In this document: positions 1-59,296 of the stretch, one piece after another
How the letters are laid out: every line of letters begins with the position of its first letter
Numbering within the stretch: the stretch's first letter is position 1
Source of the DNA: a virus
Strand: one strand, 5' to 3'
IMG/VR virus record: IMGVR_UViG_3300044552_000050
Span: 1 to 59,296 of that record
DNA: 59,296 nt
The notes under the pieces: generated by a model
What the model was told of the DNA's origin: nothing
The model's database searches: none
What the model saw: the letters and a program-made list of their open reading frames with translations, nothing else
Made by a program: the position numbers and the translations under genes

Positions 1-127
1 GCAGAACAGTTCATTCGTGATGCCCAACCACGGATTTCCGAATACCATCGCGGTGTGGCGAATGAGCGTCATATCCTTCTCGGCCATTTGGCCCGTATTG
101 CACGGTGAAAACACATGATTATCGGAA
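1..127. repeat. Terminal direct repeat, copy 1 (identical to 59170..59296). Circular-assembly overlap or terminal redundancy.
   Basis: Direct comparison shows bases 1-127 equal bases 59170-59296. The repeat carries the 3' end of ORF 59092..59277 and the ATG of ORF 115..735. Confidence 0.95.
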
Positions 128-735
128 TTACTGGTTACGCGCGGTCGGGAAAAACGACCGTTGCTGAAATCCTATGTGACGATTTTGACTATGCACGAAA
201 ACACATTGCCAAACCACTTCGTTCAATGTGTCGGGCCATCTTGTACCATTCTGGTATGACCTACCAACAGGCAACGAATTACCTTGAAGGCGGTAACAAA
301 GAAGACGTGATTCCGTTTTTCGGTGTCAGCAGTCGCTACCTGCAAGTGACGCTCGGAACGGAGTGGGGTCGCAAACTCGTAAGCCCGAACATTTGGGTCG
401 ATCTGTGGAAGGTCAATCTGAGACCGGGCGACAAGGTGATCAACGATTCCGTCCGTTTCAAGAACGAAGAACATGCGATTGGCGACCTCGGCGGTATCGT
501 GATCCGCGTCGTTCGCCCAGGTGTCGGGCCTGCTGTGTTCAAATTCGGAAAATTCGGCAGCGTGGCCTATAAGCTGACTCGGCTGAAGTGGTTTATCCAT
601 CCGTCTGAACGTGTCGATCTGATTTCTGCTGACTATACCATCGTGAATGATGGAACGGTCGAAGACCTGCGGCAGAAGGTAACGCCAATCCTGACCATCG
701 AACGCACAAGGCGTCGAGAAACGAACAATGGCTGA
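115..735 (+). CDS. Deoxynucleoside monophosphate kinase (T4 gp1-like P-loop kinase)
   Basis: Walker A GITGYARSGKTT. Later blocks LGTEWGR, IVIRVVRPG and IVNDGTVEDL parallel T4 gp1 (ALGTD.., VIHVVRPG, ITNDGSLEEL). Confidence 0.7.
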   Translation: MIIGITGYARSGKTTVAEILCDDFDYARKHIAKPLRSMCRAILYHSGMTYQQATNYLEGGNKEDVIPFFGVSSRYLQVTLGTEWGRKLVSPNIWVDLWKVNLRPGDKVINDSVRFKNEEHAIGDLGGIVIRVVRPGVGPAVFKFGKFGSVAYKLTRLKWFIHPSERVDLISADYTIVNDGTVEDLRQKVTPILTIERTRRRETNNG

Positions 736-1237
736 AATGGGCGACAACAGCGACCACTTTCCTGAAAACGAAAACACGTCCGTTGGTGGCGTTGCATCTG
801 ACCGGCTGCGGTGCATCATCGAGCGGGTCGAGCGACTGGAGGAAGAACGTAAGGCCATTGCCGGTGACATACGCGACATTTGGGTTGAAGCGAAGTCAGG
901 CGGTTTCGATGTAAAGGTCATCAAGCAGATCATCCGCATCCGCAAGCAGGAACCTGCCGAGGTTGAAGAACAGGAAACCCTGTTGGACGTGTATCGCCGC
1001 GCACTCGGTATGTGTTCCATGTCAGCGGCACTAGGGAACCTCTTGCGCCGTGCATCACGCCACCGGCTTCAGGTCAATATCTGGCCGGTGGATAACGGCT
1101 ATCAGGTAAACGTAAGGTCTGGTCCTGAAAATTCTTGGTACGTGATCCATGTTAATGAGCCAGTGGAGGGTTTGGAGCATGCGTTACGGTCCAAATTGAA
1201 GGAGTTGGAACGGCCATCAGGGGGATTGTTTGAATGA
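728..1237 (+). CDS. GapR-like (DUF2312) DNA-binding protein with an extra C-terminal domain of about 75 aa
   Basis: Core SDRLRCIIERVERLEEERKAIAGDIRDIWVEAKSGGFDVKVIKQIIRIRKQ...LLDVYRRALGM matches the GapR/UPF0335 pattern. ATGA overlap with the upstream stop. Confidence 0.75.
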   Translation: MAEMGDNSDHFPENENTSVGGVASDRLRCIIERVERLEEERKAIAGDIRDIWVEAKSGGFDVKVIKQIIRIRKQEPAEVEEQETLLDVYRRALGMCSMSAALGNLLRRASRHRLQVNIWPVDNGYQVNVRSGPENSWYVIHVNEPVEGLEHALRSKLKELERPSGGLFE

Positions 1238-2292
1238 CTGTGGACTTTCATCACGGTGACTGTCGTGATGTTCTGCTGGATATGGTGCTTAATGATGTGC
1301 AGGTTGATTCCGTGGTCACTGATCCACCATACGGCTTGCTGTCCATCATTAAACGCTTTGGTAAGTCGAATGCAGCACCGGCCAAGTTTGGTTCAGATGG
1401 TGCATTCGCGCGCGCATCTAAGGGTTTTATGGGCAAAGAGTGGGACGGTACAGGCATTGAGCGTGATAGCGTGTTTTGGGGGCTTGTCCTTGATGTGATG
1501 AAGCCTGGGGCATTCTGTCTCGCATTCAGTTCTGCACGTACAGGCCACCGTCAGGCGGCAGCTATGGAAGACGCAGGATTTATAATGCATCCGATGATCG
1601 TGTGGGTATACGGCCAAGGAATGCCGAAGGCACATCCCGCTGATAAGGCGCTGGTGCGCGCAGGCCACGCGCAGACCGCCGAGGATTGGGCAGGATGGGG
1701 GTATGGCGCGCAGGCGCTAAAACCGGCAGTCGAACCAATTTACGTGGCTCAGAAACCGTTTTCCGAGAAAAACGGTGCGGAAAATATCGTGAGGCATGGC
1801 GTCGGTGCCATGAACCTGTCCGGATGTAGAAATGAAAGCGGGCGCTATCCCGCCAACCTCGTATTGGAAGGCTGTAGTGAAGTTCTGGGACAATTCCCAA
1901 ATACGAAAAGCGGTATGCCTGGTATCATGCGTTCTGCTGTGAACAATGGGGCATGTTACGGCAAGGAATCCCGAAAGCCCGGCACACAGATGGCGGGGTT
2001 TGGTGATGAAGGTTCAGCGTCTAGGTTTTTTCCCATTTTTTACCACGCTAAAGCTGGAAAATTTGATCGCGCTGGCATCATGCATCCAACCGTCAAACCT
2101 ATTGGTTTGCTACGATGGTTAATTAAACTCGTGACACCGCCTGGCGGATGTGTTCTTGATATGTTCGCGGGAACGGGAACTACTGGTATCGCTGCCCAGT
2201 TAGAAGGCTTCAATGCAATTCTTATTGAAGCTGATGACCAATACGCAGCGGAAATTAATGCTCGTTTTGCCGGGTACGAACTGTTTGAGTAG
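1234..2292 (+). CDS. Beta-class N6-adenine/N4-cytosine DNA methyltransferase
   Basis: DPPY motif (VVTDPPYGL) at the N-terminus. HPTVKP and SAM motif LDMFAGTGTTG near the C-terminus (motif order IV then I). Confidence 0.85.
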   Translation: MTVDFHHGDCRDVLLDMVLNDVQVDSVVTDPPYGLLSIIKRFGKSNAAPAKFGSDGAFARASKGFMGKEWDGTGIERDSVFWGLVLDVMKPGAFCLAFSSARTGHRQAAAMEDAGFIMHPMIVWVYGQGMPKAHPADKALVRAGHAQTAEDWAGWGYGAQALKPAVEPIYVAQKPFSEKNGAENIVRHGVGAMNLSGCRNESGRYPANLVLEGCSEVLGQFPNTKSGMPGIMRSAVNNGACYGKESRKPGTQMAGFGDEGSASRFFPIFYHAKAGKFDRAGIMHPTVKPIGLLRWLIKLVTPPGGCVLDMFAGTGTTGIAAQLEGFNAILIEADDQYAAEINARFAGYELFE

Positions 2293-2301
2293 GAGGTTAA
2301 T

Positions 2302-2478
2302 TTGGCATCGTATAAAGAAAACTTTGCAGATGGAAAGTTGAAAGCAGAAGAAGCTGTGCGAGAAATGAAGCGTACACAGTTCCCAGGTATTATTGCAAAG
2401 GAATATCATTCCATAAATAATCCTGATGTAAAAAATAGTTTTTTATGGCATATAGCCGAATATATTATACAGAAATAA
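2302..2478 (+). CDS. Hypothetical 58-aa protein, below the ORF-track cutoff
   Basis: TTG start 5 nt after AGGAGG (2291-2296). Translation MASYKENFADGKLKAEEAVREMKRTQFPGIIAKEYHSINNPDVKNSFLWHIAEYIIQK. Ends 6 nt before the terminator hairpin. AT-rich. Confidence 0.5.
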   Translation: MASYKENFADGKLKAEEAVREMKRTQFPGIIAKEYHSINNPDVKNSFLWHIAEYIIQK

Positions 2479-2484
2479 TTTTTG

Positions 2485-2519
2485 ATATGTGCGGAAAAAA
2501 TTATTTATTCCGCACATAT
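2485..2519. terminator. Hairpin terminator shared by convergent genes
   Basis: 11-bp perfect stem ATATGTGCGGA / TCCGCACATAT with a 13-nt A/T loop and T-rich flanks. Lies between the + ORF ending at 2478 and the - ORF ending at 2523. Confidence 0.7.
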
Positions 2520-2522
2520 ACA

Positions 2523-3029
2523 TTATTTTTCAGAAAATTCTTCTCTTGATTTTTCTTTTTCAGTTTTAACGAATATATCTTTTTCACCGTCGTTTATATT
2601 TTCATTGCTATCTTGCAGTTTCTTGAGTTTTATTTTTATTGTCTCACCGTAAACATCGTCTGCTGACGTTGATAGATCAACGATAGTGCCAACTAAGCCG
2701 CCGAACACAATGTTACCAAATATCCAACCTTTGTTATGGCTTTTATCAACACCTGTTATTGATGTAAAACCATATTTTTGACAGCGTATAATAAGGTTGC
2801 TTCGACTTTTTTCTACAGTAAATATGCCCGGTGTAACTAAGTTAGCAACAGATTTACCCTCTCTTGTTACATCGCACGATACGCCAGGAGGGTCAGAATT
2901 TATAGAAATAGTTTGCTTTGGTGGTTCTATAATGGTGGCACAACCGGATAATGCCACTAATAAGGAAGTAAAAGACAATCTGTTTAAGATATTCACTTTT
3001 ATGCCCCAAATGTCTATAAGCAGAGGCAT
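2523..3029 (-). CDS. Lipoprotein of unknown function (AT-rich moron)
   Basis: Signal peptide plus lipobox LVALSGC. An internal GTG at 2996 would give MNILNRLSFTSLLVALSGC. Contains GNIVFGGLVGTIVD, a motif typical of a bacterial lipoprotein family. Clearly lower GC than its neighbours. Confidence 0.7.
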   Translation of the reverse strand: MPLLIDIWGIKVNILNRLSFTSLLVALSGCATIIEPPKQTISINSDPPGVSCDVTREGKSVANLVTPGIFTVEKSRSNLIIRCQKYGFTSITGVDKSHNKGWIFGNIVFGGLVGTIVDLSTSADDVYGETIKIKLKKLQDSNENINDGEKDIFVKTEKEKSREEFSEK

Positions 3030-3041
3030 CCTGTTAGCATA

Positions 3042-3224
3042 TCAGTCTCTATTTCGCCACTTCTTTACCGTATCAGTTTCATAAATCCTAATAGAAGTCC
3101 AAACGATAGTGAACATGGCAGCAATATCGGGTAACTGGTGAAACACACTGCCGATCATTGCTGTCACTGAAATAATGTCTCCAAGTCGCACAAATAGATA
3201 GCCGTGGTCACTCATTACCGGCAC
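3042..3224 (-). CDS. Small membrane protein at the end of the lysis cassette (possible holin)
   Basis: 60 aa with two hydrophobic stretches and a charged C-terminus (ETDTVKKWRNRD). Overlaps the o-spanin stop. Confidence 0.45.
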   Translation of the reverse strand: MPVMSDHGYLFVRLGDIISVTAMIGSVFHQLPDIAAMFTIVWTSIRIYETDTVKKWRNRD

Positions 3225-3472
3225 CCTTCAATTACGGGTTCAAGTTGGCGCAGTCGCGCACGGCGTAACTCACGCCCGGCAATCAGAAGCCGATAGCGTT
3301 CATCGGCCCCATCTGCGGCAAGCAGTGATTCAGTGGTGTCGGGATACTCAGGTTCGCGCGGCAGCCGGACAGGCACACAGGACGCGCTGACCGGCATGAG
3401 CGCGGTACGCTCGCCAGAAGATGACGCGCACCCTACCAGCGCGCACAGGCCAATCAGGCATGCGTGTTTCAC
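3215..3472 (-). CDS. o-spanin (outer-membrane lipoprotein, Rz1-like)
   Basis: Signal peptide with lipobox ALVGC, a Pro-rich mature part, 85 aa. Immediately downstream of the i-spanin with a 4-nt overlap. Confidence 0.7.
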   Translation of the reverse strand: MKHACLIGLCALVGCASSSGERTALMPVSASCVPVRLPREPEYPDTTESLLAADGADERYRLLIAGRELRRARLRQLEPVIEGCR

Positions 3473-3801
3473 TGAGATTTCCTTAGAGCATTGGTGAATT
3501 GGTCATCCACGGACTGAACACGCGCACATTCTGTTGTGCCAGTCGGTCGCATGGTGATGAACTGGTGCGCGACTTCATCGCGGGTCCGAAGGAACGGACG
3601 CAGTTCAGCCAGTTGGTCGGACGTGCGCTGCAACCGCGCCTGACTGTCGCGGCTCACTGCCAGAATGGTATTGGACTGGTCAGTTAAGACCGTCTGCACG
3701 TTCTTCAGGTTTGCCTGTGTCGCGTCAATCTCATGACGCAGGTGCAGGTCAACGCCCAATAGCGTGACAATCGCCATGACGGACAGCAGGCGCGACCACA
3801 T
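3469..3801 (-). CDS. i-spanin (Rz-like)
   Basis: N-terminal TM helix (LLSVMAIVTLLGV) followed by coiled-coil-like sequence. Sits directly after the endolysin. Confidence 0.65.
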   Translation of the reverse strand: MWSRLLSVMAIVTLLGVDLHLRHEIDATQANLKNVQTVLTDQSNTILAVSRDSQARLQRTSDQLAELRPFLRTRDEVAHQFITMRPTGTTECARVQSVDDQFTNALRKSQ

Positions 3802-4463
3802 CAGATGAAAAATTCCATCAGCCTTTGGCGGCGCTGCTGCACGGACATAAGCCCTGTGATGCCGCCGTTCACGATCCGACGTGCCTGTGTGAAGTTGCCA
3901 GCGTCGATCGCGCAGTTCACGCAGTTCACGGTCCAGAACTCACCAGCCACATGCAGCCCGAGGTTTGGCTTTGCCACGGCGTCAGGGCTCCCGATCAGAT
4001 CGAGGCCCAAACGGTTGCCGTACAGTCGATAGTTACCGCGCCCGGTAATCTGGATTGCGCCACGACCGCGATACAGCCAGCCGTCATTCACCCCCGTATT
4101 GCCCATACGATTGTTGTACACGCGGTTTGCGAGTGCCTGGGGGTTATGTGCGTATGGTTCTGCTGTGGCGAGCGTGGGGAAGCGTGTGGGCCACACAGCG
4201 AATATCTGTTCGGCAGTGTAATCGAGGTTTTCCGACCACAGACGATACCCGCCCGTTTCAACCACGGTCTGCGCGATGAACTCGCACAGCCGTTCAACGG
4301 TGGTGAGCTGATAGCGGTCGGATGCTTCAGCGAAGAACAAAGCAACGTCCGTGCTATTTTTCGCAATTTTGGAGATCAGCATACCGAACGTCTCAACGCC
4401 CGGTATGCCGTCTTCCATTACGCCGAGTCTGGACTGTGCCAGTTCCCAATCAATATCCGTCAT
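3801..4463 (-). CDS. Endolysin, glycoside hydrolase family 19 (chitinase-like)
   Basis: GH19 signature NDGWLYRGRGAIQITGRGNY. Followed by the spanin genes. Confidence 0.85.
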   Translation of the reverse strand: MTDIDWELAQSRLGVMEDGIPGVETFGMLISKIAKNSTDVALFFAEASDRYQLTTVERLCEFIAQTVVETGGYRLWSENLDYTAEQIFAVWPTRFPTLATAEPYAHNPQALANRVYNNRMGNTGVNDGWLYRGRGAIQITGRGNYRLYGNRLGLDLIGSPDAVAKPNLGLHVAGEFWTVNCVNCAIDAGNFTQARRIVNGGITGLMSVQQRRQRLMEFFI

Positions 4464-4474
4464 ACACGCAGAGA

Positions 4475-4493
4475 ACTCACGTGGCGCGTGAGT
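4475..4493 (-). promoter_or_regulatory. ACTCAC-N7-GTGAGT dyad, copy a
   Basis: Sense strand reads TTGACACTCACGCGCCACGTGAGT, ending 13 nt upstream of the endolysin ATG. Confidence 0.6.
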
Positions 4494-4505
4494 GTCAAGG
4501 TGAAA

Positions 4506-4808
4506 TTATGACGTTGTGATTGTAGGTTCAGTGTAGGCCGCGACCTTACCCTCCTTGATGATAAGATTACCCGGGGCGAGCGACAACCATTCGTCCTGAG
4601 TCAGTGCAATTACCTGAGTAATGGACGTGAGCCAGCTTGGTTGTGAGGAATACACGTTAAGGTCAACAAGTCCCGCAACTGGGTATGCGCCAAGCATGGT
4701 CGAGGATGGGAACGCATAATACTGCGCCGGATAGTCGGCTTTCCACCATACTGGCGTCTCTGTGATTGTCAGTGTCGGGATGTCTGCAGTCGTTGTGTCT
4801 GTTGTCAC
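4506..4808 (-). CDS. Hypothetical protein; possible tail-fibre assembly or accessory protein by position
   Basis: 100-aa ORF overlapping the tail-fibre stop by 4 nt. No recognised motif. Confidence 0.5.
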   Translation of the reverse strand: MTTDTTTADIPTLTITETPVWWKADYPAQYYAFPSSTMLGAYPVAGLVDLNVYSSQPSWLTSITQVIALTQDEWLSLAPGNLIIKEGKVAAYTEPTITTS

Positions 4809-6502
4809 GATACGATGCCTTCAACAGTTATGGTCACTAAGAATGGATTTGTGGAGTTTGCACTGCCGTTGATGCAACGGAGTGGCACACTGCTTGTTGT
4901 CGTACCTAGAGATGTTTTTGCCGAGTTCAGACCAACCACGATACTAGCGGCAGCCCCTGATGACAGATCAATGCTTCCCAACCCAATAACATTCGGTACA
5001 GAAGCGAATGTTATTGGGAAAGAGGCTATCACATTGCCGCTGCTGTCAGGTGTGACTTTAAACTGAAACGTCTGTCGTAGAACACTGCGCCCGGTTCCGT
5101 CATTCATAGGCGTCTTGGTGTACGTTCCGCCTGAGATTACGCCAGCGGTGGTCAGTTCGGACGTAAGCGCCGTAGTCCCTGCGGCACTAACAATTCGGCT
5201 TCCTGTAGTGAAATTCCAATAAAATGTATTCCCAGCACTCGTTAAAAACAGAACACCAGACGCGCTAACTCCGTTGGTTTCTTGGGCGTATAGTTGGAAC
5301 CTTGTGGTCGCGTCGGCCTGGGAAACTACGGCAGGTCCATAGTTTGTTTGCCCTGGAGTGCTGGCCGGATTAGGGTTAGCCAGTAACAGCGCTGATGACA
5401 TTATATCGCCTGCTTTGTTCACTTTCGTAGCATCAGCAGCTTCTCGTAGCACCGCTTCAGCCGATACAGCATTCGCAATGGCCGTTGTATCAACACTGCT
5501 GTTAAGAATGGAGTTGGGGGCACCCATCACCCCGATGAAATATGCGCCTTCCCCCCACGAGTTTGATGTGTCCATTGCGAGACCATGACGTATTTCGGTC
5601 GCGGCTGCGCGCCATGGCGACGTAACAGACAGCCCGAAATACGTCATGGTCGTGGCGCCGATGTTCGACCCATATATGCCAATGGCAGCAGTTCCAGAAG
5701 TCTGTGACGTATCGCACACCAGAAACGCATACTCAGTACCGGCAGAAAGAACGACAACACTGCTGAATACAAACATGACTTCGGCAGCCGTAGCAGCAGC
5801 ACTTGCCGTGTATTCTGCCGTTGCGACAATGGTATTAACACTGTGGTCGGTGTTCAGTGTCGTAATAGCCAGCTTGTATGTATGGTTCGCTATCAGGTCG
5901 AGCAGGAGTCCCACACCTTTCACGGTGTAGTCCTCTGCACCTACAGTGAGAACGACGCCCTTCAGATTGTAGCTACTGGTAGACTGCGAACGGTCTGTAT
6001 CAGTCGGTATCGAAAACACGTAGGGTGACAGATAGCCTGTCATGGACGCCGACCAAGACAATACGCCGGTCTTGTCCACCGTGAGACCTGTGCCTACTTT
6101 CACGCCGCCGAGTGTACTGGCTGTTGCGGCAGGCAGTGTGTAATCGCTCCCGCTTCCACCACCCGAAGAAATCACCGTCCACGCGCTGCCGTCGAACTTA
6201 TAAAAAGCACTCTTGGACGCCACGTAAAACTGGAAACCAGCCTGCGCGGTAAAGTAGGACCATGCAGCGTTATCGTATGCAGCAATGGAATTGGCGTTCG
6301 CTGTCGCGGATGCCGAAAGCAGGTAAACATCACCCTGCGCCGGGGACGCGGGCACAGCATCGACAATATCGAGGGCGCGCGCCTGCGTGAAAACCGAAAT
6401 CGCAAGCCAGTTGGCGTTTACGCCGTCAGCCCATCCATCTTCACCAGCGGTCCAGCCGCCAGTGATACCAAGACCCGGTAACGCTCTGCTTGTTGTGGTC
6501 AT
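4805..6502 (-). CDS. Tail fibre protein (DUF2793-like N-terminus)
   Basis: N-terminus LPGLGITGGW...WADGVNANWLAISVF...PASPAQGDVYLL...AYDNAAWSYF...FDGSAWTV fits the DUF2793 pattern. Contains the LPAATASTLGGVKVG fibre motif and an Ala/Ser/Thr/Gly-rich body. Last large gene of the tail module. Confidence 0.7.
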   Translation of the reverse strand: MTTTSRALPGLGITGGWTAGEDGWADGVNANWLAISVFTQARALDIVDAVPASPAQGDVYLLSASATANANSIAAYDNAAWSYFTAQAGFQFYVASKSAFYKFDGSAWTVISSGGGSGSDYTLPAATASTLGGVKVGTGLTVDKTGVLSWSASMTGYLSPYVFSIPTDTDRSQSTSSYNLKGVVLTVGAEDYTVKGVGLLLDLIANHTYKLAITTLNTDHSVNTIVATAEYTASAAATAAEVMFVFSSVVVLSAGTEYAFLVCDTSQTSGTAAIGIYGSNIGATTMTYFGLSVTSPWRAAATEIRHGLAMDTSNSWGEGAYFIGVMGAPNSILNSSVDTTAIANAVSAEAVLREAADATKVNKAGDIMSSALLLANPNPASTPGQTNYGPAVVSQADATTRFQLYAQETNGVSASGVLFLTSAGNTFYWNFTTGSRIVSAAGTTALTSELTTAGVISGGTYTKTPMNDGTGRSVLRQTFQFKVTPDSSGNVIASFPITFASVPNVIGLGSIDLSSGAAASIVVGLNSAKTSLGTTTSSVPLRCINGSANSTNPFLVTITVEGIVS

Positions 6503-6505
6503 GTG

Positions 6506-9124
6506 TTAGTTCCCGTAGTTATTGCCATAGCTTTTACCATATCCACCCGGCAGAATCACAGTCACGTCATAGGACATAAGCGATGTGAAACCGTCACGTT
6601 CTGAGAGGACGCGAACAACACCCTGTCCGTTATCCCCGAAGTCAGAAAGCTGCACTGTCTGGCTCGTTCCAGTCAGGCCCGAGTAGGTTTTCAGCACGTT
6701 GCCGCTAGAGTCCAGCAATTCAACCGTGGTTGTCTGGTCCGTTTCCGGTGCCATATCGCCATCAGTCCACAGTGTCGCAACAGGTGATTCAGTCGTCCTG
6801 TTGCGTCGCGCCCATGTCACGTCGAAGGATGCGCCAGACGCAATCTGCACGGTGTCCAGTGTGCTACCGGCCACGAGCACATTGGCGGGACGCAGCGGCA
6901 GGTATGGCCGGTCGGTCAGTGTGTATTTTACGTCAGTGGCATCGGCAATCGCCAACTCACCTTTAGCCGTCAGTGTCGTCAGCTTGTAATCGACCAGTGA
7001 TCCTGCGCCGCGTTCGGACAGGTCGAACACAAGGCTGTCTGTCGTCAGCATCCAGACAGTCGTGCCTTCCGGCCAAGCGCGCGGAACCGTGTCAAACAGA
7101 CCGCGCGCTAATGACCAACCCCCGGCAGTCGAGCCGGTTATGAGTGCAAATTCGTCAGCCGTTTCGCCAGTGCTTCCGATCAGCAGCAAAACACCCGTGG
7201 CAGCGGCCATGCTACCTGTGATCGCGCCGAACACTGCTCCGGTAGTGCTGCTTTCGCGGACCAGTGCGCTGCCGAGGGTAGTTATGCCAACAGGTGCTAC
7301 ATTGGTGACGTAGCCTGTCGAGGTTGCGCCTGTCACGTCGGTAGTTGTGCCGTTCAGGTTGACCTGCGTAATGCTGGTGTTGTCGGTCGCGGTCAGGATA
7401 ATCGAACAAACCTGTGGGTATTCGTAGGCATCCGACACGACCTCACCGCTTTCATCAATCAACCAGCGCGGCGGTGTTATCACTTTGACATCGCTGACCG
7501 GTGTAGGTGCTGCCGTCGGATTCGTCCAACTGGTTGATGGGCTGCTGGAAAACGCTGTGACCGGAAGTGAAAACACGTCTTCGGTCAGATTTATGTGTAT
7601 CTGCGGGCTGCCGTTTTTGCCACCGTCCACCTTCAACACACGACAGATAAGGCCATCCATTTCATAACCTGGTTCCGGATAATTCAGCATCACTACATCG
7701 CCCGGCACCAGGTCCCACATCGTTCGATCGGTGTCACCCTCTAGCGTGGCAAATGGCGCGCTCACCGTCCGAAGATCGCGCTGCGCTGCTTTCATGGCTA
7801 CCGTGGCTGACCGGAACGCAGTGTACGTTTTCGTTGTGGAAACTATATTGCCCTGAATGGAAATGTTGGCAGAATTTTGCAAACTGACTGAGTCGCTGTC
7901 CTCATTCTGGTCATTCGTGTACTGCACTACCACTTCGTTCGTGGTCTCCGTGTACAGCTTCCGTGAGAAGTCGGTGAGCGTAAAGTTGCTCCTATCCAGA
8001 ACCGGCAACGAGGTGGTGTCGTAATCCCCGCGAATGAGTCGAATTTCAATCAGGCCGGTGCTTGGACGAACCGCAACAATCCCTTCAATGTGGGCAAGGA
8101 TGTTGCCGATCATATCTTCAATGGACTGCTGTTGATCCCATTTGTACGCGATGCCGTAACCTTCTTCATACACGGTTTGGGACGCCGCGTTCCACTTATC
8201 CATGTCGAAATTGGCAACGGGTTCGCCCATCCCCCATACCTGGTCGGTCATGGCTTCAAATATGAAGTGGACGGGGTTGACCTGCCCTTTACCTGCAAAG
8301 CGTGCTGTATAGTTAGACAACCAGTAATAGGTGGCATCGTTGTTATACCAACCGTGAAAGACGTAGTGGATGGAAATGATAACGCCATTGACCTGAATGC
8401 CGACAGCAGGCGTTCCGCTTGGTACACCTTCAATAAGGTCTTTCAATTTTTTCTGGTACGACGGGGAAGATGGGTCTAGGCCGGAATAGATAGGCTCTGA
8501 AATACCACCAACTGTAATTTCATTGTTCTCTGCATCGACGTTGATTTCTGTACCGTCAATGGTCAGAGTTGTGCCATCAATTTTACAACGGCTACCACCT
8601 ACCTGAGTATAGACGCTTTGCACCAACACTTCCGATACACCGTTCACGGTCACAGTCGCACCGTTAACGGTCACTTCCTTGGAGGAACTGATAATCGCGT
8701 ATGTCTGATCCAGCGGGGTTTTAGGCAGGCGATACAGTCTGAACCACAAATCTCTCAGATATGGATTATTCGCCCCCCATTTGAAACCTGCAAAACCGTC
8801 CGCATCGTGGAAGAATGCCGATGCAATTCCGCGATAGGATGGTGCAGTTGCAGGGGTCAGACCATACTTTCCAGATAATTCAGGAGTTATTACTTGATCT
8901 GAACCCCCGCAAAGGAAGTCGATATAGCCTCTTATGCCGCCTTCCTTACCGTCTCCGCCAAACAGGTTGTCATTCTGGACATACACAGTATTATTAGTGG
9001 TCGAGCCTTCCCACATGGATTTTTCGCCATAGAAAACTGCCTCAAAGGTATCGACAGCCTGACAAACACCCCAATGCTGAGACATATGGTAGTTGTTTAC
9101 AACAACTTTCCCACTCTTACCCAC
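6506..9124 (-). CDS. Host-specificity / central tail tip protein (lambda J-like, GTA g15-like)
   Basis: 872 aa with a GTG start. N-terminus GKSGKVVVNNYHMSQHWGVCQ..VFYGEKSMW resembles the start of J-type proteins. Lies downstream of the hub protein. Confidence 0.7.
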   Translation of the reverse strand: MGKSGKVVVNNYHMSQHWGVCQAVDTFEAVFYGEKSMWEGSTTNNTVYVQNDNLFGGDGKEGGIRGYIDFLCGGSDQVITPELSGKYGLTPATAPSYRGIASAFFHDADGFAGFKWGANNPYLRDLWFRLYRLPKTPLDQTYAIISSSKEVTVNGATVTVNGVSEVLVQSVYTQVGGSRCKIDGTTLTIDGTEINVDAENNEITVGGISEPIYSGLDPSSPSYQKKLKDLIEGVPSGTPAVGIQVNGVIISIHYVFHGWYNNDATYYWLSNYTARFAGKGQVNPVHFIFEAMTDQVWGMGEPVANFDMDKWNAASQTVYEEGYGIAYKWDQQQSIEDMIGNILAHIEGIVAVRPSTGLIEIRLIRGDYDTTSLPVLDRSNFTLTDFSRKLYTETTNEVVVQYTNDQNEDSDSVSLQNSANISIQGNIVSTTKTYTAFRSATVAMKAAQRDLRTVSAPFATLEGDTDRTMWDLVPGDVVMLNYPEPGYEMDGLICRVLKVDGGKNGSPQIHINLTEDVFSLPVTAFSSSPSTSWTNPTAAPTPVSDVKVITPPRWLIDESGEVVSDAYEYPQVCSIILTATDNTSITQVNLNGTTTDVTGATSTGYVTNVAPVGITTLGSALVRESSTTGAVFGAITGSMAAATGVLLLIGSTGETADEFALITGSTAGGWSLARGLFDTVPRAWPEGTTVWMLTTDSLVFDLSERGAGSLVDYKLTTLTAKGELAIADATDVKYTLTDRPYLPLRPANVLVAGSTLDTVQIASGASFDVTWARRNRTTESPVATLWTDGDMAPETDQTTTVELLDSSGNVLKTYSGLTGTSQTVQLSDFGDNGQGVVRVLSERDGFTSLMSYDVTVILPGGYGKSYGNNYGN

Positions 9125-9317
9125 GTTGCTTCATCCTCTCGACCACATCAGCGCCGCGCCAGTCAGTGCGCGCAACAAATTCAGCAGCATCGATTCCATG
9201 TTTCATGAAGTTGCGAAATTCCTCATGAGAAAAACCACACAGATAAAACCACCGCCGTATTCCTGATGGGCAGTATTCGGGTTTCACAGCCGATATTTCA
9301 GCCATCGTCACGCGCAT
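9117..9317 (-). CDS. Hypothetical 66-aa protein
   Basis: ATG at 9317, 2 nt after the upstream TGA. Overlaps the J-like GTG start by 8 nt. Translation MRVTMAEISAVKPEYCPSGIRRWFYLCGFSHEEFRNFMKHGIDAAEFVARTDWRGADVVERMKQRG. Confidence 0.5.
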   Translation of the reverse strand: MRVTMAEISAVKPEYCPSGIRRWFYLCGFSHEEFRNFMKHGIDAAEFVARTDWRGADVVERMKQRG

Positions 9318-9319
9318 CG

Positions 9320-9544
9320 TCAGACCTTCTCTTTGAAGCGGTTTATCTGGTTGTCCCACCAACCGAGGCAGTTGGGCGACTTGACGATCACGGACCCGGC
9401 TATCACGGGCATGGGCATGCCTGACTGAGCGGTTGGACCAGACGCCGCCGACGCTGACGTTGATGGCGGTTTAGGCATCAACAGCAGGGATGCTGCCATC
9501 ATAGCCACGGCAATTACAACCATGATAATCATTGCGATGGGCAT
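9320..9544 (-). CDS. Small membrane-anchored tail protein (gpI C-terminus-like, or the N-terminus of fused J-type proteins)
   Basis: MPIAMIIMVVIAVAMMAASLLLMPKPP...MPMPVIAGSVIVKSPNCLGWWD. A hydrophobic N-terminus followed by a pattern like the start of GTA g15. Confidence 0.45.
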   Translation of the reverse strand: MPIAMIIMVVIAVAMMAASLLLMPKPPSTSASAASGPTAQSGMPMPVIAGSVIVKSPNCLGWWDNQINRFKEKV

Positions 9545-10482
9545 AGCGGACTCCTTGCGCGGAACAGACCTTCCAGCCAAGTTGCAAGCCGGTTTTCTGA
9601 GTGTGGTGAAACCGTGATGCCGAGGCTGTCGCAGACAAACATCACGGTTTCAATGGGATCGGTGCTAAGGCTGTCCGTTGCCACGGTGATATGCGCGTCA
9701 ATGTCAGCGGAATGGTCGTAATTCCAAACCTGCCGAAAATCGTCCAATGTCCCGCACGAAGGATTTATGACGCGCATGGTGGCATAGAATTTTCTGATGC
9801 AGGTTTCAGGGTCGCGGACCATCTGAATGAACGTCGCATCAGGGTAAACCTCCCTTAGATCGTCCATATGGAACTGGTGCCAGTTGTCACGCAGGACCAT
9901 TCGGCTGCCGGGCCGGTAATAATCCCATTCCTCCAGAAGCCTGCGATGGTAACGGAGCGCTGGCCGCATGTCCTGCTCCAGCCACCTGCTGAAATAGGTC
10001 TGCCAGTTGAACATCGTTCCCCATACCGGCGACCAGAAGGTGTTTGTCATTATTTCGCTGTCAGATGCGCCAGAAAGCGGTGAGCGGCCACCTACCAACA
10101 TGGCACCGACTTTTGCGCTTATGGCGTTGTGGGCTGCCTCACGGGCCGTCCTGATGCGCCGTATGTCGTCCATCGGGTTTGCATGCCGTGGAGGTGCCTG
10201 ATAGCGCGCCTCCCACGTCTCAGGCACCCGAATGCCGTCAATCTGAGCAAGTGCGTTCTGTAGAAACGAACCACCTGAGCGCGGCATGCCGATTATAAAC
10301 ACCGGGCGCGTAAGTGTGCCACGCGGTCGGTTCTCACGCATAACGTGAGTCCGGGCCTGAAGAACATTGTCCATAGCCACGCGCAGTGACTTTTCGGAGT
10401 TTTGCTCGTTCAGCGCGCGCATGCCCGCGATTTCATATTCACCGAGTTGCGCGCGTTCTTTATATCGGTCGATCAGTTTCAT
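9529..10482 (-). CDS. Sulfotransferase-family protein (PAPS-dependent type)
   Basis: PVFIIGMPRSGGSFLQNAL (5'-PSB P-loop-like) and MVRDPETCIRKFY (RDP, 3'-PB-like). The ATG at 10482 overlaps the upstream stop as TGATG. The full ORF extends to 10530. Confidence 0.65.
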   Translation of the reverse strand: MKLIDRYKERAQLGEYEIAGMRALNEQNSEKSLRVAMDNVLQARTHVMRENRPRGTLTRPVFIIGMPRSGGSFLQNALAQIDGIRVPETWEARYQAPPRHANPMDDIRRIRTAREAAHNAISAKVGAMLVGGRSPLSGASDSEIMTNTFWSPVWGTMFNWQTYFSRWLEQDMRPALRYHRRLLEEWDYYRPGSRMVLRDNWHQFHMDDLREVYPDATFIQMVRDPETCIRKFYATMRVINPSCGTLDDFRQVWNYDHSADIDAHITVATDSLSTDPIETVMFVCDSLGITVSPHSENRLATWLEGLFRARSPLCPSQ

Positions 10483-11297
10483 CAGTAATAGTAACTCGTG
10501 CTTGCCGCCGGGTTTTCCAAAGGAATCCACGGCTGGCCCCCAAAATTAGGGCCATTGTTAAACATCGAGTTGCATATTGCCAATGTTTTAGCGCAGCCAG
10601 GTGCAATGTTCACAACCTGTCCAACTGGAATAGAGGAATTGGTGTCGGACAGAATCAGACGCGAGCCGAGTACCTGCAAGATCGACCGTGTTTCTTCAGC
10701 AAACCACAGAACACCGCCCTGATAAACGGACGAATCATAGCTGCCGTTCCAGTTGTCATTGAGCGTGACACCGTTGGACGACGCGGTAACGATAGTTGCG
10801 GTTGTGGTGAACTTGCTTTTGTCCACCATACACTGGCTGTCGTATAGCGCATAACAGCACGTAACCTGCCAGTACCGGCGCAGAGACATTTTTTTCATGT
10901 TGGTGATAGCGGTTTCACACATGATCTTCAGCATGTGATCCTGCCGGTTCACCGCAACCACGCGACCAACAAATATCGAAATGAACTGCTTGTCGGGGTC
11001 ATTTTCATGACCAACGAAAATTTGGGCTGCTACCGGCAGTGTTGGCGCGGACGCAAGGAACAGGTCACTAAAACCAACCGTGATCGGTAGCGTTATCGCT
11101 ATTGTCTGGTTGTCGAGTGTGCCTGACTGAACGATGGAATCGCGGTCAATAGGATAGCGCACGTACACATCGCCATTGAAGGTCACGTCCTCAAGATCGC
11201 AGTCCGTATAGGTGTAACTGGTTGTGCCAATCGTGAACTTATACAGGTGGATCGGCAAACCCAAATTACGGCTTTCTTCAATGCTCGCAAAACTCAT
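10482..11297 (-). CDS. Tail hub protein (GTA g13-like, DUF2163 plus BR0599 C-terminal domain)
   Basis: C-terminal block QVTCCYALYDSQC...GGVLWF...APGCAKTLAICNSMFNNGPNFGGQPWIPLENP matches the BR0599 pattern GCdkt..tC...F.N..NFgGfp.iP. Confidence 0.75.
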   Translation of the reverse strand: MSFASIEESRNLGLPIHLYKFTIGTTSYTYTDCDLEDVTFNGDVYVRYPIDRDSIVQSGTLDNQTIAITLPITVGFSDLFLASAPTLPVAAQIFVGHENDPDKQFISIFVGRVVAVNRQDHMLKIMCETAITNMKKMSLRRYWQVTCCYALYDSQCMVDKSKFTTTATIVTASSNGVTLNDNWNGSYDSSVYQGGVLWFAEETRSILQVLGSRLILSDTNSSIPVGQVVNIAPGCAKTLAICNSMFNNGPNFGGQPWIPLENPAASTSYYY

Positions 11298-11308
11298 TGC
11301 GCGTTCCT

Positions 11309-13045
11309 TCAGCTAAGGCCATCGGTTATGGTGACGGTCTGCGCCGCCTGATAAGGCCGGGATGCGATATTCGTATTAACCGTTGCAACGCTGTCGGTTA
11401 AATACGTGATCGTAATGTCGTCACTCATGAACCGCGAAAGCATCAGCCAACTGACACGAATTATCTGCGAAATGGTGTAAATTGTAGTCCCTGAAACCGG
11501 GTTATCAAGCTGGAACGTAACAGTGCCGTCGGTGTTTGCGGTAAACAGGAGCACGTTTCTGTAAACAATGTCGCCGTTGTCCATTTTAATTTCGATCAGG
11601 CCCAACGTGTCATCGTTGTACAATTCACCAATTTCATTGTTGATAACGATAAAATTGGTACTCGTAAGCACTGTTGCACTGCTCACCGTCAGGTCAGAGA
11701 CAAATGACGATGCGAAAAACTCGCCAGCTTCCCCGCGCATCCGGCAAAAGAAGTCGATCATGTCCTGGGCATTTCCGTTCAGTAGGAACGCCGCCTGTCG
11801 CACGTCCATGCCGAACAGGGCCGGAGCATAATAGTCTGTCAGGCCAAACTGGTTATCAATGGCCTCTCGCTTCCACGAAATGCTGTCACTGACCGGCATT
11901 CCCCACTGTGGCGTGAACGGCAACACTTCCCGTCCATCGGTAAGCGTACCGGCTTCGCCCACGGTGTAATCCGGGTCACTCGCAGGATCACAGATGAACG
12001 ATACCGGGATAACGGATACGGTTGTTGTAAGGTTCTGCAACTGCGGGCCATCAGACAAGCGGCCTAACAGGCCAACGCTCATGCGCGTACCTGGCTGCCA
12101 AGCAAAGTTTGTCGCGGCTGCAAATTGAATCGTGTTCCCGGATAAGCTGTCGATCTTACGCAGTTCAAACTGTTCATCACAGGCAAATACCAGATACGCA
12201 CCTTGGGTTGCCCAACGGGGAATAGCCTCCAGTGACACGGTTTCCGAACCAGTGGGGAGTCCTTCATCAAGCATTACCGTGCGCGTGGGGTCTGCCACGT
12301 ATAGCTGAGACACTGCTTTCCTGCGAAGGATGCTTTTCATCTTCAGACAGTTGTCACCCACAACAAGTGCGGTGAAGGCCAGTGTCCTGCGAGGTGTCTG
12401 GCGCAAGGCGCGGCGTTGCTCAGTACCATCACGGGAGGTTATAATATCAGTTTGATACGAAAGGGTCACGTTTACGGTGTCCTCCCAATTAGCCGAAATG
12501 GGAAGCAGGAACGCTGAGAACCGAGTGCCCGCGATAGGCACGAGTTTGGTGTAATTGATCGCGGACGCGCCGACATTCATATAGCCTGAAAGTGTGGCAA
12601 TTCCTGTAGGGCTGGCAATGATCGAGAACACCAACCGTTCTATCGGGCGCAACGTGTCGCCTTGCGTGAGACCGTTGATGGTGAGACCTGCGTCAGTTGG
12701 TAAAGTCAGGGTGTCGATTTTAACGGATCGCTCGACATAGGTGTTAAAGATCACAGCTTCCACAGACCGAGGTGTGCTTTCGCTGGTAATTTCCCCAAAC
12801 TGAATCAGGTAGGGCGTAAGCCATATCTTGTTGTAAAAGTCCTCGAAAAAGGACTGGATCAGATTGCCAGTAAGGGCGTTCGTGTTCAGTGGCGTAGGCT
12901 GATCGACAGTGCGCGTTGCGTCAACATCCTCTCCAAGCTGCGCGCCAGTCTGCACAAGTTGGGAACGCATGGTCGAAGGCGACGTAAGCAGCGTGTTCAC
13001 TGCATACGTCAGGCCGGGCAGTGTGGTGCCAGTTACCTCGCTCAT
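11309..13045 (-). CDS. Distal tail protein (DUF2460 / GTA g12-like core) with N- and C-terminal extensions
   Basis: The central SRDGTEQRRALRQTPRRTLAF resembles the SG.EeRn..w...RR.y motif of GTA g12. Lies immediately upstream of the hub gene. Confidence 0.5.
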   Translation of the reverse strand: MSEVTGTTLPGLTYAVNTLLTSPSTMRSQLVQTGAQLGEDVDATRTVDQPTPLNTNALTGNLIQSFFEDFYNKIWLTPYLIQFGEITSESTPRSVEAVIFNTYVERSVKIDTLTLPTDAGLTINGLTQGDTLRPIERLVFSIIASPTGIATLSGYMNVGASAINYTKLVPIAGTRFSAFLLPISANWEDTVNVTLSYQTDIITSRDGTEQRRALRQTPRRTLAFTALVVGDNCLKMKSILRRKAVSQLYVADPTRTVMLDEGLPTGSETVSLEAIPRWATQGAYLVFACDEQFELRKIDSLSGNTIQFAAATNFAWQPGTRMSVGLLGRLSDGPQLQNLTTTVSVIPVSFICDPASDPDYTVGEAGTLTDGREVLPFTPQWGMPVSDSISWKREAIDNQFGLTDYYAPALFGMDVRQAAFLLNGNAQDMIDFFCRMRGEAGEFFASSFVSDLTVSSATVLTSTNFIVINNEIGELYNDDTLGLIEIKMDNGDIVYRNVLLFTANTDGTVTFQLDNPVSGTTIYTISQIIRVSWLMLSRFMSDDITITYLTDSVATVNTNIASRPYQAAQTVTITDGLS

Positions 13046-14013
13046 GTGGTCGGGTACGCATAGCCTACGAAGTAGGACGTTTCATTCAGCGGGTAGCCTG
13101 CGTTTGTACCATTGTACGATGTGGCCGTGTCGCGCCGCCATGCAGGAAAGACCATCCATGTCGTGTCCGCAACGGTCAATGTCTGCAACGGGTCCAAACT
13201 TCGCATGTTGACCATGCGGACGCCTGACGGAGTCCCTGCATACATGAAGTTCTTGTTCGCGTCTGTGATGAAGATGGGCATGGGCACCAGCAGGCTCGCA
13301 GACGCGAAATCAGCGTACGCTTGCACCAGCAGCCCATCAGATACGTCATTGCTAAAACCGCCCAAAGCCTCTGTGCCTAGGAAGGTGCCCATAGGTAAAA
13401 AATTGTTCGCTGCCGAGTTTACAAGGAACGTGCGCCAAGGATTAGGATTAGACGCATGCGGAACGTAAACTCCCCCTGGCACACCGCCATTGCCTACGTA
13501 AAGCTGGAAGCCGAAAAGGTAGGAATTATAGTAATTGCGCACGCCGGTGCTCTGGTATTGGGATGTTTTAAGCATTGGCGATGCCGCGCTGATTATTTCG
13601 CCGCCCGTGCTGTCCCCGGTAGTGTATGTGCCAGCAGTATCAAGATACCCAAGGTACAGATGCCGAAACAGGTTGGTTCCGTACTGGACCGCAACGGCCA
13701 GATACGGTTTAGGGGAGGTGCCCGCGAACATATGGATTGCCTGCGGGGCGGAAACGGTTGCTGTCATACCGTCTGCGGATGCAATTACAGGTGAGTACAG
13801 CAGGGCTGTCGATGTTGCGAGTGTCGGCCCGGTCCACATCAGTTTGTGCGTATAGGTGTCAACCACCGTAGCCGACAACGTGAACGTCAGGCCCGACCCG
13901 TACTGGAATGTCAGCGCGGTGGTATTGACCGTCCACCCATTAGCGGCGGCAAAGGTTGCCACAAGGGCTGGAATGTCGGTGATAGCAGCAACGGCTTTTG
14001 TGCTGTAAGCCAT
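13042..14013 (-). CDS. Hypothetical tail-module protein, paralog B
   Basis: ATG at 14013, 1 nt after the upstream stop, with GGAG upstream. Shares blocks with 14015..15010. Confidence 0.6.
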   Translation of the reverse strand: MAYSTKAVAAITDIPALVATFAAANGWTVNTTALTFQYGSGLTFTLSATVVDTYTHKLMWTGPTLATSTALLYSPVIASADGMTATVSAPQAIHMFAGTSPKPYLAVAVQYGTNLFRHLYLGYLDTAGTYTTGDSTGGEIISAASPMLKTSQYQSTGVRNYYNSYLFGFQLYVGNGGVPGGVYVPHASNPNPWRTFLVNSAANNFLPMGTFLGTEALGGFSNDVSDGLLVQAYADFASASLLVPMPIFITDANKNFMYAGTPSGVRMVNMRSLDPLQTLTVADTTWMVFPAWRRDTATSYNGTNAGYPLNETSYFVGYAYPTT

Positions 14014-14014
14014 A

Positions 14015-15010
14015 TCAGTTGGTCTCCATCGCAAAGAATGAACCACCATCGGTACGGTAGGCGTTCTGCGCTACAACGTAAGTCAGGTCGCCCACAGTCA
14101 CCGTATCTGCTGCGGCTGCCGATTGGCCGCTGATGCGTTTGATTCCGTCGAGAACGCCTAATGTTCCACCAGTGGACAGCGTAAGCGTTACGTCTTGCAG
14201 GGACACAGTGCCGTTGTAAAACGGAACGAGGCGCGGCAGGAAGTTCGCGTAACCAAAAACATTTATTGGGTTGTCATTGATCGTCCCTGCACCTTGTGTC
14301 ACACCGAAATTCGAGTCTACGGTGCTGGCGTAGTAAGTGTTCGGCCCGACGCCCACATTCGTTGCCGAAGGACTGTTGGAATTTATGCCGATCCCGCTTG
14401 CCCATGAACCAGACGGCAAAAGAACCTGCATGTTGCTGACGTTTTGATTAGGCTGCGTCCAATACGGGTTGATAAAACTGGTGTGGTCCGCGTTTTGATT
14501 CCGGTAAGTCTGCGGACTAGACGCGGTGGATTGGCTGGAACCGCCAATCACAAGCGGTGCAGCATAATAGGTCGGGTCACAGTAGGGAAGGAACCATCCT
14601 GCATACATGGATTCAAAGACTGTGGATATTTGCACCACAGACATGAACCGCCTGCTACTTGCCGTAATCCAGTAATTCATCGTGCTGTTGTCGAGGTACA
14701 TCCACACAGCAGGCGACACGTTTGCATGCCCTGAAATTCCTGTAGCACTGCTGACGATGCCTGTCATGCCATATACAGCCAGTGCGTATCCACCCGGTGT
14801 TCCAGTGGAGTTAATGAGTTTCAGACCAACGTAAATTGCATCGCCAATGTTCGAGCCAGGACCTTTTAGAACAACCTCAGTAGCACTGGCCGACCATACC
14901 TGCGCCCAAAGCGCATTGGCAGTGTTAAGGTCTGAATTGGTTGTTAAAAACGATATCAGTTTTGCCATATAGTCCGAAGGACTGCTGGCTGTGCCTTTTA
15001 TGGTCGCCAT
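14015..15010 (-). CDS. Hypothetical tail-module protein, paralog A
   Basis: 331-aa ORF directly downstream of the tape measure gene. Shares blocks with 13042..14013. Confidence 0.6.
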   Translation of the reverse strand: MATIKGTASSPSDYMAKLISFLTTNSDLNTANALWAQVWSASATEVVLKGPGSNIGDAIYVGLKLINSTGTPGGYALAVYGMTGIVSSATGISGHANVSPAVWMYLDNSTMNYWITASSRRFMSVVQISTVFESMYAGWFLPYCDPTYYAAPLVIGGSSQSTASSPQTYRNQNADHTSFINPYWTQPNQNVSNMQVLLPSGSWASGIGINSNSPSATNVGVGPNTYYASTVDSNFGVTQGAGTINDNPINVFGYANFLPRLVPFYNGTVSLQDVTLTLSTGGTLGVLDGIKRISGQSAAAADTVTVGDLTYVVAQNAYRTDGGSFFAMETN

Positions 15011-15014
15011 ACCC

Positions 15015-18000
15015 TTACCCCAAGATGCTTTTATATGATGAACGGTTATTGTTTATGTGATTTAGCAGCACTTTCCCACCTGCAGGAGTTGCGAGTGCTG
15101 ACCTAAGTGCATGTGTGTGGTCGACAGAATTGATAACATGCACGTTCACTGGGCCTGCGGAACCTGATGCACCACCATTCAGGGCATGACGCGGGTCACT
15201 GCGCGTGATGACTTCTTCACCACGCTGGAGAATTGTTGGTATTTCGTCAGGTTGGAGTCCTGGAAAACCGCCTGTGTGGAACCGTTGCGCGCCTGCAAAC
15301 ACTAAGGGTGAAATGCTCCGCGTCGAACCGCCGTATAGGCCCACAACACCGCCTGTGTGGTTCACGGCAGCACCCATAATGCTCGAAAATGCCGAACCTA
15401 CACCGCTGCCACCGATTGCGCCCACAGCCATGCTAACCGCTTTGAGCATGACGGCTTTCAGGATCATTTCGCCCATCTGTTCGAGGAAACTTGCCGCGAA
15501 CTGCGCGAACGAATCCTTCAGTGAGGTCATCACACCCTGACCTTCGCGCAGTTCGCTGAAGAACTGCCTGGCAGCAGATACGGTGTCGTCCGAGAACGCA
15601 TTTTTCATGCTGTCGGACATTTGCTTTGTTTCATCGCCCGCCTGCCTGACGGCTCTGCGGTTGCCCTGAAGCTGGCTTACATTGCGGTCGATAGAGTCGT
15701 TCGTCTGACCTTCCGCCTGCATGGCTGCCGGGTTGTTCCGAAGGGATGTGTAGTGGGCAATCGCGTTGTCGATGCTTCGCAGAATGTTGGCTGTGATCTG
15801 CGGTAACTGTGCGTCGATCATCGCGTCAGTACGTATGTCACCCGTGTCTCGTGCGTCGCTGCGGCGCTGGATCATTGCGCGCTGAAGTTCGACACCTTCA
15901 CGGACAGGCTGCATCCACTGAATGTCAGAGCGCTGGCTGCCCTGCCGCGCGCGCTCTGCGGATTCCGCGTAAGCGCGTATCTGGTCAAATGCTGACTGCT
16001 GCACCTGCCGTGGCCGACCTCCTTGGGCCTGAATGTTACGGTTCAACTGTTCGATCTGCTCGCGCAGACGTTCAACAGCATCCGTGCCGCGCTGGCGCAC
16101 CTCAGCGTCAAGGCGCGCTGTACCGTCCTGCGGCTCACCTGCCTGCGCGTCAGTCAGTGACCTGCGGCCAAGGGTTAGTGCGCGCTGTACGGTGCTGTCA
16201 ATGGAACGGTCGGATGCCTGCTGCCGCGCCTCTACTGCCTGCAAGGAACGATATAGACCCGCGTCAGCACCATTGTATTGCGTGGTACGCCGTGACAGTT
16301 CATCCAGAAGTTGCTGGCCGCTGCGCTGGCTACCATCTGTGTTGTGCGTGATGGCCGTGTTGGATTGTATCGCCTGCCGTCCGATGGTTTGATCCAACGG
16401 TGCGCCCGGGTTACGGACCAAGTTTACACCGCCTGTCGGGCCGAAGTGGTAGCCCGCATACAGGTTGCGCGCGTTTATCTGCTGCCCGGCTGCGCGTAGG
16501 GCGGCGGCAATTTCCTGCGTGTATGCGGCGATGGCGCGCGTGACGACCTGATCGTTAGAGCGTTGTGCGTCCAGTTGGGTATCGGACATACCCATTGTCT
16601 CAGGCACATGGCGACGCAGAACGTCCCGCCATGTGGCATCCGTAAACTGGCCCACACCGGATGCACTGGACGCCGGGTTCGTCGCACCTCTGCGCCCGCT
16701 GGCTTCGAGAAGCGGCACAATCGCGGTGAACTGCCTGATAGCCTGTTCGTCCTGCGAATGCTGGTGCTGTTCCTGCTGCTGGCGGTACTCGGCAATCGCG
16801 TCCTGCTGGCGCTGCTGAATCGCATACCGCGCAGCGTCCGAATTGACGTTACCGGCAGTCAGCGGGTTCGATTGAATATCATGCACGGCAGCATCGCGCG
16901 CGCGGTCGCGCACAACCTGTTCTGCCACCTGCTGCGGAAGCTGGTTCAGTTTTTCAAGCGTCTGGTTGTGCTTGTCCTGTGCATCCTGCGTGATGCGCTG
17001 TGCTGCAATATCGCGGCGGTCGTTGTTATTCCGTTCAAGGTTGCTCTGACGCTCATTGGCCTCGTATGGGTCACGACCGGCTGACCACGCGCCTACGTCA
17101 ACACGGGTTCTGGTCAGGAAGCTGCCGATCTGCCGCAGCCGCGTATCGTCGTGCGCGTTTGCGGCATTGTGGGCGTTACGGATAACGCTATTCTGAAATA
17201 TGTCCTGTGCGCCAGCCTGATCGCCGTTACCCTCTGCATCGGACATTCTCTGCCTGTCCTGTGCGGAGATAAGCGCGCCGTGCTTGGCGATGAAATTGTC
17301 CATGTCCTCAGTCGTGCCATTGAAGGCTTTACCGAGGTCTTGCACAGCAGTCTTGAAGTCGCCGCCGAACGCCTTGGTCATGTCAGCAGCGGCTTCAGTG
17401 ATGCGTGAAATGTCGGACGAACGCATGCCGTCAACCATGAGCGACTGAAGGGCTGCCTGAGCGTCTTTCGCATCCACGCCTAGCTTGCGAATGGCGTCCT
17501 GTTCGGTGACAATCCATTCCGGGTCATAGTTTGCACCACCACCGAGGCCAGCAGTCACACCGCGCGCGTCGGCCATCAGCTTGCTGTTCTGGTACATCTG
17601 GTCGAGGGCGTATGCCAGTGCTGCGGCACCTGCTGCTGCTGCCGCGAACGCGCCGGGATATTTGGCTATCGTGACCAGAACCGTGTTCACCTTACCGGCG
17701 ACACCATCGAAAATCTGAAGTATCTGACCGCCCTGCTGCGCGAGCGTCTGTGACAGAGACGTGCCGGAACCAAGCTGTGTCAGAACGTCGTTGATCTGAT
17801 ACCCAAGGTTCTGCACCTGATAGGGTTTCAGGCCCATGAAGTTCGGGCGACCCGCGCTGTCCAAACCCTGCATACCGTTGATACGGCGCGTGGTTTCTTC
17901 CATCTGCGTGTCGAGCATCTTCAGTGCAGATGCGTATTCCTCGGCAGACAGGCGTTCACGCATGAATTCAAGCTGCTGCTTCTGCTGGTTGAACTGCCGG

Positions 18001-18896
18001 GTTGCAGCCGCGAGCGGGTTTATCTGGTCACGAAGGCGCTGGATCGCGGCAGCCTCGCGTTCGGCCTGCGCGGCGGCAGCCTGTGACGCCTGTTCCTGCT
18101 CGCGGTAGAATTCGTTTAATTCGGCTTGGGCAGCCTTACGGTTTTGCTGTTCCTGTTCCCTGCGCGCATCATCGACCATGTAAGGGTTCGCAACAGGTCT
18201 CTGGTACGCCTGCGCTAATTCCGGTTCCGCTGGTGAAGGTGCGCGGGAAACGCCATTGCCACCCAAGGACTGAACGCGGGCGGCGCGCGCTTGGGTGGCA
18301 GCTTGCGCTTCGGCGGCTGCATTCTCGGCTGCCGTCTGCTGGTTTATGGCCTCAGTGGTTTGCTGAATGGATTGTGTGACGTTTTTCTGCGCCGAATCCA
18401 TTGCGTTCAGGTAGGAACCGAGACGCTGAAGCTGTGTTGCCTGGCGTTCGTATGCACCGCTCTGACGTTCAAGGTCTGCATTCGTGCGCGTGATTTCCGT
18501 GCGAAGGCGTTGCTGCGCCTGCTGTGCTGCATCCACGGTCTTCTGGACAGTGGACGGCACCGGACCCATCGAAAGGGCTTCGCGGACGTACTGGCCTGCT
18601 GCTTCGGACTGCTGGCGTAACTGACCGAGTTTATCGGCAAGGGATTGAATGTTCGCTTCGGTCTGCGAAGTCTTTGTGGATGCTGCTGTAAACGTGTTGC
18701 TCAGGGACGTGTAGGATTTATCCACACTTGCCAGAACGGAACTGAGGTCAGCGAACTGCTGGTTCAGACCTTTCCCGCTGTTCGCGGTACCGTCCTGTAC
18801 GGACAGCAGACGTTTCAGGCCATCTTCTGCGGCGCGGATTGCGGCATCGGCATTGTATTTGCCGCCAATAACCAGTGAAACGTCTGTCTGTACCAT
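15015..18896 (-). CDS. Tape measure protein with an embedded lytic transglycosylase (SLT-like) domain
   Basis: 1293 aa, Ala/Gln-rich coiled-coil. SLT-like block LLEASGRRG...SGVGQFTDATW...YAGYHFG. Follows the G/GT chaperone genes. Confidence 0.85.
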   Translation of the reverse strand: MVQTDVSLVIGGKYNADAAIRAAEDGLKRLLSVQDGTANSGKGLNQQFADLSSVLASVDKSYTSLSNTFTAASTKTSQTEANIQSLADKLGQLRQQSEAAGQYVREALSMGPVPSTVQKTVDAAQQAQQRLRTEITRTNADLERQSGAYERQATQLQRLGSYLNAMDSAQKNVTQSIQQTTEAINQQTAAENAAAEAQAATQARAARVQSLGGNGVSRAPSPAEPELAQAYQRPVANPYMVDDARREQEQQNRKAAQAELNEFYREQEQASQAAAAQAEREAAAIQRLRDQINPLAAATRQFNQQKQQLEFMRERLSAEEYASALKMLDTQMEETTRRINGMQGLDSAGRPNFMGLKPYQVQNLGYQINDVLTQLGSGTSLSQTLAQQGGQILQIFDGVAGKVNTVLVTIAKYPGAFAAAAAGAAALAYALDQMYQNSKLMADARGVTAGLGGGANYDPEWIVTEQDAIRKLGVDAKDAQAALQSLMVDGMRSSDISRITEAAADMTKAFGGDFKTAVQDLGKAFNGTTEDMDNFIAKHGALISAQDRQRMSDAEGNGDQAGAQDIFQNSVIRNAHNAANAHDDTRLRQIGSFLTRTRVDVGAWSAGRDPYEANERQSNLERNNNDRRDIAAQRITQDAQDKHNQTLEKLNQLPQQVAEQVVRDRARDAAVHDIQSNPLTAGNVNSDAARYAIQQRQQDAIAEYRQQQEQHQHSQDEQAIRQFTAIVPLLEASGRRGATNPASSASGVGQFTDATWRDVLRRHVPETMGMSDTQLDAQRSNDQVVTRAIAAYTQEIAAALRAAGQQINARNLYAGYHFGPTGGVNLVRNPGAPLDQTIGRQAIQSNTAITHNTDGSQRSGQQLLDELSRRTTQYNGADAGLYRSLQAVEARQQASDRSIDSTVQRALTLGRRSLTDAQAGEPQDGTARLDAEVRQRGTDAVERLREQIEQLNRNIQAQGGRPRQVQQSAFDQIRAYAESAERARQGSQRSDIQWMQPVREGVELQRAMIQRRSDARDTGDIRTDAMIDAQLPQITANILRSIDNAIAHYTSLRNNPAAMQAEGQTNDSIDRNVSQLQGNRRAVRQAGDETKQMSDSMKNAFSDDTVSAARQFFSELREGQGVMTSLKDSFAQFAASFLEQMGEMILKAVMLKAVSMAVGAIGGSGVGSAFSSIMGAAVNHTGGVVGLYGGSTRSISPLVFAGAQRFHTGGFPGLQPDEIPTILQRGEEVITRSDPRHALNGGASGSAGPVNVHVINSVDHTHALRSALATPAGGKVLLNHINNNRSSYKSILG

Positions 18897-18897
18897 T

Positions 18898-19586
18898 TTA
18901 ATCCTCGCTCTCTAAACTTGCGAGAGTCTTCTTGAAGTGTTGGTGTCCATCCTTTGACAGCACTGCTGCGGCAGCCGCGTGGAGCAGGACTGCCGAAGTT
19001 GCCGCTTCCTGCCTCTGTCGTTCAGCAACGAAAAACGCTTCATCCTGTAACCGGCCAAGGGGATAATCGCCTGCTTCGGGATGGCCTGCGCTCATGAGCA
19101 GGTTGACCTTGCGGCGGATACCCCACAGCCATGTTTCAAGCGTCAGCTTGACGGGTTTGCGTTTTCGGCCTCTGTTCTTTCCGTCATCATTTTCATGAAC
19201 AGGGCCAGAACTTTTCCCGGTGGCATGTCCTGTGTGAACGTCAGCGCGGCGATCTTCTCGACGGCTTCGGCCTGAATGCCCATTGGAAGATTGATTGCGG
19301 CAGCAACATCTTCCACGTATCCATCATCGGCAGGTGTCGAGCCGCTGGACAGGGCAATCACTTCCCCGATCATTTCCGGCGAAGACCGCGCGATTACTGC
19401 AATCTGTTCGGCGGTACTCAGTTCCCTGCCGGTGACTTCAAGGATCGTGTGAAAGGTGTCCATAGCCAGCGACTTACGCCGGTAGAACAGCCCGAGAAGG
19501 TCGTTGAAAGACAGGCCACGGAGAGACAGAGTCTCGCCGTGAACCTGAATTTCCGCCTTCGGGACAACAATGTTCCGAAGGGCCAT
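18898..19586 (-). CDS. Tail assembly chaperone GT fusion, made by a -1 programmed frameshift
   Basis: The 18898..19095 ORF is in the -1 frame relative to 19143..19586. I translated that frame and it stays open upstream past the slippery site at 19213-19219. Confidence 0.6.
19143..19586 (-). CDS. Tail assembly chaperone (gpG-like)
   Basis: 147-aa ORF between the major tail protein and tape measure genes. Canonical position. Confidence 0.7.
   Translation of the reverse strand: MALRNIVVPKAEIQVHGETLSLRGLSFNDLLGLFYRRKSLAMDTFHTILEVTGRELSTAEQIAVIARSSPEMIGEVIALSSGSTPADDGYVEDVAAAINLPMGIQAEAVEKIAALTFTQDMPPGKVLALFMKMMTERTEAENANPSS
19213..19219 (-). promoter_or_regulatory. Slippery heptamer G_GGA_AAA for the G/GT -1 frameshift
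   Basis: The sense strand reads CCG GGA AAA GTT in the G frame and GGG AAA AGT in the -1 frame. Same class as the lambda G-T site G GGA AAG. Confidence 0.6.
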
Positions 19587-19589
19587 CTG

Positions 19590-20399
19590 TTAGGACGCCG
19601 CGTAAGGCGCGCCGTTGGCGTAAATCGCCGCACGGTCGGTCTGCACCAGAATGTCCGTGGTGAAGGACATTTGCTGCCATGTGTCGGCCTTCAGCGCGAA
19701 GTCGCCGGTCGGGCTGATGCGGACATACGGCATGTAGTAGTCAATCTGGTCGCCCTGCGGGTTGTACGCGAGGAACTTCAGCGCGCCGGTCAAGGACTGC
19801 GTACCGGAAATTACCCGGTCTTCCTTGTATGCGGTCACGTCGTAGGTGACGGCCACGCTGGCACCACTGGTAACAGCCGTGGAAGACGTGAGGAACGTGA
19901 TTGTCCCGCGCGTGGTATCCACGGTGTAATCCGTACCGAGGGTCAGCGCCGTGGCTGTGCCGCCACTCGCAGCGGCAGGAATGGATGCTGTCACGTTCGC
20001 CAGATTGCGGACACCAGCAGGGTTTCCGTCAGACAGGCCAAGCTGGTAACTCAGGCCCGGCAGCACGGACGTAATGGTTTCAGCAGTCGCGGTTGCGGCA
20101 GCCTGCGTCACGGTTTCGGACGTGCCAAGGAACAGCAGCGCGAGGTTTTCGGGCTGAATGTCATCCATCGTCAGTGTTGCGGAATAGTCCGTCTGAAGCG
20201 GAACAGACTTGTCCTTGATCTTGATGCCGTGGTCACTGGAATAGTGATCGAGCGTCTGAGTGCGGATGGAAATACCGAACGAAGGCGTGTTGCCAACGTA
20301 GCGGAAACCAGACGGCGTTTTCGTGCCGGTCAGGAATGTACTGAAGTGAATCTCACCGCGCCCGAGGGTCTGGTTGTCACTCGAAAAGTTGGAAGCCAT
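19590..20399 (-). CDS. Major tail (tube) protein
   Basis: 269-aa ORF immediately upstream of the chaperone/TMP genes. Preceded by a 52-nt gap carrying dyad copy b. Confidence 0.7.
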   Translation of the reverse strand: MASNFSSDNQTLGRGEIHFSTFLTGTKTPSGFRYVGNTPSFGISIRTQTLDHYSSDHGIKIKDKSVPLQTDYSATLTMDDIQPENLALLFLGTSETVTQAAATATAETITSVLPGLSYQLGLSDGNPAGVRNLANVTASIPAAASGGTATALTLGTDYTVDTTRGTITFLTSSTAVTSGASVAVTYDVTAYKEDRVISGTQSLTGALKFLAYNPQGDQIDYYMPYVRISPTGDFALKADTWQQMSFTTDILVQTDRAAIYANGAPYAAS

Positions 20400-20426
20400 G
20401 AAATGTCCTCAACCAAAGGTGTGTTG

Positions 20427-20445
20427 AATCACGTTATACGTGAGT
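20427..20445 (-). promoter_or_regulatory. ACTCAC-N7-GTGATT dyad, copy b
   Basis: Sense strand reads GAGACTCACGTATAACGTGATT, upstream of the major tail gene. Confidence 0.6.
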
Positions 20446-20451
20446 CTCGCG

Positions 20452-21006
20452 TTATGCGTAAGGGTTTATTGGGTCGTCAAAAACCCTCAGTGTCATGGAC
20501 AGCCAAAAGTAGGCTTTCGATGACAGATCATCAGCAGGCCGCACGACGCCGGGGCCGACTGCAAGCTGAATGATTCTGTTTTTCGCGCTCACGCCAAGGC
20601 CGAACGGATCAACCGTATTTGTGCCGGGTGCCTTGCGGTTGCGCTGGCTCGCCAGCAGCTTTCGCACGTCGGCCATTAGGACGTAGGCGGGGTCTGTGGG
20701 GTTCTCCGGGTCGTCATCAACGAAGCCCTGCACCAGCAGCTTCCACTCATATTCCGCGCCTTGGGCCGTGAACGGTGGTTCAGCCACGTCGTCGGCAGGA
20801 TCGACGCCTTCCAGAATGGACAGCATGGGGATGGGGTCGTTGTCACCGTACCATGCCCGGCCACGGTAAACACGCGGTATCAGAACGCCGTCGCCACGGT
20901 CTGTGTCGGACAGGTCATAAACATACCCGTTGGCTGGCGTGATCGTTTTCAGCGCGTCCGTGATTGCGTGGAGCGCGCGCAGCTTGAAAGGCGTCGTGTC
21001 TGTCAT
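20452..21006 (-). CDS. Tail terminator-like protein (gpU position)
   Basis: 184-aa ORF between the gpZ-like and major tail genes. Assigned by synteny only. Confidence 0.4.
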   Translation of the reverse strand: MTDTTPFKLRALHAITDALKTITPANGYVYDLSDTDRGDGVLIPRVYRGRAWYGDNDPIPMLSILEGVDPADDVAEPPFTAQGAEYEWKLLVQGFVDDDPENPTDPAYVLMADVRKLLASQRNRKAPGTNTVDPFGLGVSAKNRIIQLAVGPGVVRPADDLSSKAYFWLSMTLRVFDDPINPYA

Positions 21007-21623
21007 TGTAGGTTCAGTTCCAAGAGACGGGAAAATTCGGCTGCCGCAACCTCGCCCGCGAGCGGTGCAACCTGCTCACGCACTGACTTGAACACCTGGG
21101 ACACAGACGGCCCATACAGCAGCCATAGGCCAGACTTCATTCGCACAGCGCGAATTGTGTGGTCAGGCGTCTGGCCCGGCTTCAGGCGCACGGCAAGGCC
21201 AAGGTTTGATTTCGAGTCAGTGCCCGCCATGCCAGCGCGAAGCCGGATCAGGAATGCCTTGGGCAACATCGTAATCATGCCGGGGTGAATTTCGACACCC
21301 ACGCCGGGCTTGTTGACGCGACTGGTGGTGGCGAACCGGGCCAGACTGGTAGGACGCCAGCGCGCGGTAATCATCGACACCATGCTTTCGCCGGTCGCGC
21401 GCTCAGTGATGCCGAACCGTGGCTGGCCGTTCACACTGCCGGTGAGGTACTGCGCCGGGAAGTTTACCTGCGCGCGTATCTGTCTGCGGCCTTCGGCTGC
21501 CGCGCGCTGTGCAGCCGTGTTGATCGCGCGCGCGGCATTGCGCCGGGCGGCAGCCGGAAGGTCAGCCAGTGTGCGCGTGGCTGCTAGGCCATCAATCGCC
21601 ACGACATAGGAATCACCCTCCAT
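21003..21623 (-). CDS. Tail completion protein (lambda gpZ-like)
   Basis: Architecture and blocks (AARRNAARAINTAAQRAA..., LPKAFLIRL) resemble lambda gpZ. Syntenic position. Confidence 0.5.
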   Translation of the reverse strand: MEGDSYVVAIDGLAATRTLADLPAAARRNAARAINTAAQRAAAEGRRQIRAQVNFPAQYLTGSVNGQPRFGITERATGESMVSMITARWRPTSLARFATTSRVNKPGVGVEIHPGMITMLPKAFLIRLRAGMAGTDSKSNLGLAVRLKPGQTPDHTIRAVRMKSGLWLLYGPSVSQVFKSVREQVAPLAGEVAAAEFSRLLELNLQ

Positions 21624-22410
21624 TACTGGACGCCTCCAGATAGGATTGGAGCGTGGCCCATTCGGTCGCAGCTTCGTCGGCAGGCAGGTTATTCACGTCA
21701 GCCGTCACGTACTGGTCGTCAACCGCAAAGAACGTGGCAATCCGGTAAACCTCTGTTGCGCTCATGGCCACAATCGCGTTCATGAGCATCAGCGGAAGGT
21801 CTGCCACCAACAGGCGCAGCTTGGTTTTGTTGTCGTACCGCGTCGCGTAATTCGCTGCGTCCTGCACACCCTGACCAATGCCGCCGTATGCAGCCCAAAC
21901 CCGAATTGTGGTGGACACGGGCGATGTGGACTTGGGCATCAGATAATAGGCGGAAACCTCATACTGGCCGTGCAGGTCGTCACGCGCACCGCGTTTTATC
22001 TGCATGATGCCGGAGTCCGAAAACGCGGTGTCGTCCCCGCTGATTTTCGACCATCGGGCCTTGGCTGCCGCCACTGTCATCTGCGTGACGTGCGCTGTGG
22101 TATAACCGAAGTCGTCAGGGTCGAATGTGTCAATGGTGAACGCATTGTTTTCGTCCAACAGGACAACAGCGTTTCTGGCCTTAACGGATATGTCGGAACT
22201 CAGGAACCGGATTGTCGGTAGGGATTCCTGCATTTCGGCATATTGTTTCCCTGTGACAACAGGGCGACCTATCTGCGTAAACCCCGGCCATACGCGCACA
22301 TTGCACGGGACCGGGGTAGCATCGGGCGATGCGAGGTAATAGGCAGGCACAGCCATCTGCTGATGGACAGATGCCCTTGCCGAATCCCGTATCGCCCGAA
22401 AGTTGCTCAC
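21613..22410 (-). CDS. Head-tail joining (neck) protein with an internal tandem duplication (gpFII position)
   Basis: Two halves align: ARASVHQQMAVPAYYLASPDATPVPCNVRVW against ARDDLHGQYEVSAYYLMPKSTSPVSTTIRVW, plus later blocks. Confidence 0.45.
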   Translation of the reverse strand: MSNFRAIRDSARASVHQQMAVPAYYLASPDATPVPCNVRVWPGFTQIGRPVVTGKQYAEMQESLPTIRFLSSDISVKARNAVVLLDENNAFTIDTFDPDDFGYTTAHVTQMTVAAAKARWSKISGDDTAFSDSGIMQIKRGARDDLHGQYEVSAYYLMPKSTSPVSTTIRVWAAYGGIGQGVQDAANYATRYDNKTKLRLLVADLPLMLMNAIVAMSATEVYRIATFFAVDDQYVTADVNNLPADEAATEWATLQSYLEASSNGG

Positions 22411-22739
22411 GGCAGGATTGTGCTTGCGTCGGACACGACGGGCGATACTGCTGCGGCAGCGTTCAGGGCTGCTGCGGCCTGCTTGGTGGCTGCAAGCTGT
22501 GCGGCACGGCCTTCGGCCTGACCAGTGGCCTGCGCTTCGGTGACGGCTTCCTGATGCGCTTCTGCGGCTTTGGGGTCCGGCAGACTTTCGCCGGGCGCGA
22601 GGTCGGCGGAATGGCCTGCAATCAGGACAGCAGCAGGGCCGTCAGCAATCTCAAAAGTTTCGCCGGGCTTTGCCAGTTCAACCTTTTTGGTTTTGACGTT
22701 CTGATAGTTTACTCGGTGTCGGGCAATCAGCTTTACCAT
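22407..22739 (-). CDS. Hypothetical protein with an Ala/Gln-rich linker (gpFI position)
   Basis: The ATG at 22739 is 3 nt downstream of dyad copy c; the ORF track starts at an upstream GTG, 22748. Follows the major capsid gene. Confidence 0.5.
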   Translation of the reverse strand: MVKLIARHRVNYQNVKTKKVELAKPGETFEIADGPAAVLIAGHSADLAPGESLPDPKAAEAHQEAVTEAQATGQAEGRAAQLAATKQAAAALNAAAAVSPVVSDASTILP

Positions 22740-22742
22740 CGA

Positions 22743-22761
22743 ACTCACCTATGAAGTGAGT
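22743..22761 (-). promoter_or_regulatory. ACTCAC-N7-GTGAGT dyad, copy c
   Basis: Sense strand reads AAACTCACTTCATAGGTGAGTTCGATG, directly before the start codon. Confidence 0.6.
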
Positions 22762-22798
22762 TTCAGGACATGGGCACCCCTGAAACTCGGTTGGAAAA

Positions 22799-23914
22799 TT
22801 ACGCCTGAACGCGAGCGCGGAACGTCTGGTCAGGGTTGACCGGCACGTACAGCGGAGCGGACTGAGACATGATGAACAGCGCGGAAGGGTCGTTTTCCTT
22901 CCACATTTTCATGAACACGTCGGTCGGCTGCAAACCGGCGTCCGCGTCAATGATCGCGCCGAAGCACGGCACACCGTCCACGTTCGGGCCGGTCAGCACA
23001 ACGTCGCGCGGGTCCATGAAGCGAACAAACTGGCCTTCGTTGTTCTGGTAGAAGTCGTCAAACAGCCACAGTTCGAGGCCGTTGGACAGAACGCCAAGCT
23101 GACGGCTGTTGTTGTTGCCGATGTTCAGGGACGGACGAATCCCGGTGGGGATCGTCAGTTCCGTGTTACCACGGCGCAGCAGCGACATTTCAGCAATCAG
23201 GCTCAGGTTGACGCGCATGGACTGCCACGCCTTGTAGCCAACCGTCAGGCGGTTCGGCATCGCGCCGAAGTCCTGTAACGCCATCAGGTCGCACCATTTC
23301 TGAATGTCGCTGATGATGTCGTAATTCGGGTCGGACCACATTTTCGTGGTGTCGGTCAGGCCCGAATAGTCAACGGTGTTGGCATCGTTGCGCCCGAAGT
23401 CCAGCACAACGCTCGTGCCGTTCTCGTAGGTCACAGGAACCTTGCCGTTCAAGACGGCCTGTGCAGCCATCCATTCCCAGGTGCGGTCAATGGCCTGCTG
23501 CTGATACTGCACCACGTCAATCACGTCCTGATCGAACACCTGCTGCGGTGTCAGAGGAACGGGATTGAGAACGTCGCCAGCACGGCGGCGGAAAGAGTCG
23601 CCGGGGATAACCGGGTCTTTCGGCTTGACGTATGCAGGCGTGAACTGGCGAACCTGCGATTCGTTGCGCTTGTAGATGCCCTTGCCGGTTTCGGCAGGCA
23701 GCACAAACGGTGCAATCGGACGGCGCGACCGGACTTTTTCAAAGTCGATGTAACGCTGGCTGGACAGGTGGGCTGCACCAGTGAAGCACAGGTCGCGGAA
23801 ATAGGTGGAACGCGAGGCAAGCCGCTGGTCGTAAAAAACGCCAAGCAGATCGCGCGAATCCCAAATTTGAATGGCGTCCCCGGAAGTCACGCCGTTCAGA
23901 GTCGTACCAGTCAT
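22799..23914 (-). CDS. Major capsid protein (lambda gpE family)
   Basis: C-terminus CFGAIIDADAG...MSQSAPLYVPVNPDQTFRARVQA parallels lambda gpE (YGCIQDADA...MIQSAPLMLLADPDEFVSVQLA). N-terminal FTPAYVKPKDPV parallels FTPGYVKPKHEV. Confidence 0.9.
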   Translation of the reverse strand: MTGTTLNGVTSGDAIQIWDSRDLLGVFYDQRLASRSTYFRDLCFTGAAHLSSQRYIDFEKVRSRRPIAPFVLPAETGKGIYKRNESQVRQFTPAYVKPKDPVIPGDSFRRRAGDVLNPVPLTPQQVFDQDVIDVVQYQQQAIDRTWEWMAAQAVLNGKVPVTYENGTSVVLDFGRNDANTVDYSGLTDTTKMWSDPNYDIISDIQKWCDLMALQDFGAMPNRLTVGYKAWQSMRVNLSLIAEMSLLRRGNTELTIPTGIRPSLNIGNNNSRQLGVLSNGLELWLFDDFYQNNEGQFVRFMDPRDVVLTGPNVDGVPCFGAIIDADAGLQPTDVFMKMWKENDPSALFIMSQSAPLYVPVNPDQTFRARVQA

Positions 23915-23930
23915 GGTCAGTCAGTCTCCG

Positions 23931-24395
23931 TTAAGAAACCAGATCGGTCAGGTCGGCCACGGGCGTTACCTGATTCGGATCGGTCATAGAGGTGGGAACG
24001 CCGAAGAACAGAGGGGCATAAGCCTTAATCATGGCGAGGTTCAGGGCTGCGAGCGTCCAGCTTGCATCCATGTTCAGGCGCTTGATATTGAAGCCCCCGG
24101 AACGGTAGAAGCTGACGTTCTGTGCAACCGTGTTCACCGGAAGCGCCTGAAGCGTCACACCGATGGGGTTCTGGCTACCATCGGTAGCAGTCGCCACGGA
24201 CGGCACGGCAATGCCGGTAGCGGTCACAATGCCGATCAGCGTGTACGCGGGCAGCGGCGCTGTCAGGACACCAACAGAAATGGTGTCGGTGATGAACGGA
24301 AAGTTGCCGTACAGCAGCAGGTCGGGCGGAACGAACGCATCGCCTGTGTACTGCGGAATACCGAGGGATGCAGCGGGATCATACGAAAGGGTCAT
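23931..24395 (-). CDS. Head decoration protein (lambda gpD-like)
   Basis: TDGSQNPIGV...VSFYRSGGFNIKRL parallels gpD DGAAVGIL...LTFYKSGTFRYEDV. Lies between the protease and capsid genes. Confidence 0.7.
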   Translation of the reverse strand: MTLSYDPAASLGIPQYTGDAFVPPDLLLYGNFPFITDTISVGVLTAPLPAYTLIGIVTATGIAVPSVATATDGSQNPIGVTLQALPVNTVAQNVSFYRSGGFNIKRLNMDASWTLAALNLAMIKAYAPLFFGVPTSMTDPNQVTPVADLTDLVS

Positions 24396-24407
24396 GGCTT
24401 TGCTTCC

Positions 24408-25712
24408 TTACTTGGTCGCGCCGTAGCGAATGTCCATCGCAGCCTGTGCGCGGGACTTCTGCGGAGCAGCAGCGGCAGACACCGCTTCAGCGCCCACATT
24501 GGGATTGCCCGTTGCGACCATCGCCACAGCGAACGGTGCCTGACCTGCGGGTGCAACGGCAGCAGGTGCAGCGGCGGGAGCGGGGGTAGCAGCCACGGGT
24601 GCGGTTTCAACTGCGGACGCAGCCAAAATGCCCTGCGCTTCTTCAACGCTCTGGTCGGTGTTCAGCGCGATGTGCTGTGCAAGTTTCGGGCGGTCCTTGG
24701 CTTCTGCACATGCAAGAATCGCACTGATACGTGTGCGCGCCGCCGTGGTAGCAATGCCGCGTTCTTCGGCGCGGGCGGCGTTCACCGCTGCGTCGATAGC
24801 AGCCTGATTGTCGGTAGCCATTCCGGCCATCCTTTCATCAATGGTTGAAACGAAATTCGCCATTGCCTCTGAAGGCGTGGCTATTGAATCCACGAGGCCG
24901 TGTGCCATCGCGTTTTTCGCGTCGTAGGTTGAAGCCTCCGTGTCACGAATTGCTTGAACGTCCATATTGCGGTTCTTCGCCACCATCGACGTGAACTCGG
25001 CGTATATGTCGTCAACTGAAGCCTGAATGCGCGCCCGTTCACCGTCTGTCATCGGCTGGCTGGAATAGCCATCGGTCTTGTTCGCACCGGCTTGAATCAG
25101 ATTTATCTTAACGCCCTGCTGCGCGAGGGACTCGCTAATGTCCGCGCGCTGCCGAACCACGCCGATATTGGCGAACATGCCGAACTTGGCCGCACTGATG
25201 GTGTCAGCGCCCGAAGCAACACCGTAGGCAGCAGATGTTGCATTCTTCGCATACGCAGTAATGGGTTTGACGGAAGATACGGCCTTAACAGCATTTGCCG
25301 TTTCCTCCATGCCGCTTGCTTCGCCGCCTGGGGAGTCGATGGCAAGCATGATGCCTTTCACATCAGGATCAGCCGCGCCGCGCGCCAGTGCTGCCTGAAT
25401 GTAATCGTAGCCGGTCATCCAACCATCGAGACAGAACGGCAGGTCGCCAACCAGAATGCCGGACACGGGGACTGTCAGAACACCATCACTCGAAACCGAG
25501 TAAGGCTGATGCTGCGACTCCCAATCGTCAGGGCCGTACCAAAAGTTGCTGTTGGCGTTGGAACCGAGTGCCGAGACTGCCATGAGTTTCTGGCATGTTT
25601 CGTCGGCAGCCATTGCTTTCAGCGTGGCGTTCACCCACTCCATGCGCTCAGGCGCAAGTGCGAGAGGTTTGTCCAGCAGGTCATAAGGAACGGCATTCGG
25701 GGAAGTGTTCAT
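24408..25712 (-). CDS. Head maturation protease, S49 (SppA/ClpP-like, lambda gpC-like), with a C-terminal scaffold-like region
   Basis: S49 signature GIMLAIDSPGGEASG. Ala-rich C-terminal tail. Directly after the portal gene. Confidence 0.85.
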   Translation of the reverse strand: MNTSPNAVPYDLLDKPLALAPERMEWVNATLKAMAADETCQKLMAVSALGSNANSNFWYGPDDWESQHQPYSVSSDGVLTVPVSGILVGDLPFCLDGWMTGYDYIQAALARGAADPDVKGIMLAIDSPGGEASGMEETANAVKAVSSVKPITAYAKNATSAAYGVASGADTISAAKFGMFANIGVVRQRADISESLAQQGVKINLIQAGANKTDGYSSQPMTDGERARIQASVDDIYAEFTSMVAKNRNMDVQAIRDTEASTYDAKNAMAHGLVDSIATPSEAMANFVSTIDERMAGMATDNQAAIDAAVNAARAEERGIATTAARTRISAILACAEAKDRPKLAQHIALNTDQSVEEAQGILAASAVETAPVAATPAPAAAPAAVAPAGQAPFAVAMVATGNPNVGAEAVSAAAAPQKSRAQAAMDIRYGATK

Positions 25713-27436
25713 CAGGCGTCACCTGTTTCTTCGGAATCGGCAGCGTCGCCCGGCGCACTGTGCGCGGCGTCTTCGGGTGCCGGTTGTGCAACAGACAGGT
25801 CGGGACCGCCGACTTCGCTGATTGGCGCAGCACCACCACGGGGGAGGGTGCCTGTTGCCGTAAACACGAGACCAAGCTGTTCCTGCATGTCCTTTTCGCG
25901 CTTGATCTGGCGATAGGTTTTGCGCCAGTCCTTGCCGAGCCGGGCCAATTCATCCTGCGCGGTCGAAAGACCTGCGTTCAGGCGCATGGTGGCAGCCTGC
26001 GTTTCCTTCAGTTCGTCAATCTGACCTTTGGAAGCGCCGATCCACTCGCAGCCCGCAAGAGCCTCGAACTTCCGGTTCTGGACACCGTTCGTGTACAGCA
26101 TCGGTGCCTTGGATGCGGGGAAGGTCGTCAGCATGTTCTTGTTGACGGCTTCTTCGATCCACAAGCGGAAAATGGCCGATGCAAAACGGTCAGCAATCAG
26201 CTTCTTCCGCGCGCTCATGAACTTCCATGTCTCGGCCATTGCGGCGCGCGCACTGGAGTAGTTCGTGCTGGTGTAGTCGCGGGAAAGCTGTTCGTAAGAC
26301 ACGCCCAATGCAGCGGCCATGTAACGCAACAGGCTGGCTTCAAAACCCTGATTGGTTTGGGCGCTGTCGCCTGCCGACATAAGTTCCAGTTTGGTGCCAG
26401 GGAACAGGTGTGGGACGCGAACACCATCCAGTTTCATACGTCCGGCTTTGCCTGCATAGGCATTCACGGAGGACATATAACCGGCAGCGTACTGGCTATA
26501 CATATGCTCGAAATCTTCGAGGTTATTGTGACCTTCACCAAGTTGCGCGAACAGTGTGGAACTATCCAGATCGGACGTGATGACAGCAGCATAGAGCGAC
26601 TGCAACACGGCGCGCTGAAGGTTCACATCGCGGAACTTGTGCGTCATCCGCATTTCTTTGAGCGCAGATGCAAGTTCCGTAACGCCGCGCGTCTGCTGCG
26701 GGCGAATCTTTTCGTACAGGTGAATCACCTGCAACCGTCCCCAAGGCTTTTTCAGTGCGACCGTGTTCCAGCTTGGTGCCTGCGTCTGAAGGAACGGGTA
26801 GTCGAACGGGTGCGTGGTCCGAATCTGATAAGCCTGCGGTGCGCCTTGCTGATTGAAGATCACGCCTGCGCGGTTGTAAGGATTGAAACCCGAACTCGGA
26901 TCGGTGGAAAGACGGTCAAGATCGACCATCTGGATCGCCGTATTGTACTCGCTGGCGTCACCAGTGATCCACTCGCATGTGGCAAGCACTTCACCGGCCA
27001 GAACATGCGTACCAACAGCCATGCGAACGAGGGTTGTGAAGTCGGCCTGCCGTGAAGCGTCCACCCAATGATTCGGGGAAGATGCGTACAAGTCCCACAG
27101 TTCTTCAACTTCCTCTTGGAATTCTTCTTCCCAAACAGGATCGTCTTTTCCGAAGATGACCTTGGTAGCAGGGCGAGAATTCAGAAGGTAGTGCGCGCCG
27201 ACAATGTTGTCTTTGTGCAGGTTTGCGCCGCCCTGAACGTAGGCGTCATTGCGCGCAATATCGCGCGAACGCACGTCAATAAGCGGCTTGCCGGGCAGAA
27301 GGTCAGAGTCGGCGGAACGTAACTGTGGCAGCCATTTCGCAAGGCTTTGGTCAAACAGGTGTGCCGCATCATACGGACCTGCAACACTCTGCGGGCCTGC
27401 CGGAACAGCCCACATATTTGACATATCACCAACCAT
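25712..27436 (-). CDS. Portal protein (lambda family)
   Basis: 574 aa, between the gpW-like and S49 protease genes. Acidic C-terminus. Confidence 0.85.
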   Translation of the reverse strand: MVGDMSNMWAVPAGPQSVAGPYDAAHLFDQSLAKWLPQLRSADSDLLPGKPLIDVRSRDIARNDAYVQGGANLHKDNIVGAHYLLNSRPATKVIFGKDDPVWEEEFQEEVEELWDLYASSPNHWVDASRQADFTTLVRMAVGTHVLAGEVLATCEWITGDASEYNTAIQMVDLDRLSTDPSSGFNPYNRAGVIFNQQGAPQAYQIRTTHPFDYPFLQTQAPSWNTVALKKPWGRLQVIHLYEKIRPQQTRGVTELASALKEMRMTHKFRDVNLQRAVLQSLYAAVITSDLDSSTLFAQLGEGHNNLEDFEHMYSQYAAGYMSSVNAYAGKAGRMKLDGVRVPHLFPGTKLELMSAGDSAQTNQGFEASLLRYMAAALGVSYEQLSRDYTSTNYSSARAAMAETWKFMSARKKLIADRFASAIFRLWIEEAVNKNMLTTFPASKAPMLYTNGVQNRKFEALAGCEWIGASKGQIDELKETQAATMRLNAGLSTAQDELARLGKDWRKTYRQIKREKDMQEQLGLVFTATGTLPRGGAAPISEVGGPDLSVAQPAPEDAAHSAPGDAADSEETGDA

Positions 27437-27672
27437 CAGAACAGCGGGAACACTGGACGCGGCCTGTGTGCGCCTGTGATCTGTCGTTCAAGGCTCTGAA
27501 CATATGCAGCCAGTTCCCCGATGTTTGCAGACTGGTAGGTGATGCTTTCGCCGTTAGAGTCGCGCACCGTCACAACCGACTTACCGATGTACAGCGAGTG
27601 TAAAGCAGCAGACGCCTCTTGATAGCGTTGCTTCAGTACAACAAGATCGGCTGCGGAAATTGGGTGCGACAT
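27436..27672 (-). CDS. Head-tail joining protein gpW-like
   Basis: ASAALHSLYIGKSVVTVRDSNGESITYQSANIGELAAYVQSLERQ parallels lambda gpW ([44 protein letters not shown]). Confidence 0.85.
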   Translation of the reverse strand: MSHPISAADLVVLKQRYQEASAALHSLYIGKSVVTVRDSNGESITYQSANIGELAAYVQSLERQITGAHRPRPVFPLF

Positions 27673-27717
27673 ACTGACAAAATACGGTCTATCGGTATGA
27701 AGTCAATAAATAATTGG

Positions 27718-29913
27718 TCAGGCTAAGTCCTCGCCTAATTTAGACAGTATTTCCGATGGCGATTTACCGACATTGTTTTGTTTTAGTTTCCCGTCTTTCA
27801 CGCTAAACACCATTGTATTCTTATCCCAATCTGTATCGCACCATGATGCGGGTGTGTCCCAATTCATAACATTGGCTCTAATATCGGGATGCCTTAGAAA
27901 AGCGATACAGTATGCGATAAGGTCAAAGGCTTCGTTCTTGCGCTTGGATGGGTTTGTCCATCCCTTTGTGTCACGTATTTCCGTCGTCAACTGCGAATAC
28001 AGCCAGTCGGTATCAATCAGGTCGCCTTGTTCGTCATGCCAGATTGGAAAGTGGACTTCACCTCCCGGCTCTGTGCGGCCAAGCATGTTCGATGCCTGGT
28101 CCTTCACCGAGTTGGAGTTAATCAGCCATACCGGAACGTCGCCGCGAGCGATGGCAAACTTGCTCTTTTGCTGCGAGTCAGGGAACGTGCGGTACAGGTC
28201 CGGCCTGCTGCCTGTGCGAGACGGCGCACCTTTGAGCAGGTTGAAACGGGATTGGTAGCCGCTGCCGAGGTCACGCAACCTGCGCCAGAACGCATAGGCG
28301 TTCGAGGTCACGCTGACCACTGGTTCATCATCGTTGCGCCGCTTCTGGTTGGTTGTGGATGCTGCACCACCGGAGTCACAGCCAACCAGTTTGACTTTCA
28401 TGAAGCGACCGCTGCCGTCCGAAAGAGGGTATTTCTTGTCCAGCACTTCGTCTATCAGGCAATCCCAATCTTCGGGGAACGATGCCGGGTCAATCAGTTC
28501 ACGCTCGCCGTCCTTACCAACACGCTTCGACTTGCGTATCTTCCACATATCAACGTGATAAATGTCGGTGGCCCACAAGCCGTTTTCCATGCGTACCGGC
28601 GCGATGCCGAAGGTGTGGACCACGAAGGACGGTCGGCCACCGGCCTGCACGTCAATCATGCTCATCAGGAACGCCACGCCAGCAGGCACTTCGCCCTTGG
28701 TGTTGTATTCCTCGGCCCGGCTTTTCAGGGTTTCAGGAAGCCGCGCGTTCTGGACCGACTTCGGCGTGTAGGGGAGTCCCAGGTCCGTGTTTATCACGGC
28801 CTTCAGCTTTTCCTCGTTGCGAGATCGTTCAAAGTCCTGTTCCGCGTCGAGGTATTTTAGCACCAGTTCCTTCCATGTGGTGAACCCGGCTGCTGGGCCT
28901 TTCAGCCAGAATGATGCTGTTTTCGAGCGGCGCGCTTTCCCTGTGATCGTGCCATCAGGGTTCCAATGCTCGCCTTCACGCAACCATTGGCCGCTAAGGT
29001 TCAATTCATACTGCATGTCTGGCATCATGACGTTGCCGCAGTGCGGGCAGCCCATCACAACCTGTTCGGCAGACTCCATAGGATCGCAGGACAGCGGATA
29101 GTTCAGCAGCTTGAAATCTGGCTCAAATGCCTCGTGACACGCCACACACTGCCAGTACCATCTATGCCGGTCCCCTGAATTATAGATCGACAAAATGCCC
29201 GCGCACGGCGGCGCTTCGTGTGGTGACGATGGCATCCATTTTGGGTCAAGAACGGGATAGCCGGGGCTGGACTCTGCTACCGTCATTCCGAAGCGTTTGA
29301 GTGTCTGCGCGCGCTTTTTCAGAAGGGTGAAGGGGTCGCCTTCGCCGTCAATGTCCAGCGGCAGCCGGTCATAGTCCATTGCCCACAGGCGACCAACTGT
29401 TTTGCCGGACAGTTCGGTGATAGACGGATGAACAATGGTCAGACGGTTCCCTGACAGGAACTCCTTGTCGAACACGTTGTCCTGCTGCCTGCCAGGTCGA
29501 AGCGTTGCTTTCAGTTCAGGCGAGTTTCGGAACAGCTTGGCAAGATCGGACAGCGACCAGTTGCGGGCCGTGGATTGGGTCATGTGCAAGACCATCATAT
29601 CCATTGGGTCGCATTTTGCTGTGTAGCCAAGCCAGTTCAGCAGCCCTTGCGACTTACCGGAACGTGCCGGGCCAACGAACGCCATTGAGTCGTATTCAAG
29701 GGATGCAAGCACGTTCTGAGGTTTCACCATGTACGGTGTGCGGTCAGGCGACCAATGGCCGGTGAAATTCTTTTCTCTGATGACAACGTATTTCTCGGCT
29801 GCCTCGCTGACCGTGAGACGTTCAGGCGGTTCGATAGCCACTGACGCGGCAACGATCATTTCTTCAAGCGTCTTGTAGGTAGCTGGGCGATAACGCTCCA
29901 TTGGGCGCGACAT
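27718..29913 (-). CDS. terL: Terminase large subunit (GpA family)
   Basis: Walker A FVGPARSGKSQ, Zn-like CPHCG, about 730 aa. Likely ATG at 29913 (MSRPMERY); the ORF track begins at 29934. Confidence 0.9.
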   Translation of the reverse strand: MSRPMERYRPATYKTLEEMIVAASVAIEPPERLTVSEAAEKYVVIREKNFTGHWSPDRTPYMVKPQNVLASLEYDSMAFVGPARSGKSQGLLNWLGYTAKCDPMDMMVLHMTQSTARNWSLSDLAKLFRNSPELKATLRPGRQQDNVFDKEFLSGNRLTIVHPSITELSGKTVGRLWAMDYDRLPLDIDGEGDPFTLLKKRAQTLKRFGMTVAESSPGYPVLDPKWMPSSPHEAPPCAGILSIYNSGDRHRWYWQCVACHEAFEPDFKLLNYPLSCDPMESAEQVVMGCPHCGNVMMPDMQYELNLSGQWLREGEHWNPDGTITGKARRSKTASFWLKGPAAGFTTWKELVLKYLDAEQDFERSRNEEKLKAVINTDLGLPYTPKSVQNARLPETLKSRAEEYNTKGEVPAGVAFLMSMIDVQAGGRPSFVVHTFGIAPVRMENGLWATDIYHVDMWKIRKSKRVGKDGERELIDPASFPEDWDCLIDEVLDKKYPLSDGSGRFMKVKLVGCDSGGAASTTNQKRRNDDEPVVSVTSNAYAFWRRLRDLGSGYQSRFNLLKGAPSRTGSRPDLYRTFPDSQQKSKFAIARGDVPVWLINSNSVKDQASNMLGRTEPGGEVHFPIWHDEQGDLIDTDWLYSQLTTEIRDTKGWTNPSKRKNEAFDLIAYCIAFLRHPDIRANVMNWDTPASWCDTDWDKNTMVFSVKDGKLKQNNVGKSPSEILSKLGEDLA

Positions 29914-29939
29914 GGGAAAACCTCTTGTAAGCAAAAACG

Positions 29940-29958
29940 ACTCACGCTATACGTGAGT
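29940..29958 (-). promoter_or_regulatory. ACTCAC-N7-GTGAGT dyad, copy d
   Basis: Sense strand reads CAACTCACGTATAGCGTGAGTCGTTTTTGC, in the terS-terL gap. Confidence 0.6.
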
Positions 29959-29990
29959 TGCCCGGTTCAGCATCAACTCGGCTCCCTGGA

Positions 29991-30024
29991 CCCCCGGCGC
30001 GTTCCACCCTGTCCGCGTCGGGGG
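29991..30024. other. GC-rich hairpin in the terS-terL gap
   Basis: CCCCCGGCGCG / CGCGTCGGGGG, an 11-bp stem with 1 mismatch and a 12-nt loop. Confidence 0.5.
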
Positions 30025-30033
30025 TTTTACGTT

Positions 30034-30741
30034 TCAGTCAAAATCGTCGTCTTCATCAAGAACATTGTCCGTAAGCGACTCTGTTCCGAATGACGCTTTT
30101 TCACTCATTGAAAGCGTCTGGCGCTCAGACGGCATCTGCACCAGCTTTTCACGCAACGTGCGGCGCAGGTCGTCCATGTAGGTCGAAACAATCTTGGCCT
30201 GTTCATCCGTCAGCTTTGCGCGCTCGCGCAGGTCTTCTTCGGCCATCTGAAGGTGATCCTTCATCATCGAAAACAGGCCGGTCAAAACGTCCAGGACGTC
30301 TTGGGTGTCCCACGCCTCTTGCGCCTCGATCATGAACTTGATGCGCGCGCGTTGTGCGCTCCAGAAGGCCAGATTGATTTCGGGCGGCAGGTTCGACTTA
30401 TTCAAAGTCTTGATAAACTGCGCCGTGCTCATTTTCGGCTTCACAAGGTATGAGCAGGCTTCGCGGAAGTCGTACAGGGTGAAGTTGCCGTCCTTGATGC
30501 ACGGGCAATCCACCAGTCGCTTTTTCACTGTGACAATGTTCAGGTCGAACAGCACCGCGAGGGTGTTGGCCGGAACCGGGCGGCGCATGGCCTGCAAGCC
30601 ACCAACATCGTCCAACGTCTTGCCGCCACGCGCGGACTTGATGGACGATGTAAAGGCAGGGACTTCAGGCTTCGGTTTAGGCTTGCGACCCCTGCGCTTG
30701 GGCGCGCTCTTGATAGGTTCGTCAAACAGGTCATCAGACAT
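30034..30741 (-). CDS. terS: Terminase small subunit (DUF1441/Nu1-like)
   Basis: 235 aa directly upstream of the GpA-type terminase. Basic N-terminus (KRRGRKPKPKP), HTH-like segment, acidic C-terminus. Confidence 0.6.
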   Translation of the reverse strand: MSDDLFDEPIKSAPKRRGRKPKPKPEVPAFTSSIKSARGGKTLDDVGGLQAMRRPVPANTLAVLFDLNIVTVKKRLVDCPCIKDGNFTLYDFREACSYLVKPKMSTAQFIKTLNKSNLPPEINLAFWSAQRARIKFMIEAQEAWDTQDVLDVLTGLFSMMKDHLQMAEEDLRERAKLTDEQAKIVSTYMDDLRRTLREKLVQMPSERQTLSMSEKASFGTESLTDNVLDEDDDFD

Positions 30742-30744
30742 TGG
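30721..30744. repeat. 24-bp direct repeat flanking the methyltransferase cassette, copy 1 (MTase|terS junction)
   Basis: GTCAAACAGGTCATCAGACATTGG here against GTTAAACAGGTTATCAGACATTGG at 31817..31840 (22/24 identical). Confidence 0.85.
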
Positions 30745-31837
30745 AGCGCAAAACTTTCAAACCAGCTTCATCTTCTATTCTTGTTGCTGCTATGTCTGCA
30801 TATTCCGTGTTCAACTCACATAAAACAAAATCGCATCTGTTTTTAGACGCTGCTATGCCGGTCGTGCCAGAACCCCCGAACGGGTCTAAAACAACACATG
30901 GTTTTATGTTTGCAGTATCACACGAGCATGTCTTTCTCCATCCAACGGTCTTTTTTTCAACCATGCCTGCTAAAATGCGCGCTTTTGTGGCACTAGGGTC
31001 TTGGGCCTTCGATTTTGCATAATCTTTTGTAGCCTTCCCTGCGTATTTGCCATCTGTGTTTCCACCACATGCTTTTTGATGCTCTATATTAACAGCACCT
31101 CTCTGAAGTATCCGCACATAGGGCGAGCCACACTTTTCACAGCATCCATGCTCGCTAGTTGAACTTTTTACGCAAGGCTCAATAAGGCTTACCGGAAAGG
31201 TTGCTGTATGTGCGCCCTTGAATGCGCGGGTTGTCACTGTCCACACACTTCTTTTGTTTTTCTTTGCGTTACCGCCCGATGCGGCACATTCCTTTATTGC
31301 ATGAGCATCGAAATGATACTTTGCGCTCTTTGTAAACATGAATATGTATTCATGGGATTTTGTGCATCTATCCTTTACACTTTCAGGAAGCGCATTTGGT
31401 TTATTCCAGATAATATCCTGTCGCAATATCCACCCGCTCGAAATCATCGCAAGGGCAAACCTCCAAGGAACTCCCAGTAAAGATTTATCATTTACGGGAA
31501 AAATGCTGTCTTTTCCTGTTTTCGATGAAGCGTAGGTATCGCTTATATTTACCCATAGCACACCGTCATTCCGCATGACTCTGTGAACCTCGGTAAATAC
31601 ATCAATAAGTTTTTGCACGTATTCTGAGGATTGGTCTTCAACGCCAATCTGACCTTTTACCCCATAGTTCCGCAAGGCATAATATGGGGGCGACGTTACG
31701 CAACAATGGACTGACTGACCTGGCATCTTTTTCAAGGCCTCAAGACAGTCGCCTACAATCAACCTTCCGGCTGTAGGCACTCTGTAGGGTGGTAAGCCAA
31801 ACGCGGCGCGCAGAATGTTAAACAGGTTATCAGACAT
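30734..31837 (-). CDS. Beta-class N4-cytosine/N6-adenine DNA methyltransferase (AT-rich cassette)
   Basis: TSPPY motif, HTATFP, C-terminal LDPFGGSGTTG, and a Cys-rich insert CCEKCGSPY. ATG at 31837; the ORF track starts at a TTG, 31849. Confidence 0.85.
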   Translation of the reverse strand: MSDNLFNILRAAFGLPPYRVPTAGRLIVGDCLEALKKMPGQSVHCCVTSPPYYALRNYGVKGQIGVEDQSSEYVQKLIDVFTEVHRVMRNDGVLWVNISDTYASSKTGKDSIFPVNDKSLLGVPWRFALAMISSGWILRQDIIWNKPNALPESVKDRCTKSHEYIFMFTKSAKYHFDAHAIKECAASGGNAKKNKRSVWTVTTRAFKGAHTATFPVSLIEPCVKSSTSEHGCCEKCGSPYVRILQRGAVNIEHQKACGGNTDGKYAGKATKDYAKSKAQDPSATKARILAGMVEKKTVGWRKTCSCDTANIKPCVVLDPFGGSGTTGIAASKNRCDFVLCELNTEYADIAATRIEDEAGLKVLRSNV

Positions 31838-31840
31838 TGG
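31817..31840. repeat. 24-bp direct repeat flanking the methyltransferase cassette, copy 2 (xis|MTase junction)
   Basis: See 30721..30744. Confidence 0.85.
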
Positions 31841-32024
31841 TGGCTTCAAGCACCTTTTGCTGCCATGCAGTTATGTCTGCATCAAGCCAGAAAATTATAC
31901 GTGTACCTGGATATTTTCTGCCTGATGGGAAACGTTCTTCTTTAATCATATTGTAAATTTGAGACCTTTTCAGACCAACACGACGGATTACATCCTCCAA
32001 ACGTAGAAAGTTTACTTCTGGCAT
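31830..32024 (-). CDS. AlpA-family excisionase / transcriptional regulator
   Basis: MPEVNFLRLEDVIRRVGLKRSQIYNMIKEERFP matches the AlpA/Xis HTH pattern. Directly downstream of int. Confidence 0.75.
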   Translation of the reverse strand: MPEVNFLRLEDVIRRVGLKRSQIYNMIKEERFPSGRKYPGTRIIFWLDADITAWQQKVLEATNV

Positions 32025-32067
32025 CCACTTACGCACCTTACACGGCAATGATACTCAGTGGATACTA

Positions 32068-32086
32068 ACGCACATATAAAGTGAGT
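32068..32086 (-). promoter_or_regulatory. ACTCAC-N7-GTGCGT dyad, copy e (degenerate)
   Basis: Sense strand reads GAACTCACTTTATATGTGCGT, between the int stop and the xis start. Confidence 0.45.
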
Positions 32087-33262
32087 TCAATCACTCTTCG
32101 GGTGAATTAAGGCATCAGCCCAATCTTGTAGCATTCGCCTGCGCGGCTGCAGGTATGTTGCAGAGTTGTATGCACCACGCACTTTGTTTGCCTCGACATG
32201 GGATAACGCCAACTCAATCCAGTCGTAATCGTAACGGCGCTGTGCTTCATTCAACATCTGCTCATTTGCCCATGTTGAAGCAGTGCTGCGAAAACCATGA
32301 ACTGTTGCTTTTCTATGATAGCCCATACGATGCAGCGCATATAACATCGTGTTTTCAGATATTGCGCCTGTTTTTGACGACCTTGACCAAAATATAAAGT
32401 CATGGCGCGGAGACCGTGGTAGTCTTCTTAATAACTCTTGCGCTTGTAGGCTGAGAGGAATCAAATGCTCTCGACCTGCCTTCATACGTTGTGCTGGAAT
32501 ACGCCACACATCGCCCTGGATTTCTCCCCATCTAGCAAACCTGACTTCATTGGTTCGCGTCCATGTCAAAATCACAAATAGAAGCGCCTCGCGTGTCATT
32601 GGATCGCCGTCATAACTTAGAAGTTTTTCCATAAACGCGCCCATTTCACTGAACAACATGCGTGAGAAATGTTGCGTTTTTCGAGGTCGTGTAACGGCCT
32701 TTTCTAATCTGTAAGACGGGTCGCTCTGTATAAGCCCTGATGCCATAGCCATTGCGGTTATTTCAGCAATATGCTGGCGCGCGCGCTTTAGCATGTCCAA
32801 AGCGCCACGTTCTTCCATTGGTTGTAAAGCAGATAAAATTCGTTTTGGACTTACATCCGTAATACTCAATGGCCCTAAAGCTGGAAGGACATTAGCCTCC
32901 AGACGCCTCCAGACAAGCGCTGCATGAGGTTTTGTTACGTTGACAGACCAGCGCCGGTGCCAGTCTTGGGCACACTCCCCGAATGTAACAGGTCGGACCT
33001 CTTTGCTATCGGGTATAGAAGGGTCTTCGCCAGACTTTAACCGGGCATGCGCCTGATCCCGAAGCCTGCGGGCATCCACGAGGCTTAATTGCGGGTATGT
33101 GCCTAGTGTAAGGGTCTGTTCTTTACCATCAAACCGATAACCCATACGCCATATTCTTGAACCTGAAGGCATCACATGCAGATAGAGCCATCCGCTGTCC
33201 GAGACCTTGCGTGGTCGGAGGCCAGCTTTAAGGTTTCGTATCGCCGTATCTGTCAAAGCCAT
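32087..33262 (-). CDS. int: Tyrosine integrase (P4-type, DUF4102 arm-binding N-terminus)
   Basis: N-terminus LTDTAIRNLK...SGSRIWRMGYRFDGKEQTLTLGTYPQLSLVDAR. Catalytic blocks HGFRSTASTW and ALSHVE...YN. Confidence 0.9.
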   Translation of the reverse strand: MALTDTAIRNLKAGLRPRKVSDSGWLYLHVMPSGSRIWRMGYRFDGKEQTLTLGTYPQLSLVDARRLRDQAHARLKSGEDPSIPDSKEVRPVTFGECAQDWHRRWSVNVTKPHAALVWRRLEANVLPALGPLSITDVSPKRILSALQPMEERGALDMLKRARQHIAEITAMAMASGLIQSDPSYRLEKAVTRPRKTQHFSRMLFSEMGAFMEKLLSYDGDPMTREALLFVILTWTRTNEVRFARWGEIQGDVWRIPAQRMKAGREHLIPLSLQAQELLRRLPRSPRHDFIFWSRSSKTGAISENTMLYALHRMGYHRKATVHGFRSTASTWANEQMLNEAQRRYDYDWIELALSHVEANKVRGAYNSATYLQPRRRMLQDWADALIHPKSD

Positions 33263-33524
33263 CTTCCATTCCTCCCGCGATGAGGTTTGTTTACCCGCAG
33301 ACTTACCCGCAAAAGTTTTGGCTGCCTATAGACGCTAGTGGACACTAGAGGAAATAGAAAGGCAGTTTTCTGCGCTTTCCATGTCATCTATGAACGTCAG
33401 TGGATTGTTATGGATTGTGTGCTGGTGTCCGCGGCGACTTAGGAACAATACTCGTAAGATGTTGATTTCAATTAGTTTGTTTGAAGCGGGTAAGACTAAC
33501 TTACCCGCAAACTTACCCGCAAAC
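33263..33524. other. Candidate attP region with arm-type repeats
   Basis: TTACCCGCA at 33291, 33303, 33501 and 33513, plus an inverted GCGGGTAA at 33486. Central palindrome CTAGTG-GA-CACTAG at 33335..33348. Adjacent to the int start. Confidence 0.55.
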
Positions 33525-34190
33525 TTATTCACTGAACGGGAGTGGGCCGTTGAGGTCTTCTAATTCGTAAACCTCTCTAAGATGTATTTTCACCTTTATC
33601 TGTTGTGAAAGTCTTGAAAAAATGCCCTCGACATTTCCCGCTGGTATTGCGAAAAATCGAAGACTGTTATTTTCAATGACAACAGGGAAAAGAATTTTGT
33701 CTTCGGCCTGCCTTGGAATGTAAAACACCAAGAAATTTGCATGTATGGACGCTCTTGTCGCATACCCCTCAATATCTTCCACGCCCATTCGTAGCTCTAT
33801 ATTCGTGCCCACCTTACCAAAAGGTATGGCTGCATGGCCCTGATTGGTTCGAGCCATGCCCGCCAGTATCAAGGCGCAAGGGTCGGAACTAATCTCACCA
33901 GACCTTAATCCGCCTGTAGCAGAAGACGCGCTTATACCATGCTCTAACCATTCCGGGCTGACATTTAATATCTGAGCAAGCTGCACCATCCTTTTACCTC
34001 GCGGTATAGATAGACCTTCCTGCCATTTGCGGGGAGTTTCGATAGTTATTTTTTCATCAAAATAGGTTTCAAAAAGAGAGACAATTTTTTGCAGCTTACC
34101 GTGCCTGATAGGCGGAATCACATCGGAGTTTTTGCAGGCAGTGTTAAAGCGCGCAGCAAATTGTTCATGCTTAACTTTTTCCTGACTCAC
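33525..34190 (-). CDS. CI-like HTH repressor candidate
   Basis: XRE-type HTH PRKWQEGLSIPRGKRMVQLAQILNVSPEWLEHG. GTG start after AGGAGGG. Lies next to attP/int. AT-rich. Confidence 0.55.
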   Translation of the reverse strand: MSQEKVKHEQFAARFNTACKNSDVIPPIRHGKLQKIVSLFETYFDEKITIETPRKWQEGLSIPRGKRMVQLAQILNVSPEWLEHGISASSATGGLRSGEISSDPCALILAGMARTNQGHAAIPFGKVGTNIELRMGVEDIEGYATRASIHANFLVFYIPRQAEDKILFPVVIENNSLRFFAIPAGNVEGIFSRLSQQIKVKIHLREVYELEDLNGPLPFSE

Positions 34191-34193
34191 TTT

Positions 34194-34237
34194 ACCCTCC
34201 TATAAATGTAATAGTAAACCTACATTGATAGGAGGGT
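34194..34237. promoter_or_regulatory. Long inverted repeat covering the repressor's ribosome-binding site
   Basis: ACCCTCCTATAAATGTA / TACATTGATAGGAGGGT, 17 bp with 1 mismatch and a 10-nt loop. Starts 3 nt upstream of the repressor GTG start. Confidence 0.6.
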
Positions 34238-34280
34238 GTTTACAAGATTTGTCAGGTGTGTTGTTTCACGCAATGAGTGG

Positions 34281-34655
34281 TTATATTAGATCAAAACGAG
34301 AACGAATATCTTTTATGCTTCGTGCTAAAATATAAACCCCGCCTACTTTCTGCCACATTTCTGCGAAAACTCCCTGTTTTTCGCGCTGCGCTCCGGTGAG
34401 TGTTTTCGTCTCAATTACAGTGGGCTTCCTCCCCACTATTCCCACTAGATCGCCAATGCCCGGCAGCCCGAAGCGGATGGGCCGCGCCTTGCGTAGAATC
34501 TTCATCCCCGGCTCGACGCGCACATACTGACCGACTGCGGCCCTGACTGGATCGCCCTGCCATGCCATGCCGGTGTTTTCGCGCCATATAAGAGTGTCGG
34601 GATAGCTGGACACTTCCACGGCAGCATCGTTCATAAACTCCTTTTCGCTGGTCAT
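34281..34655 (-). CDS. VRR-NUC domain nuclease
   Basis: GLPGIGDLVGI...VIETKT..G..REKQ fits the PD-(D/E)xK VRR-NUC pattern. ATGA overlap with the helicase stop. Confidence 0.7.
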   Translation of the reverse strand: MTSEKEFMNDAAVEVSSYPDTLIWRENTGMAWQGDPVRAAVGQYVRVEPGMKILRKARPIRFGLPGIGDLVGIVGRKPTVIETKTLTGAQREKQGVFAEMWQKVGGVYILARSIKDIRSRFDLI

Positions 34656-36160
34656 CCCCGGCGTTTCCCTCTCAATTTTGAACGGAGTTTGGCCCAACCG
34701 ACAGGGTTCTTGTACCCGCGCGCAACGGCCAAGTGATAAAAGTCTGCATAGTCCCGGCACATGCCTTCTTCCTTCACCTGCTTGGCGCGCTCGCGGCGCT
34801 TCAGTTCTTCTTTTTCAAGCTGGGTGAGTATGCCGTCTTTTTCGCTCACGCTGCGTGACTGGACGGGCTTCTCGTACCCACAGCCCGCACAGACGCGAGT
34901 GAGTGAATAGTTGATCCGGTAGCAATGCTCGCACTGCCATACCGGGTTATCTGACGACTTTGCGGCAGCCACGCGCTTCGCCGGGGCAGACAGCGACCAC
35001 TCAATTTCACTGTCGGGAAGGACGCCTGTACGCAGGGCATTTCCGCCGTGGTCACATATGACGGCGCGCGGCCATACGGGGGACAGGCGCAGCGCGCGGC
35101 CTGATGCCTGCCAGTTGAAAATCAGCGAGTTCGATATTCTCGCCATGCCGACATACTTGGTGTTCGGCACGTCAAAGCCTTCGCTGACGAGTCCCACATT
35201 GCAGAGGATGCGGGCCTTTTCGGTCGCGTAGGAGTCGATGGCCCGGTCCCGTTCGTCGTCCATCGTGCCGTCCGCATGCACTGCGCGGATACCGGCCCGG
35301 TTGAAAGCGTCCGTTAGATGCAGGCTGTGCTTCACGCTGGACGCGAAAATGATTCCCTGCATGCCGTCACCGAGCCGCTTGTAATGGTCAACCACGGACC
35401 CAACCAGTTCCGGCTTATCCATTCGGCGCGCGGTTTCGGCTTTATCAAGGTCGCCTGCAATCGTGCGGATACCGGACGCATCGGGCAGCCCTTCTGGGCC
35501 TGGGGCATAATAGTCGAACGGCGAGAGGAAACCCCATTCGATCAGGTCTGCCGTCGATGGGCCGATCAGCATGCAGTCGAACATATCGCCAAGCGGGCGA
35601 CCGTCGAGGCGTTGGGGTGTCGCGGTCAGGCCGACCATGCAGCGGTCGCCATACGCGCGCATGATGTTGGCCCATGATGAAGCTGTGGCGTGGTGCGCTT
35701 CGTCAATGATCGCCAGACCGGGCGGCAGGATAATATCGAGTCGGTTTACGAGGGTCTGAACGCTCGCAATCTGGTAAGGGGACGTGCCTATGGTCTTGCT
35801 GCCGGACACGATCAGGTCAGAGAATATGCCCACTTCTCTGAATGATTTATCCGTTTGCTTGATAAGTTCGCGGCGGTGGACAAGGAATTGTGAAGTCAGG
35901 TCTGAGCGCCGCGTTGCATCCATCAGGGCTTGGGCCAGCCGGGTTTTGCCGCCGCCGGTCGGCAGCACAACAAGGATGCGCCGAAAGCCAATCGAGAACA
36001 GCCGCGCTATCTCCAGCGCAAGGGATTCCTGATACCAGCGCAGCCCGTGTTCTTGCAGCCCAATCAGATTGAGCGGGTGCGGCGCGAAGTCGGCGGTGAG
36101 CGGGGCCAGTGTTGCACCGCTCAGAAGAATGGCCTTCCTCACGCAGCAAGCGCCCACCAC
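34652..36160 (-). CDS. SF2 DEAD/DEAH-box helicase with a C-terminal zinc ribbon
   Basis: Motifs LPTGGGKT, IIDEAHH, GLTATPQR, QASGRALR and CEHCY..CAGCG. An alternative GTG start at 36142 overlaps the polymerase stop as GTGA. Confidence 0.85.
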   Translation of the reverse strand: MVGACCVRKAILLSGATLAPLTADFAPHPLNLIGLQEHGLRWYQESLALEIARLFSIGFRRILVVLPTGGGKTRLAQALMDATRRSDLTSQFLVHRRELIKQTDKSFREVGIFSDLIVSGSKTIGTSPYQIASVQTLVNRLDIILPPGLAIIDEAHHATASSWANIMRAYGDRCMVGLTATPQRLDGRPLGDMFDCMLIGPSTADLIEWGFLSPFDYYAPGPEGLPDASGIRTIAGDLDKAETARRMDKPELVGSVVDHYKRLGDGMQGIIFASSVKHSLHLTDAFNRAGIRAVHADGTMDDERDRAIDSYATEKARILCNVGLVSEGFDVPNTKYVGMARISNSLIFNWQASGRALRLSPVWPRAVICDHGGNALRTGVLPDSEIEWSLSAPAKRVAAAKSSDNPVWQCEHCYRINYSLTRVCAGCGYEKPVQSRSVSEKDGILTQLEKEELKRRERAKQVKEEGMCRDYADFYHLAVARGYKNPVGWAKLRSKLRGKRRG

Positions 36161-38178
36161 ATCAGGGCGTTCTTTTTGGTCAAACGAATGGGCTTCACCG
36201 GCTTGGGCTTCTCGTAATACCCATAATCCTGAAGCGCCTCTGTCGCGGCCTGAATATACCTGTCATAATCCAGATCAGCGGGCAGATCGGCCATGTCGTC
36301 GGGCAAGTCCATGATCGGACGGCAGCCGTCAGACTTGGATACCTTCTTAAAATTGCCCGTGCTAGGGTGAGCACTGACATAAAAAATAGGCTGACCGCTT
36401 GTAGACCAATAGTAACGCACGACTTTTCCAAGATACTGCGAGTTTACAAGGTCAACCATTACATCCTGATAACCAGACGGAAGCACAGTATTGTCGGGCA
36501 TCAGTTTTTCATCGAAAAACTTTTCCACTATGACAGGCTCGCCCCAAACACCACCACCTTTGACGTTGACCACGGTGACGAAATCACGAATGTCACGGCA
36601 GTTGTGGATGGTTTCTTCGATTGGCGTTCCCTTGGTCATCAAATCAACCACGGCGTTCGATACCACGGTCATCTGCGGGTTTTTCATAAGCTGGGACCGG
36701 GTATCGCCTTCCCGCCAGGGATTAGCAATCGGACCCTTGCACTTGGCCGTTCCGTCCGTCTTCACAGCGACATAGGCGTTGACGCTGGAATTGTAGAGCG
36801 ACCGATAGTGGGTGTCTTCAAGCGTAAACCCTGTGGCCATTTCCCATGCCTTCGTGATTTCGTACAGGCGTGGTTTCAGGTGCTTCGGGCAACGGAACAC
36901 CGCGCCATCCGTGTTTGCGCTAACAACGGGAATGCGCTCGCGCTCTGCTGCATCAATCAGCATGAGCAATGATAGCTGGCCTGTAATCGTGACGAACAGA
37001 AGAAGGTCGGGCGCATAAAGAACAGAATAGATAGAGCCTAGCTTCCCGAAGGCTCCGTTAAGCTGAATTTTACCACCTTTATCGACAACTTTTAGCGCGG
37101 ATATTTCTGATTTACTTAGTAAATCGGAGTAGTTCTGCAATTTATGTTTTGCACCAAGACGCTCTTTGCGAATCCCATCGTAAATTTCGAGGAAGATTGG
37201 CCCGATCGCCTTGGGATACAGGCCTGAATTGAGGATGATCGCCGGATAGTAGCTGGCAACGTCGAAGTCGATCAGTTCATTTTCGTCATCAGCATGAACC
37301 GCGCGGTTTGCCTCGGTAGAATGGAGTCCGCCGATACCGATTGCGTATGTTGTTTCGCCAATTGTGATCTTCCGGCCATCCAGCCAGTCAGGCAGGTTGG
37401 CCTTACCCTTGCTGTCGGTACGGAACGTGGTGTCCTTCAGCCGCGCGACAATTTCCTGCAACTCAGGATTTCGGAACTTCAGGTAATCAGGCGGTGTGTA
37501 TTTGAAGGCTTCGCCGCCCACGGTGTCGCGCTTATAGATACGGCGGTTCAGGTGTTCTTCGGCGCGCAGGCGAATGATGGCCTCGCCAATCTGCGCGTCG
37601 GATTTTGAGCGGAAATCACGCCTGTATTTTGCGGAAAGCTGGTCACGCAACTGAAGGTCTGGTTCAAGCGCGCGGTACAGGTTGCATGTGGCCTCTAGGT
37701 CGTTTTCCATATAGGCCAAGACTTCATCACGCTCTTTATCGCTCAGAACGTGGTCAGGCGGATATGGCAAGTCCTGCATCTTGCGCCCGTGCAACCGACC
37801 TTGCAGGGTCTTCAGACTGGCAAACGCATTTGGCTGCGGTTCCATCAGGTCGATATGGTCTAGGCGTGGAATGCTGATTCCAAGTACGTTTTCGACCTGC
37901 CAGTATTTGAGGCCGCCTGTGATAATGCGGTCTGCCGCGTCCTTGATGACGCCACACGACGCGCCTTCGCCTGCCAGGGTGATGATAGGCAGGTCGAAGT
38001 TCAAGCCGTTATAGGTGATGATGGTGTTGTTCTTCATCAGCGCGGTCATGCGGGCCGTGTCCATCGTGCCGTCTGGCTGCCTGAACATCGTGACAGTCTT
38101 ACCGTCTGAAACCCTGCGAAAACCTATGGAAAACAAATTCGGATACGTTTCTGTATCCACAATGAGAACATCGCCCAT
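36139..38178 (-). CDS. DNA polymerase with 3'-5' exonuclease and family-B-like motifs
   Basis: Exo I VDTET. Motif A-like DFDVASYYPAI, motif B-like KIQLNGAFGKLG, motif C-like SANTDGAVF. Confidence 0.75.
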   Translation of the reverse strand: MGDVLIVDTETYPNLFSIGFRRVSDGKTVTMFRQPDGTMDTARMTALMKNNTIITYNGLNFDLPIITLAGEGASCGVIKDAADRIITGGLKYWQVENVLGISIPRLDHIDLMEPQPNAFASLKTLQGRLHGRKMQDLPYPPDHVLSDKERDEVLAYMENDLEATCNLYRALEPDLQLRDQLSAKYRRDFRSKSDAQIGEAIIRLRAEEHLNRRIYKRDTVGGEAFKYTPPDYLKFRNPELQEIVARLKDTTFRTDSKGKANLPDWLDGRKITIGETTYAIGIGGLHSTEANRAVHADDENELIDFDVASYYPAIILNSGLYPKAIGPIFLEIYDGIRKERLGAKHKLQNYSDLLSKSEISALKVVDKGGKIQLNGAFGKLGSIYSVLYAPDLLLFVTITGQLSLLMLIDAAERERIPVVSANTDGAVFRCPKHLKPRLYEITKAWEMATGFTLEDTHYRSLYNSSVNAYVAVKTDGTAKCKGPIANPWREGDTRSQLMKNPQMTVVSNAVVDLMTKGTPIEETIHNCRDIRDFVTVVNVKGGGVWGEPVIVEKFFDEKLMPDNTVLPSGYQDVMVDLVNSQYLGKVVRYYWSTSGQPIFYVSAHPSTGNFKKVSKSDGCRPIMDLPDDMADLPADLDYDRYIQAATEALQDYGYYEKPKPVKPIRLTKKNALMWWALAA

Positions 38179-38278
38179 GACTTTTTCCGTAATTTATTCA
38201 TCGCAATTTCAGGATGCAGACCTGAAATCCGACAAAACGAAAATCACGTAATCGCCTTGTCGGATTTCATGTGTGATA

Positions 38279-38297
38279 AATCACGTATAAAGTGAGT
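38279..38297 (-). promoter_or_regulatory. ACTCAC-N7-GTGATT dyad, copy f
   Basis: Sense strand reads CAACTCACTTTATACGTGATT, in the 156-nt structured gap upstream of the polymerase gene. Confidence 0.55.
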
Positions 38298-38334
38298 TGT
38301 GGCCCGGCAGAAAACTCTGACCGGGCCAACAAAA

Positions 38335-39021
38335 TCAGGCGAAGGGATCGTCACCGGCAGGTTCATCAATCGAACCGTTGCCGCCACCGACTTCTTCAGC
38401 GTCTTCGTCTTCATCCATTGCGTTATCGGCATCAACCGAGGACGCGCCGAATGCTTCACCGTGCCGTTTGAACTGCACCACTTCAATCGTGGCGTTCACA
38501 CGATCAGGGTTGTTACCCTTGCTGCCGTCATAGGCGTAAATGCGAACAATGGCATTCACATAGCAGCCTGCGTACACGTCTTCTTCAGCAAGGCGCGGGA
38601 ATTTCCCGTCCTTCCCTTTGCGCGGGCCGATGACCTGAATCGGGGATTTCAGATCTGAAGGCTTCTGCCCGTCACGCAGCTTGGCAGGACGACGGCAGGA
38701 CAGGAACATGCAACCTGCATACCCGTCGTACCGACCTTCCTTTTCCCCGGTTTCTTCATCTTCGTATTCGCCATCACGAAGACACAGTTTATCGGGGGAA
38801 ATGTGCTTTTTGACGCCCGGCCATTTGGCCTTGATGGCCTGCCGGACTGCCGCTTTCAGTGCGTCAATCTGGTCGGCCTGCTCAACCTTATCCAGCAGCA
38901 GGGTGCAACCGAACGAATAGCTTTTGTCGCCATTGTCGTTCGTGTTTTCCTGCGGGCTGAAAAGGTGAGGGAAGGACAGCCGAACGTCCTTCAGTTTCAG
39001 TTCAATGTTTGCATCAGCCAT
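38335..39021 (-). CDS. Single-stranded DNA-binding protein (DUF2815 family)
   Basis: LKDVRLSFPHLFSP... N-terminus typical of DUF2815. Acidic C-terminal tail ending DDPFA. Start taken at MADANIE. Confidence 0.7.
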   Translation of the reverse strand: MADANIELKLKDVRLSFPHLFSPQENTNDNGDKSYSFGCTLLLDKVEQADQIDALKAAVRQAIKAKWPGVKKHISPDKLCLRDGEYEDEETGEKEGRYDGYAGCMFLSCRRPAKLRDGQKPSDLKSPIQVIGPRKGKDGKFPRLAEEDVYAGCYVNAIVRIYAYDGSKGNNPDRVNATIEVVQFKRHGEAFGASSVDADNAMDEDEDAEEVGGGNGSIDEPAGDDPFA

Positions 39022-39032
39022 AACGGTTCCCT

Positions 39033-39233
39033 TTACGCGCTCTGAATGGCGGCGTTGTCTGCTTTGCACTTGGCAAAGATTGCTTCGATTTCTGCCGTGG
39101 TCGGGCCAGTGCCGGACTTCGACTGTTGGAGTGCGCTGACAACGGTGTCATAGGCTTCAGGGCCGTATTTCTCGGCCAGGGTGACAACGGTGCCGACCAC
39201 GCCAAGGATGGCGCTGATTTCTGCTGCGGTCAT
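39033..39233 (-). CDS. Small protein with a hydrophobic N-terminus
   Basis: 66 aa. ISAILGVVGTVVTLA segment. Confidence 0.5.
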   Translation of the reverse strand: MTAAEISAILGVVGTVVTLAEKYGPEAYDTVVSALQQSKSGTGPTTAEIEAIFAKCKADNAAIQSA

Positions 39234-39235
39234 GT

Positions 39236-39646
39236 TCAGTTACTCGCGGTTGTGGTGGACGTGGTGGATGCCGAAATTTCCTTACAGGCATCGGGGACGG
39301 TGCCGGATTTCAGACCGGACCAGCAGGCCGTGAACGAAGCAAGGTCGGCCTGAGCAGCAGCAACAGCCGTTTCGGTCACGGAGTCACCTGCTTCAACCGA
39401 CTTTTCCAAGGCGGAAATTTCGTTGAACACGGTCTGGCTGGCCGACTGGATCAGCAGCTTGTGTTCGGCGCTCACGGTGACGCCGGGAACCTTGCCAGCC
39501 AGAACGTCCGGCATCGGGTTGGCAATCAGATGGTATGCACTGTCGAGGTCATACACGGCCTGACGGAGTTTGCCCTGCGTGGTGTTCGCACAGGCGGCAA
39601 GAGACAGCGGCAGAACAACCGCGAAAACGACAAATAGGCGCTTCAT
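39236..39646 (-). CDS. Lipoprotein of unknown function
   Basis: Signal peptide MKRLFVVFAVVLPLSLAAC with a lipobox. Confidence 0.65.
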   Translation of the reverse strand: MKRLFVVFAVVLPLSLAACANTTQGKLRQAVYDLDSAYHLIANPMPDVLAGKVPGVTVSAEHKLLIQSASQTVFNEISALEKSVEAGDSVTETAVAAAQADLASFTACWSGLKSGTVPDACKEISASTTSTTTASN

Positions 39647-39954
39647 GATTTTGTGCTTTCAGAATCGGCATCCTTCGCAAGATGGGCTGCCATGTACGGA
39701 ACTGCGTACTTCACCGCACCCGCGCCGACGCGGACTACAGTATAGAGCGCAATGAGAACCTTGTTTGACTTGGGGGCCGGTACGGCAGCGACAATGCCGC
39801 CACACACCAGAAAAACACCAAGCGCATACAGGTCAACGGTGTACGGAAAATACGGCAGGACGCCCGCAACCAGTGTGACAATACCGGCGATTTTCGCGCC
39901 GTTCGCCACATTGGTAGCCGTTGTCGATTTCGTAGTCTCCGGGGAGTCAGTCAT
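39643..39954 (-). CDS. Multi-pass membrane protein (holin-like or exclusion-like)
   Basis: 103 aa, 2-3 hydrophobic helices, charged C-terminus. Confidence 0.55.
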   Translation of the reverse strand: MTDSPETTKSTTATNVANGAKIAGIVTLVAGVLPYFPYTVDLYALGVFLVCGGIVAAVPAPKSNKVLIALYTVVRVGAGAVKYAVPYMAAHLAKDADSESTKS

Positions 39955-41134
39955 CGGTATCTTCCTCCATTAAGGCATCTGCCAAAATGTACGCGGGCCT
40001 TGCGTCTGTCTCAGGGACAAGCGCAAGGGTTGGTTCAGGGTGAAGAATGTCCACGCCGAACAACCTCAGTGTTTCTTCATCGACCAAGGCCAATACCTGC
40101 TTGGGTGTCCGAAGGTCAGGCCGAAAGCCCGCGTCGCCAATCAGGCGGCGAATCGTTCCTTCTGCATCCTTGCGGTTTGCCCACTTAGCCGGATTGCGGC
40201 GACCGTGTACAGCCTTCAGGCCACCAGACGGCAGGCCCGCCACGGCATCGTACATTGCGCCGCCATGCAGGGTGTCGAGCCACTTTTCAAACATCGACCT
40301 GTGACGAATGATGAACGCGCGTCTTTCCGGGGTGAGTGTGTGAGGCTCAGGCAAAGAAACGTCGTCAAAAAGGTCGTCCAGATCGGTCATTTTCAGTGTC
40401 ACCACATCCAACATGAAGTCGTCAAACTCAGGACAGCCGGGCCGCGAGGCGCACAGCTTACACCAGCGGCAGGCAGACAGAGAGGGGATGCGCGGTGCAT
40501 CAGGCTCTTCGGCGCGCAGGGCTGCTTCGGTTGCTTCTGTTCCGAATTCCAGAAGGTCCGAAACCGTGATTTCCCATTCCCCGCCACCTTGGGCGTTGCG
40601 AGGCTGGTCCACGATAATCAGTATCTTCCCGGTTTTCGGGACAGAAATGCCCTTCACACGCAGGTATTCAAGAAACCCAAGCGCATAAAGGCGAAGCTGC
40701 TTATTACCTACTGCGTCAACCGCAACACCACGTCCCCATTTCAGGTCGCAAATAACGAAATAGTCGTCACGTACGATTGCTGCTCTATCCAGTGTCCCGA
40801 ATTGACCTTCACCAAGCCACTTCTGAAGATCGATGCGCATTTCAGTCATAACTGAATCGCCAAAAGACCTGATACGGTCCAGACCTGGCTGAAGGAATTG
40901 CGCGTCGTCGTCCGTCCAAGTGAAGGTAAAGCCGTTCAACTCGGACGTGACGCCGATAAAGTTTTCTGCTTTCTTCCCGTCACGCAGGCACATTTCCGAA
41001 ATGGAATGTGCAAACGTCCCCTCGGCAGCCGCTTCCGAAGTCGTATCGGTGCAGGCTGCGTTCTCGCGTGGATAGGCTGGACAGTTCATCCAACCTTCCG
41101 CCGACGACGGGCTAAGACGGGAATGCGCGTTCAT
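39947..41134 (-). CDS. PD-(D/E)xK exonuclease, DUF2800 (Cas4/RecB-like)
   Basis: HSRLSPSSAEGWMNCPAYP...EGTFAHS, the CDLKWGRG core, and a C-terminal Cys cluster CRWCKLCASRPGCPEF. Confidence 0.8.
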   Translation of the reverse strand: MNAHSRLSPSSAEGWMNCPAYPRENAACTDTTSEAAAEGTFAHSISEMCLRDGKKAENFIGVTSELNGFTFTWTDDDAQFLQPGLDRIRSFGDSVMTEMRIDLQKWLGEGQFGTLDRAAIVRDDYFVICDLKWGRGVAVDAVGNKQLRLYALGFLEYLRVKGISVPKTGKILIIVDQPRNAQGGGEWEITVSDLLEFGTEATEAALRAEEPDAPRIPSLSACRWCKLCASRPGCPEFDDFMLDVVTLKMTDLDDLFDDVSLPEPHTLTPERRAFIIRHRSMFEKWLDTLHGGAMYDAVAGLPSGGLKAVHGRRNPAKWANRKDAEGTIRRLIGDAGFRPDLRTPKQVLALVDEETLRLFGVDILHPEPTLALVPETDARPAYILADALMEEDTDD

Positions 41135-41137
41135 GGA

Positions 41138-41668
41138 TCAGGCGAACGGGTCTTCTTCGGCTTCGCCAGCAGCGTCAGCAGACTGGTTTTCCGGTGCATC
41201 AACGGCCTTCGTGAAATCGTACTCAGCGTTGAAATCGACTGGCAGCCCTGCCTTGACGCGGTTCACGAACCAAACAGCCTGCGCAATATGCTCTGGCTCA
41301 CTGATGCCTTCAGGACCCGTCAGCTTCGTGCAGCCGAAATGTTCGGCCATACCGTTCAGGAATTTGGTGAACTTGGTTTTGTCATCGCCCTTGAGGGACT
41401 GAAGATGCGGCAGAGCTATATCCTTCAGGTCGTCCTGCGTGACTTCCTTGGGTTTTGCTTCTTCCTTCGGCTTCTCGGTTTCGGTAGTCTTCGCGTTCTT
41501 GCCGCGACCTTTGGTTTCAACCTTGGTCACGGTGGCGCTTTCCAGTTTCGCCATTGCGGCCTGCTGACCTTCGACAACGCGGCTCAGAAGATCGTTGTTT
41601 TTTTCGGTCGCGGCGCGCGCCAGTTCAACTTCGGAAGTGAGTTTCGCAAGTGCCTGTTCGAGAGACAT
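41138..41668 (-). CDS. Hypothetical replication-module protein with an SSB-like acidic tail
   Basis: 176 aa, N-terminal coiled-coil, Lys/Glu-rich linker. C-terminus EAEEDPFA has the same tip as the SSB. Confidence 0.6.
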   Translation of the reverse strand: MSLEQALAKLTSEVELARAATEKNNDLLSRVVEGQQAAMAKLESATVTKVETKGRGKNAKTTETEKPKEEAKPKEVTQDDLKDIALPHLQSLKGDDKTKFTKFLNGMAEHFGCTKLTGPEGISEPEHIAQAVWFVNRVKAGLPVDFNAEYDFTKAVDAPENQSADAAGEAEEDPFA

Positions 41669-41698
41669 TTATCGGTTCCCTATAAGTAAATTGCATTC

Positions 41699-41727
41699 TT
41701 GTTACGTTAGAACAATTCACCTATAAC
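41699..41727 (+). promoter_or_regulatory. Candidate sigma70-type promoter for the rightward replication operon
   Basis: TTGTTA-N17-TATAAC. Dyad copy g overlaps the -10/+1 region. Confidence 0.4.
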
Positions 41728-41744
41728 TCACTCAACGAGTGAGT
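41726..41744. promoter_or_regulatory. ACTCAC-N7-GTGAGT dyad, copy g (extends to an 8-3-8 palindrome)
   Basis: ACTCACTCAACGAGTGAGT, in the divergent region between 41668 and 41771. Confidence 0.6.
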
Positions 41745-41770
41745 CCAAGCCCAAAAATGGAGCAATGTGA

Positions 41771-42064
41771 ATGTGGGTGCATAGCTGTGACGGGAAAGTG
41801 TTATCAGAGTTCTTGTGGAATAATCTGCACCATTTACGTGTTGACCTTGTTCCGAGGCGAGGATTGAAGGGCGTCAAACGTCTCGATCTCGCACCTGTTG
41901 TCGCTGTGACGGGGGTGAAACGATCTGCCCTGCTGGCCGCGCTGAAGGCCGGAAAAGTCCGGTACAGGCACATCAAGAGAATCCGCGAACTGGCGCTCAG
42001 TAAAGCGAGCAACAGGGTCGCGCCGATAGAAGATTGGCTGAAATTCGTATCGGAAGCTGACTAA
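41771..42064 (+). CDS. Hypothetical small basic protein (possible DNA-binding regulator)
   Basis: 97 aa. GGAG lies 8 nt upstream of the ATG. First gene of the rightward operon. Confidence 0.5.
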   Translation: MWVHSCDGKVLSEFLWNNLHHLRVDLVPRRGLKGVKRLDLAPVVAVTGVKRSALLAALKAGKVRYRHIKRIRELALSKASNRVAPIEDWLKFVSEAD

Positions 42065-44541
42065 TGGCGAAAATTCCCGATAAACTGAATGAATTTATCG
42101 ACACGTATTTGAAATTCGGTTTTTCGCTTATTTGGCTGGCTGAAAAAAGCAAACTCCCCATTGAACGGGATTGGACTCAGAAACCGCGTAAAACTCGTGA
42201 AATGCTTGAAACCAGTTATCGAAAAGGTTTCAACATTGCTGTTCGACTCGGACAACATTCATATTCATCCGAGTTTGACGGATATCTTCACGGTATTGAC
42301 CTTGATATACGTGATGAAGCCTACTCAGAAGAAGCGCACGAAGCATTGAGTGCAGCATTTCCCGGTATTGACTTCGACACGCTATGGACCGTGAAATCAG
42401 GCTCAGGTGGCCCAAGCGTCCATTACTATTTTTACGCGAAAAGTCAGTTTGCCACGCGCAAAATAGACAAGTCAGAGGTGAAGATTGTCGGTGAGGACGG
42501 CAAACAACACCGGGCGTGGGAAATTGACCTTGGCGGAACAGGTAAGCAGTTCGTACTTCCGCCATCCATCCATCCTGTCACCGGCAATCCTTACCGTTGG
42601 CTGAACGCGCCCGATCTGGACTTGATTGAACTCGGCTTTGCCGAAGCGCCATTCATTTCTGACGACCTGCTTGAACAGTATTCGGATGCAGAGGTTATTG
42701 AAGGGGGCAAGAGCGCGGTACGCGCGCCGTTGGATTACGCGCCCGGCCAGTTGGAGCGCGAACTGAAAGAATTGCCTGTCTCATTTCTGGACGACTACGA
42801 CCAGGTGGTGATGCTCGGCCAAGCCCTGCACCACCAGACGGAAGGCAGCGAGGACGGCTATCGTCTGTGGCTGGAAACCCGCAAGCGGTCAGAACGCTGG
42901 CAGGATGGTGTTGGCGACCAGGGCGAACGCGAGTGGCGCAGGAAGTGGGCCAAGTTCGGAAAGAACGAGGGTCGCCGCCGTATCGTGACAATGGCGACTG
43001 TCCGCGCATGGTACATGGACAGTGTGCGCGATCGGCTTCTGGCCCGCATGGATGAAGAACTGGACGATGACGACCTGTTCGGGGAGTCCGGTCCATCGGA
43101 AAGTGAGGGTGATGACCTGTTCGGTGACGCGCCGCCGGTCGAGAGAAAGAAAAAGAAGCGTCCTGCTACGCTAAGTCAGTGCTTTCCGCGTACCCGTAGC
43201 CGTGAAGAAGCCCTGATCGACATGAACATCAGATACGCGGCTGTTTCGCTGAACGGGAAATTCCGTGTTGTCGCGTTTGACGGTAAAGGTCGCCTTGTCA
43301 TTTACACCAAGGATGACCTGCTCGCTTACGAATTGGCTAACAACATCGAAACCGTTGAAACTGACGATGACGGTAACGAAAAGACTGCCGTTATCAATGT
43401 TCCGAGGACATGGCTTTCGAGTGGTCTGCGGCGCACATATAACGGACTCGAGTTTAGGCCGGACCGACCACCAGCCAAGTTTGATGACGCACCCGGTATC
43501 GCGCTCAATATGTTCACCGGCTTTGCGTTGAAGCCTGCTAAAAAGACTGACTGCCCGATCATACTGGAATTCATCGAGAATATCATCTGCGCCAGCGACC
43601 CGGTGCTTTACAGCTATGTCATCCGCTGGTGCGCCCATCTGCTCCAGCGGCCCGGCGAGAAGCCCGGCGTGGCCTTGGTCATGCGCTCGGACGAAGGGAC
43701 GGGCAAAGGGTCGTTTATGAGCATCCTGAGCCGCATCATAGGCCGGGCGCACACCAAGAAATTGACACAGACCGACCATCTGACCGGGCGCTTCAACTCA
43801 TTCCTTGAAGTTGCCCTGCTGGTCTGCGCCGACGAAGCGTTTTGGGCCGGTTCCAAGGCTGCCGAAGGCCCGCTGAAGGCCAACATCACAGAAACTGAAC
43901 TGGAAATTGAGCGAAAAGGGCTGGACCCGTTCACCATCGACAACTTCAGCCGGTTTATCTTCGCCACGAACAACGATTGGGCTGTGCCAGCGTCCATCAA
44001 TGCCCGGCGCTGGTGTGTCAGCGATGTGTCGGAAAGCCGGATGGGCGACTTTGCCTATTATGAGCGGCTGCGTACTGCCATTGACGGCGAGGAATGCAGG
44101 CAGTTCATGCAATACCTGCTGAAACTGGACCTGACAGGCTTCAATGTCCGTAGCGTACCGGCCACTAAGGCGCTTGCAGGTCAGAAATTGCAGACGATGG
44201 AAGGCCATGTTGAAGGCATATGGCTGGAAATTCTGAAAGAAGGCGTATTGCCCGGTGTCGGCGGGGGTATGGACGACGAAAATGCAGATTGGAACGCGGG
44301 CGAGGTTCGTGTGCAGAAGAACGCTCTTGTGGCTGAAATTAACAGGCGCGCACGGGAAGATCACAACCGAAGGCGCGCGTTCAGCGATACTACCATCGGG
44401 GCAGTTCTGAAAAAGATGGTTCCAGACCTCACGACGGTACGGATTAGGTCTAACCCAAGGCAGTATGTTATCCCATCACTGCAAGAGTGCCGCGATAACT
44501 TCGACACTTTCATAAAATCGAAAATCGGTTGGGACGAATGA
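42064..44541 (+). CDS. Primase-helicase (Prim-Pol N-terminus plus P4/D5-type SF3 helicase)
   Basis: FSLIWLAEKSKLPIERDW plus DLD in the primase-polymerase part. Walker A SDEGTGKGS in the C-terminal half. 825 aa. Confidence 0.8.
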   Translation: MAKIPDKLNEFIDTYLKFGFSLIWLAEKSKLPIERDWTQKPRKTREMLETSYRKGFNIAVRLGQHSYSSEFDGYLHGIDLDIRDEAYSEEAHEALSAAFPGIDFDTLWTVKSGSGGPSVHYYFYAKSQFATRKIDKSEVKIVGEDGKQHRAWEIDLGGTGKQFVLPPSIHPVTGNPYRWLNAPDLDLIELGFAEAPFISDDLLEQYSDAEVIEGGKSAVRAPLDYAPGQLERELKELPVSFLDDYDQVVMLGQALHHQTEGSEDGYRLWLETRKRSERWQDGVGDQGEREWRRKWAKFGKNEGRRRIVTMATVRAWYMDSVRDRLLARMDEELDDDDLFGESGPSESEGDDLFGDAPPVERKKKKRPATLSQCFPRTRSREEALIDMNIRYAAVSLNGKFRVVAFDGKGRLVIYTKDDLLAYELANNIETVETDDDGNEKTAVINVPRTWLSSGLRRTYNGLEFRPDRPPAKFDDAPGIALNMFTGFALKPAKKTDCPIILEFIENIICASDPVLYSYVIRWCAHLLQRPGEKPGVALVMRSDEGTGKGSFMSILSRIIGRAHTKKLTQTDHLTGRFNSFLEVALLVCADEAFWAGSKAAEGPLKANITETELEIERKGLDPFTIDNFSRFIFATNNDWAVPASINARRWCVSDVSESRMGDFAYYERLRTAIDGEECRQFMQYLLKLDLTGFNVRSVPATKALAGQKLQTMEGHVEGIWLEILKEGVLPGVGGGMDDENADWNAGEVRVQKNALVAEINRRAREDHNRRRAFSDTTIGAVLKKMVPDLTTVRIRSNPRQYVIPSLQECRDNFDTFIKSKIGWDE

Positions 44542-44545
44542 AAAT

Positions 44546-44571
44546 GGGGGCGAAAGCCCCCTTTTTTTTTT
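44546..44571 (+). terminator. Rho-independent terminator after the primase-helicase gene
   Basis: GGGGGC-GAAA-GCCCCC followed by T10. Confidence 0.85.
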
Positions 44572-44578
44572 ATGCCTG

Positions 44579-44969
44579 CTATGGAGCATGTGGAGCCTGC
44601 TATGGAGCCTAAATACCTCAAAAAAGTGGCGGAAAACAGCCATTTTTTTTTAAGGCTCCATAGGCTCCACTGCTCCATAGCAATTTTCCCTTACTGCCAG
44701 CAATTACAGGAAAGCCTCTAAACTCCTTAAAACGGTTAACGGGGTTAACACGTCCTCGAACACCTAATTTTCTATGATATGGGAACAATTTGTCACACGA
44801 TAAAATGTTATGGAGCCTATGGAGCATATGGAGCCTACCATTATAGCCCCTTATATATATTTATATATATTCTCTTTATAATCAAAGAGTTATAATAAAA
44901 ATAAAGGGATAAAAATGGCTGAAAATCAGGCTCCATAGCAGGCTCCATAGCAGCCATTTGGCTCCATAG
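44579..44969. repeat. Iteron array with an AT-rich unwinding element; candidate origin of replication
   Basis: (C)TATGGAGC occurs forward at 44579, 44600, 44809, 44817 and 44826, and inverted (GCTCCATAG) at 44655, 44672, 44930, 44942 and 44961, plus variants at 44588 and 44664. An AT-rich tract with TA runs spans about 44836-44929. Confidence 0.75.
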
Positions 44970-44986
44970 CAGACCGTTGTTACAGA

Positions 44987-45015
44987 AAACCCCCGAACCA
45001 GATGGCCGGGGGTTT
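44987..45015 (+). terminator. Hairpin (terminator-like) between the origin and nrdA
   Basis: AAACCCCCG / CGGGGGTTT 9-bp stem, followed by CATTTT. Confidence 0.45.
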
Positions 45016-45242
45016 CATTTTCCGCTCAGACGGCGGTTGCAGCCAAAATCAGCAGCAGTTTTTCAAGTGGCAGACCTCGCCACGGCTTTCGTCGTTCGCG
45101 CAGCTTCCGCATGCTCAGACGTGCGGCCAATCTGACCCGGTATTTTTCTGCATCTATTGTTTCCATCACTACCCTTTTCCTATCGGCAGACTCGATCCTG
45201 CTAGTGTACTTCTAGCGTCCTTTTCCCTTTTTGGAGAATGAC

Positions 45243-47003
45243 GTGCGATACCGCATCCAAACTCACCCCGAACGTGACTCTCTGCTCACGCCGTTCGGGA
45301 AGGCCACCCTTGATAACCGATACCTGTTGCCGGGCGAAAGCTATCAAGACCTTTTCGCCCGCGTTGCATCCGCTGGCGCATCAAACGCTGAACACGCCAA
45401 GCGCCTGTATGATTACATCAGCCGTCATTGGTTCATGCCTGCCACGCCGGTACTGTCCAACCTCGGCACCACGCGCGGCCTGCCAATTTCGTGCTTCGTG
45501 AACGAGGCGCAGGACGACATGCGCGCCATTGTCGATCTGTGGAACGAAAATACATGGCTGGCCTCGAAAGGCGGCGGCATTGGTTCCTATTGGGGGAACC
45601 TGCGCTCCATTGGCGAGGCCGTAGGGACCAACGGCAAAACATCCGGTGTGATCCCGTTCATTCGTGTGCAGGACAGCCTGACGCTCGCAATCAGCCAGGG
45701 CAGCCTTCGGCGCGGTTCGGCTGCCGTGTACATGCCCATGTGGCACCCTGAGATTGAAGAATTCATCGAAATGCGGCGTCCGACCGGGGGCGACCCGAAC
45801 CGCAAGGCGCTGAACCTGCACCACGGCGTTGCCATCCCCGACGCCTTCATGCGCGCGGTGGAAGCTGACGAAGAATGGGCGCTGCGTTCACCCAAGGATG
45901 ATTCCATTGTCCGCAAGGTCAGCGCGCGCGGCCTGTGGATCAGGTTGCTGACCGCGCGCATGGAGCAGGGCGAACCCTACATTCTGTGGTTGGACGCAGT
46001 TAATGCTGCCGTGCCGTCCTTCCAGAAGGAAGTCGGTCTGTATGTGAAGACCTCTAACCTGTGTTCGGAAATCACGCTTCCGACCGGCAAGGACCAGTAC
46101 GGGTATGAACGCACGGCGGTCTGCTGTCTTTCGTCCCTGAACCTCGAAACTTGGGATCAGTGGTCGGACCATCCGTGGTTCATTCAGGACGTGATGGAAT
46201 TCCTCGACAACGTGTTGCAGGACTTCATTCTCCGCGCACCTGACGACTTCCGCAAGGCTCGGTACGCGGCGCAGCGCGAACGCTCGGTAGGCTTGGGCGT
46301 CATGGGCTTCCATTCCCTGCTCCAGCAGAAGGATGTGCCGTTTGAAAGCGCCATCGCTAAGTCGTGGAACCGGCGCGTGTTCAAGCACATCCGCCAGCGG
46401 GCCGATGGTGCGTCCTTGTATCTGGCTCAGAAGCGCGGTGCATGCCCTGACGCGGCTGACAGAGGGGTTATGGAGCGGTTCGCCAATAAACTCGCTGTGG
46501 CCCCTACAGCGTCCATTTCCATCATCGCAGGCACCACGTCGCCCGGCATCGACCCGATCATGGCGAACGTCACCCTTCAGAAGACGCTCGCAGGCTCGTT
46601 TACTGTACGCAACCGCCACCTGAAGGGTGTCTTGGCAGCGCACGGCATGGACAACGACGAAACATGGTCGTCCATCACGCTGACCAAGGGTAGCGTCCAG
46701 CACCTCGACTTCCTGACCGACCATGAGAAGGCCGTTTACAAGACCTCCTTTGAACTCGACCAGCGGTGGGTTGTCGAACATGCCGCCGACCGCGCGCCGT
46801 TTATCTGTCAGGCGGCAAGCACAAACCTGTTTATCCCTGCCGACGTGCACAAGCGTGACCTGCACCAGATTCACATGCTGGCGTGGAAGAAAGGCGTGAA
46901 GTCGCTTTATTACCTGCGCTCATTGTCGATCCAGCGCGCGGATACCGTCAGCCAGATTGTCGAAAAACCCATTCAGTATGATGAGTGCCTGTCATGTCAG
47001 TAA
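45243..47003 (+). CDS. nrdA: Ribonucleoside-diphosphate reductase alpha subunit (no ATP-cone)
   Basis: Active-site NLCSEITLP and C-terminal CLSC pair. A GTG at 45243 follows GGAG; the ORF track starts at a TTG, 45231. Confidence 0.9.
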   Translation: MRYRIQTHPERDSLLTPFGKATLDNRYLLPGESYQDLFARVASAGASNAEHAKRLYDYISRHWFMPATPVLSNLGTTRGLPISCFVNEAQDDMRAIVDLWNENTWLASKGGGIGSYWGNLRSIGEAVGTNGKTSGVIPFIRVQDSLTLAISQGSLRRGSAAVYMPMWHPEIEEFIEMRRPTGGDPNRKALNLHHGVAIPDAFMRAVEADEEWALRSPKDDSIVRKVSARGLWIRLLTARMEQGEPYILWLDAVNAAVPSFQKEVGLYVKTSNLCSEITLPTGKDQYGYERTAVCCLSSLNLETWDQWSDHPWFIQDVMEFLDNVLQDFILRAPDDFRKARYAAQRERSVGLGVMGFHSLLQQKDVPFESAIAKSWNRRVFKHIRQRADGASLYLAQKRGACPDAADRGVMERFANKLAVAPTASISIIAGTTSPGIDPIMANVTLQKTLAGSFTVRNRHLKGVLAAHGMDNDETWSSITLTKGSVQHLDFLTDHEKAVYKTSFELDQRWVVEHAADRAPFICQAASTNLFIPADVHKRDLHQIHMLAWKKGVKSLYYLRSLSIQRADTVSQIVEKPIQYDECLSCQ

Positions 47004-47971
47004 TTGAACACAACCTTCTTTCCGCTAATCCGATCTATAAGCCGTTCCGCTATCCGTGGGCGTATGATGCGTGGCTGACACAGCAGCGCGTTCATTGGTT
47101 GCCTGAAGAAGTGCCGCTTGCGGACGATGTGAAGGATTGGCACCGGAATCTGTCCGATGCAGAACGCCATCTGGTAACGCAGATATTCCGCTTTTTCACG
47201 CAGTCGGATGTGGAGGTGAATAACTGCTACATGAAACACTACAGTCGTGTATTCAAACCGACTGAAGTTCTCATGATGCTTTCGGCTTTCTCGAATATCG
47301 AGACAATCCATATCGCTGCCTACAGTCACCTGCTGGACACGCTTGGGATGCCGGAAACGGAATACTCCATGTTCCTGCAATACAAGGAAATGAAAGACAA
47401 GTTCGACTACATGCAGTCGTTCAATGTCGAGTCCAAGCACGAAATCGCTAAAACGCTCGCAGCGTTTGGCGCTTTCACTGAAGGTCTGCAACTGTTCGCA
47501 TCCTTCGCCATCCTGCTGAACTTCCCGCGCTTCAACAAACTCAAAGGCATGGGCCAGATCGTCACATGGTCGGTACGCGATGAAACGCTGCACTGCCAGT
47601 CGATCACCAAGCTATTTCGCACGTTCCTGGCTGAGAACCCTGAAATCGACACGCCTGAACTTCAGGCTGACATTGCGACCATCTATCAGGAAATCCTGTC
47701 TCACGAAGATGCGTTTATCGACCTCGCATTTGAAGCTGGCCCGGTCGAAGGTCTGGAACCGGCCAGTGTCAAACAGTACATCCGGTTTATCGGCAACCGT
47801 CGCATGGCCGGTCTTGGCTACGACGAACCACACCCTGAAATCCGCCAGAACCCGCTTCCGTGGATTGACGACATGCTGAACGCTGTCGAACACACCAACT
47901 TCTTTGAGAATCGTGCTACTGAGTACAGCAGGGCATCGACCACAGGGACTTGGGAAGAAGCGTTCGCATAA
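46994..47971 (+). CDS. nrdB: Ribonucleoside-diphosphate reductase beta subunit
   Basis: Ferritin-like ExxH (IETIHIAAYSHLL). Follows nrdA. ATG at 46994; the ORF track GTG is at 46985. Confidence 0.9.
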   Translation: MSVIEHNLLSANPIYKPFRYPWAYDAWLTQQRVHWLPEEVPLADDVKDWHRNLSDAERHLVTQIFRFFTQSDVEVNNCYMKHYSRVFKPTEVLMMLSAFSNIETIHIAAYSHLLDTLGMPETEYSMFLQYKEMKDKFDYMQSFNVESKHEIAKTLAAFGAFTEGLQLFASFAILLNFPRFNKLKGMGQIVTWSVRDETLHCQSITKLFRTFLAENPEIDTPELQADIATIYQEILSHEDAFIDLAFEAGPVEGLEPASVKQYIRFIGNRRMAGLGYDEPHPEIRQNPLPWIDDMLNAVEHTNFFENRATEYSRASTTGTWEEAFA

Positions 47972-47986
47972 TAGGAGATTACCAAA

Positions 47987-48385
47987 GTGACCATTACACC
48001 TAGCCAACTTTCAACGCTGCTCGCCATTCCCGGTGCAGCACAGCAACTCTGCGATGTTCTGAACGGCATCGCGTCCAGCCAGTCGGGCGGTACGGCGCTG
48101 ACCGCCGATGCCAGCGGCAACTATTCGACCACGGGCAATATCACCACGTCCGGCCAGATCGAGGCACAGACCCTCAAAGTCCTTGGTGCCGCGACATTTG
48201 AAGAAGGTCTGCCTGCTGCCACCAAGACGGTCGCGGGCGCGGTCAAAATGTGCAGCAACATAGGCGACCTCACACAGTCCACGGCAACCGATGTGACAAC
48301 ACTGGTGGCTGACCACAACAAGCTGGTCAATTCGTTCAACAACCTGCTCGGCTTTCTCACGCAGGCAGGCACAATGTCCACCTGA
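47987..48385 (+). CDS. Fibre-motif protein of unknown role
   Basis: LPAATKTVAGAVKM resembles LPAATASTLGGVKV in the tail fibre (4805..6502). C-terminus ADHNKLVNSFNNLLGFLTQAG. AGGAG RBS. Confidence 0.55.
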   Translation: MTITPSQLSTLLAIPGAAQQLCDVLNGIASSQSGGTALTADASGNYSTTGNITTSGQIEAQTLKVLGAATFEEGLPAATKTVAGAVKMCSNIGDLTQSTATDVTTLVADHNKLVNSFNNLLGFLTQAGTMST

Positions 48386-48410
48386 ACCACGAAACCATCT
48401 GCGTTTCGGA

Positions 48411-48432
48411 CCCCGCTTCGGCGGGGTTTTTT
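48411..48432 (+). terminator. Rho-independent terminator of the nrd operon
   Basis: CCCCGC-TTCG-GCGGGG followed by T6. Confidence 0.85.
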
Positions 48433-48656
48433 ATTGCCTGCGTTTTTCAGGATGGTCCCGAACCACTGACTTCCGGCAACTTGCGTTCAGGGAAATCCTG
48501 CGCGTGGGAATGTTATGTTATACTATAACACGATTATTATAGTGTTATTTTGAAATGGGTCCGACGTCGCGGCTCAGCGCTCCCCGCCCCACTGCACCCC
48601 GCCGGGAAGGACCCGCTGCACACGGTTTCGTGATGACGTGATGATATAACATAACA

Positions 48657-48800
48657 TATGCACGGATGAACCGACTCCGGTGATGCACGGATGAACCGAT
48701 GCACGACTCGCGCGATGCACTGACAATTCGACTCCAGCGATGCACGGATTAACGACGCAATCCCTAGATCAAGCGCATCCTATTGATGCACTGATGAACG
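48657..48800. repeat. GATGCAC(G/T)GA repeat array in a non-coding island
   Basis: ATGCACGGATGAACCGA is perfect at 48658 and 48683. CGACTCC(G/A)G(T/C)GATGCACGGAT occurs at 48672 and 48729. Further GATGCAC copies at 48698, 48714, 48739 and 48784. Confidence 0.8.
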
Positions 48801-48814
48801 CAGGCAATAAAAAA

Positions 48815-48840
48815 CCCGGCTCATAGGCCGGGCTGTTTTT
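48815..48840. terminator. Bidirectional hairpin terminator (ends the leftward ardA operon)
   Basis: CCCGGC-TCATAG-GCCGGG, with T-runs on both strands. Confidence 0.7.
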
Positions 48841-48865
48841 CGTGGTGTGTTGTTTGGTGCTGGCG

Positions 48866-49048
48866 TCATGCGATCCAGTGAAGCCGTTTTGCTATGAGCA
48901 ACAGCAACGCGGTCCAAACGCATGCACCGAATATGCGAACGCAGTAAACCACGCGCGCAATGGTAGGTGTGACAATGAATGGCTGGCCTTTGAATTTTGC
49001 CCTATCCATCCACCAATAGAACAACAGCAACGCTGCAAGTGTCATCAT
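48866..49048 (-). CDS. Small two-helix membrane protein
   Basis: MMTLAALLLFYWW...VWTALLLLIAK. Last gene of the leftward early operon. Confidence 0.5.
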   Translation of the reverse strand: MMTLAALLLFYWWMDRAKFKGQPFIVTPTIARVVYCVRIFGACVWTALLLLIAKRLHWIA

Positions 49049-49049
49049 G

Positions 49050-49319
49050 TCAGATACTCCGTGCTGAAATGTGCTGCAATTCGCGCCCTGAAAACGACAC
49101 AAGATATTGGGTGCCTTGCGCTGTTTCGATCTTCACCGAATACCCGCGTGACATGGCACATTTAACGGGTTGAGTCGCATGGGCTGTTGCAAGGTATTTT
49201 GCAGCATGGAAGGCCAACCAGCACGGGCTTGAAAACAGCCCATCTTCTGTTCCACCTTTCCAACCAGCTACAGCCGACTCAAGCAACACGCGGTCATTCT
49301 TGATCTTTGCAGTCATCAC
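49050..49319 (-). CDS. Hypothetical protein
   Basis: 89-aa ORF, tightly packed in the ardA operon. Confidence 0.5.
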   Translation of the reverse strand: MMTAKIKNDRVLLESAVAGWKGGTEDGLFSSPCWLAFHAAKYLATAHATQPVKCAMSRGYSVKIETAQGTQYLVSFSGRELQHISARSI

Positions 49320-49513
49320 ACGGACTCCGATTTATTGGCAGGAATTACCCAATTTCGTGGCGTGGGGTTTTTCTCCCACGAAGCGCGCACTATTTCTGGT
49401 AGTTCATCCCATGTTGAACGCAGGCAAGCCGTCACACCTTTATGCTTGTACGCTGGCATCCGTCTGCAATCTTCTTCATAGGCAATCTGGCCTGCTGTTT
49501 TATTCGTGCCCAT
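49316..49513 (-). CDS. Hypothetical protein
   Basis: 65-aa ORF with a 4-nt overlap to its neighbour. Confidence 0.5.
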   Translation of the reverse strand: MGTNKTAGQIAYEEDCRRMPAYKHKGVTACLRSTWDELPEIVRASWEKNPTPRNWVIPANKSESV

Positions 49514-49516
49514 GAC

Positions 49517-49876
49517 TCAACCCTCCATTTCCACTAGAGCGGCATCGTTCTGCCACATATGGAATTCGGCATTCCCGCAAACCTTGCTCAGTCTATCGCC
49601 TAGACCATCTGGCAGTCCTGTTTCATCCCAAAAGCCCGTCCCATGACCAACGGAGTCCAGGTAAACGCGGTTTCCCATGCGACTAGCGGAATAAACGGCA
49701 AGATACTCTTGCACGTCATCACCATTGGCGTTTGCTAGAAACCGCTCACATGCCGCGCGCGCTGTTGCGCTGGCAGAGTCCGCGAATTGCGCGTCATCAC
49801 TGATTCCGTTTGCTTCAAAGTCTGCCCATGCCGCGCATTCCAGAAACCCGGCAACCATATCTTCAAGAATAGACAT
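49517..49876 (-). CDS. Hypothetical acidic protein
   Basis: 119 aa. Conserved-looking GHGTGFWDE block. Confidence 0.55.
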   Translation of the reverse strand: MSILEDMVAGFLECAAWADFEANGISDDAQFADSASATARAACERFLANANGDDVQEYLAVYSASRMGNRVYLDSVGHGTGFWDETGLPDGLGDRLSKVCGNAEFHMWQNDAALVEMEG

Positions 49877-50115
49877 TATTCATTACCCCGAAAGAATGCT
49901 TGCGCCTGTGCGTAGGTAGCGCATGACCTACCGGACGCAGACGAAACAAAATTGTCGTTTCTGTCATAGTGGCCAGCACACGCGGTGAAAGCCTCCCCAT
50001 CTTTTCGAATAATGCCTATCTTACGGCCTTTAGAGTTACGCACTGTCCATACCGTGTATGGAATTTTGAATAACAGAGATACGCCTTCACGTTTCGTGTA
50101 TGTACGTTTTACCAT
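49876..50115 (-). CDS. Hypothetical protein
   Basis: 79-aa ORF in the ardA operon. Confidence 0.5.
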   Translation of the reverse strand: MVKRTYTKREGVSLLFKIPYTVWTVRNSKGRKIGIIRKDGEAFTACAGHYDRNDNFVSSASGRSCATYAQAQAFFRGNE

Positions 50116-50132
50116 TGTCTTAAATCCCTATA

Positions 50133-50705
50133 TCAAGCGTAAAACACTGCAATATCACCGCTAGGCAATTCGATTGTGTGCATATCCATTTTTAAATCAC
50201 GGGCGAATGCTTCATAGTCAAAGTAACGCGAAAGCCATTCAACTTCTTTAGTTTTACCGTAGCAGGCGATCTGTTCATCCGCTGTTTCTTCTGCATAGTC
50301 TTTGAATGATTCATAAATACCGCAAAAGTTATTTTCTAACGCATTCTTAGCGTTTTCCACGCTACCGTAATCATCCACAATGGCGCGCAAGTTGTCGGCA
50401 TCAATAGAGTCCTGTTCTTCTACCAATTCCATATATTCGGCAATGGCTTTAAGGCCGCTATATTCACCAAAGCATTTAGGCAAACCCTCCATATCGTGCA
50501 TCGCCCATTCTTCAGCAGATGGCACCTGCTTGCCTGTTTCCGGGCATTTCACCATCACATTCGGATAAGGTGATTTACGCAGCATCGCGTTTATTTCGTC
50601 CTGCATAACGTCCACGTCTGTATCGGCATCAATCCAGACACCATGCAAAACGCCGTTGTTATACGCAGCAAGGTCAGCAGCATAAAAACGAATTTCATCA
50701 GACAT
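50133..50705 (-). CDS. ardA: Anti-restriction protein ArdA
   Basis: FYAADLAAYNNGVLHGVWID, EEWAMHDMEGLP and YFDYEAFARDL parallel Tn916 ArdA (VYIANLGKYNEGELVGAWF, EEYAIHDYELPF, YIDYQAYGRDL). Confidence 0.9.
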   Translation of the reverse strand: MSDEIRFYAADLAAYNNGVLHGVWIDADTDVDVMQDEINAMLRKSPYPNVMVKCPETGKQVPSAEEWAMHDMEGLPKCFGEYSGLKAIAEYMELVEEQDSIDADNLRAIVDDYGSVENAKNALENNFCGIYESFKDYAEETADEQIACYGKTKEVEWLSRYFDYEAFARDLKMDMHTIELPSGDIAVFYA

Positions 50706-50740
50706 TGTTCAGCACCTAATTTGTTCGACTCTGTTTAGCG

Positions 50741-50759
50741 GATCACGTCCGCCGTGAGT
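50741..50759 (-). promoter_or_regulatory. ACTCAC-N7-GTGATC dyad, copy h
   Basis: Sense strand reads GGACTCACGGCGGACGTGATC, upstream of ardA. A further GGACTCAC at 50771 pairs with GTGAGTCC at 50754. Confidence 0.55.
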
Positions 50760-50827
50760 CCAGAAACCACGGACTCACGTTTTCAGTCAACACATAAAAA
50801 ACGAACAAAAAACACAACGGAATCAGG

Positions 50828-50883
50828 CACATACACACATATACGCACACGTACACGTATGCGCTCACGCGCGTATATACACA
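50828..50883. repeat. Alternating pyrimidine-purine tract
   Basis: 37 nt of strict Y-R alternation (50828-50864), then 18 nt more (50866-50883). Composed of CA/CG/TA steps. Confidence 0.8.
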
Positions 50884-50913
50884 GGCAATTTATCGCCTGA
50901 TAACAGCGACATA

Positions 50914-50971
50914 CCCCGAGGAAATTGACCCCGAGGAAATAGCAACCCGGAGAAATTGACCCCGAGGAAAT
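50914..50971. repeat. Four direct repeats (TTGA)CCCCGAGGAAAT in the early control region
   Basis: CCCCGAGGAAAT at 50914, 50929 and 50960. Variant CCCGGAGAAAT at 50946. Confidence 0.8.
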
Positions 50972-50991
50972 ATGAAAAGGATTGACAGACG

Positions 50992-51010
50992 ACTCACGCG
51001 CTGCGAGTGT
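50992..51010 (+). promoter_or_regulatory. ACTCAC-N7-GAGTGT dyad, copy i, next to a TTGACA box
   Basis: TTGACA (50982-50987) followed by gacgACTCACGCGCTGCGAGTGT. 21 nt upstream of the 51032 ATG. Confidence 0.45.
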
Positions 51011-51031
51011 TCGGGCTTCCGTTAATCAACC

Positions 51032-51283
51032 ATGAATAAGGACATGAGTATGGTGCAAATTGAACACGGCGTTGAGCTTCCCAATGTCGGACGCCCGAAG
51101 GAAATGGGCGAAAAATGGAAACTGCATGAAATGGCAGTCGGTGATTCCATTCTGATCGAAAACGCGGATGAAGTACGCCGTGTGTTCGCTGCCATCCGCC
51201 GTCGCAAGACCGTCCATCCGAAAGAGCAGTTCACGTCTCGCGCCGTCGCACCTGAAGGGCGCCGGTTCTGGCGCACTGCCTAA
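51032..51283 (+). CDS. Hypothetical protein (paralog of 53956..54297)
   Basis: 83 aa. MAVGDSILI...FTSRAV...RRFWRTA resembles MGVGQSFSL...FAFRTV...SRMWRVK. Confidence 0.55.
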   Translation: MNKDMSMVQIEHGVELPNVGRPKEMGEKWKLHEMAVGDSILIENADEVRRVFAAIRRRKTVHPKEQFTSRAVAPEGRRFWRTA

Positions 51284-51323
51284 CACCACTCACCGAATTG
51301 ATGCTGAACAGGGAAATACGAAT

Positions 51324-52058
51324 ATGGAATATCGCTTTGGTTGGATGACCGAATCTGTTGAACGCGAACTATTCGCCATTGCCGGTGAAGGTCATGCGCG
51401 TTGGACGTTTGAAGTTCGCCGTGAAATCGGAAAGTACGGTAAGTGTGTGCGCGGCACCATATTCATCAGCGATGAAGGTATCAGGCGTATAGAGGATGCC
51501 CGTCGGGTGAAACTCGCTGCGCGTAATGGCAACACGAACGAATTTGCTGAACGCTTTAAGCAGAAGATGGAGTCCATTCTCGGTAAGTTCTTTGAGCAGG
51601 TCGCCAGAGACTATGCCGACCAACGGCGCGTACATTTCGTCACTAACGAAGAAATAGCGAATCTGCTGAAACCGAAGAATTCGCCAGAAGCTATTGTAGC
51701 GAAACCGAAGAATTCTCCGGGTCGCGTTCTCGCTAGTGCGAAGGCGTATGCGCGTGAAGCGTTCGGCATGTCATGGGATGCTATGAGTAAGGATTGGCAG
51801 GATGAAGCGTTATCCCTTGTTTCCAAAATTCTCGACGCCACGGATGGTCCGACCAAGGAACTTGCCGGTAAAATCCATGAATTGGAAGCTGAAAACGCCC
51901 GTCTGGAAAACGAACTGGCTAAACGCGCCGGTCACGCGGGAATTCTTCGTGCGAACAAACACCTGACTGAAGCACTCGCGCTTGCCCGTACAAAGGTCAG
52001 CCCCGACCATCCGGTGCAGAAAGAAATCGACGCCATTCTTGAAGGATTGGGCGCATGA
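51324..52058 (+). CDS. Hypothetical protein
   Basis: ATG at 51324 (MEYRFGW). 244 aa, C-terminal coiled-coil, short KPKNSP tandem repeat. Confidence 0.55.
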   Translation: MEYRFGWMTESVERELFAIAGEGHARWTFEVRREIGKYGKCVRGTIFISDEGIRRIEDARRVKLAARNGNTNEFAERFKQKMESILGKFFEQVARDYADQRRVHFVTNEEIANLLKPKNSPEAIVAKPKNSPGRVLASAKAYAREAFGMSWDAMSKDWQDEALSLVSKILDATDGPTKELAGKIHELEAENARLENELAKRAGHAGILRANKHLTEALALARTKVSPDHPVQKEIDAILEGLGA

Positions 52059-52474
52059 CCGACAAGAAATTCCCGAACTGTGGTGCAGATAGTCATAACA
52101 CAACCAGTATAATGGGTGGTCATATTCCTATCGCTGGCTTTATCGCGCCAAAGCAGGCTGAAAAAGCCGTCCTCGGCACTGCGCCACGTTTGACACTTCA
52201 TCCGCGAGGGAGTGGTGGAAAGAGATATACTGTGGCTCTCGTCCTCCACTCCGATGCCCAAGCCCAGATCGCGGGGCTTGAAGCTGAGGTTGTGCGGTTG
52301 CGTAGTGCGTTAGAGTTTTACGGAAATCCGTCTAACTATATCGACACACCGCCGTGGGACGGAGACCCGGATTGCATAACCCCTCACGCTATTCCGGTAT
52401 TGGATCATGGCGACGACGGGAGGCCATGTGATTGCGGTGATACCGCGCGTAACGCCCTGAAAGGCGGTGCGTGA
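52055..52474 (+). CDS. Hypothetical protein
   Basis: 139 aa. ATGA overlap with the upstream stop. Confidence 0.5.
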   Translation: MTDKKFPNCGADSHNTTSIMGGHIPIAGFIAPKQAEKAVLGTAPRLTLHPRGSGGKRYTVALVLHSDAQAQIAGLEAEVVRLRSALEFYGNPSNYIDTPPWDGDPDCITPHAIPVLDHGDDGRPCDCGDTARNALKGGA

Positions 52475-52737
52475 TGACCGATTGGAATGGATTCCCGCCT
52501 GAGCCGTTCAGAACGTCGATGGCACCGACCGCCCATTATCTGCGGAACAAGCACACACGGAATATCGTGCAGGCGCATTACTTTTCGCCGTGGTCTTCGT
52601 GGAAAACTGAAAACCATCGCAGTCTGCTGATTGATGAAGTCGCCAGCTATTACGAATACCTGGGTCCGGCAGTCTCAGCAGACGAATACACGGAGATTGC
52701 TGCAATCGTGCGTAAGCGCGCCGTGGACGCCATCTAG
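52474..52737 (+). CDS. Hypothetical protein, ending at an in-frame TAG that is followed by 29 more sense codons
   Basis: TGATG coupling at the start. See the finding on TAG 52735. Confidence 0.5.
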   Translation: MTDWNGFPPEPFRTSMAPTAHYLRNKHTRNIVQAHYFSPWSSWKTENHRSLLIDEVASYYEYLGPAVSADEYTEIAAIVRKRAVDAI

Positions 52738-52823
52738 AAGCGCCGCGCTGAAGCTGCCTCGCGCGGTATCGCGGCGTACATTCTCGCGGCTTACGCCAAC
52801 GCTATTCGCGCTGTGGAGGGTTC

Positions 52824-53045
52824 ATGATGCTCGCACTGTATGTAATCGCCGGTGTCATTGGTTACTGGCTTGCAGGTATCGTTATTGCCCGTCTGTGTTG
52901 GTGGACATGGAGTTTTACCGAGTTTGATGCAACAGACAGCGATGGAGTGTCTGGACTGCTTGTAATCATCATATTTTGGCCGTTTGTCGGTTTTTTCGCC
53001 CTCACGCTCAAACTGTTCGCGGCTATGATGCGAAGGGATTCATAA
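52824..53045 (+). CDS. Small membrane protein
   Basis: 73 aa with two strongly hydrophobic helices. Confidence 0.55.
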   Translation: MMLALYVIAGVIGYWLAGIVIARLCWWTWSFTEFDATDSDGVSGLLVIIIFWPFVGFFALTLKLFAAMMRRDS

Positions 53046-53395
53046 TGAACAGGGCAGAACTGCAAGCGTGGATCGAAACGCTCAAGCCCGGTGATGAAGT
53101 TGCGTTCGATGAACGATCTGGTGGTTGGTACGCCTCGCGCTACCGAATCCTGAAGGTCGAACGCACCACGAAAACGCAGATTATCACGCTCACTGGACAC
53201 CGTTTTCGTAAAAAGGATGGTCAGGAAGTAGGCGGAGAATTATGGAAGAATATCGAACCTGTCACCGATGCAGTGCGTGAGAAAATCCGTCGTCAGATTG
53301 CAGTTTCCCGTTTCAAGGCCATTCGGATGAAACCTGACAACTACACCACTGACCAACTGGAAGCGGTGATTGAGATTTTGGAGCGCAAGGAATGA
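53045..53395 (+). CDS. Hypothetical protein
   Basis: ATG at 53045 overlaps the upstream stop (TAATG). 116 aa. Confidence 0.5.
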   Translation: MNRAELQAWIETLKPGDEVAFDERSGGWYASRYRILKVERTTKTQIITLTGHRFRKKDGQEVGGELWKNIEPVTDAVREKIRRQIAVSRFKAIRMKPDNYTTDQLEAVIEILERKE

Positions 53396-53604
53396 GTGTG
53401 CAATCCCGCGCCCGGTCACTGACGGAGTCCCTGACCAACACTGGAATTGGTCTCGTGATTTCGATGGTAACATGGCGTTTTGTTGCATGGCTTTACTGCA
53501 TACCGACCAGTGGCGGGCAGACGGTCGGTATCACTGCCATTTTCACAATCGTCTCAATCGTGCGCGGCTATTTCGTCCGTCGCTGGTTCAATAGGAAAGC
53601 GTGA
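53392..53604 (+). CDS. Small membrane protein
   Basis: 70 aa with two hydrophobic helices. ATGA overlap. Confidence 0.55.
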   Translation: MSVQSRARSLTESLTNTGIGLVISMVTWRFVAWLYCIPTSGGQTVGITAIFTIVSIVRGYFVRRWFNRKA

Positions 53605-53966
53605 TGACCAGTAAAAAGCCACCAGTGATTGTGCGTTCGCCACTGACGAACCGTATTTTCTTCATCCGGGCATACAAAGACCTGGGCGAAGGTAGAATCG
53701 AAGCCACCGGCAAAAAAGAAGACATTACAGCGCAGTTCACGGCACTGCATAAGCAGTTGCTTGATGCCAAGATGGGCGAAATCCGCAAGCTGCTGGAACC
53801 GATCTTTTCTGAAGCCGAAGGGTATTTCCCGTCCAAAATGCGTGGATATTCGGCGTTCTTAAATGAACGCAGGTACGAAGGGCTTTCACATACTGACCAT
53901 ATCCGGGTGAATGACCTGTTCGCGCTGTATGAATACTTCAAGGGACCGATAACAGATGACCAGTAA
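53604..53966 (+). CDS. Hypothetical protein
   Basis: TGATG coupling. 120 aa. Confidence 0.5.
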   Translation: MTSKKPPVIVRSPLTNRIFFIRAYKDLGEGRIEATGKKEDITAQFTALHKQLLDAKMGEIRKLLEPIFSEAEGYFPSKMRGYSAFLNERRYEGLSHTDHIRVNDLFALYEYFKGPITDDQ

Positions 53967-54297
53967 GAAATCAAAAATGTTGAAACGTGTGTCTGCTCAT
54001 GCCAGCAAACCGAACGTGGGCAGAATAATGTTGTGGAGTCCCGCAAACCGCGAAAACCCGGAAGCAGCCCATGTCTGCAACAAGGAAACCGAGAACACCA
54101 GTTTCGGGCCTGACTGGACTCCGACCGTGCTGGAAGGGATGGGTGTAGGGCAAAGTTTCTCGCTGCCCGGCCATCTGGTGAAGCTGTGGACTGAAACAGC
54201 GGCTAAGCTGCGCGCGCGCGTGCCGGAATGCGCTGACTGGAAGTTTGCGTTCCGCACTGTTGACGAATTGAACTCTCGCATGTGGAGGGTGAAGTGA
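53956..54297 (+). CDS. Hypothetical protein (paralog of 51032..51283)
   Basis: 113 aa. Shared blocks with the 83-aa protein. Confidence 0.5.
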   Translation: MTSKKSKMLKRVSAHASKPNVGRIMLWSPANRENPEAAHVCNKETENTSFGPDWTPTVLEGMGVGQSFSLPGHLVKLWTETAAKLRARVPECADWKFAFRTVDELNSRMWRVK

Positions 54298-54473
54298 CTC
54301 AGGAAAGCCGGATGACGAATGAGCAATTTGTGCGCCATGTAGAGGCGGTACACGCATTGGCCGGGTATATCCGCCATGATGGCGCGACCAAAGCGCGGGT
54401 TCTCAAACAAATGCGCGATGACGGGTTTACACCTGATGAAATTGCGCGCGCAGCATCGGACTTATTGCCATGA
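54294..54473 (+). CDS. Hypothetical small protein
   Basis: GTG at 54294 overlaps the upstream TGA (GTGA) and sits 4 nt after GGAGGG. The ORF track starts at 54282. Confidence 0.45.
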   Translation: MTQESRMTNEQFVRHVEAVHALAGYIRHDGATKARVLKQMRDDGFTPDEIARAASDLLP

Positions 54474-54853
54474 CCAAGGATTTTTCAGGCATTCCGCCAT
54501 ATCCGTTCCACCAACGCCCATTCCTCGACCACGTTCTGATGCGTAAAACTGACCGTCGTTTGGTCGAGGTGCGCTGGATACCTGATGCAGCCGCGAGCGG
54601 ACAATGGGTGTTCGGCAACGGTCGATGGGCTTCTGTAGGTGAAATTGCAGAACGGTTTTACTATATCACGCCCGTTGTGAAGACCTGGCCTACGGATTCC
54701 GAGGCAGAACGTCTGCGTGAGGTCGCCCAAACGATAACCACAATGGCTAGAACCGCTCGGCAGTGCTTGGAAAATAAGCGCACTGACGATTGCTGGAATG
54801 AACTGGTCGCACTGTCCCGATATGCGCTAGTGGCGCTGGAAGACGGGAAATAA
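54470..54853 (+). CDS. Hypothetical protein
   Basis: 127 aa. ATGA overlap. Confidence 0.5.
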   Translation: MTKDFSGIPPYPFHQRPFLDHVLMRKTDRRLVEVRWIPDAAASGQWVFGNGRWASVGEIAERFYYITPVVKTWPTDSEAERLREVAQTITTMARTARQCLENKRTDDCWNELVALSRYALVALEDGK

Positions 54854-54858
54854 TCGAA

Positions 54859-54948
54859 ATGATGTTTTGGATTATCCTTTTCGTCTCGTTTTTGTTCGCA
54901 ATACTAATTGGCATACTAATGATCCTAAGCGGAGATATGCTGCCATGA
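54859..54948 (+). CDS. 29-aa hydrophobic micro-protein (below the ORF-track cutoff)
   Basis: MMFWIILFVSFLFAILIGILMILSGDMLP. Its TGA overlaps the next ATG (ATGA). Confidence 0.45.
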   Translation: MMFWIILFVSFLFAILIGILMILSGDMLP

Positions 54949-55142
54949 AACCTACACTCGTTATACTTGGACTCGTGTTTCTCGGAATCGCGTGGTGCAT
55001 CACATACCGTGAATCCCTTACTCTGTTTTTCACTGCACTGGTGAACTTCGGAAAACACGTTCGCAGCAAACTCACGTTCGGTGACGGTGTTGCAATCGGG
55101 TTTTCGTGCGCTGCGTTACTCACCTGTTGGGTTATTTCGTGA
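54945..55142 (+). CDS. Small membrane protein
   Basis: MKPTLVILGLVFLGIAWCI...GFSCAALLTCWVIS. Start taken at the ATG at 54945. Confidence 0.5.
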   Translation: MKPTLVILGLVFLGIAWCITYRESLTLFFTALVNFGKHVRSKLTFGDGVAIGFSCAALLTCWVIS

Positions 55143-55228
55143 TGCGCGGAATCACGTATGGAGTGATTTCCGGTTGCGTCTTATGGACACTGATGATATG
55201 CGTAATTCGGTTATTCGCATTACGCTAA
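55142..55228 (+). CDS. 28-aa hydrophobic micro-protein (below the ORF-track cutoff)
   Basis: MRGITYGVISGCVLWTLMICVIRLFALR. Its ATG overlaps the upstream TGA (TGATG). Confidence 0.4.
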   Translation: MRGITYGVISGCVLWTLMICVIRLFALR

Positions 55229-55252
55229 ACCAAATTTACAGGGAAAAGAGTT

Positions 55253-55969
55253 ATGGATGCTGATTACGAAATTCCGAACCTGCCGATTCACACGGCGCTG
55301 ATTACCGGCATCACGATGCCACTGCTGCCCGGCATCAAGACGCCTGCTGAACTGCTGGCGCACCATGCACGTGTGTCGTCCACGGCCAACCAGTACAAGC
55401 ACGAAAGCGGTGCGAAACTGATTCGCCGTCTGATCGAACGCAAAGAGCCGTCGCCGCTGGAAATGGTGTCTCTGAACTTCCAGGTTCACACCACACGCGA
55501 CATTGGGCGGCAGATGATCCGTCATCCATCGCTTCGACCACAGGAATTCAGCGGTCGCTATTCCGTAATGGACTACACCCTCTATCTGCGCGAATGCCGG
55601 TTGCAGCATCCCACTGACCGCCAAATGTCCGTTGAACTGGATATGTCCAATCCTGAACACCGAGCATTGGCCGACTGGTGGAAGGATGTACAGGGAGAAC
55701 TTCACGCCCATGCACAGGATATTTATCACGAGGCACTTGGCAAAGGGATCGCCAAAGAGTGCTCCCGTGCTGTGCTGCCCGAGGGTAACACTGGCACGAT
55801 GTTCTATTTCGCGTCCCCTCTGCGTAACTGGTTTTTCTATTGCGCGCAGCGGTCTGAACTGAAGACGCAGAAAGAGCATCGCTCAATCGCCAATTCGATC
55901 TGGCCTCAGATCGTTGAACACTTCCCCATGCTGGCCGATCTGCTGCCTACCGACTCACGCGAGGGGTGA
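55253..55969 (+). CDS. thyX: FAD-dependent thymidylate synthase ThyX-like
   Basis: ThyX signature region IRHPSLRPQEFSGRY (canonical RHRxxxxxxxSxRY). About 240 aa. Confidence 0.75.
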   Translation: MDADYEIPNLPIHTALITGITMPLLPGIKTPAELLAHHARVSSTANQYKHESGAKLIRRLIERKEPSPLEMVSLNFQVHTTRDIGRQMIRHPSLRPQEFSGRYSVMDYTLYLRECRLQHPTDRQMSVELDMSNPEHRALADWWKDVQGELHAHAQDIYHEALGKGIAKECSRAVLPEGNTGTMFYFASPLRNWFFYCAQRSELKTQKEHRSIANSIWPQIVEHFPMLADLLPTDSREG

Positions 55970-55971
55970 TT
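55953..55971 (+). promoter_or_regulatory. ACTCAC-N7-GTGATT junction element, copy j
   Basis: CGACTCACGCGAGGGGTGATTATG spans the thyX stop and the next start. Confidence 0.6.
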
Positions 55972-56190
55972 ATGAAAAACCGGGACTTCAAACAGGTCAA
56001 AAAAGATACAGTCGTAGCGTTTGATGACGCGCGCGATTATGTTTCTGGCATATATACTGTCGTCAGTCGCAGTTCGTTCAGTATATGCCACGCAAAAAGC
56101 AAGCAGACCGGCTCAGTTATATTCTTCGGCAAATTGTCATGGTATAATCGGCGCGGCTTTATTGTTGATGTAGACTCACGCGAGGAGTGA
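55972..56190 (+). CDS. Hypothetical protein
   Basis: ATG immediately after junction element j. 72 aa. Confidence 0.5.
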   Translation: MKNRDFKQVKKDTVVAFDDARDYVSGIYTVVSRSSFSICHAKSKQTGSVIFFGKLSWYNRRGFIVDVDSREE

Positions 56191-56192
56191 CT
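56174..56192 (+). promoter_or_regulatory. ACTCAC-N7-GTGACT junction element, copy k
   Basis: AGACTCACGCGAGGAGTGACTTTG spans a stop and the next start. Confidence 0.6.
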
Positions 56193-56990
56193 TTGGCGTT
56201 TTACAACGACATTGACCCTAACGCCGCGAGGACACTGACGAATCTGATGGCCGAAGGTATCCTGCCATCAGGTATCGTGTCGCAGGCATCTATTCTGGAC
56301 CTGACACCTGATGACCTACGTTTGCACAGACAGGCACATTTCTTTGCTGGCATTGGCGGCTGGCCTTTTGCCCTGCAACTGGCCGGATATGGTGATCTTC
56401 CGTGCTGGACAGGTTCCCCACCCTGTCAGCCATTCTCTGTCGCAGGACAGCAGCGCGGCACGGACGACGAACGCCATCTTGCACCCACCTGGCTCGAACT
56501 TATCAAAGCGGGCAGACCTCCAAGCCTCTTTGGGGAGCAGGTTGCAGACGCTATTAGGCACGGATGGCTCGACGCTCTATTCGATGCACTGGAAGCAGAA
56601 GGTTACACCTGCGGGGCGGCAGTATTGCCAGCTTGTAGCGTCGGCGCGCCGCACGTCCGAAAGCGATTGTTCTTTGGTGCGGTCAGGCTGGCCGACACCG
56701 ACCGTGCAGGACTCCTCGAACAATGGCGGTCCAAGTCAGTTCAATCGGAACACGCTACCTCTGAACACGCTGGTCAAAACTATAGAGCCAATCCGCTTAA
56801 CGGCTTCTGGTCAAACACTGACTGGCTCGGATGCAGGGACGGCAAGTTCCGGCCAGTTGAACCCGGCACACAGCCGTTGGCTGATGGGTTATCCGGCAGA
56901 GTGGGATTATTGCGGGGGTATGGAAACGCAATCGTCCCTCAATTAGCAGCAGTGTTCATTGCGGCTTTTATGGACTCGATTTTATCTTAA
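56187..56990 (+). CDS. DNA (cytosine-5)-methyltransferase
   Basis: FFAGIGGW (motif I), GSPPCQPFSVAG (IV), FGEQV (VI), GAPHVRKRLFF (VIII), GYGNAIVPQ (X). The nested +1-frame ORF 56311..56946 also looks methyltransferase-like (see finding). Confidence 0.85.
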   Translation: MTLAFYNDIDPNAARTLTNLMAEGILPSGIVSQASILDLTPDDLRLHRQAHFFAGIGGWPFALQLAGYGDLPCWTGSPPCQPFSVAGQQRGTDDERHLAPTWLELIKAGRPPSLFGEQVADAIRHGWLDALFDALEAEGYTCGAAVLPACSVGAPHVRKRLFFGAVRLADTDRAGLLEQWRSKSVQSEHATSEHAGQNYRANPLNGFWSNTDWLGCRDGKFRPVEPGTQPLADGLSGRVGLLRGYGNAIVPQLAAVFIAAFMDSILS

Positions 56991-56991
56991 A

Positions 56992-57010
56992 ACTCACGCG
57001 AGGTGTGATT
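56992..57010 (+). promoter_or_regulatory. ACTCAC-N7-GTGATT junction element, copy l
   Basis: AAACTCACGCGAGGTGTGATTATG, directly before the 57011 ATG. Confidence 0.6.
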
Positions 57011-57679
57011 ATGAACACGTTACTTCCTGAAGACCTGAACCACGTTGTCCGCTCACTGCCGAAAGACGTTCGGGGATTGCTCAAGGCAACGCCCGGTCGT
57101 TATCTGGCAGGCGGTTTCATCCGCTCAATCATTGCGGGTGAGCCGGTACAGGATATTGACCTGTTTACGGACAGCACACCGCACTGCCATTCGCTCGCGG
57201 TCAAACTGGCTGACGAACGCAAAGTGAAGCCTTATGAAACTGAAAACGCCTTCACCATTGCAGCGCGCGGCCAGACTCCGGTACAGGTGATCCAGCGTTG
57301 GGTCTATGACAATCCGACCGACCTCTGCGATAGCTTCGATTTTTCGATTGCGCGCGCTGTTGTTTGGCATTCTGACGACTCATGGCATTCGCTGTGTGAC
57401 GAACACTATTATGCCGATCTTGCTGCGCGTCGCCTGCGCTACATGGCACCTGTGCGGAACGAAGATGCGGGCGGAAGTTTCCTGCGGATGCAGAAATTCC
57501 TGCGTCGTGGTTACAAGATTTCGCTCGAGGAATGCGCCAAGGTCGTGAACCGGCTCATGCGCGGCGTTCGCCCTGGGTTTGCCGAAATGGACGATGAAAT
57601 GCGCTCCAAGGTTATCGCAGGCGTGCTTCGTGACGTCGATCCGCTGAACATCGTGGACGGAGTGCCTTACGATGGCTGA
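57011..57679 (+). CDS. Minimal nucleotidyltransferase (CCA-adding / poly(A) polymerase head-domain-like)
   Basis: AGGFIRSIIAGEPVQDIDLFT resembles GGxVRDxxxGxxxxDxD. DSFDFSIARA resembles RDFTINA. Only 222 aa. Confidence 0.5.
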   Translation: MNTLLPEDLNHVVRSLPKDVRGLLKATPGRYLAGGFIRSIIAGEPVQDIDLFTDSTPHCHSLAVKLADERKVKPYETENAFTIAARGQTPVQVIQRWVYDNPTDLCDSFDFSIARAVVWHSDDSWHSLCDEHYYADLAARRLRYMAPVRNEDAGGSFLRMQKFLRRGYKISLEECAKVVNRLMRGVRPGFAEMDDEMRSKVIAGVLRDVDPLNIVDGVPYDG

Positions 57680-57923
57680 ACGCCCGGCTGATGAAAACCT
57701 TGGTCGCCGGGCTGCCGAGAATAACCAGCCACGGCGACCGCCTGCATACGTCAAGGACAAGGCGGCATGGTTGCGCGGCTACGATGAAAGTGGTGCAGGC
57801 CGTCACGCTGAAATGCTCGCGCTGGTGCGTGACGCATTTGCCCGGCACCGCGACGGTGTTCTGTCGCTCGACCAGTTGGAAAACCTGCTGGTCACAGAAC
57901 TCCCCGAATTCCTGAACTCGTAA
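57672..57923 (+). CDS. Hypothetical protein
   Basis: 83 aa. The ATG overlaps the upstream 3' end. Confidence 0.5.
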   Translation: MAERPADENLGRRAAENNQPRRPPAYVKDKAAWLRGYDESGAGRHAEMLALVRDAFARHRDGVLSLDQLENLLVTELPEFLNS

Positions 57924-57940
57924 AACACGGAAACAACACA

Positions 57941-58495
57941 ATGCAAAACCCCGATTGGACGAAACTCGCGCGCGAAATCCATGCCGACAACGTGGCTGCC
58001 GGATGGTGGACAGACCTGAAAACTGGTGCTGACCTGACGGCCACCCGTGATCGCCTGAACCTGTCAATGCTGGTGATTACAGAACTCACCGAAGCAGCCG
58101 ATGCGTACTCGCGTGATGCTTTCGACGACAAACTGCCGCAATACAAAGGCGTCGGTGTCGAACTGGCCGATGCTCAGATTCGCATTCTCGACCGTCTCGG
58201 TGCCGATGGGTATGCGGCGGCATATGTACCGCATCAGACAATGGTAGATGAAAATTTTGACCGTGATTTCACTATCACAGTCATGTCTATTGGCATGGCT
58301 GCCGAACATGACCGCAAAGGTCGCATGTGGGACGCCTGTGCCCAACTCACAGACGCCTTGAACTGGATTGAAGCGTGGGGTCGCGCCCTTGGCTTCGATA
58401 TGCACGAACTCCGCGAAGCCAAGCGGGAATATAACTGCCAGCGGGCCGACCATAAGCCGGAAAATCGCCGTGCTGAAGGTGGGAAGGTTTTCTGA
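57941..58495 (+). CDS. MazG-like nucleoside triphosphate pyrophosphohydrolase
   Basis: ITELTEAADAY...GVELADAQIRILD fits the all-alpha NTP-PPase ExxE...ExxD pattern. Confidence 0.6.
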   Translation: MQNPDWTKLAREIHADNVAAGWWTDLKTGADLTATRDRLNLSMLVITELTEAADAYSRDAFDDKLPQYKGVGVELADAQIRILDRLGADGYAAAYVPHQTMVDENFDRDFTITVMSIGMAAEHDRKGRMWDACAQLTDALNWIEAWGRALGFDMHELREAKREYNCQRADHKPENRRAEGGKVF

Positions 58496-58698
58496 TGGTT
58501 GATAAAAGAGAAGATTTCCGCGCTGTTCTTGCAGACGGCAAATACACATACATTCGTTATTCTGACGGGTCACAGAAAGTCCTGCGTCACAACGAAGAAT
58601 GGCCTGCGAAGGATGCTTCAATAGTTGGTGATAGTTTCCTTGCAGAATTCGGATATGCCCTGGAAGACGCCATTAAACGTCTTGGAGAGCGCTCGTGA
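58495..58698 (+). CDS. Hypothetical protein
   Basis: 67 aa. TGATG coupling. Confidence 0.5.
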   Translation: MVDKREDFRAVLADGKYTYIRYSDGSQKVLRHNEEWPAKDASIVGDSFLAEFGYALEDAIKRLGERS

Positions 58699-59129
58699 TG
58701 CTGAACCCCATGATTGCCATTGGTCCTTATACCCCTGGCACCCACGCCCCCTATTGCGTAGGTACCCATCCGGTATCACTGCTTACCACCGAAGGCGACG
58801 GCATGCTCCCCATCGTCGTCCGTGACATGGTGACTGACGAAATCCTGCGTTTCACACGCACAGGAATACCTGCACCCGGTGAAAACCGCATGCGGCTGTG
58901 TATCGGTAGGGAAGTCAAAAACAGCAAGGATATTATCGCAGCCTTCACACATGAACGCCAGCGCGCAGATGTGCGCCGGGCCATGTGTGATGAACTGGTG
59001 CAGTACGAAGCTGGCTCGCCCGAAGCCGTTGCACTCTCAAAAATGATGAAAGCAGTGAATGATGTTTTACGTGGCTCTGATACAGCACCCGATGAGTCTG
59101 CACATACTGACGAAGAAGAAATCTTCTGA
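58698..59129 (+). CDS. Hypothetical protein
   Basis: 143 aa. TGATG coupling. Acidic C-terminus. Confidence 0.5.
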   Translation: MLNPMIAIGPYTPGTHAPYCVGTHPVSLLTTEGDGMLPIVVRDMVTDEILRFTRTGIPAPGENRMRLCIGREVKNSKDIIAAFTHERQRADVRRAMCDELVQYEAGSPEAVALSKMMKAVNDVLRGSDTAPDESAHTDEEEIF

Positions 59130-59277
59130 GGAACGCCCTACCTTCGGCCCATTCGAGACTGAAGAACGCGCAGAACAGTTCATTCGTGATGCCCAACCAC
59201 GGATTTCCGAATACCATCGCGGTGTGGCGAATGAGCGTCATATCCTTCTCGGCCATTTGGCCCGTATTGCACGGTGA
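59092..59277 (+). CDS. Hypothetical protein spanning into the terminal repeat
   Basis: MSLHILTKKK...LLGHLARIAR. The stop is 6 nt before the kinase ATG. Its 3' part is duplicated at 1..107. Confidence 0.4.
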   Translation: MSLHILTKKKSSEERPTFGPFETEERAEQFIRDAQPRISEYHRGVANERHILLGHLARIAR

Positions 59278-59296
59278 AAACACATGATTATCGGAA
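59170..59296. repeat. Terminal direct repeat, copy 2
   Basis: Identical to 1..127. Confidence 0.95.

What the first reader, a model, noticed from the sequence alone, without database searches (positions are those of the whole stretch)
4475..57010. Dispersed 19-bp element ACTCAC-N7-GTGAGT: twelve copies, all at module boundaries and all co-oriented with the downstream gene
Copies, written on the sense strand of the downstream gene:
- 4475 ACTCAC GCGCCAC GTGAGT (before the endolysin)
- 20427 ACTCAC GTATAAC GTGATT (before the major tail gene)
- 22743 ACTCAC TTCATAG GTGAGT (after the capsid gene, 3 nt before an ATG)
- 29940 ACTCAC GTATAGC GTGAGT (terS-terL gap)
- 32068 ACTCAC TTTATAT GTGCGT (int-xis gap)
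- 38279 ACTCAC TTTATAC GTGATT (before the polymerase)
- 41726 ACTCAC TCGTTGA GTGAGT (divergent replication promoters, overlapping a TTGTTA-N17-TATAAC promoter)
- 50741 ACTCAC GGCGGAC GTGATC (before ardA)
- 50992 ACTCAC GCGCTGC GAGTGT (before the rightward early operon)
- 55953, 56174 and 56992 (the three junction copies)

This genome has very few non-coding gaps, and almost every sizeable gap holds one copy. The left arm is invariant and the right arm is degenerate. The invariant arm is always 5' on the coding strand.

Several copies include GANTC (GACTC/GAGTC), the CcrM-type methylation site. The spacer is often TATA-rich.

Candidate functions:
- operator for a dimeric phage regulator;
- a phage-specific promoter or anti-termination element;
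- an RNA hairpin or processing site;
- a recombination boundary sequence.
Basis: partly seen in the sequence, partly recalled or inferred. Interest (0 to 1): 0.7.

Follow-up and report, generated by a model that had tools for sequence, protein, structure and literature searches.

The report
Dispersed repressor-operator sites in a phage
A 19-base palindrome scattered about 15 times through this temperate phage genome is most likely the binding site of the phage's own CI-type repressor, letting one protein silence many transcription units at once; related phages have the same system, which has not been described before.

Summary
The element is real. ACTCAC-N7-GTGAGT (2 or fewer mismatches) occurs 17 times against 1.8 expected. 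There are 14 loci with a perfect ACTCAC arm, and all 10 asymmetric ones point with transcription.

Best reading: a multi-copy operator for the CI-type HTH protein at 33525-34190.
- Arm sequence is conserved, not pairing (arms 3%, spacers 21%, flanks 11% divergence in relatives).
- Paired sites are helically phased (21 and 32 bp).
- Copies overlap the early divergent promoters.
- The motif core is enriched in every relative carrying the lysogeny module, and absent from the one close relative lacking it, which keeps the promoter hexamers and neighbouring hairpins.
- The protein's family (HTH_3) co-occurs with TCAC-N7-GTGA sites at homologous positions in five distant lineages, including isolated temperate Rhodobacter phage RcPescado.
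- Its nearest solved homologue, TP901-1 CI, binds a 19-bp dyad with half-site AGTTCACG.

RNA-hairpin and promoter readings fail their tests. One cassette indel (orf74) is bounded exactly by two copies, so the sites also act as recombination joints. Binding and roadblock action are inferred, not shown. This is a new member of the P1/L5-type dispersed-operator class.

The parts
4475..4493 (-). Copy, perfect palindrome ACTCACGCGCCACGTGAGT. Lies 11 nt upstream of the endolysin ATG (4463). A TTGACA hexamer overlaps its first base.
10332..10350 (-). Intragenic copy ACTCACGTTATGCGTGAGA, about 150 nt inside the gene 9529-10482 (P-loop, sulfotransferase-like), immediately downstream of the gpI-like tail assembly gene. 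RcPescado has a copy just after its gpI-like gene.
20427..20445 (-). Copy ACTCACGTATAACGTGATT in the tail-terminator | major-tail gap, 27 nt upstream of the ATG. Position and TATAA spacer are conserved in RcPescado (31247) and DSS3-P1 (32811).
22743..22761 (-). Copy, perfect palindrome ACTCACTTCATAGGTGAGT. Lies after the capsid gene and a hairpin, 3 nt upstream of the next ATG.
29940..29958 (-). Copy, perfect palindrome ACTCACGTATAGCGTGAGT in the terS | terL gap, 26 nt upstream of the terL ATG (29913).
32068..32086 (-). Copy ACTCACTTTATATGTGCGT at the int | xis junction. A TCAC-N7-GTGA-type site at this junction is found in L014, L002, L004, L007, L010 and RcPescado.
32089..32107 (-). Second junction site ATTCACCCGAAGAGTGATT in the last codons of int, 21 bp (two helical turns) from 32068. 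The same pair and spacing occur in L014.
34264..34282 (-). Degenerate copy (sense AACCACTCATTGCGTGAAA) about 75 nt upstream of the CI-like gene; possible autoregulatory site. Relatives have sites at the same place (L013/L018, L017, L028, L029, RcPescado 17315).
38279..38297 (-). Copy ACTCACTTTATACGTGATT, 100 nt upstream of the DNA polymerase gene, immediately after a terminator-like hairpin. Retained in L018. L028 and L029 show the same hairpin-then-motif arrangement. In L019 the hairpins are kept but the motif is absent.
41726..41744 (.). Perfect palindrome ACTCACTCAACGAGTGAGT in the divergent early region. It starts inside the -10 of the rightward TTGTTA-17-TATAAC site (41699-41727) and fills the spacer of the leftward TTGGAC-17-TATAGG site (41748-41720).
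45261..45279 (+). Copy ACTCACCCCGAACGTGACT, 18 nt inside the RNR large-subunit gene (likely GTG start at 45243). RcPescado has a site just before its RNR gene (13526).
50741..50759 (-). Copy ACTCACGGCGGACGTGATC, 35 nt upstream of the ardA ATG.
50773..50791 (+). Half or weak copy ACTCACGTTTTCAGTCAAC, 32 bp from 50741. Overlaps a TTGACT hexamer on the ardA strand.
50992..51010 (+). Weak copy ACTCACGCGCTGCGAGTGT. Fills the spacer and -10 of a TTGACA-17-GAGTGT site (50982-51010), 21 nt upstream of the first ATG of the rightward early operon.
55118..55168 (+). Pair of weaker sites, ACTCACCTGTTGGGTTATT (55118) and AATCACGTATGGAGTGATT (55150), 32 bp apart, upstream of thyX. 55150 is retained in L024.
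55953..55971 (+). Junction copy ACTCACGCGAGGGGTGATT. The thyX stop codon (TGA) is in the right arm, GAGG (SD-like) is in the spacer, and the orf74 ATG follows directly. Left boundary of the orf74 indel.
56174..56192 (+). Junction copy ACTCACGCGAGGAGTGACT. Right boundary of the orf74 indel, immediately before the C5-methylase gene.
56992..57010 (+). Junction copy ACTCACGCGAGGTGTGATT between the methylase and the nucleotidyltransferase-like gene; the ATG follows directly. Retained in L024 with one spacer change.
33525..34190 (-). Candidate cognate factor. 221-aa CI-type protein: N-terminal XRE/HTH_3 domain (recognition helix ETPRKW), flexible linker, beta-rich C-terminal domain. Located helicase - CI-like - attP - int - xis, as in RcPescado gene 19.
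31830..33521 (-). Rest of the lysogeny module that travels with the motif: xis (AlpA family, 31830-32048), P4-type tyrosine integrase (32087-33262), and probable attP with four YTTACCCGCA arm-type repeats (33290-33521).

Best explanation
The 19-bp dyad ACTCAC(G)-N5-(C)GTGAKT is the DNA operator of a phage-encoded dimeric helix-turn-helix repressor, most likely the 221-aa CI-type protein at 33525-34190.

In a lysogen, the repressor would occupy about 15 sites:
- At the early divergent promoters (41726; 50741, 50773 and 50992) the sites overlap the -35, spacer, -10 or start region, so they would block initiation.
- At the int|xis junction, and inside the long replication, nucleotide-metabolism and late operons, they would either shut local promoters or act as roadblocks to read-through transcription, as stoperators do in L5. 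This would keep xis, late genes and accessory cassettes silent.
- A weak site upstream of the repressor gene would give autoregulation.

Because the site is the only sequence shared between otherwise unrelated gene cassettes, it also serves as a joint for recombination.

Shown: enrichment, placement and polarity of the sites; arm-specific conservation; association with the lysogeny module; co-occurrence with the CI-like family.

Inferred: that this protein binds the sites; that binding represses; and that intra-operon copies block elongation.
For: 1. It is a sequence-specific DNA-level site.
- In five copies homologous between the window and 83-92% relatives, arms differ at 2 of 60 positions, spacers at 6 of 28 and flanks at 33 of 300.
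- Arm mismatches are never compensated.
- The TCAC/GTGA cores are 11 bp apart centre to centre, which is one helical turn.
- Paired sites are spaced 21, 32 and 32 bp, and the 21-bp pair is conserved in L014.

2. Copies sit in operator positions.
- 41726 overlaps both divergent early promoter-like sites.
- RcPescado has sites in the spacer of TTGTCA-17-TATCAA, at about +3 of the opposing promoter, and in the spacer of TTGACT-17-TATCTG upstream of gene 19.

3. The motif is an add-on linked to lysogeny.
- TCAC-N7-GTGA is enriched in every locus that carries int/xis (P from 1e-6 to 3e-2) and in none without them.
- L019 plus L025 (one non-temperate relative; TerL 70%, primase 50%) keep TTGTAT-17-TATACC and the hairpins upstream of pol, but have no copy in 32.8 kb.

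4. Link to the CI-like family.
- 37 of 57 aligned members hit Pfam HTH_3. The profile hits TP901-1 CI, P22 C2 and 434 repressor.
- The model (pLDDT 90) has an N-terminal domain that superposes on P22 C2 and TP901-1 CI.
- Family members only 24-30% identical (RcPescado gp19, DSS3-P1 gp65, P0041/L028, P0042/L029) sit in the same gene context. Their genomes carry TCAC-N7-GTGA-type dyads at homologous positions: the divergent early gap, after the hairpin before pol, upstream of the CI-like gene, int|xis, and before the major tail gene.
- In RcPescado, CAC-N7-GTG occurs 51 times against 22 expected, with 18 in the 6.8% of non-coding DNA (odds ratio 7.5, p=3e-9).

5. The nearest solved homologue, TP901-1 CI, binds as a dimer to the 19-bp dyad AGTTCATGAAACGTGAACT, with half-site AGTTCACG.

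6. The window lineage's unique recognition helix ETPRKW (others have E-x-V/I-RKW) coincides with its CTCAC half-site, against WTCAC elsewhere.

7. orf97 and orf176, the other local candidates, have homologues in motif-free L019.
Against: - There are no binding or expression data of any kind.
- The association with lysogeny does not single out the CI-like protein, because int, xis and an N6/N4 methylase are missing from L019 as well.
- In the RcPescado record the label 'immunity repressor' is on a different small gene (gene 78), which has no homologue in the window.
- A symmetric dimer does not by itself explain why the perfect arm is always upstream.
- Four copies abut start codons (0-3 nt), three of them with an SD-like GAGG spacer. 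The 'major tail' site keeps a TATAA spacer in three distant phages. Some copies may therefore carry extra roles.
- DSS3-P1 has a family member but only three intergenic sites.
- The repressor gene is 7.5 kb from the early divergent promoters, unlike classical CI/Cro switches.
- The C-terminal domain has no confident structural match.
Confidence: 0.6

Rival explanations
1. The dyad is a protein-binding DNA site, but the factor is another product of the lysogeny module (the AlpA-family Xis, or Int) or an unidentified phage or host regulator. It could act as an activator or excision-linked switch rather than as the immunity repressor.
For: The single most widely conserved position is immediately upstream of xis. 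Xis and Int are absent from motif-free L019, just as the CI-like gene is. I could not determine whether the Sphingomonas-type prophages that share the core motif encode a CI-like homologue. PHROGs annotates this Xis family as 'excisionase and transcriptional regulator'.
Against: Small AlpA/Xis proteins are monomeric winged-helix proteins that usually bind direct repeats near attP (my own knowledge). A dyad with cores one helical turn apart fits a dimeric HTH. L028 shows sites around a CI-like gene with no xis in the 15.8-kb locus. The CI-like family has an HTH homologous to TP901-1 CI, whose half-site is similar. Sites flank or precede the CI-like gene itself in five lineages.
Confidence: 0.15
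2. The element acts at the RNA level, as a 6-7-bp hairpin in polycistronic mRNA. It would serve as a processing or stability signal, or as a translational operator next to ribosome-binding sites.
For: The element is co-oriented with transcription. It lies 0-35 nt upstream of start codons for most copies, and three copies have GAGG in the would-be loop. The perfect palindromes fold at -7 to -9.5 kcal/mol.
Against: - About half of the copies fold at only -2 to -4 kcal/mol, and 7 of 15 lose the hairpin in +/-20 nt of context.
- Mismatches (C.U, C.C, U.C) are not wobble-compatible on either strand, and none is compensated. Arm sequence, not pairing, is what is conserved.
- The GAGG spacer is lost in L024 while the arms stay.
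- Distance to the start codon ranges from 0 to 100 nt, and two copies are inside genes.
- One copy sits between divergent promoters and would be read on both strands.
- There is no Rfam match.
- An RNA element would not be expected to vanish together with the lysogeny module.
Confidence: 0.07
3. The element is a phage-specific promoter or initiation signal, read by host RNA polymerase with a phage factor, which would explain its directionality and its position upstream of genes.
For: Directionality. Many copies, here and in RcPescado, lie 20-35 nt upstream of SD+ATG. Several late-region spacers contain TATA-like hexamers, and the 'major tail' site keeps TATAA in three phages. TTGACA-like hexamers lie next to three copies.
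Against: - Sigma-70-type consensus sites are not enriched and do not track the motif.
- No fixed -35/-10 geometry exists. The arms are 13 bp apart, not about 23.
- Four copies end 0-3 nt from the start codon, leaving no room for a transcript start.
- No RNA polymerase or sigma factor is encoded in the window.
- L019 keeps the early promoter hexamers but lacks the dyad, so the promoter does not depend on the dyad.
Confidence: 0.06
4. The primary role is recombinational. The dyads would be boundary or joint sequences at which gene cassettes are exchanged between related phages, and any regulatory effect is secondary.
For: - orf74 is present in the window and absent in L024. The indel is bounded to the nucleotide by copies 55953 and 56174, and L024 has a single copy there.
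- In the Sphingomonas-type prophages, cassettes inserted between terL and gpW are each preceded by a copy (L005 5066, 8411, 11033; L003 5459, 5662; L007 12192).
- The C5-methylase cassette sits at different places next to copies in different phages.
Against: - Two 6-bp arms are too short for efficient homologous recombination, and no dedicated recombinase is evident.
- L024's single copy has a different spacer from both window copies, so a simple deletion between them is excluded.
- Many copies are conserved at positions where gene order does not vary across very distant phages, such as before the major tail gene, int|xis and the early promoters.
- Arm-specific purifying selection and helical phasing point to a binding protein.
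- Only one exact indel has been observed.
Confidence: 0.07

Closest known systems
Mycobacteriophage L5 / Cluster A repressor gp71 with its operators and 'stoperators'
   Same: One short repressor site is repeated more than 10-20 times through a temperate phage genome. Copies lie at early promoters and in short intergenic gaps inside operons. Orientation tracks the direction of transcription, and orientation is required for function in L5 (PMC9283540). The proposed role is prophage-wide silencing.
   Different: L5 sites are 13-bp and fully asymmetric, and are bound by a monomer using two domains. Here the site is a 19-bp dyad whose asymmetry is only a polar degeneracy of the downstream arm, and the candidate protein is a CI/XRE-type HTH. 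Binding and elongation block are experimentally shown for L5 and not here.
Phage P1 C1 repressor and its 22 dispersed operators
   Same: A temperate phage of Gram-negative hosts in which a single repressor controls many scattered transcription units through dispersed copies of one operator (PMC8546580).
   Different: P1 operators are asymmetric 17-mers (ATTGCTCTAATAAATTT) and C1 is unrelated. P1 operators are promoter-associated, not placed at gene junctions inside operons.
Lactococcal phage TP901-1 CI repressor and its O_R, O_L and O_D operators
   Same: It is the best-scoring solved homologue of the HTH domain (profile E=1.7e-5; structural superposition). The operator is a 19-bp dyad bound by one dimer, and the half-site AGTTCACG shares TCACG with ACTCACG.
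   Different: TP901-1 has only three operators, clustered at the cI/mor switch. Its TCACG cores lie 1 bp closer to the dyad centre on each side. Its C-terminal domain is a helical hook that forms hexamers; here it is a beta-rich domain of uncertain fold. The repressor gene here is 7.5 kb from the early divergent promoters.
Cluster O mycobacteriophage 17-bp dyad repeats (TGTTCGG-N3-CCGAACA, 34 copies in Corndog)
   Same: A dyad-symmetric short repeat dispersed through the genome, many copies between genes and about a third within genes. It is predicted to be bound by a dimeric DNA-binding protein, and most copies are not at promoters (PMC4351075).
   Different: There is no orientation bias, the phages are not evidently temperate, and no candidate binding protein or conserved positions are reported. 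Function is unknown.
Cluster K mycobacteriophage start-associated sequences, and the T1/Stevie 22-bp intergenic repeat
   Same: Short conserved motifs placed just upstream of start codons or between genes and oriented with transcription (mentioned in PMC4351075; PMC4319613). They resemble the three junction copies that abut ATG.
   Different: Those motifs are asymmetric and, for the start-associated sequences, tightly tied to translation starts. Here the distance to the start codon varies from 0 to 100 nt, and the SD-like spacer is not conserved.

Membership tests
Dispersed repressor operator / stoperator array (L5 gp71 type, P1 C1 type) | One short site repeated more than 10 times across a temperate phage genome, far above chance, mostly in short non-coding gaps | tested here: met
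   14 strong and about 5 weak copies. 17 against 1.84 expected; 14 against 0.87. About 10 lie in the roughly 5% of non-coding DNA. Integrase, xis and attP are present.
Dispersed repressor operator / stoperator array (L5 gp71 type, P1 C1 type) | Sites are asymmetric and their orientation follows the direction of transcription | tested here: inconclusive
   The core is a dyad and 4 copies are perfect palindromes. However, all 10 asymmetric copies have the perfect arm upstream on the sense strand. Polarity is present; full asymmetry is not.
Dispersed repressor operator / stoperator array (L5 gp71 type, P1 C1 type) | Copies occur both at early promoters and inside operons | tested here: met
   41726 and 50992 overlap promoter-like hexamers. 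10332, 20427, 22743, 29940, 45261, 55953, 56174 and 56992 lie within co-directional gene strings. Promoters are predicted, not mapped.
Dispersed repressor operator / stoperator array (L5 gp71 type, P1 C1 type) | Sites are bound by the phage immunity repressor, and bound repressor blocks initiation and elongation | not testable with these tools
   Needs EMSA or ChIP, and reporter or transcript mapping.
CI/XRE-type repressor with dyad operators (TP901-1 CI, P22 C2, 434) | N-terminal five-helix HTH_3 DNA-binding domain | tested here: met
   The window protein alone misses the Pfam threshold. At family level, 37 of 57 members hit HTH_3. The profile hits TP901-1 CI, P22 C2 and 434. The pLDDT-90 model superposes on them with TM 0.65-0.76 normalised to the target.
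CI/XRE-type repressor with dyad operators (TP901-1 CI, P22 C2, 434) | Operator is a dyad with half-site cores about one helical turn apart | tested here: met
   TCAC and GTGA cores are 11 bp apart centre to centre, read directly from the sequence. The site is 19 bp overall, like TP901-1 O_L.
CI/XRE-type repressor with dyad operators (TP901-1 CI, P22 C2, 434) | Two or three operators clustered between divergent repressor and cro/mor genes | tested here: not met
   The CI-like gene is co-directional with the upstream helicase operon and lies 7.5 kb from the divergent early promoters. Sites are dispersed over the whole genome.
CI/XRE-type repressor with dyad operators (TP901-1 CI, P22 C2, 434) | C-terminal domain of a known oligomerisation or autocleavage type (S24 peptidase, helical hook) | tested here: not met
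   No S24 or other Pfam hit. The C-terminal domain is beta-rich and only weakly resembles PD-(D/E)XK dimers, with no hit at E of 1e-3 or better.
Structured RNA element (processing site or translational operator hairpin) | Stable hairpin retained in its sequence context | tested here: not met
   About half of the 19-mers fold at -2 to -4 kcal/mol. 7 of 15 lose the hairpin in +/-20 nt of context.
Structured RNA element (processing site or translational operator hairpin) | Pairing maintained by compensatory or wobble changes | tested here: not met
   Arm mismatches are C.U, C.C or U.C, with none compensated. Arms are conserved in sequence while spacers vary. No Rfam family matches.
Promoter (sigma-70 type or phage-polymerase type) | Fixed -35/-10-like geometry, or a phage RNA polymerase or sigma factor to read it | tested here: not met
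   No enrichment or co-location of consensus sites. No polymerase or sigma gene in the window.
Promoter (sigma-70 type or phage-polymerase type) | Transcript start can lie upstream of the gene's start codon | tested here: not met
   Copies 22743, 55953, 56174 and 56992 end 0-3 nt from the start codon.
Recombination boundary / cassette-joint sequences (lambdoid boundary sequences, T4 PeSL-type) | Gene-content differences between relatives begin and end at the repeats | tested here: inconclusive
   One exact case: the orf74 indel is bounded by 55953 and 56174, and L024 has a single copy there. There are suggestive cassette-leading copies in the Sphingomonas-type prophages. Many copies lie where gene order is invariant. 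The sample is too small for statistics.

The most novel reading that the evidence does not exclude
The dyads form an 'operator-bounded cassette' system. Every exchangeable gene cassette in this phage lineage begins with the repressor's binding site. Recombination at these sites would swap or insert cassettes (orf74, the C5 methylase, the terL-gpW inserts) while placing each newcomer automatically under prophage repression. The polar degeneracy (strong half-site upstream, weak half-site downstream) would be functional, making a dimeric repressor an orientation-dependent roadblock to RNA polymerase. That would be a dyad-site counterpart of the monomeric L5 stoperator mechanism.
Probability: 0.15. 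Interest if true: 0.7.

Novelty: new member of a known kind. Interest (0 to 1): 0.45.

Why it matters
If correct, one protein and one 19-bp site explain how temperate Casjensviridae-like phages keep about 60 kb of co-directional lytic genes silent, including xis lying directly downstream of int. This group includes isolated Rhodobacter and Ruegeria phages.

It gives a ready-made regulon map for these phages (early promoters, xis, tail, lysis and nucleotide-metabolism units). It offers a testable immunity determinant: the ETPRKW recognition helix paired with the CTCAC half-site. It also gives a concrete case in which regulatory sites double as joints for modular exchange.

The system can be tested directly in Rhodobacter capsulatus with RcD-cluster phages, where lysogens exist. 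The array there (at least 18 intergenic sites in RcPescado) is not mentioned in the genome paper.

Tried and rejected
- **P. aeruginosa AlpA-type antitermination.** I considered this because xis is 'AlpA family'. That AlpA is a larger 21Q-like protein with a 6-bp GGGACG element, so it is unrelated.
- **T7-promoter resemblance** (ACTCAC-TATAG). I noted it by eye and dropped it. No phage RNA polymerase is encoded, and most spacers lack the TATAG.
- **Host global-regulator boxes** (CRP, LexA, CtrA, NtrC; from my own knowledge). None has the TCAC-N7-GTGA arrangement, and the outer bases differ between phages.
- **Sigma-70 scans**, **Rfam** and **tRNA**: nothing relevant.
- **GANTC/CcrM link.** The overlap is explained by arm composition.
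- **orf97 (41771-42064) and orf176 as binders.** Both are conserved in motif-free L019.
- **First structure model of the CI-like protein** from 4 sequences: pLDDT 51, discarded.
- **Near-identity DNA searches** against deposited phages and E. coli genomes: no match.
- **Pattern-based locus searches** with the CI-like protein, orf97, the helicase and the CI-like alignment in IMG/VR: no relatives. I therefore could not establish whether the Sphingomonas-type prophages encode a CI-like homologue.
- **P0040 contig:** too short to be useful.
- **De novo palindrome scan of DSS3-P1:** no strongly enriched dyad.

Full report
**What the window is.**
The first 127 nt recur at the end, so the window is a complete, circularly closed phage genome of about 59.17 kb. 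It is a JGI metagenome contig, and a near-identical contig exists in an SRA run.

The structural genes are lambda-like: GpA terminase, gpW, portal, S49 protease, gpD-like and gpE-like capsid proteins. The replication genes are Enc34/Chi-like: Enc34-type SSB, DUF2800 nuclease, primase-polymerase and a helicase. The genome also carries RNR, ThyX, a C5 methylase, ArdA, two N6/N4 methylases, a P4-type integrase and an AlpA-family Xis.

The nearest deposited phages are Casjensviridae, at only 40-48% protein identity. Genes run in four blocks whose direction changes at about 2.5, 41.7, 49.3 and 50.8 kb.

**The observation.**
- The dyad with 2 or fewer mismatches occurs 17 times against 1.84 expected.
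- The core TCAC-N7-GTGA occurs 19 times against about 0.9 expected.
- A strand-specific search for ACTCAC-N7-GNG finds 14 loci against 0.87 expected. Four are perfect palindromes. All ten asymmetric ones carry the perfect arm on the 5' side of the sense strand.

Copy 10332 is inside a gene: that gene starts at ATG 10482, overlapping the upstream stop codon by one base (TGATG), and the copy encodes ...ARTHVMREN.... Copy 45261 is 18 nt inside the RNR gene. Only about 10 of 22 gaps of 25 nt or more carry a copy. Distances from the motif end to the next start codon are 0, 0, 0, 3, 11, 21, 26, 26, 27, 35, 19-43, 84 and 100 nt.

**DNA or RNA?**
Folding gives -7 to -9.5 kcal/mol for the perfect palindromes. 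About half of the copies reach only -2 to -4 kcal/mol, and 7 of 15 hairpins disappear in +/-20 nt of context. The arm mismatches (C.U, C.C, U.C) are not wobble pairs on either strand, and none is compensated.

In five copies that can be aligned between the window and relatives 83-92% identical in neighbouring proteins (L018, L024), the arms differ at 2 of 60 positions, the spacers at 6 of 28 and the +/-30-nt flanks at 33 of 300 (arm against spacer p=0.012). So arm sequence is under selection and spacer sequence is not. The SD-like GAGG spacer of the junction copies is replaced by GTAGCGC in L024 while the arms persist.

Neighbouring sites are spaced 21 bp (32068/32089, and identically in L014) and 32 bp (50741/50773; 55118/55150), which are whole numbers of helical turns. 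The TCAC and GTGA cores lie 11 bp apart. There is no Rfam hit. All of this points to a sequence-specific dimeric DNA-binding protein.

**Not a promoter.**
Sigma-70-type consensus sites are neither enriched nor associated with the copies. No RNA polymerase or sigma factor is encoded. Four copies end 0-3 nt from a start codon.

At the divergent early region, the palindrome begins inside the -10 of TTGTTA-17-TATAAC and fills the spacer of the opposing TTGGAC-17-TATAGG. The relative L019 has TTGTAT-17-TATACC at the same place but no palindrome. The promoter therefore exists without the dyad, and the dyad is placed where a repressor would act.

**Relatives.**
*Close relatives.* L018 (primase 92%) retains the copies homologous to 41726 and 38279, with changed spacers. 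L014 (CI-like protein 64%, Int 66%) has the same double site at int|xis, GATCAC-N7-GTGATT ga ACTCACGCGGAAGGTGAGT.

*Sphingomonas-type prophages and IMG/VR contigs* (TerL 61-64%). These lack ACTCAC but carry AATCAC-N7-GTGATA/T. The site is again at int|xis in L002, L004, L007 and L010, and it sits ahead of cassettes inserted between terL and gpW.

*Association with lysogeny.* Across all loci, the core motif is enriched wherever int/xis are present and not where they are absent. The sharpest contrast is L019 plus L025, two contigs from one sample (TerL 70%, primase 50%, ThyX 58%). The order there is terL-terS-orf-helicase-pol..., with no CI-like gene, int, xis or methylase. In 32.8 kb there is no intergenic copy, although the hairpins upstream of pol and the early promoter hexamers are retained.

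**The candidate factor.**
The 221-aa protein at 33525-34190 lies between the helicase operon and attP/int. Alone it gives only weak PHROG 'transcriptional repressor' hits and no Pfam hit. An exhaustive profile search finds 373 family representatives.
- 37 of 57 aligned members hit Pfam HTH_3.
- The family profile matches the DNA-binding domains of TP901-1 CI (E=1.7e-5), P22 C2 and 434 repressor.
- With the deeper alignment the AlphaFold model reaches pLDDT 90. It shows a helical N-terminal domain that superposes on P22 C2 and TP901-1 CI, a disordered linker, and a beta-rich C-terminal domain that only weakly resembles PD-(D/E)XK dimers.

TP901-1 CI binds as a dimer to the 19-bp dyad AGTTCATGAAACGTGAACT, and its O_R half-site is AGTTCACG. 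That is the same overall length and the same TCAYG core as here, with the cores 1 bp closer to the centre on each side.

**The same pairing in distant phages.**
tblastn finds family members (29-32% identity) in Rhodobacter capsulatus RcD-cluster phages and in Ruegeria phages.

*RcPescado.* This phage is a Casjensviridae member and experimentally temperate (PMC8601537). Its layout is helicase - gene 19 (HTH) - int - excise - methylase - terS - terL. CAC-N7-GTG occurs 51 times against 22 expected, and 18 copies lie in the 6.8% of non-coding DNA (odds ratio 7.5, p=3e-9). Sites fall at positions homologous to the window's:

| Position | RcPescado | Window |
|---|---|---|
| int / xis gap | 19786 | 32068 |
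| Before the major tail gene | 31247 | 20427 |
| Just after the gpI-like gene | 40786 (ACTCACATCTGATGTGATT) | 10332 |
| Before or at RNR | 13526 | 45261 |
| Divergent early gap | about 3540 and 3620 | 41726 |

RcPescado also has a site in the spacer of a promoter-like TTGACT-17-TATCTG just upstream of gene 19.

*DSS3-P1.* It has only three intergenic sites, but two are at the divergent early gap and before the major tail gene.

*L028 and L029.* These two metagenomic lineages carry 24-26%-identical family members. They show the dyad in the divergent gap, after the hairpin upstream of the polymerase operon, and flanking the CI-like gene.

*Other points.* The window lineage's recognition helix reads ETPRKW where the others read E-x-V/I-RKW, matching its CTCAC half-site against WTCAC elsewhere. 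This is a single two-group contrast. The other local candidates, orf97 and orf176, are conserved in motif-free L019.

**Recombination.**
L024 (ThyX 83%, same sample as L013) has ThyX followed directly by the methylase, with one copy, ACTCACGTAGCGCGTGACC, at the junction. In the window, orf74 sits between copies 55953 and 56174. The sequence left of 55953 and right of 56174 matches the flanks of the single L024 copy. The indel is therefore bounded exactly by the dyads.

The differing spacer rules out a simple deletion between the two window copies. Together with the cassette-leading copies in the Sphingomonas-type prophages and the wandering C5-methylase cassette, this supports a secondary role as recombination joints. 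However, many copies lie at positions where gene order never varies.

**How it most likely works.**
*Shown:* a conserved, polar, helically phased dyad that travels with the lysogeny module and with one HTH family, and that sits on early promoters, at int|xis and at gene junctions.

*Inferred:* the CI-type protein binds it as a dimer. It represses the early promoters by occlusion and autoregulates through a weak site at 34264. At intra-operon copies it either shuts internal promoters or blocks read-through. Read-through from int into xis and the late genes is an obvious problem here, because int, xis, terS, terL and the late genes are all co-directional.

The upstream-strong, downstream-weak polarity recalls the orientation dependence of L5 stoperators, but its mechanism is unknown.

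**Comparison and novelty.**
Dispersed operator arrays are known from P1 (22 asymmetric C1 operators) and from Cluster A mycobacteriophages. Dispersed dyad repeats of unknown function are known from Cluster O mycobacteriophages.

I found no description of this array in papers on RcD phages or roseophages. It is a new member of that kind, in a different phage family. It has a different repressor family and a dyad rather than an asymmetric site.

**Uncertainties.**
- There are no binding or expression data.
- The association does not separate the CI-like protein from Xis or Int.
- The RcPescado record labels another gene (78) as the immunity repressor.
- The host is unknown. The relatives, a GapR-like gene and GANTC depletion all point to Alphaproteobacteria.

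Noticed in passing
window 1-127 and 59170-59296: The first 127 nt are repeated exactly at the end of the window. The contig is therefore a circularly closed (or terminally redundant) complete genome of about 59.17 kb.
   Followed up: yes
window 44722-45001: A 280-nt non-coding, very AT-rich stretch. It is flanked by iterons GGAGCMTATGG (44812-44831) on one side and three CCATAGCAG copies (44933-44972) in inverse orientation on the other. It looks like a replication origin between the primase operon and RNR. L019 has an analogous iteron region (TGATTCA repeats).
   Followed up: no
window 48386-48841: A 456-nt non-coding region closed at both ends by strong bidirectional terminator hairpins (48408-48429, 48813-48834). 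It contains four GATGCACKGA repeats (48682-48794) and long AT-rich palindromes (ATGTTATGTTATACTATAACA...). A similar region exists in L019 (17444-17868). It may be a cos/pac, partition or second origin region.
   Followed up: no
window 50915-50985: Direct repeats GACCCCGAGGAAAT (exact at 50927 and 50958, plus degenerate copies) immediately upstream of the TTGACA hexamer of the rightward early promoter. They may be binding sites for a second regulator.
   Followed up: no
window 34195-34236: A 9-bp-stem inverted repeat, CCCTCCTAT...ATAGGAGGG, whose 3' arm is the Shine-Dalgarno sequence of the CI-like gene. It is partly conserved in L013 and L018. It may provide translational control of the repressor.
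   Followed up: no
window 33290-33521: Four YTTACCCGCA repeats in two pairs (33290, 33302; 33500, 33512) flank the 'orf65' region between the CI-like gene and int. L014 has similar TGCGGGTAA repeats. This is probably attP with integrase arm-type sites, so orf65 may not be a gene. No tRNA fragment was detected.
   Followed up: partly
window about 38207-38330; L019 6838-6955: Two hairpins upstream of the DNA polymerase gene are conserved as structures between the window and L019. The 12-bp stem GAAATCCGACAA/TTGTCGGATTTC becomes GAAACCCGGCAA/TTGCCGGGTTTC, with two compensatory pairs. This suggests a genuine RNA or terminator element there, independent of the dyad motif.
   Followed up: partly
whole window: GANTC is under-represented (151 sites against 229 +/- 15 expected), and the phage carries two N6/N4 methylases plus a C5 methylase and ArdA. 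This is consistent with pressure from GANTC-specific restriction or methylation in an alphaproteobacterial host.
   Followed up: partly
window 9529-10482: A gene with a sulfotransferase-like P-loop (PVFIIGMPRSGG) is inserted in the tail module just after the gpI-like tail assembly gene. Its ATG overlaps the upstream stop codon by one base (TGATG). It looks like a moron and contains the intragenic motif copy.
   Followed up: partly
window 33525-34190 (C-terminal half of the protein): The confident AlphaFold model of the CI-like protein has a beta-rich C-terminal domain. Its best, though weak, structural matches are PD-(D/E)XK-fold dimers (I-Ssp6803I, Hjc resolvases). A nuclease-fold oligomerisation domain would be unusual for a phage repressor.
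   Followed up: partly
RcPescado MW677521 (L020+L021), whole genome: This isolated, experimentally temperate Rhodobacter phage carries at least 18 intergenic CAC-N7-GTG dyads (often CACGTCTGATGTG), typically 20-35 nt upstream of start codons. The repeat is not mentioned in the cluster's genome paper.
   Followed up: yes
L026 7768-8256 and L027 2976-3464: Related contigs encode a 162-aa Sigma70_r2 (ECF-like) protein between the dNMP kinase and a GapR-like DNA-binding protein. The window has no counterpart, although its 728-1237 ORF corresponds to the GapR-like gene.
   Followed up: partly
L019 13281-16073: The RNR large-subunit gene of the motif-free relative is 930 aa with a LAGLIDADG insertion (intein or homing endonuclease). 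The insertion is absent from the window's 590-aa RNR.
   Followed up: no
window 20427, RcPescado 31247, DSS3-P1 32811: The dyad before the major tail gene keeps a TATAA-containing spacer (GTATAAC, GATATAA, CTATAAG) in three very distant phages, although spacers elsewhere are free to vary. A -10-like element may be embedded in this particular operator.
   Followed up: partly

Follow-up and report, generated by a model that had tools for sequence, protein, structure and literature searches.

A shortened Sulfotransfer_3 gene lies directly upstream of the tail-tip genes in uncultured Casjensviridae-like phages

The DNA analysed here, referred to as the window (59,296 nt; IMG/VR record IMGVR_UViG_3300044552_000050), is the 59.2-kb genome of an uncultured, Casjensviridae-like temperate siphophage, assembled as a circle and encoding an integrase. 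Its late tail genes lie on the minus strand. A tail protein (11309..13045; phrog_1082) stands upstream of the tail hub protein, which is of the GTA g13 / phiJL001 Gp84 type (10482..11297; phrog_778, E 4e-61) and carries the Pfam domains Phage_phiJL001_Gp84_N and Phage_BR0599 (PF09931 and PF09356). Further downstream are two small tail-tip proteins, small1 (9320..9544; 74 aa with a hydrophobic N-terminus; phrog_1180) and small2 (9117..9317; 66 aa; phrog_1196). They are followed by a large tail-tip protein of the gpJ / GTA g15 type (6506..9124; Phage-tail_3, PF13550; phrog_1101, E 8.5e-182) and a tail fibre protein with a DUF2793 N-terminus (4805..6502; Pfam and phrog matches). All of these are encoded on the minus strand, and between the hub and small1, in the same direction as the rest of the late tail operon, sits one further gene (9529..10482, minus strand). 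Its 317-aa product is a shortened relative of the sulfotransferases STF1 and STF9. An earlier note on this DNA had singled out the same reading frame as sulfotransferase-like, and the frame is present where it had been placed.

The gene is joined to its neighbours at both ends, as had also been noted. At the upstream end, the stop codon of the hub and the start codon of the sulfotransferase overlap in a TGATG junction (10480..10484, minus strand) that is kept in four lineages (the window, L004, L005 and L009). At the downstream end, the sulfotransferase stop codon, TGA at 9529-9531, lies past the small1 ATG at 9544, giving a 16-nt overlap, and both the AAGGAG ribosome-binding site and the start codon of small1 are housed within the sulfotransferase 3' end. 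The conserved sulfotransferase start is the ATG at 10482. The IMG gene call uses a longer GTG start at 10530, resulting in 333 aa; conservation does not extend to this start, as an in-frame stop lies upstream in L005. No obvious Shine-Dalgarno sequence precedes the ATG, and promoter- and terminator-like sites at the gene are not in excess over shuffled sequence. The sole upstream promoter-like site is not conserved, and no conserved promoter, terminator or ribosome-binding site belonging to the sulfotransferase itself was found; a unit with its own promoter and terminator was rejected on these grounds. The protein is predicted to be soluble, with neither a signal peptide nor a membrane helix (maximum 19-residue hydropathy 0.87).

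The gene product is a member of the Sulfotransfer_3 family, nearest to the mycobacterial STF1/STF9 branch, so that the assignment made earlier from motifs is borne out by both profile and fold. The match to Pfam Sulfotransfer_3 (PF13469; E 2.5e-20; 74.1 bits against a gathering score of 27) spans profile positions 1-215 of 216 and is far beyond chance, and the Pfam matches of the protein are to sulfotransferase families only. Its sequence matches in the PDB are 2z6v (STF9 of M. avium) and 2zq5 (STF1 of M. tuberculosis), which a profile of the cellular relatives matches at 1e-73 and 7e-71, respectively. A Foldseek search of the PDB likewise placed 2zq5 first (1.2e-9), followed by 2z6v (9.5e-9; TM 0.64) and then by 16 more sulfotransferase chains at E <= 1e-3, including tyrosylprotein sulfotransferases. 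Only sulfotransferases match at this threshold; P-loop kinases appear among the weaker matches. The AlphaFold model has a mean pLDDT of 66 and a confident core (residues 60-90 and 160-306; pLDDT 75-96). On the acceptor side, residues 92-157 have a pLDDT below 50, and for this reason the pocket cannot be interpreted from the model.

The two motifs for binding the sulfate donor PAPS that had been proposed by resemblance both align with those of STF9. The 5'-phosphosulfate-binding loop GMPRSGGS (residues 65-72; 10267..10290, minus strand) is the counterpart of the STF9 loop GMPRTGTT and corresponds to the general P-loop form PK/RxGTT; within P67-R68-S69-G70-G71-S72, all 31 family members share R68 and G70. 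The 3'-phosphate-binding region, MVRDPETCIRKFY (residues 221-233; 9784..9822, minus strand; from the family alignment), includes MVRDPET, which aligns with HRDPYK of STF9; R223-D224-P225 is present and R223 is family-invariant. In the general form of this motif, a Ser follows the Arg about 8 residues on. Between the two motifs, R198 and H202 (9877..9891, minus strand) correspond by the same alignment to the LKsPxH motif and are candidates for the catalytic Lys/His pair, with H202 invariant in the 31-sequence family alignment; Glu91 is conserved, and in tyrosylprotein sulfotransferases the catalytic base is a Glu. The window protein retains every family-invariant residue (R68, G70, R85, W90, E91, H179, H202 and R223). 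Three near-invariant positions are changed in its clade: the usual Thr at position 71 is Gly in the window and Gly or Ala across the clade (T71G), the Lys of LKsPxH is Arg198 (K198R), and the usual Ser at 231 is Lys (S231K). In P0032, the sulfotransferase of L009, the position equivalent to 231 is Ser and that of H202 is Ile. Together, the three substitutions and the Ile of L009 make altered or lost catalysis possible.

If catalysis were lost, the sulfotransferase fold might serve as a scaffold or binding module in tail-tip structure or assembly, and the substitutions just described would fit such a role. So would the absence of both termini: phage sulfotransferases are 274-318 aa long and lack ~50-60 N-terminal and 30-90 C-terminal residues of the cellular STF-type enzymes (~410 aa, about 380-430), so that the N-terminal helical region and the C-terminal KHGxHxYS...FGL segment of full-length STF1/STF9 are missing. 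Translational coupling to the hub, suggestive of matched dosage, points the same way. However, no strictly invariant residue has been given up, the P-loop Arg and the 3'-phosphate Arg among them, and the best-conserved block across the phage lineages takes in the P-loop. The same-slot enzymes that we term group B keep fully canonical PRSGT[ST], LKSPxH and R[DN]...S motifs, with Ser at the position equivalent to 231. As close relatives also build the tail without the gene (L014), we consider a purely structural role very unlikely.

The location of the gene had raised a different idea, namely that it occupies the slot normally held by the gpK / GTA g14 peptidase of the NlpC/P60 type. In RcGTA and lambda, a peptidase gene comes after the hub-type gene. 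The window does lack such an enzyme, as had been stated, with no NlpC/P60 match in Pfam among the nine tail-module proteins scanned; its endolysin is a glycoside hydrolase of family 19. The premise of a displaced peptidase did not survive comparison with relatives. In all seven that were checked gene by gene, comprising five reference phages (AchV4, A1432, Ab19, RcCWillis and DSS3-P1) together with L096 and L097, the order runs from the hub through the two small proteins to the tail protein with no gene between, neither NlpC/P60 nor any other, and nothing is missing. In most of 80 IMG/VR relatives, for which occupancy of the slot was judged by locating small1 directly, the hub-small1 junction is likewise empty. 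The sulfotransferase gene has been inserted into the tail-tip operon and does not stand in for a peptidase. That it functionally replaces the peptidase, to which it bears no similarity by sequence or fold, is exceedingly improbable, since these relatives leave nothing to be replaced.

The hub-small1 junction is instead an accessory-gene hotspot in Casjensviridae-like phages. It holds unrelated genes on the opposite strand in L012, L014, L016-L018 and L102, including a Lar-like restriction-alleviation gene (L017) and a P-loop protein (L016/L018). The latter, a 173-aa protein with a 'PRSGTT' loop, was weighed as a candidate second sulfotransferase and set aside. Its Pfam sulfotransferase match is weak and confined to the P-loop (E 0.006), its profile-to-PDB matches are to sulfotransferases and are not significant (E 0.14-0.44), no fold match to its model (pLDDT 95) is significant (best E 0.036), and its gene is located in the replication module in known phages.

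At least four further uncultured lineages carry a shortened Sulfotransfer_3 gene directly upstream of small1, encoding P0032 (L009), P0064 (L099/L100), P0071 (L102/L103) and P0157 (L104/L105). All same-slot sulfotransferases are co-directional and end -16 to +14 nt from the small1 start; they belong to one family, but those of different lineages are not close relatives. The lineages that bear them fall at three or more separate positions in a rough tail-protein tree and are interleaved with close relatives devoid of the gene. One such relative, L014, has no sulfotransferase, and its tail and small proteins are 65-71% identical to those of the sulfotransferase-bearing L099. This comparison indicates that the sulfotransferase is dispensable for the tail and cargo-like in its distribution, though wired into the late operon. 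Homologues sitting outside tail modules, which according to the earlier note would argue for a cargo gene, were not encountered: 9/9 phage-borne relatives found occupy the same slot. In all, 1,872 relatives were detected, a subset of which was traced to its genomic context.

Sequenced phages offered no relative, which agrees with the earlier impression that a sulfotransferase is not a standard tail-module gene. Using tblastn, the protein had no match in 50,697 sequenced phage genomes at E 1e-5 or even at E <= 1, and none of 765 hub-bearing GenBank phages has the gene. A core tail gene would be present wherever the tail module is, and the sulfotransferase is not. Megablast of the tail region and of a 25 kb replication region against 50,697 phage records gave no match, and pattern scans for group A relatives found none in IMG/VR (two scans), GTDB species genomes or JGI metagenomes. 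A pattern scan for group B found none in IMG/VR and 33 loci in JGI metagenomes; with a tail-gene match in 0/33, these loci are probably cellular. Scanning GTDB with the tail protein for a prophage, and thereby for a host, gave no match. NCBIfam returned no hit either.

Within its own clade, the gene has diverged at much the same pace as the neighbouring tail genes. Compared with L004 and L005, the sulfotransferase is 87% and 65% identical, the hub 90% and 66%, and the tail protein 88% and 66%; the sulfotransferase dN/dS is ~0.08 against L004, at dS ~1. These values argue for an old late gene maintained by selection. They show strong purifying selection on the sulfotransferase, together with divergence that parallels that of the tail genes in its clade. 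Its GC of 0.558 and GC3 of 0.629 are inside the ranges of the neighbouring genes (0.50-0.56 and 0.49-0.69), in line with the similarity that had been estimated by eye, and the same holds for the sulfotransferases of L099, L102 and L104 relative to their own tail genes. The atypical composition expected of a classical moron is therefore absent, as are the promoter and terminator that a moron would bring; its patchy presence among syntenic relatives is moron-like. The view of an integral late gene rather than a recently acquired moron stands in part, in that the gene is old and co-evolves with the tail, but its dispensability and cargo-like distribution (L014 versus L099) set it apart from an integral one.

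We propose a model where the gene, an accessory one linked to those of the tail tip, encodes a PAPS-dependent sulfotransferase that is made late and acts in the cytoplasm, with an acceptor in the host envelope favoured. This is the best explanation overall, and we give it a probability of roughly 0.6. Given the overlap of the hub stop with the sulfotransferase start and the lack of conserved signals of its own, translation most likely proceeds by termination-reinitiation, when and where the tail tip is made. From this arrangement, the timing of sulfotransferase translation would be that of tail-tip synthesis, late in infection. The soluble enzyme would then transfer sulfate from PAPS to a hydroxyl acceptor in the cytoplasm. 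It would rely on host PAPS, as no PAPS-synthesis gene was found in the ~50 window ORFs with Pfam data. The sulfotransferase would thus represent an accessory function that travels with the receptor-recognition (tail-tip) genes and would not be a building block of the tail.

The identity of the acceptor is the weakest step of this model. A lipid or glycoconjugate precursor of the host envelope is tentatively favoured over a virion protein, at a little below even odds. The nearest solved relatives are the mycobacterial STF enzymes and not protein sulfotransferases, which leans toward an envelope acceptor, and we count in the same direction that two cellular relatives adjoin SCP2 (lipid-carrier) and DUF1214 genes. 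Such a precursor could be sulfated on the cytoplasmic face and then exported. It is tempting to speculate that the sulfated surface would alter or mask what the neighbouring tail-tip proteins recognise, thereby sparing the infected cell or its debris further adsorption. Against this, a late-expressed enzyme would have little time to remodel the envelope. Receptor masking in its classical form, by lysogenic conversion, is weakened in addition, as no promoter that would allow sulfotransferase expression in a lysogen was found.

A virion-directed role would agree equally well with the close and repeated association of the gene with small1, small2 and the tail protein. In such a scheme, a virion component would be sulfated before or during tail assembly, be it the hub, small1, small2, the tail protein, the fibre or an attached glycan, and the sulfate groups on the particle would affect receptor binding, stability or recognition. 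Every lineage found has the gene coupled, co-directional and immediately ahead of small1, small2 and the tail protein, the arrangement to be expected of an enzyme working on its neighbours' products, and tyrosylprotein sulfotransferases are the next-best fold matches. These enzymes (TPST1/TPST2, and RaxST by analogy) are second-tier at Foldseek E ~4e-6 and a low TM of ~0.4; their P-loop GxPRSGTT and K...RD core can be aligned, with sequence similarity limited to the two PAPS motifs. A precedent exists in mycobacteriophage glycosyltransferases, which, in the account of Freeman et al. 2023 relayed in PMC11256854, glycosylate capsid and tail proteins, a case of a phage transferase decorating structural proteins from a host-made activated donor. 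Those enzymes transfer glycosyl groups, whereas sulfuryl transfer is predicted for the window enzyme. Speaking against virion sulfation, close relatives make the same tail while lacking the gene (L014 versus L099), the closest relatives of the enzyme are STF-type, and its presence is not tracked by any sequence feature in the hub, in either small protein or in the tail protein, nor by any candidate sulfation motif in the neighbouring proteins. We therefore regard sulfation of a virion component as unlikely and take an equally guarded view of a tail-tip protein as the acceptor, as well as of the wider notion that the enzyme acts on the particle, either by sulfating a tail-tip protein, with the resulting sulfate esters tuning receptor binding, or by riding the tail tip into the next host. 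As for individual targets, the C-termini of the hub and of the tail protein, which are rich in Tyr, were considered and rejected: they are also found in phages without the sulfotransferase (AchV4, Ab19), and the L004 tail protein lacks one although L004 has the enzyme.

A target unrelated to envelope or virion was also weighed. Acting on a soluble molecule or protein of the host, the enzyme might serve counter-defence or the takeover of metabolism, for example by inactivating a signalling or toxic small molecule or by draining or redirecting PAPS, and its place in the operon would then reflect a permissive insertion site. The Lar-like restriction-alleviation gene (L017) and the P-loop protein (L016/L018) housed at the same hotspot are consistent with this, as are reports of Sulfotransfer_3 genes without an assigned role among the auxiliary genes of viruses (PMC10580990, PMC8290583). 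PADLOC, however, returned no match. Early expression is usual for counter-defence genes, whereas the sulfotransferase gene forms part of the late operon in all lineages. Opposite-strand coding is seen for the remaining genes at this slot and never for the sulfotransferases, and a permissive site alone hardly explains recurrence at one exact position beside small1. Such a role seems improbable to us.

Our preferred model of an accessory, envelope-directed enzyme can be set beside known systems. STF1 and STF9, the best matches by both sequence and fold, have in common with the phage protein the PRxGxx P-loop, the R...WE segment, K/R-x3-H and the RDP 3'-phosphate motif. The phage protein is only ~20% identical to them, carries the three clade substitutions and lacks roughly their first 50-60 and last 45 residues; they are encoded by bacterial chromosome genes, the phage protein by a gene of a late tail operon. 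To our knowledge, the acceptors of STF1 and STF9 have not been established. The nearest parallels in organization come from other phages. The llp gene of T5 adjoins the receptor-binding protein gene, and cor of phi80/N15-type phages also travels with tail/receptor-binding genes. Like the sulfotransferase, each is a small accessory function that is linked to receptor recognition and dispensable for virion assembly. Their products are receptor-binding lipoproteins without enzymatic function and are early- or prophage-expressed, unlike the cytoplasmic transferase predicted from the late operon of the window. Llp of T5 blocks the receptor FhuA (PMC9586334); receptor masking by the sulfotransferase is only inferred. 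Within the Sulfotransfer_3 family itself, auxiliary genes of unknown function have been reported from marine and glacier phage genomes, namely OM43-phage genomes and Synechococcus phage S-SRM01 (PMC10580990, PMC8290583). These genes are phage-encoded and of the same Pfam family as the window protein, but are described as metabolic cargo and not as tail-operon members, and a recurrent location upstream of tail-tip genes is not described for them (PMC10580990, PMC8290583). The tblastn search given above detected nothing similar to the window protein in the 50,697 phage records.

The recurrence of shortened sulfotransferases at a single position across several related phages, all of them uncultured, points to a late-infection sulfation step that has yet to be studied. 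Sulfation is well known in host-microbe recognition, as seen with Nod factors, sulfated lipopolysaccharide, mycobacterial sulfolipids and the RaxX peptide, and we know of no established role for it in phage biology. Purifying selection, combined with the recurrence in the same slot of enzymes that are not close relatives, argues for a real and repeatedly selected function tied to receptor-recognition genes. The hub-small1 junction is now flagged as a place to look for accessory genes in Casjensviridae-like phages. Were the particle-directed reading true, it would provide the first sulfated or sulfotransferase-armed phage virion, and the repeated captures would mark a previously unrecognised type of virion maturation step; a virion protein as acceptor would constitute a new kind of particle modification. 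If the acceptor is instead a host surface molecule, the sulfotransferase would represent an enzymatic form of receptor masking.

The 317-aa protein encoded at 9529..10482 (-) of the window has the fold and the PAPS site of a sulfotransferase. Its match to Pfam Sulfotransfer_3 spans the whole profile (E 2.5e-20; 74 bits against a cut-off of 27), and the two motifs behind an earlier note's sulfotransferase-like assignment, GMPRSGGS (nt 10267-10290, -) and MVRDPET (within nt 9784-9822, -), line up with PAPS-binding motifs in sulfotransferases of solved structure. Among solved proteins, M. avium STF9 (2z6v, E 9e-9) is nearest in sequence, followed by M. tuberculosis STF1 (2zq5, E 1.4e-7); a profile made mostly of cellular relatives matches the two at 1e-73 and 7e-71, respectively. 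An AlphaFold model built from 31 sequences (mean pLDDT 66) has a confident core (pLDDT 75-96 over residues 60-90 and 160-306), with residues 1-41 and 92-157 poorly modelled. Foldseek places STF1 (1.2e-9) and STF9 (9.5e-9, TM 0.64) on top, followed by tyrosylprotein sulfotransferases and polyketide sulfotransferase domains. Profile, P-loop and fold thus agree on membership in the family, and the assignment stands.

All 21 invariant residues of the 31-member alignment are kept, including P-loop Arg68 and Gly70, then Arg85, Trp90, Glu91, His179, His202 and Arg223. The phage protein differs from STF1 and STF9 in its truncated termini and in three near-invariant family positions at which the window's clade departs (T71G/A, K198R and S231K); compared with cellular relatives of ~410 aa, it lacks ~50-60 N-terminal and ~45 C-terminal residues. 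We consider the enzyme likely to be active and a catalytically dead scaffold very improbable. Neither a membrane helix nor a signal peptide is predicted, and the predicted location is cytoplasmic.

The limits and junctions of the reading frame are as first described. At the 5' junction, TGATG overlaps the ORF's ATG with the stop of the hub gene (10482..11297, -), a tail gene of the GTA g13 / phiJL001 Gp84 type. At the other end, the TGA stop (9529-9531) lies beyond the ATG at 9544 of the first of two small tail-tip genes, small1 (9320..9544), giving a 16-nt overlap. The IMG gene call chose an alternative GTG start at 10530, yielding 333 aa; this start is not conserved, since an in-frame stop interrupts the extension at the homologous locus L005. 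Upstream of the sulfotransferase ATG there is no obvious Shine-Dalgarno sequence, whereas small1 has an AAGGAG ribosome-binding site within the sulfotransferase 3' end. Translation of the sulfotransferase is probably coupled to that of the hub gene.

Bases 1-127 of the window equal 59170-59296 exactly, a 127-bp terminal overlap, so the assembly is complete and circular (or terminally redundant), at ~59.2 kb. It encodes an integrase (32087..33262), a gpA-type large terminase, a primase-polymerase, a DUF2800 nuclease, an Enc34-type single-strand-binding protein, ribonucleotide reductase, ThyX, three DNA methylases, ArdA and a GapR-like protein. Closest at the protein level are Casjensviridae and relatives, among them AchV4, Rhizobium phage RHph_X2_30 and Rhodobacter and Ruegeria phages, with identities all below 50%; no nucleotide-level relative was found among 50,697 phage records and no prophage relative in GTDB species genomes. 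The DNA-modification and anti-restriction set is unusually rich (115-2292, 30734-31849, 50133-50705 and 55253-56990), with two N6/N4 methylases, one C5 methylase, ArdA, a DNMK-like kinase (faint match), ThyX and the GapR-like DNA-binding protein. As GapR is a typical alphaproteobacterial protein, its homologue here hints at a host from that group. Two low-GC stretches, 2001-3000 (0.37) and 31001-34000 (0.45-0.48), stand out from a genome of ~0.54; within the first lies a 168-aa ORF (2523-3029, -) that matches no Pfam family, and the second borders the integrase. Both may be recently acquired cargo or the attachment region.

The tail module is transcribed in the order tape measure, two paralogous structural proteins, phrog_1082 protein, hub (PF09931 + PF09356), sulfotransferase, small1 (phrog_1180), small2 (9117..9317; phrog_1196), the large Phage-tail_3 protein (6506..9124) and a DUF2793 fibre. 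The adjacent paralogues (13042-15010, -; 323 and 331 aa), both phrog_687, lie between the tape measure and the phrog_1082 gene, and a similar pair is present in reference relatives.

The earlier note placed the sulfotransferase in the position of a gpK/g14-type peptidase, and synteny rules out such a replacement. In all seven relatives checked gene by gene, comprising five reference phages of two families (AchV4, A1432, Ab19, RcCWillis and DSS3-P1) and the two nearest outgroup hubs (L096 and L097), the two small genes and the tail protein come straight after the hub, with neither a peptidase nor any other gene in the slot between hub and small1. Most of the 80 best IMG/VR relatives share this order. 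As the slot is empty in these relatives, the sulfotransferase is an insertion.

Several IMG/VR relatives hold other genes in the slot, all on the opposite strand. These are a 247-aa ORF with no assigned function (L012 6947-7690, -; also L013), two ORFs (L014 6846-7590, -), a 248-aa ORF with a Lar-like restriction-alleviation gene (L017 6806-8072, -; PF14354, E 1.2e-6) and a 173-aa P-loop protein of phrog_10855 (L016 937-1458, -; L018 6843-7364, -). Opposite-strand ORFs also occur there in L102 (4359-5917, -), and opposite-strand ORF sequence in L099 (about 1-480, -). The hub-small1 junction is therefore an accessory-gene hotspot in this phage group, its contents mostly of unassigned function. 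The phrog_10855 protein (MIQFMVIGLPRSGTTW...ILHRD) is annotated 'hydrolase' and belongs to a large family (>369 clusters) that lacks a Pfam domain; AlphaFold models it at pLDDT 95, but no PDB fold matches significantly, the weak matches being sulfotransferases and kinases. PaMx25 and PaMx28 carry the phrog_10855 gene in the replication module.

The sulfotransferase gene is of long standing, under selection and built into the late operon, as the earlier note had supposed in calling it an integral late gene rather than a recent arrival. Close relatives are few, only three among 5.8 billion protein clusters, and of 1.84 billion cluster representatives only two reach an E-value below 1e-30; those found, in L004 and L005-L007, share both the slot and the stop/start overlap. 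Its age and wiring follow from this overlap together with co-divergence, selection, composition and the lack of a conserved promoter or terminator of its own. The sulfotransferase is 87% identical to that of L004 and 65% to that of L005, alongside 90% and 66% for the hub and 88% and 66% for the tail protein. Its dN/dS of 0.08 at dS ~1 indicates purifying selection, and its GC and GC3 fall within the range of neighbouring genes. Promoter-like and terminator-like sites at the gene are not in excess over shuffled sequence, and the sole upstream promoter-like site is not conserved from lineage to lineage.

More distant sulfotransferases recur in the same slot. L009, a 1.6-kb contig and the fourth lineage of the window protein's own group (group A), carries P0032, 33-36% identical to the window protein and flanked by a hub C-terminus and a small1 homologue, with the same TGATG junction. 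Its start ATG overlaps the hub stop (L009 353-510), and its first ~12 codons lie in another frame, through either a frameshift or an assembly error; it has Ile at the position matching His202, and gene decay or a sequencing artefact could lie behind these features. Remote relatives were screened for short but complete proteins, and three of these are phage-borne in the same slot: P0064 (304 aa; L099/L100), P0071 (276 aa; L102/L103, with four minus-strand ORFs between hub and P0071) and P0157 (277 aa; L104/L105, in at least 12 samples). A fourth protein, P0054 (343 aa), has no phage genes in its context. Every phage-borne sulfotransferase reads in the same direction as the tail genes, with its end -16 to +14 nt from the small1 start. 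The three slot-borne proteins (group B) keep the canonical motifs PRSGT[ST], LKSPxH and R[DN]...S and lack the terminal segments of full-length proteins. They are closer to full-length P0137 and P0100 (42-46%), whose architecture is of the full cellular type as judged from protein sequence, than to group A (29-33%).

Rough neighbour-joining on the N-terminus of the tail protein scatters sulfotransferase-bearing phages over three or more separate places among phages without the gene. L099, which has it, and L014, which does not, share 65% identity in the tail protein and 71% in small1, compared with 60% and 62% between L099 and L104, which both carry it and whose sulfotransferases are 35% identical. 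As L014 lacks the gene despite this similarity, the sulfotransferase is dispensable for building this tail, and the earlier suggestion of a structural tail part gives way to an accessory role. Either members of this sulfotransferase family entered the slot or were swapped there more than once, or one was kept very long with many losses. Both histories imply that selection has repeatedly favoured a late-expressed sulfotransferase in linkage with tail-tip genes.

We propose a model where the enzyme would take PAPS from the host to sulfate an acceptor hydroxyl at a late stage of infection; among the ~50 window ORFs with Pfam data, none was found for PAPS synthesis. Our favoured acceptor, at a probability of roughly 0.4, would be a host envelope lipid or glycoconjugate precursor, because the nearest relatives are STF-type rather than protein sulfotransferases, because two cellular relatives adjoin SCP2 and DUF1214 genes, and because accessory genes linked to receptor-recognition genes typically have the receptor as their target, T5 Llp being an example (PMC9586334). 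In two unrelated genomes (L094 5699-8339; L095 6001-8740) a DUF1214 gene lies 3' of the full-length cellular relative, and in one of them an SCP2 lipid-carrier gene lies 5'; these neighbours may form a conserved operon pointing to a lipid acceptor of the cellular family. The gene's position beside the tail-tip genes would also suit sulfation of a virion tail-tip protein, but no feature of the neighbouring proteins co-varies with the enzyme, and we regard this main rival as unlikely. A role in counter-defence or metabolism seems to us more doubtful still.

Sulfotransfer_3 genes are already on record in phages as auxiliary genes with no assigned function (PMC10580990, PMC8290583), so a phage sulfotransferase as such is not new. 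We found no description of a shortened STF-type sulfotransferase in a tail-tip operon, at one exact position across lineages, and it is absent from all sequenced phage isolates searched. Its recurrence in the slot offers a concrete, testable lead on what sulfation may do in phages.

Follow-up and report, generated by a model that had tools for sequence, protein, structure and literature searches.

The alpha/beta enzyme M.EcoHK31I was reportedly described by Lee, Kam and Shaw in 1995. Its alpha subunit has about 309 aa and its beta subunit about 176 aa, and separate alpha and beta genes without overlap are reported to give full activity. In M.AquI, alpha carries motifs I–VIII along with some of the variable region, and beta carries the remaining variable region with motifs IX–X. 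Multispecific methyltransferases of the SPR/phi3T type hold tandem complete target-recognition domains (TRDs) with separate specificities in one chain, and lambda Rz/Rz1 are an example of long same-strand overlapping phage genes. Two papers on M.EcoHK31I (E. coli; YGGCCR) describe an alpha/beta heterodimeric C5 methyltransferase (PMC2836561, PMC3404938) in which alpha carries motifs I–VIII and X, beta carries motif IX and activity needs their association (PMC2836561; PMC3404938). One of them states that the coding sequence of beta lies wholly within alpha, in another frame (PMC2836561), and that beta is required for methylation (PMC2836561). The N-terminus of beta is described there as needed for association, with internal Met codons usable as starts (PMC2836561; PMC3404938), and the predicted TRD is placed on alpha (PMC2836561; PMC3404938).

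The window analysed here is the whole of IMG/VR virus record IMGVR_UViG_3300044552_000050 (59,296 nucleotides). A first-pass annotation, made from the letters alone, had pointed to a C5 methyltransferase locus in which two overlapping frames both read like methyltransferase sequence; both ORFs lie at the positions it claimed, frame B reads as quoted, and the +1 reading of the motif VIII codons is ARRTSES, as it had stated. The locus probably encodes a heterodimeric C5 methyltransferase from two fully overlapping same-strand frames, with the architecture of M.EcoHK31I, a parallel that the annotation had not drawn. Its features are:

56174..56185, + strand: 12-mer ACTCACGCGAGG with the Shine-Dalgarno motif GAGG, upstream of the alpha start
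56193..56990, + strand: frame-A ORF for alpha, the large subunit of the C5 cytosine methyltransferase, with motifs I–VIII and X
56311..56946, + strand: beta ORF (frame B, the +1 frame), 211 aa, wholly inside alpha
56340..56675, + strand: alpha catalytic core, motifs I to VIII (from coordinates, codon-position rates and the AF2 model)
56340-56363, + strand: alpha motif I, FFAGIGGW
56415-56438, + strand: alpha motif IV, SPPCQPFS
56497..56646, + strand: predicted beta helix (aa 63-84) and beta-hairpin (aa 90-112; GSTLYSMHWKQKVTPAGRQYCQLVAS), pLDDT 75-90
56526-56543, + strand: alpha motif VI, LFGEQV
56643-56675, + strand: alpha motif VIII, GAPHVRKRLFF
56644-56664, + strand: ARRTSES (frame B), the +1 reading of GAPHVRKR
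56682..56804, + strand: alpha linker, where frame A passes through the DNA of the beta recognition module; hypervariable, low-complexity, open
56686..56775, + strand: beta recognition-type module GWPTPTVQDSSNNGGPSQFNRNTLPLNTLV (71% identity to the gp71 module described below; wobble at frame-B position 3)
56805..56852, + strand: alpha-specific conserved block FWSNTDWLGCRDGKFR, pattern W..DW.C.DGK.R
56848..56913, + strand: beta motif IX, 22 aa (from hhalign to gp71, entropy and invariant residues)
56904..56987, + strand: alpha motif X (GLLRGYGNAIVPQ) and C-terminal helix (frame-A wobble; pLDDT 90-94)
56914..56918, + strand: G5 run, proposed B-to-A slippage site; unconserved (2 of 56 representatives)

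Frame A starts at GTG 56187 (the mechanical ORF, 267 aa) or TTG 56193 (265 aa) and ends at 56990; the 12-mer before it occurs in three copies in the window versus 0.34 expected and also precedes both neighbouring genes. The first reading of this frame as a C5 methyltransferase with motifs I, IV, VI, VIII and X was confirmed by the motif positions and by Pfam DNA_methylase (E=6.7e-18), which matched aa 75-182 only and ended at profile position 174 of 324; TIGR00675 scored 49.8 bits, under its cut-off of 100.65. Motifs I, IV, VI and VIII stand in one chain together with motif X (GNxVP) and the C-terminal helix, and GYGNAIVPQ, within 56904-56942, shows wobble of the frame-A type. A folded target-recognition domain and motif IX were absent between VIII and X in frame A, with motif IX found in frame B instead. 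The linker is stop-free, yet its amino-acid sequence is unconserved and could not be aligned among homologues, and downstream of it the C, D, G and R of the FWSNTDWLGCRDGKFR block are ~95% kept, with wobble at frame-A position 3. At least 7998 frame-A homologues were found, including one 265-aa protein (P0121) that is 100% identical, and the C-terminus, which had been likened to that of other phage Dcm proteins, is a widespread conserved type among them.

The AF2 model of alpha was confident at residues 1-165 and 245-265 (catalytic core pLDDT about 78-93), while pLDDT fell to 36-47 in the linker (<50 across 184-204) and to <50 at residues 223-244, which overlap beta motif IX. Foldseek matched this model to M.HaeIII and M.HhaI over about 166-190 columns (prob 1.0), and we read the matched part as the large domain because the model is confident there.

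The beta ATG at 56311 is the first past an in-frame TGA at 56302-56304. A scan upstream of it found no Shine-Dalgarno motif, and neither a conserved beta start codon nor a conserved Shine-Dalgarno site was found across the family: in many loci the distance from a YYNEWD anchor to the beta start downstream is 76-112 nt, and Acetobacteraceae loci have the beta start 5 nt upstream of that of alpha. The database check suggested for frame B revealed strong similarity, with 176 matches in a single-sequence search and at least 25,819 representative clusters (50% identity) in a profile search, both at E<=1e-3. HMM matches were up to 577 aa long, and phrog_1008 (7.9e-29) and phrog_31772 (5.5e-20) were matched in PHROG; neither frame B nor its alignment gave a useful sequence match in Pfam, NCBIfam or PDB. 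The peptide GWPTPTVQDSSNNGGPSQFNR is likewise frame-B sequence.

Within beta, the N-terminal stretch mostly just mirrors the alpha sequence. The helix-hairpin that follows, whose DNA overlaps alpha motifs VI-VIII (GSTLYSMHWKQKVTPAGRQYCQLVAS spans 56566-56643), is likely a candidate module for docking to alpha, judging from the model. Here frame-B Leu residues at -42, -38, -34 and -30, and at other sites, are better conserved than the frame-A residues from the same bases. The LPTP/WPTP module is present in a single copy, compared to 1-9 copies in homologues. In motif IX, the residues L, P, W, L, M, G and P are invariant across 111 sequences, and amino-acid entropy in this region is lower in frame B than in frame A. 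Overall, AF2 modelled beta poorly (mean pLDDT 62.7), and the values for the recognition module and for motif IX reached only about 56-72.

Canonical phage enzymes hold all of these parts in a single frame. For example, gp71 of Mycobacterium phage WillSterrel has motifs I–VIII, three LLPTP modules and motifs IX and X without a change of frame, with the signatures GAPH.R.RLF, LLPTP..QDG..GGPSQFNRN.LPLN, LNPAF.EWMMG.P.GW and GN.VVPQ, which bears out the earlier statement that WPTP and LNP..WLMG.P..W blocks belong to the VIII-to-X region of such enzymes. The frame-A profile aligned to gp71 motifs IV–VIII (E=7.9e-15), the frame-B profile aligned to its motif IX (hhalign E=7.5e-8), and the beta module shares 71% identity over 31 aa with the in-frame LLPTPTTQDGSNCGGPSQFNRNSLPLNAV of gp71. 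Judged by these alignments, frames A and B are homologous to different parts of the canonical single-chain enzyme. In canonical single-chain actinophage genes, the alternative frames contained 8 and 11 stops, and in Arthrobacter phage Chickaboom the equivalent parts occur as two adjacent genes (gp41/gp42).

We then asked how open the two frames are relative to expectation. Over its 211 codons in the window, frame B has 0 stops; when the 212 overlapped codons were shuffled synonymously 10,000 times, with the frame-A protein and codon usage kept, the mean was 4.35 (P=0.0006). Between motifs VIII and X of 145 related loci, stops occurred in frame A at 2 loci, in frame B at 16 and in frame C at all 145. 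Eight of the 16 loci with frame-B stops were inspected (the eighth being absent from the locus table used), and in seven the stop falls after B motif IX, just before motif X, and is therefore B's own terminator; median open length was 298 codons for frame B versus 329 for frame A. Across 140 related loci, B stops were depleted 13-fold compared to synonymous shuffles (29 observed versus 375 expected), answering the earlier question of whether homologues carry stops in this frame, whereas frame C (1214 versus 1038) and 89 flanking ORFs (613 versus 620) showed no depletion. Segment-wise shuffles of 56 representatives revealed 5 B stops versus 78.4 expected over motifs I–VIII, 0 A stops versus 99.8 in the variable region when the B protein was held fixed, and 8 B stops versus 35.4 in the 3' segment. 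In these tests frame C matched expectation in the I–VIII and variable segments (205 versus 202 and 157 versus 176) and was, if anything, enriched in stops in the 3' segment (145 versus 94).

Substitution rates revealed selection that alternates between the frames. By frame-A codon position the rates were.117/.071/.237 over motifs I–VIII, as in frame-A coding, and.260/.127/.128 in the variable region, which places the wobble of that region at frame-B position 3. Constraint is A-dominant over motifs I–VIII, the block C.DGK.R and motif X (G.LRGYGNAIV), and B-dominant over the Leu-rich helix, the GWPTP repeats and motif IX. Fine maps place the B-dominant sites of motif IX between the A-dominant C.DGK.R and G.LRGYGNAIV, and along the gene's 3' part constraint follows the order A/B/A/B/A. 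The closest relative (L177) has lost neither ORF and shares the beta ATG; in the variable region it differs from the window at 12/3/0 sites by A codon position, which changes 14 of 39 amino acids in A but only 3 of 39 in B. Both frames are under their own, interleaved purifying selection and are maintained at the level of evolutionary constraint. Together, stop depletion and frame-specific purifying selection support the first of the two explanations originally offered, that of a genuinely dual-coding region.

In the two-chain enzyme that we propose, frame A would give alpha, comprising the AdoMet-binding and catalytic large domain (I–VIII), a passive linker, the W..DW.C.DGK.R block, and motif X plus the helix that follows. 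The product of frame B would be beta, comprising the N-terminal stretch, the helix and beta-hairpin as the likely interface with alpha, one LPTP/WPTP module like those occupying the variable (target-recognition) region of single-chain relatives, and also motif IX. Together, alpha and beta would form an active enzyme that methylates phage DNA, presumably protecting it from host restriction. We infer that both chains are translated, associate and are both required, as well as which sequence is methylated; low-level frameshifting may occur besides the two chains. The gene neighbours are ThyX and a PolyA_pol-like ORF with no adjacent restriction enzyme, and the methyltransferase is therefore of the orphan, anti-restriction type, with a likely anti-restriction function. 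We lean slightly towards regarding the nested-beta architecture as the rule for a very large phage and prophage family, in which beta would carry the recognition modules and alpha a passive linker. If so, specificity could evolve by repeat gain or loss in beta while the catalytic chain stays untouched, and standard annotation, which usually names alpha only, would miss half of the enzyme.

Beta could conceivably be translated without being a methyltransferase subunit, either regulating or inhibiting alpha or acting as an independent DNA-binding or anti-defence protein derived from a former recognition domain, and we give this a small but real chance. Such a role would fit the weak AF2 model of beta alone and the repeat number of 1 to 9, as fixed enzyme subunits do not usually vary in this way. 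However, motif IX is almost invariant in beta, alpha has no confidently folded small domain, and relatives of the canonical and split types build a single enzyme from the same parts. The need for beta in methylation by M.EcoHK31I, as stated in PMC2836561, also argues for a subunit.

Programmed recoding, in which a +1 shift after VIII and a −1 shift after IX give a single A-to-B-to-A chain, perhaps alongside an unshifted product, is unlikely to a greater degree. This path would restore the canonical order of VIII, LPTP modules, IX and X seen in WillSterrel gp71, and a G5 run does lie near the proposed return point, although at 56914-56918 rather than 56913-56917 as first reported. An obligatory shift needs neither frame to be kept open beyond the junctions, but frame B is open upstream of VIII (5 versus 78 stops) and frame A is open through the variable region (0 versus 99.8), so neither is dispensable there and the recoding route is unsupported. 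Frame B also has its own conserved residues upstream of motif VIII, the A block C.DGK.R lies between two B-dominant stretches, and the conserved R238 of alpha shares nucleotides with E197-W198, which end beta motif IX. Given these shared bases and the A/B/A/B/A order of constraint, one chain containing all conserved blocks would need four shifts. A scan of 56 representatives revealed no conserved homopolymer site at the junctions, with runs of 5 or more at either junction in only 2 of 56, and third positions at the frame junctions are variable. We therefore abandoned the suggestion of frameshift isoforms: both frames are stop-free throughout, four switches would be needed and the G5 run is confined to 2 of 56 representatives.

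It is very improbable that frame B goes untranslated, as a relic or by-product whose similarity only mirrors frame-A conservation and base composition. Several conserved B strings are indeed +1 readings of A motifs, namely ARRTSES (from GAPHVRKR), AMPSSRKS (from GNAIVPQ) and SLGSRL (from LFGEQV). Yet in the variable region and motif IX the wobble is that of frame B, which is better conserved there than A; the depletion of B stops is not shared by frame C or the flanking genes; and canonical enzymes contain homologues of the B modules in frame. The overprinting relic offered as the second explanation fails because frame B has purifying selection of its own, as revealed by the codon-position analysis. 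Assembly or sequencing indels that split one ordinary gene, for which nothing speaks beyond the presence of the G5 run, are ruled out because the same two-frame layout recurs at about 145 independent loci (isolates, phage genomes and metagenome contigs), with VIII and X sharing a frame wherever the two were identified at one locus, and with the two ORFs and the beta ATG all kept in L177.

Turning back to the two-chain enzyme, the family is mostly annotated as one gene. NCBI-derived names of the sampled frame-A homologues are 'DNA cytosine methyltransferase', and the nested frame-B gene is usually omitted or called 'hypothetical'; elsewhere the gene caller takes B and drops alpha. A tblastn search with a beta protein against plasmids revealed matches lying under genes annotated 'DNA cytosine methyltransferase'. 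Both nested CDSs are annotated in phages K1G, K1H and fTaEco03. In K1H the nested ORF is labelled 'Mte8-like', a term that occurs as an annotation label only in the literature and databases searched and that may, we conjecture, derive from a database entry for M.EcoHK31I. Megablast of the window against GenBank phages gave only partial matches at the methyltransferase and none at positions 15000-39000, and a literature search for overlapping, overprinted or dual-coding phage methyltransferases found nothing relevant. In some family members, the alternative frame used by beta also holds a homing HNH endonuclease gene, nested within alpha.

These findings have several practical consequences. Attempts to match methylomes to genes, and expression constructs, would probably fail if they rely on alpha alone. 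The family also offers a clean and very large set of long overlaps on one strand, of about 200 to >500 codons, in which constraint is interleaved; methods that detect dual coding could be benchmarked on it. The suggested location of recognition modules on the small subunit bears on engineered split methyltransferases made from M.EcoHK31I.

Finally, we compared the locus with known systems. Canonical actinophage C5 methyltransferases such as WillSterrel gp71 have motifs and modules homologous to both frames, but with all parts in one frame rather than split over two. M.AquI and Chickaboom gp41/gp42, like the locus here, consist of two chains that divide within the variable region, the second of which bears motif IX and the recognition part; their genes are not nested (those of Chickaboom are adjacent) and motif X is on the second chain, whereas here the genes are nested and X is on alpha. 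Overlaps of the lambda Rz/Rz1 type also nest one gene in another frame, with constrained regions of one over tolerant regions of the other. They pair an old gene with a de novo one, while the two products here are parts of one ancestral enzyme, and overlap length in the family is about 210 to >500 codons. The likeness to the SPR/phi3T type is a resemblance only, in that beta homologues contain 1-9 GWPTP units and the units are short. The closest match, by its published architecture, is M.EcoHK31I: beta is likewise nested entirely within alpha on the same strand (56311..56946 in 56193..56990), the motifs are divided in the same way (alpha I–VIII and X, beta IX), and subunit sizes of about 309/176 aa are close to the 265/211 aa found here. 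Association depends on the beta N-terminus in that enzyme, and here beta has a confidently modelled N-terminal helix-hairpin (aa 63-112; AF2). The two differ in that the predicted TRD of M.EcoHK31I was placed on alpha, whereas here the LPTP/WPTP modules are on beta and the 'variable region' of alpha is an unconstrained linker. A further difference is that the gene here lies in a phage and has no restriction enzyme beside it. The M.EcoHK31I arrangement was already published, and it appears from our analysis to be conserved, mostly unannotated, in a very large gene family of phages and prophages.

Two long reading frames overlap at the methyltransferase locus: frame A, the alpha ORF, and frame B, the beta ORF nested within it in the +1 frame.

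Methyltransferase locus and neighbouring genes in the window
55253-55969: ThyX, flavin-dependent thymidylate synthase (PF02511, 1.8e-26)
56187 (GTG)..56990, + strand: frame A ORF, C5 cytosine methyltransferase
56340-56363, + strand: alpha motif I
56415-56438, + strand: alpha motif IV
56526-56543, + strand: alpha motif VI
56643-56675, + strand: alpha motif VIII
within 56904-56942, + strand: alpha motif X
56311 (ATG)..56946, + strand: frame B (+1) ORF, 211 aa
57011-57679: ORF with a weak poly(A) polymerase head-domain match (8.5e-4, below cut-off)

TTG 56193 is a likelier frame-A start than GTG 56187, because it lies behind a ACTCACGCGAGG/Shine-Dalgarno element that also precedes both neighbouring genes and because it yields a 265-aa protein, to which a 100% identical protein is present in the database. 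The window contains exactly three copies of the 12-mer ACTCACGCGAGG (0.34 expected), at 55953-55964, 56174-56185 and 56992-57003. Three consecutive genes (a 72-aa ORF, the methyltransferase alpha and the PolyA_pol-like ORF) each have one copy 8-10 nt upstream of their start. Within the 12-mer are the Shine-Dalgarno GAGG and a short inverted repeat, TCAC...GTGA; the element may serve the three genes as a common cassette for translation initiation or regulation. Gene order is the same in the closest relative, L177, where a precomputed PF26128 (Gad2) match falls on the downstream gene. Megablast of window positions 15000-39000 against GenBank phages gave no match, and the nearest methyltransferase relatives come from Acetobacteraceae (Komagataeibacter phage phiKX1, with 83% nucleotide identity across a portion of the gene; also Acetobacter, Asaia and Swingsia), which suggests that the phage is uncharacterised and infects an acetic-acid bacterium.

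Frame A belongs to PHROG family phrog_363, and its Pfam DNA_methylase match (E=6.7e-18) is confined to residues 75-182. The frame-A family (at least 7,998 matches) consists of a conserved N-terminal part (motifs I-VIII), a hypervariable, low-complexity stretch of ~50-250 residues and a conserved C-terminus, FWSxADWLGCRDGKFRPVEPGTFPLAxGIPARVGRLRGYGNAIVPQ. Some alphas (database proteins P0198 and P0209; alignment A2, columns ~527-577) also extend at the C-terminus into a Cys-rich stretch (C..CGFP....C..CEE.Y) resembling a small zinc-binding tail; at loci with this tail, frame B stops ~200 nt ahead of the alpha stop.

The frame-B translation quoted in the first-pass annotation matches the window exactly, and the homology search suggested there found many relatives. 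A single-sequence search returned 176 matches, all short and none with a Pfam domain, the few named ones being 'hypothetical protein', while a profile search reached 25,819 representative clusters at E<=1e-3 (7,065 of them at E<=1e-30). Frame B matches two PHROG families, phrog_1008 and phrog_31772, both labelled 'DNA methyltransferase', and tblastn placed it in 256 GenBank phage records, mostly beneath a single 'methyltransferase' CDS. GWPTP units number from 1 per beta in the window to ~9 elsewhere (P0241-P0390; loci L001-L172), and in P0241 the complete C-terminal half of beta occurs twice, in tandem.

Synonymous shuffling of the 212 overlapped codons in the window, with the A protein and codon usage kept, gave a mean of 4.35 frame-B stops versus 0 observed (P=0.0006); the open frame is not chance. 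We then turned to 172 loci fetched by frame-A patterns alone, a sample that is therefore independent of frame-B state. Motifs VIII and X share one frame in all loci where both were detected, and stops between them occur in 2/145 loci in frame A, 145/145 in frame C (the third frame) and only 16/145 in frame B, homologue stops having been named earlier as the mark of a chance frame. Eight of these 16 loci were inspected: in seven, the stop falls after beta motif IX, just ahead of motif X, and is thus beta's own terminator (the eighth is absent from the locus table). Median open length, stop to stop, is 298 codons for B versus 329 for A, with B usually opening 58-90 nt past the A start and closing 26-38 nt ahead of the A stop.

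Across 140 loci, synonymous shuffles predicted 375 frame-B stops versus 29 observed, and 1038 frame-C stops versus 1214 observed. Segment-wise shuffles on 56 representatives at <=90% nucleotide identity located the depletion.

Stops observed and expected by segment
Motif I-VIII, frame B: 5 observed, 78.4 expected
Variable region (after motif VIII), B protein fixed, frame A: 0 observed, 99.8 expected
Variable region, A protein fixed, frame B: 0 observed, 37.2 expected
3' segment, frame B: 8 observed, 35.4 expected

Frame-C stops in the same representatives were near expectation in motif I-VIII (205 versus 202) and the variable region (157 versus 176) and, if anything, enriched in the 3' segment (145 versus 94). 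In 89 flanking ORFs (20,292 codons) taken as a control, the +1 frame had 613 stops versus 620 expected, and in canonical single-frame relatives the two alternative frames carry 8 + 11, 6 + 4 and 6 + 3 stops. The openness of both frames is maintained by selection.

Substitution rates by frame-A codon position, from 39 disjoint pairs, are those of ordinary frame-A coding in motif I-VIII (.117/.071/.237). In the variable region (.260/.127/.128) they peak at A position 1, so the wobble is at frame-B position 3; there the window and L177, which has the same frame-B ATG plus one extra degenerate repeat, differ at 12/3/0 sites by A codon position, changing 14/39 amino acids in A and 3/39 in B. When the last 48 codons are mapped one by one, the 3' segment (.106/.050/.183) falls into three blocks: frame A dominates at C.DGK.R, where the wobble is at A position 3; frame B dominates at beta motif IX, where B amino-acid entropy is below A's and variation lies at A position 1; and frame A dominates again at G.LRGYGNAIV. 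Some sites are synonymous in both frames together (for example, TTG/CTG Leu in A versus CGT/CGC Arg in B). Stop depletion and B-specific constraint thus bear out the nested frame and its dual-coding reading.

The first-pass annotation had also proposed a single chain made by frameshifting from A to B and back. Although this path yields the canonical motif order, it is not supported, since both frames are kept open throughout, B also upstream of motif VIII and A also through the variable region. Upstream of motif VIII, B is under its own constraint as well: Leu -42, -38, -34 and -30, Ser -25, Pro -12, Ala -2 and Ser -1 are among the residues with higher conservation than what the same bases encode in frame A. 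Because an A-conserved block lies between two B-dominant stretches, joining all conserved blocks in one chain would take four shifts, and a conserved frame-A Arg, which is R238 in the window, has nucleotides in common with the Glu-Trp pair (E197-W198) closing beta motif IX. The G5 run suggested as the return site is present, one base from where it had been placed (at 56914-56918), but homopolymer runs occur at either junction in only 2/56 representatives. The alternative of an overprinting relic is unsupported, as frame B is under its own amino-acid constraint.

Two separately translated chains explain the openness of B and A, the constraint on B, the interleaved blocks and the rarity of homopolymers. 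The weak point of this two-chain reading is beta initiation: no Shine-Dalgarno motif was found upstream of ATG 56311 in the window, and the position of the first frame-B ATG is not conserved across loci, lying in many at +76 to +112 nt from the YYNEWD anchor, sometimes after GGAG or AGGAG, and in an Acetobacteraceae subgroup 5 nt upstream of the alpha start.

Predicted structures were built with 88-sequence (alpha) and 111-sequence (beta) alignments. The alpha model is confident at residues 1-165 and 245-265 (motif X helix), and Foldseek aligned ~166-190 columns of M.HaeIII and M.HhaI at prob 1.0, a match we read as the large domain. pLDDT is below 50 in the linker (184-204) and across the highly 'conserved' PVEPGTQPLADGLSGRVGLLRGY (223-244), where alpha and beta motif IX overlap; this fits conservation there being imposed by frame B. 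The beta model is weak overall (mean pLDDT 62.7) but confident for a helix (63-84) and a beta-hairpin (90-112).

Mycobacterium phage WillSterrel gp71 is a canonical single chain, with motifs I, IV, VI and VIII (GAPHQRDRLF), three LLPTPxxxDG modules, motif IX (RLNPAFPEWMMGWPTGW) and motif X (SRNDQLRIIGNGVVPQ) in one frame. Its module LLPTPTTQDGSNCGGPSQFNRNSLPLNAV is 71% identical to frame-B GWPTPTVQDSSNNGGPSQFNRNTLPLNTLV of the window; the frame-B profile aligned to its motif IX (E=7.5e-8) and the frame-A profile to its motifs IV-VIII (E=7.9e-15). In Arthrobacter phage Chickaboom (L175), gp41 (I-VIII; 729-1325) and gp42 (LPTP modules, IX and X; 1372-1974) are adjacent, non-overlapping genes in different frames, a natural split that may be an intermediate or alternative state. 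From these comparisons, frame A brings the catalytic domain and motif X, and frame B the modules found in the variable (recognition) region, together with motif IX.

In two loci, an HNH endonuclease ORF is nested in alpha in frame B (L001, phiKX1, 3477-3995; L004, 3655-4176), beginning one codon past the beta stop, in the stretch that separates motif IX of beta from motif X of alpha. Frame-A stops across it number 1 (alpha's own) versus 6.4 expected in L001 (P=0.002) and 0 versus 6.1 in L004 (P=0.0004), so the alpha frame there also traverses a homing-endonuclease gene.

Gene callers as well as annotators often choose frame B and omit alpha altogether (L003 2826-3644; L004 2601-4301; L001 2339-3985), and a phiKX1 CDS (L001 2453-2725) is a reverse-strand ORF called over the alpha 5' part, making the family a systematic source of mis-annotation. 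Phages K1G, K1H and fTaEco03 have both a 'putative C-specific methylase' and a nested 'putative Mte8-like protein' annotated; our literature search found no paper on the family-wide nested-frame phenomenon. We infer that a very large family in phages and prophages, most of it unannotated, has this architecture as a rule, which may go beyond the literature.

In M.EcoHK31I, alpha carries motifs I-VIII as well as X, plus a predicted TRD, and beta carries motif IX (PMC2836561; likewise PMC3404938); association requires the N-terminus of beta, and beta's internal Met codons can initiate (PMC2836561). M.AquI is a second two-chain enzyme (PMC3404938). By its architecture, the window locus is best placed among nested alpha/beta C5 methyltransferases of the M.EcoHK31I type. 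Unlike M.EcoHK31I, with its predicted TRD on alpha, the window family would have its recognition-type modules on beta, in variable copy number, an arrangement that may likewise extend what has been published.
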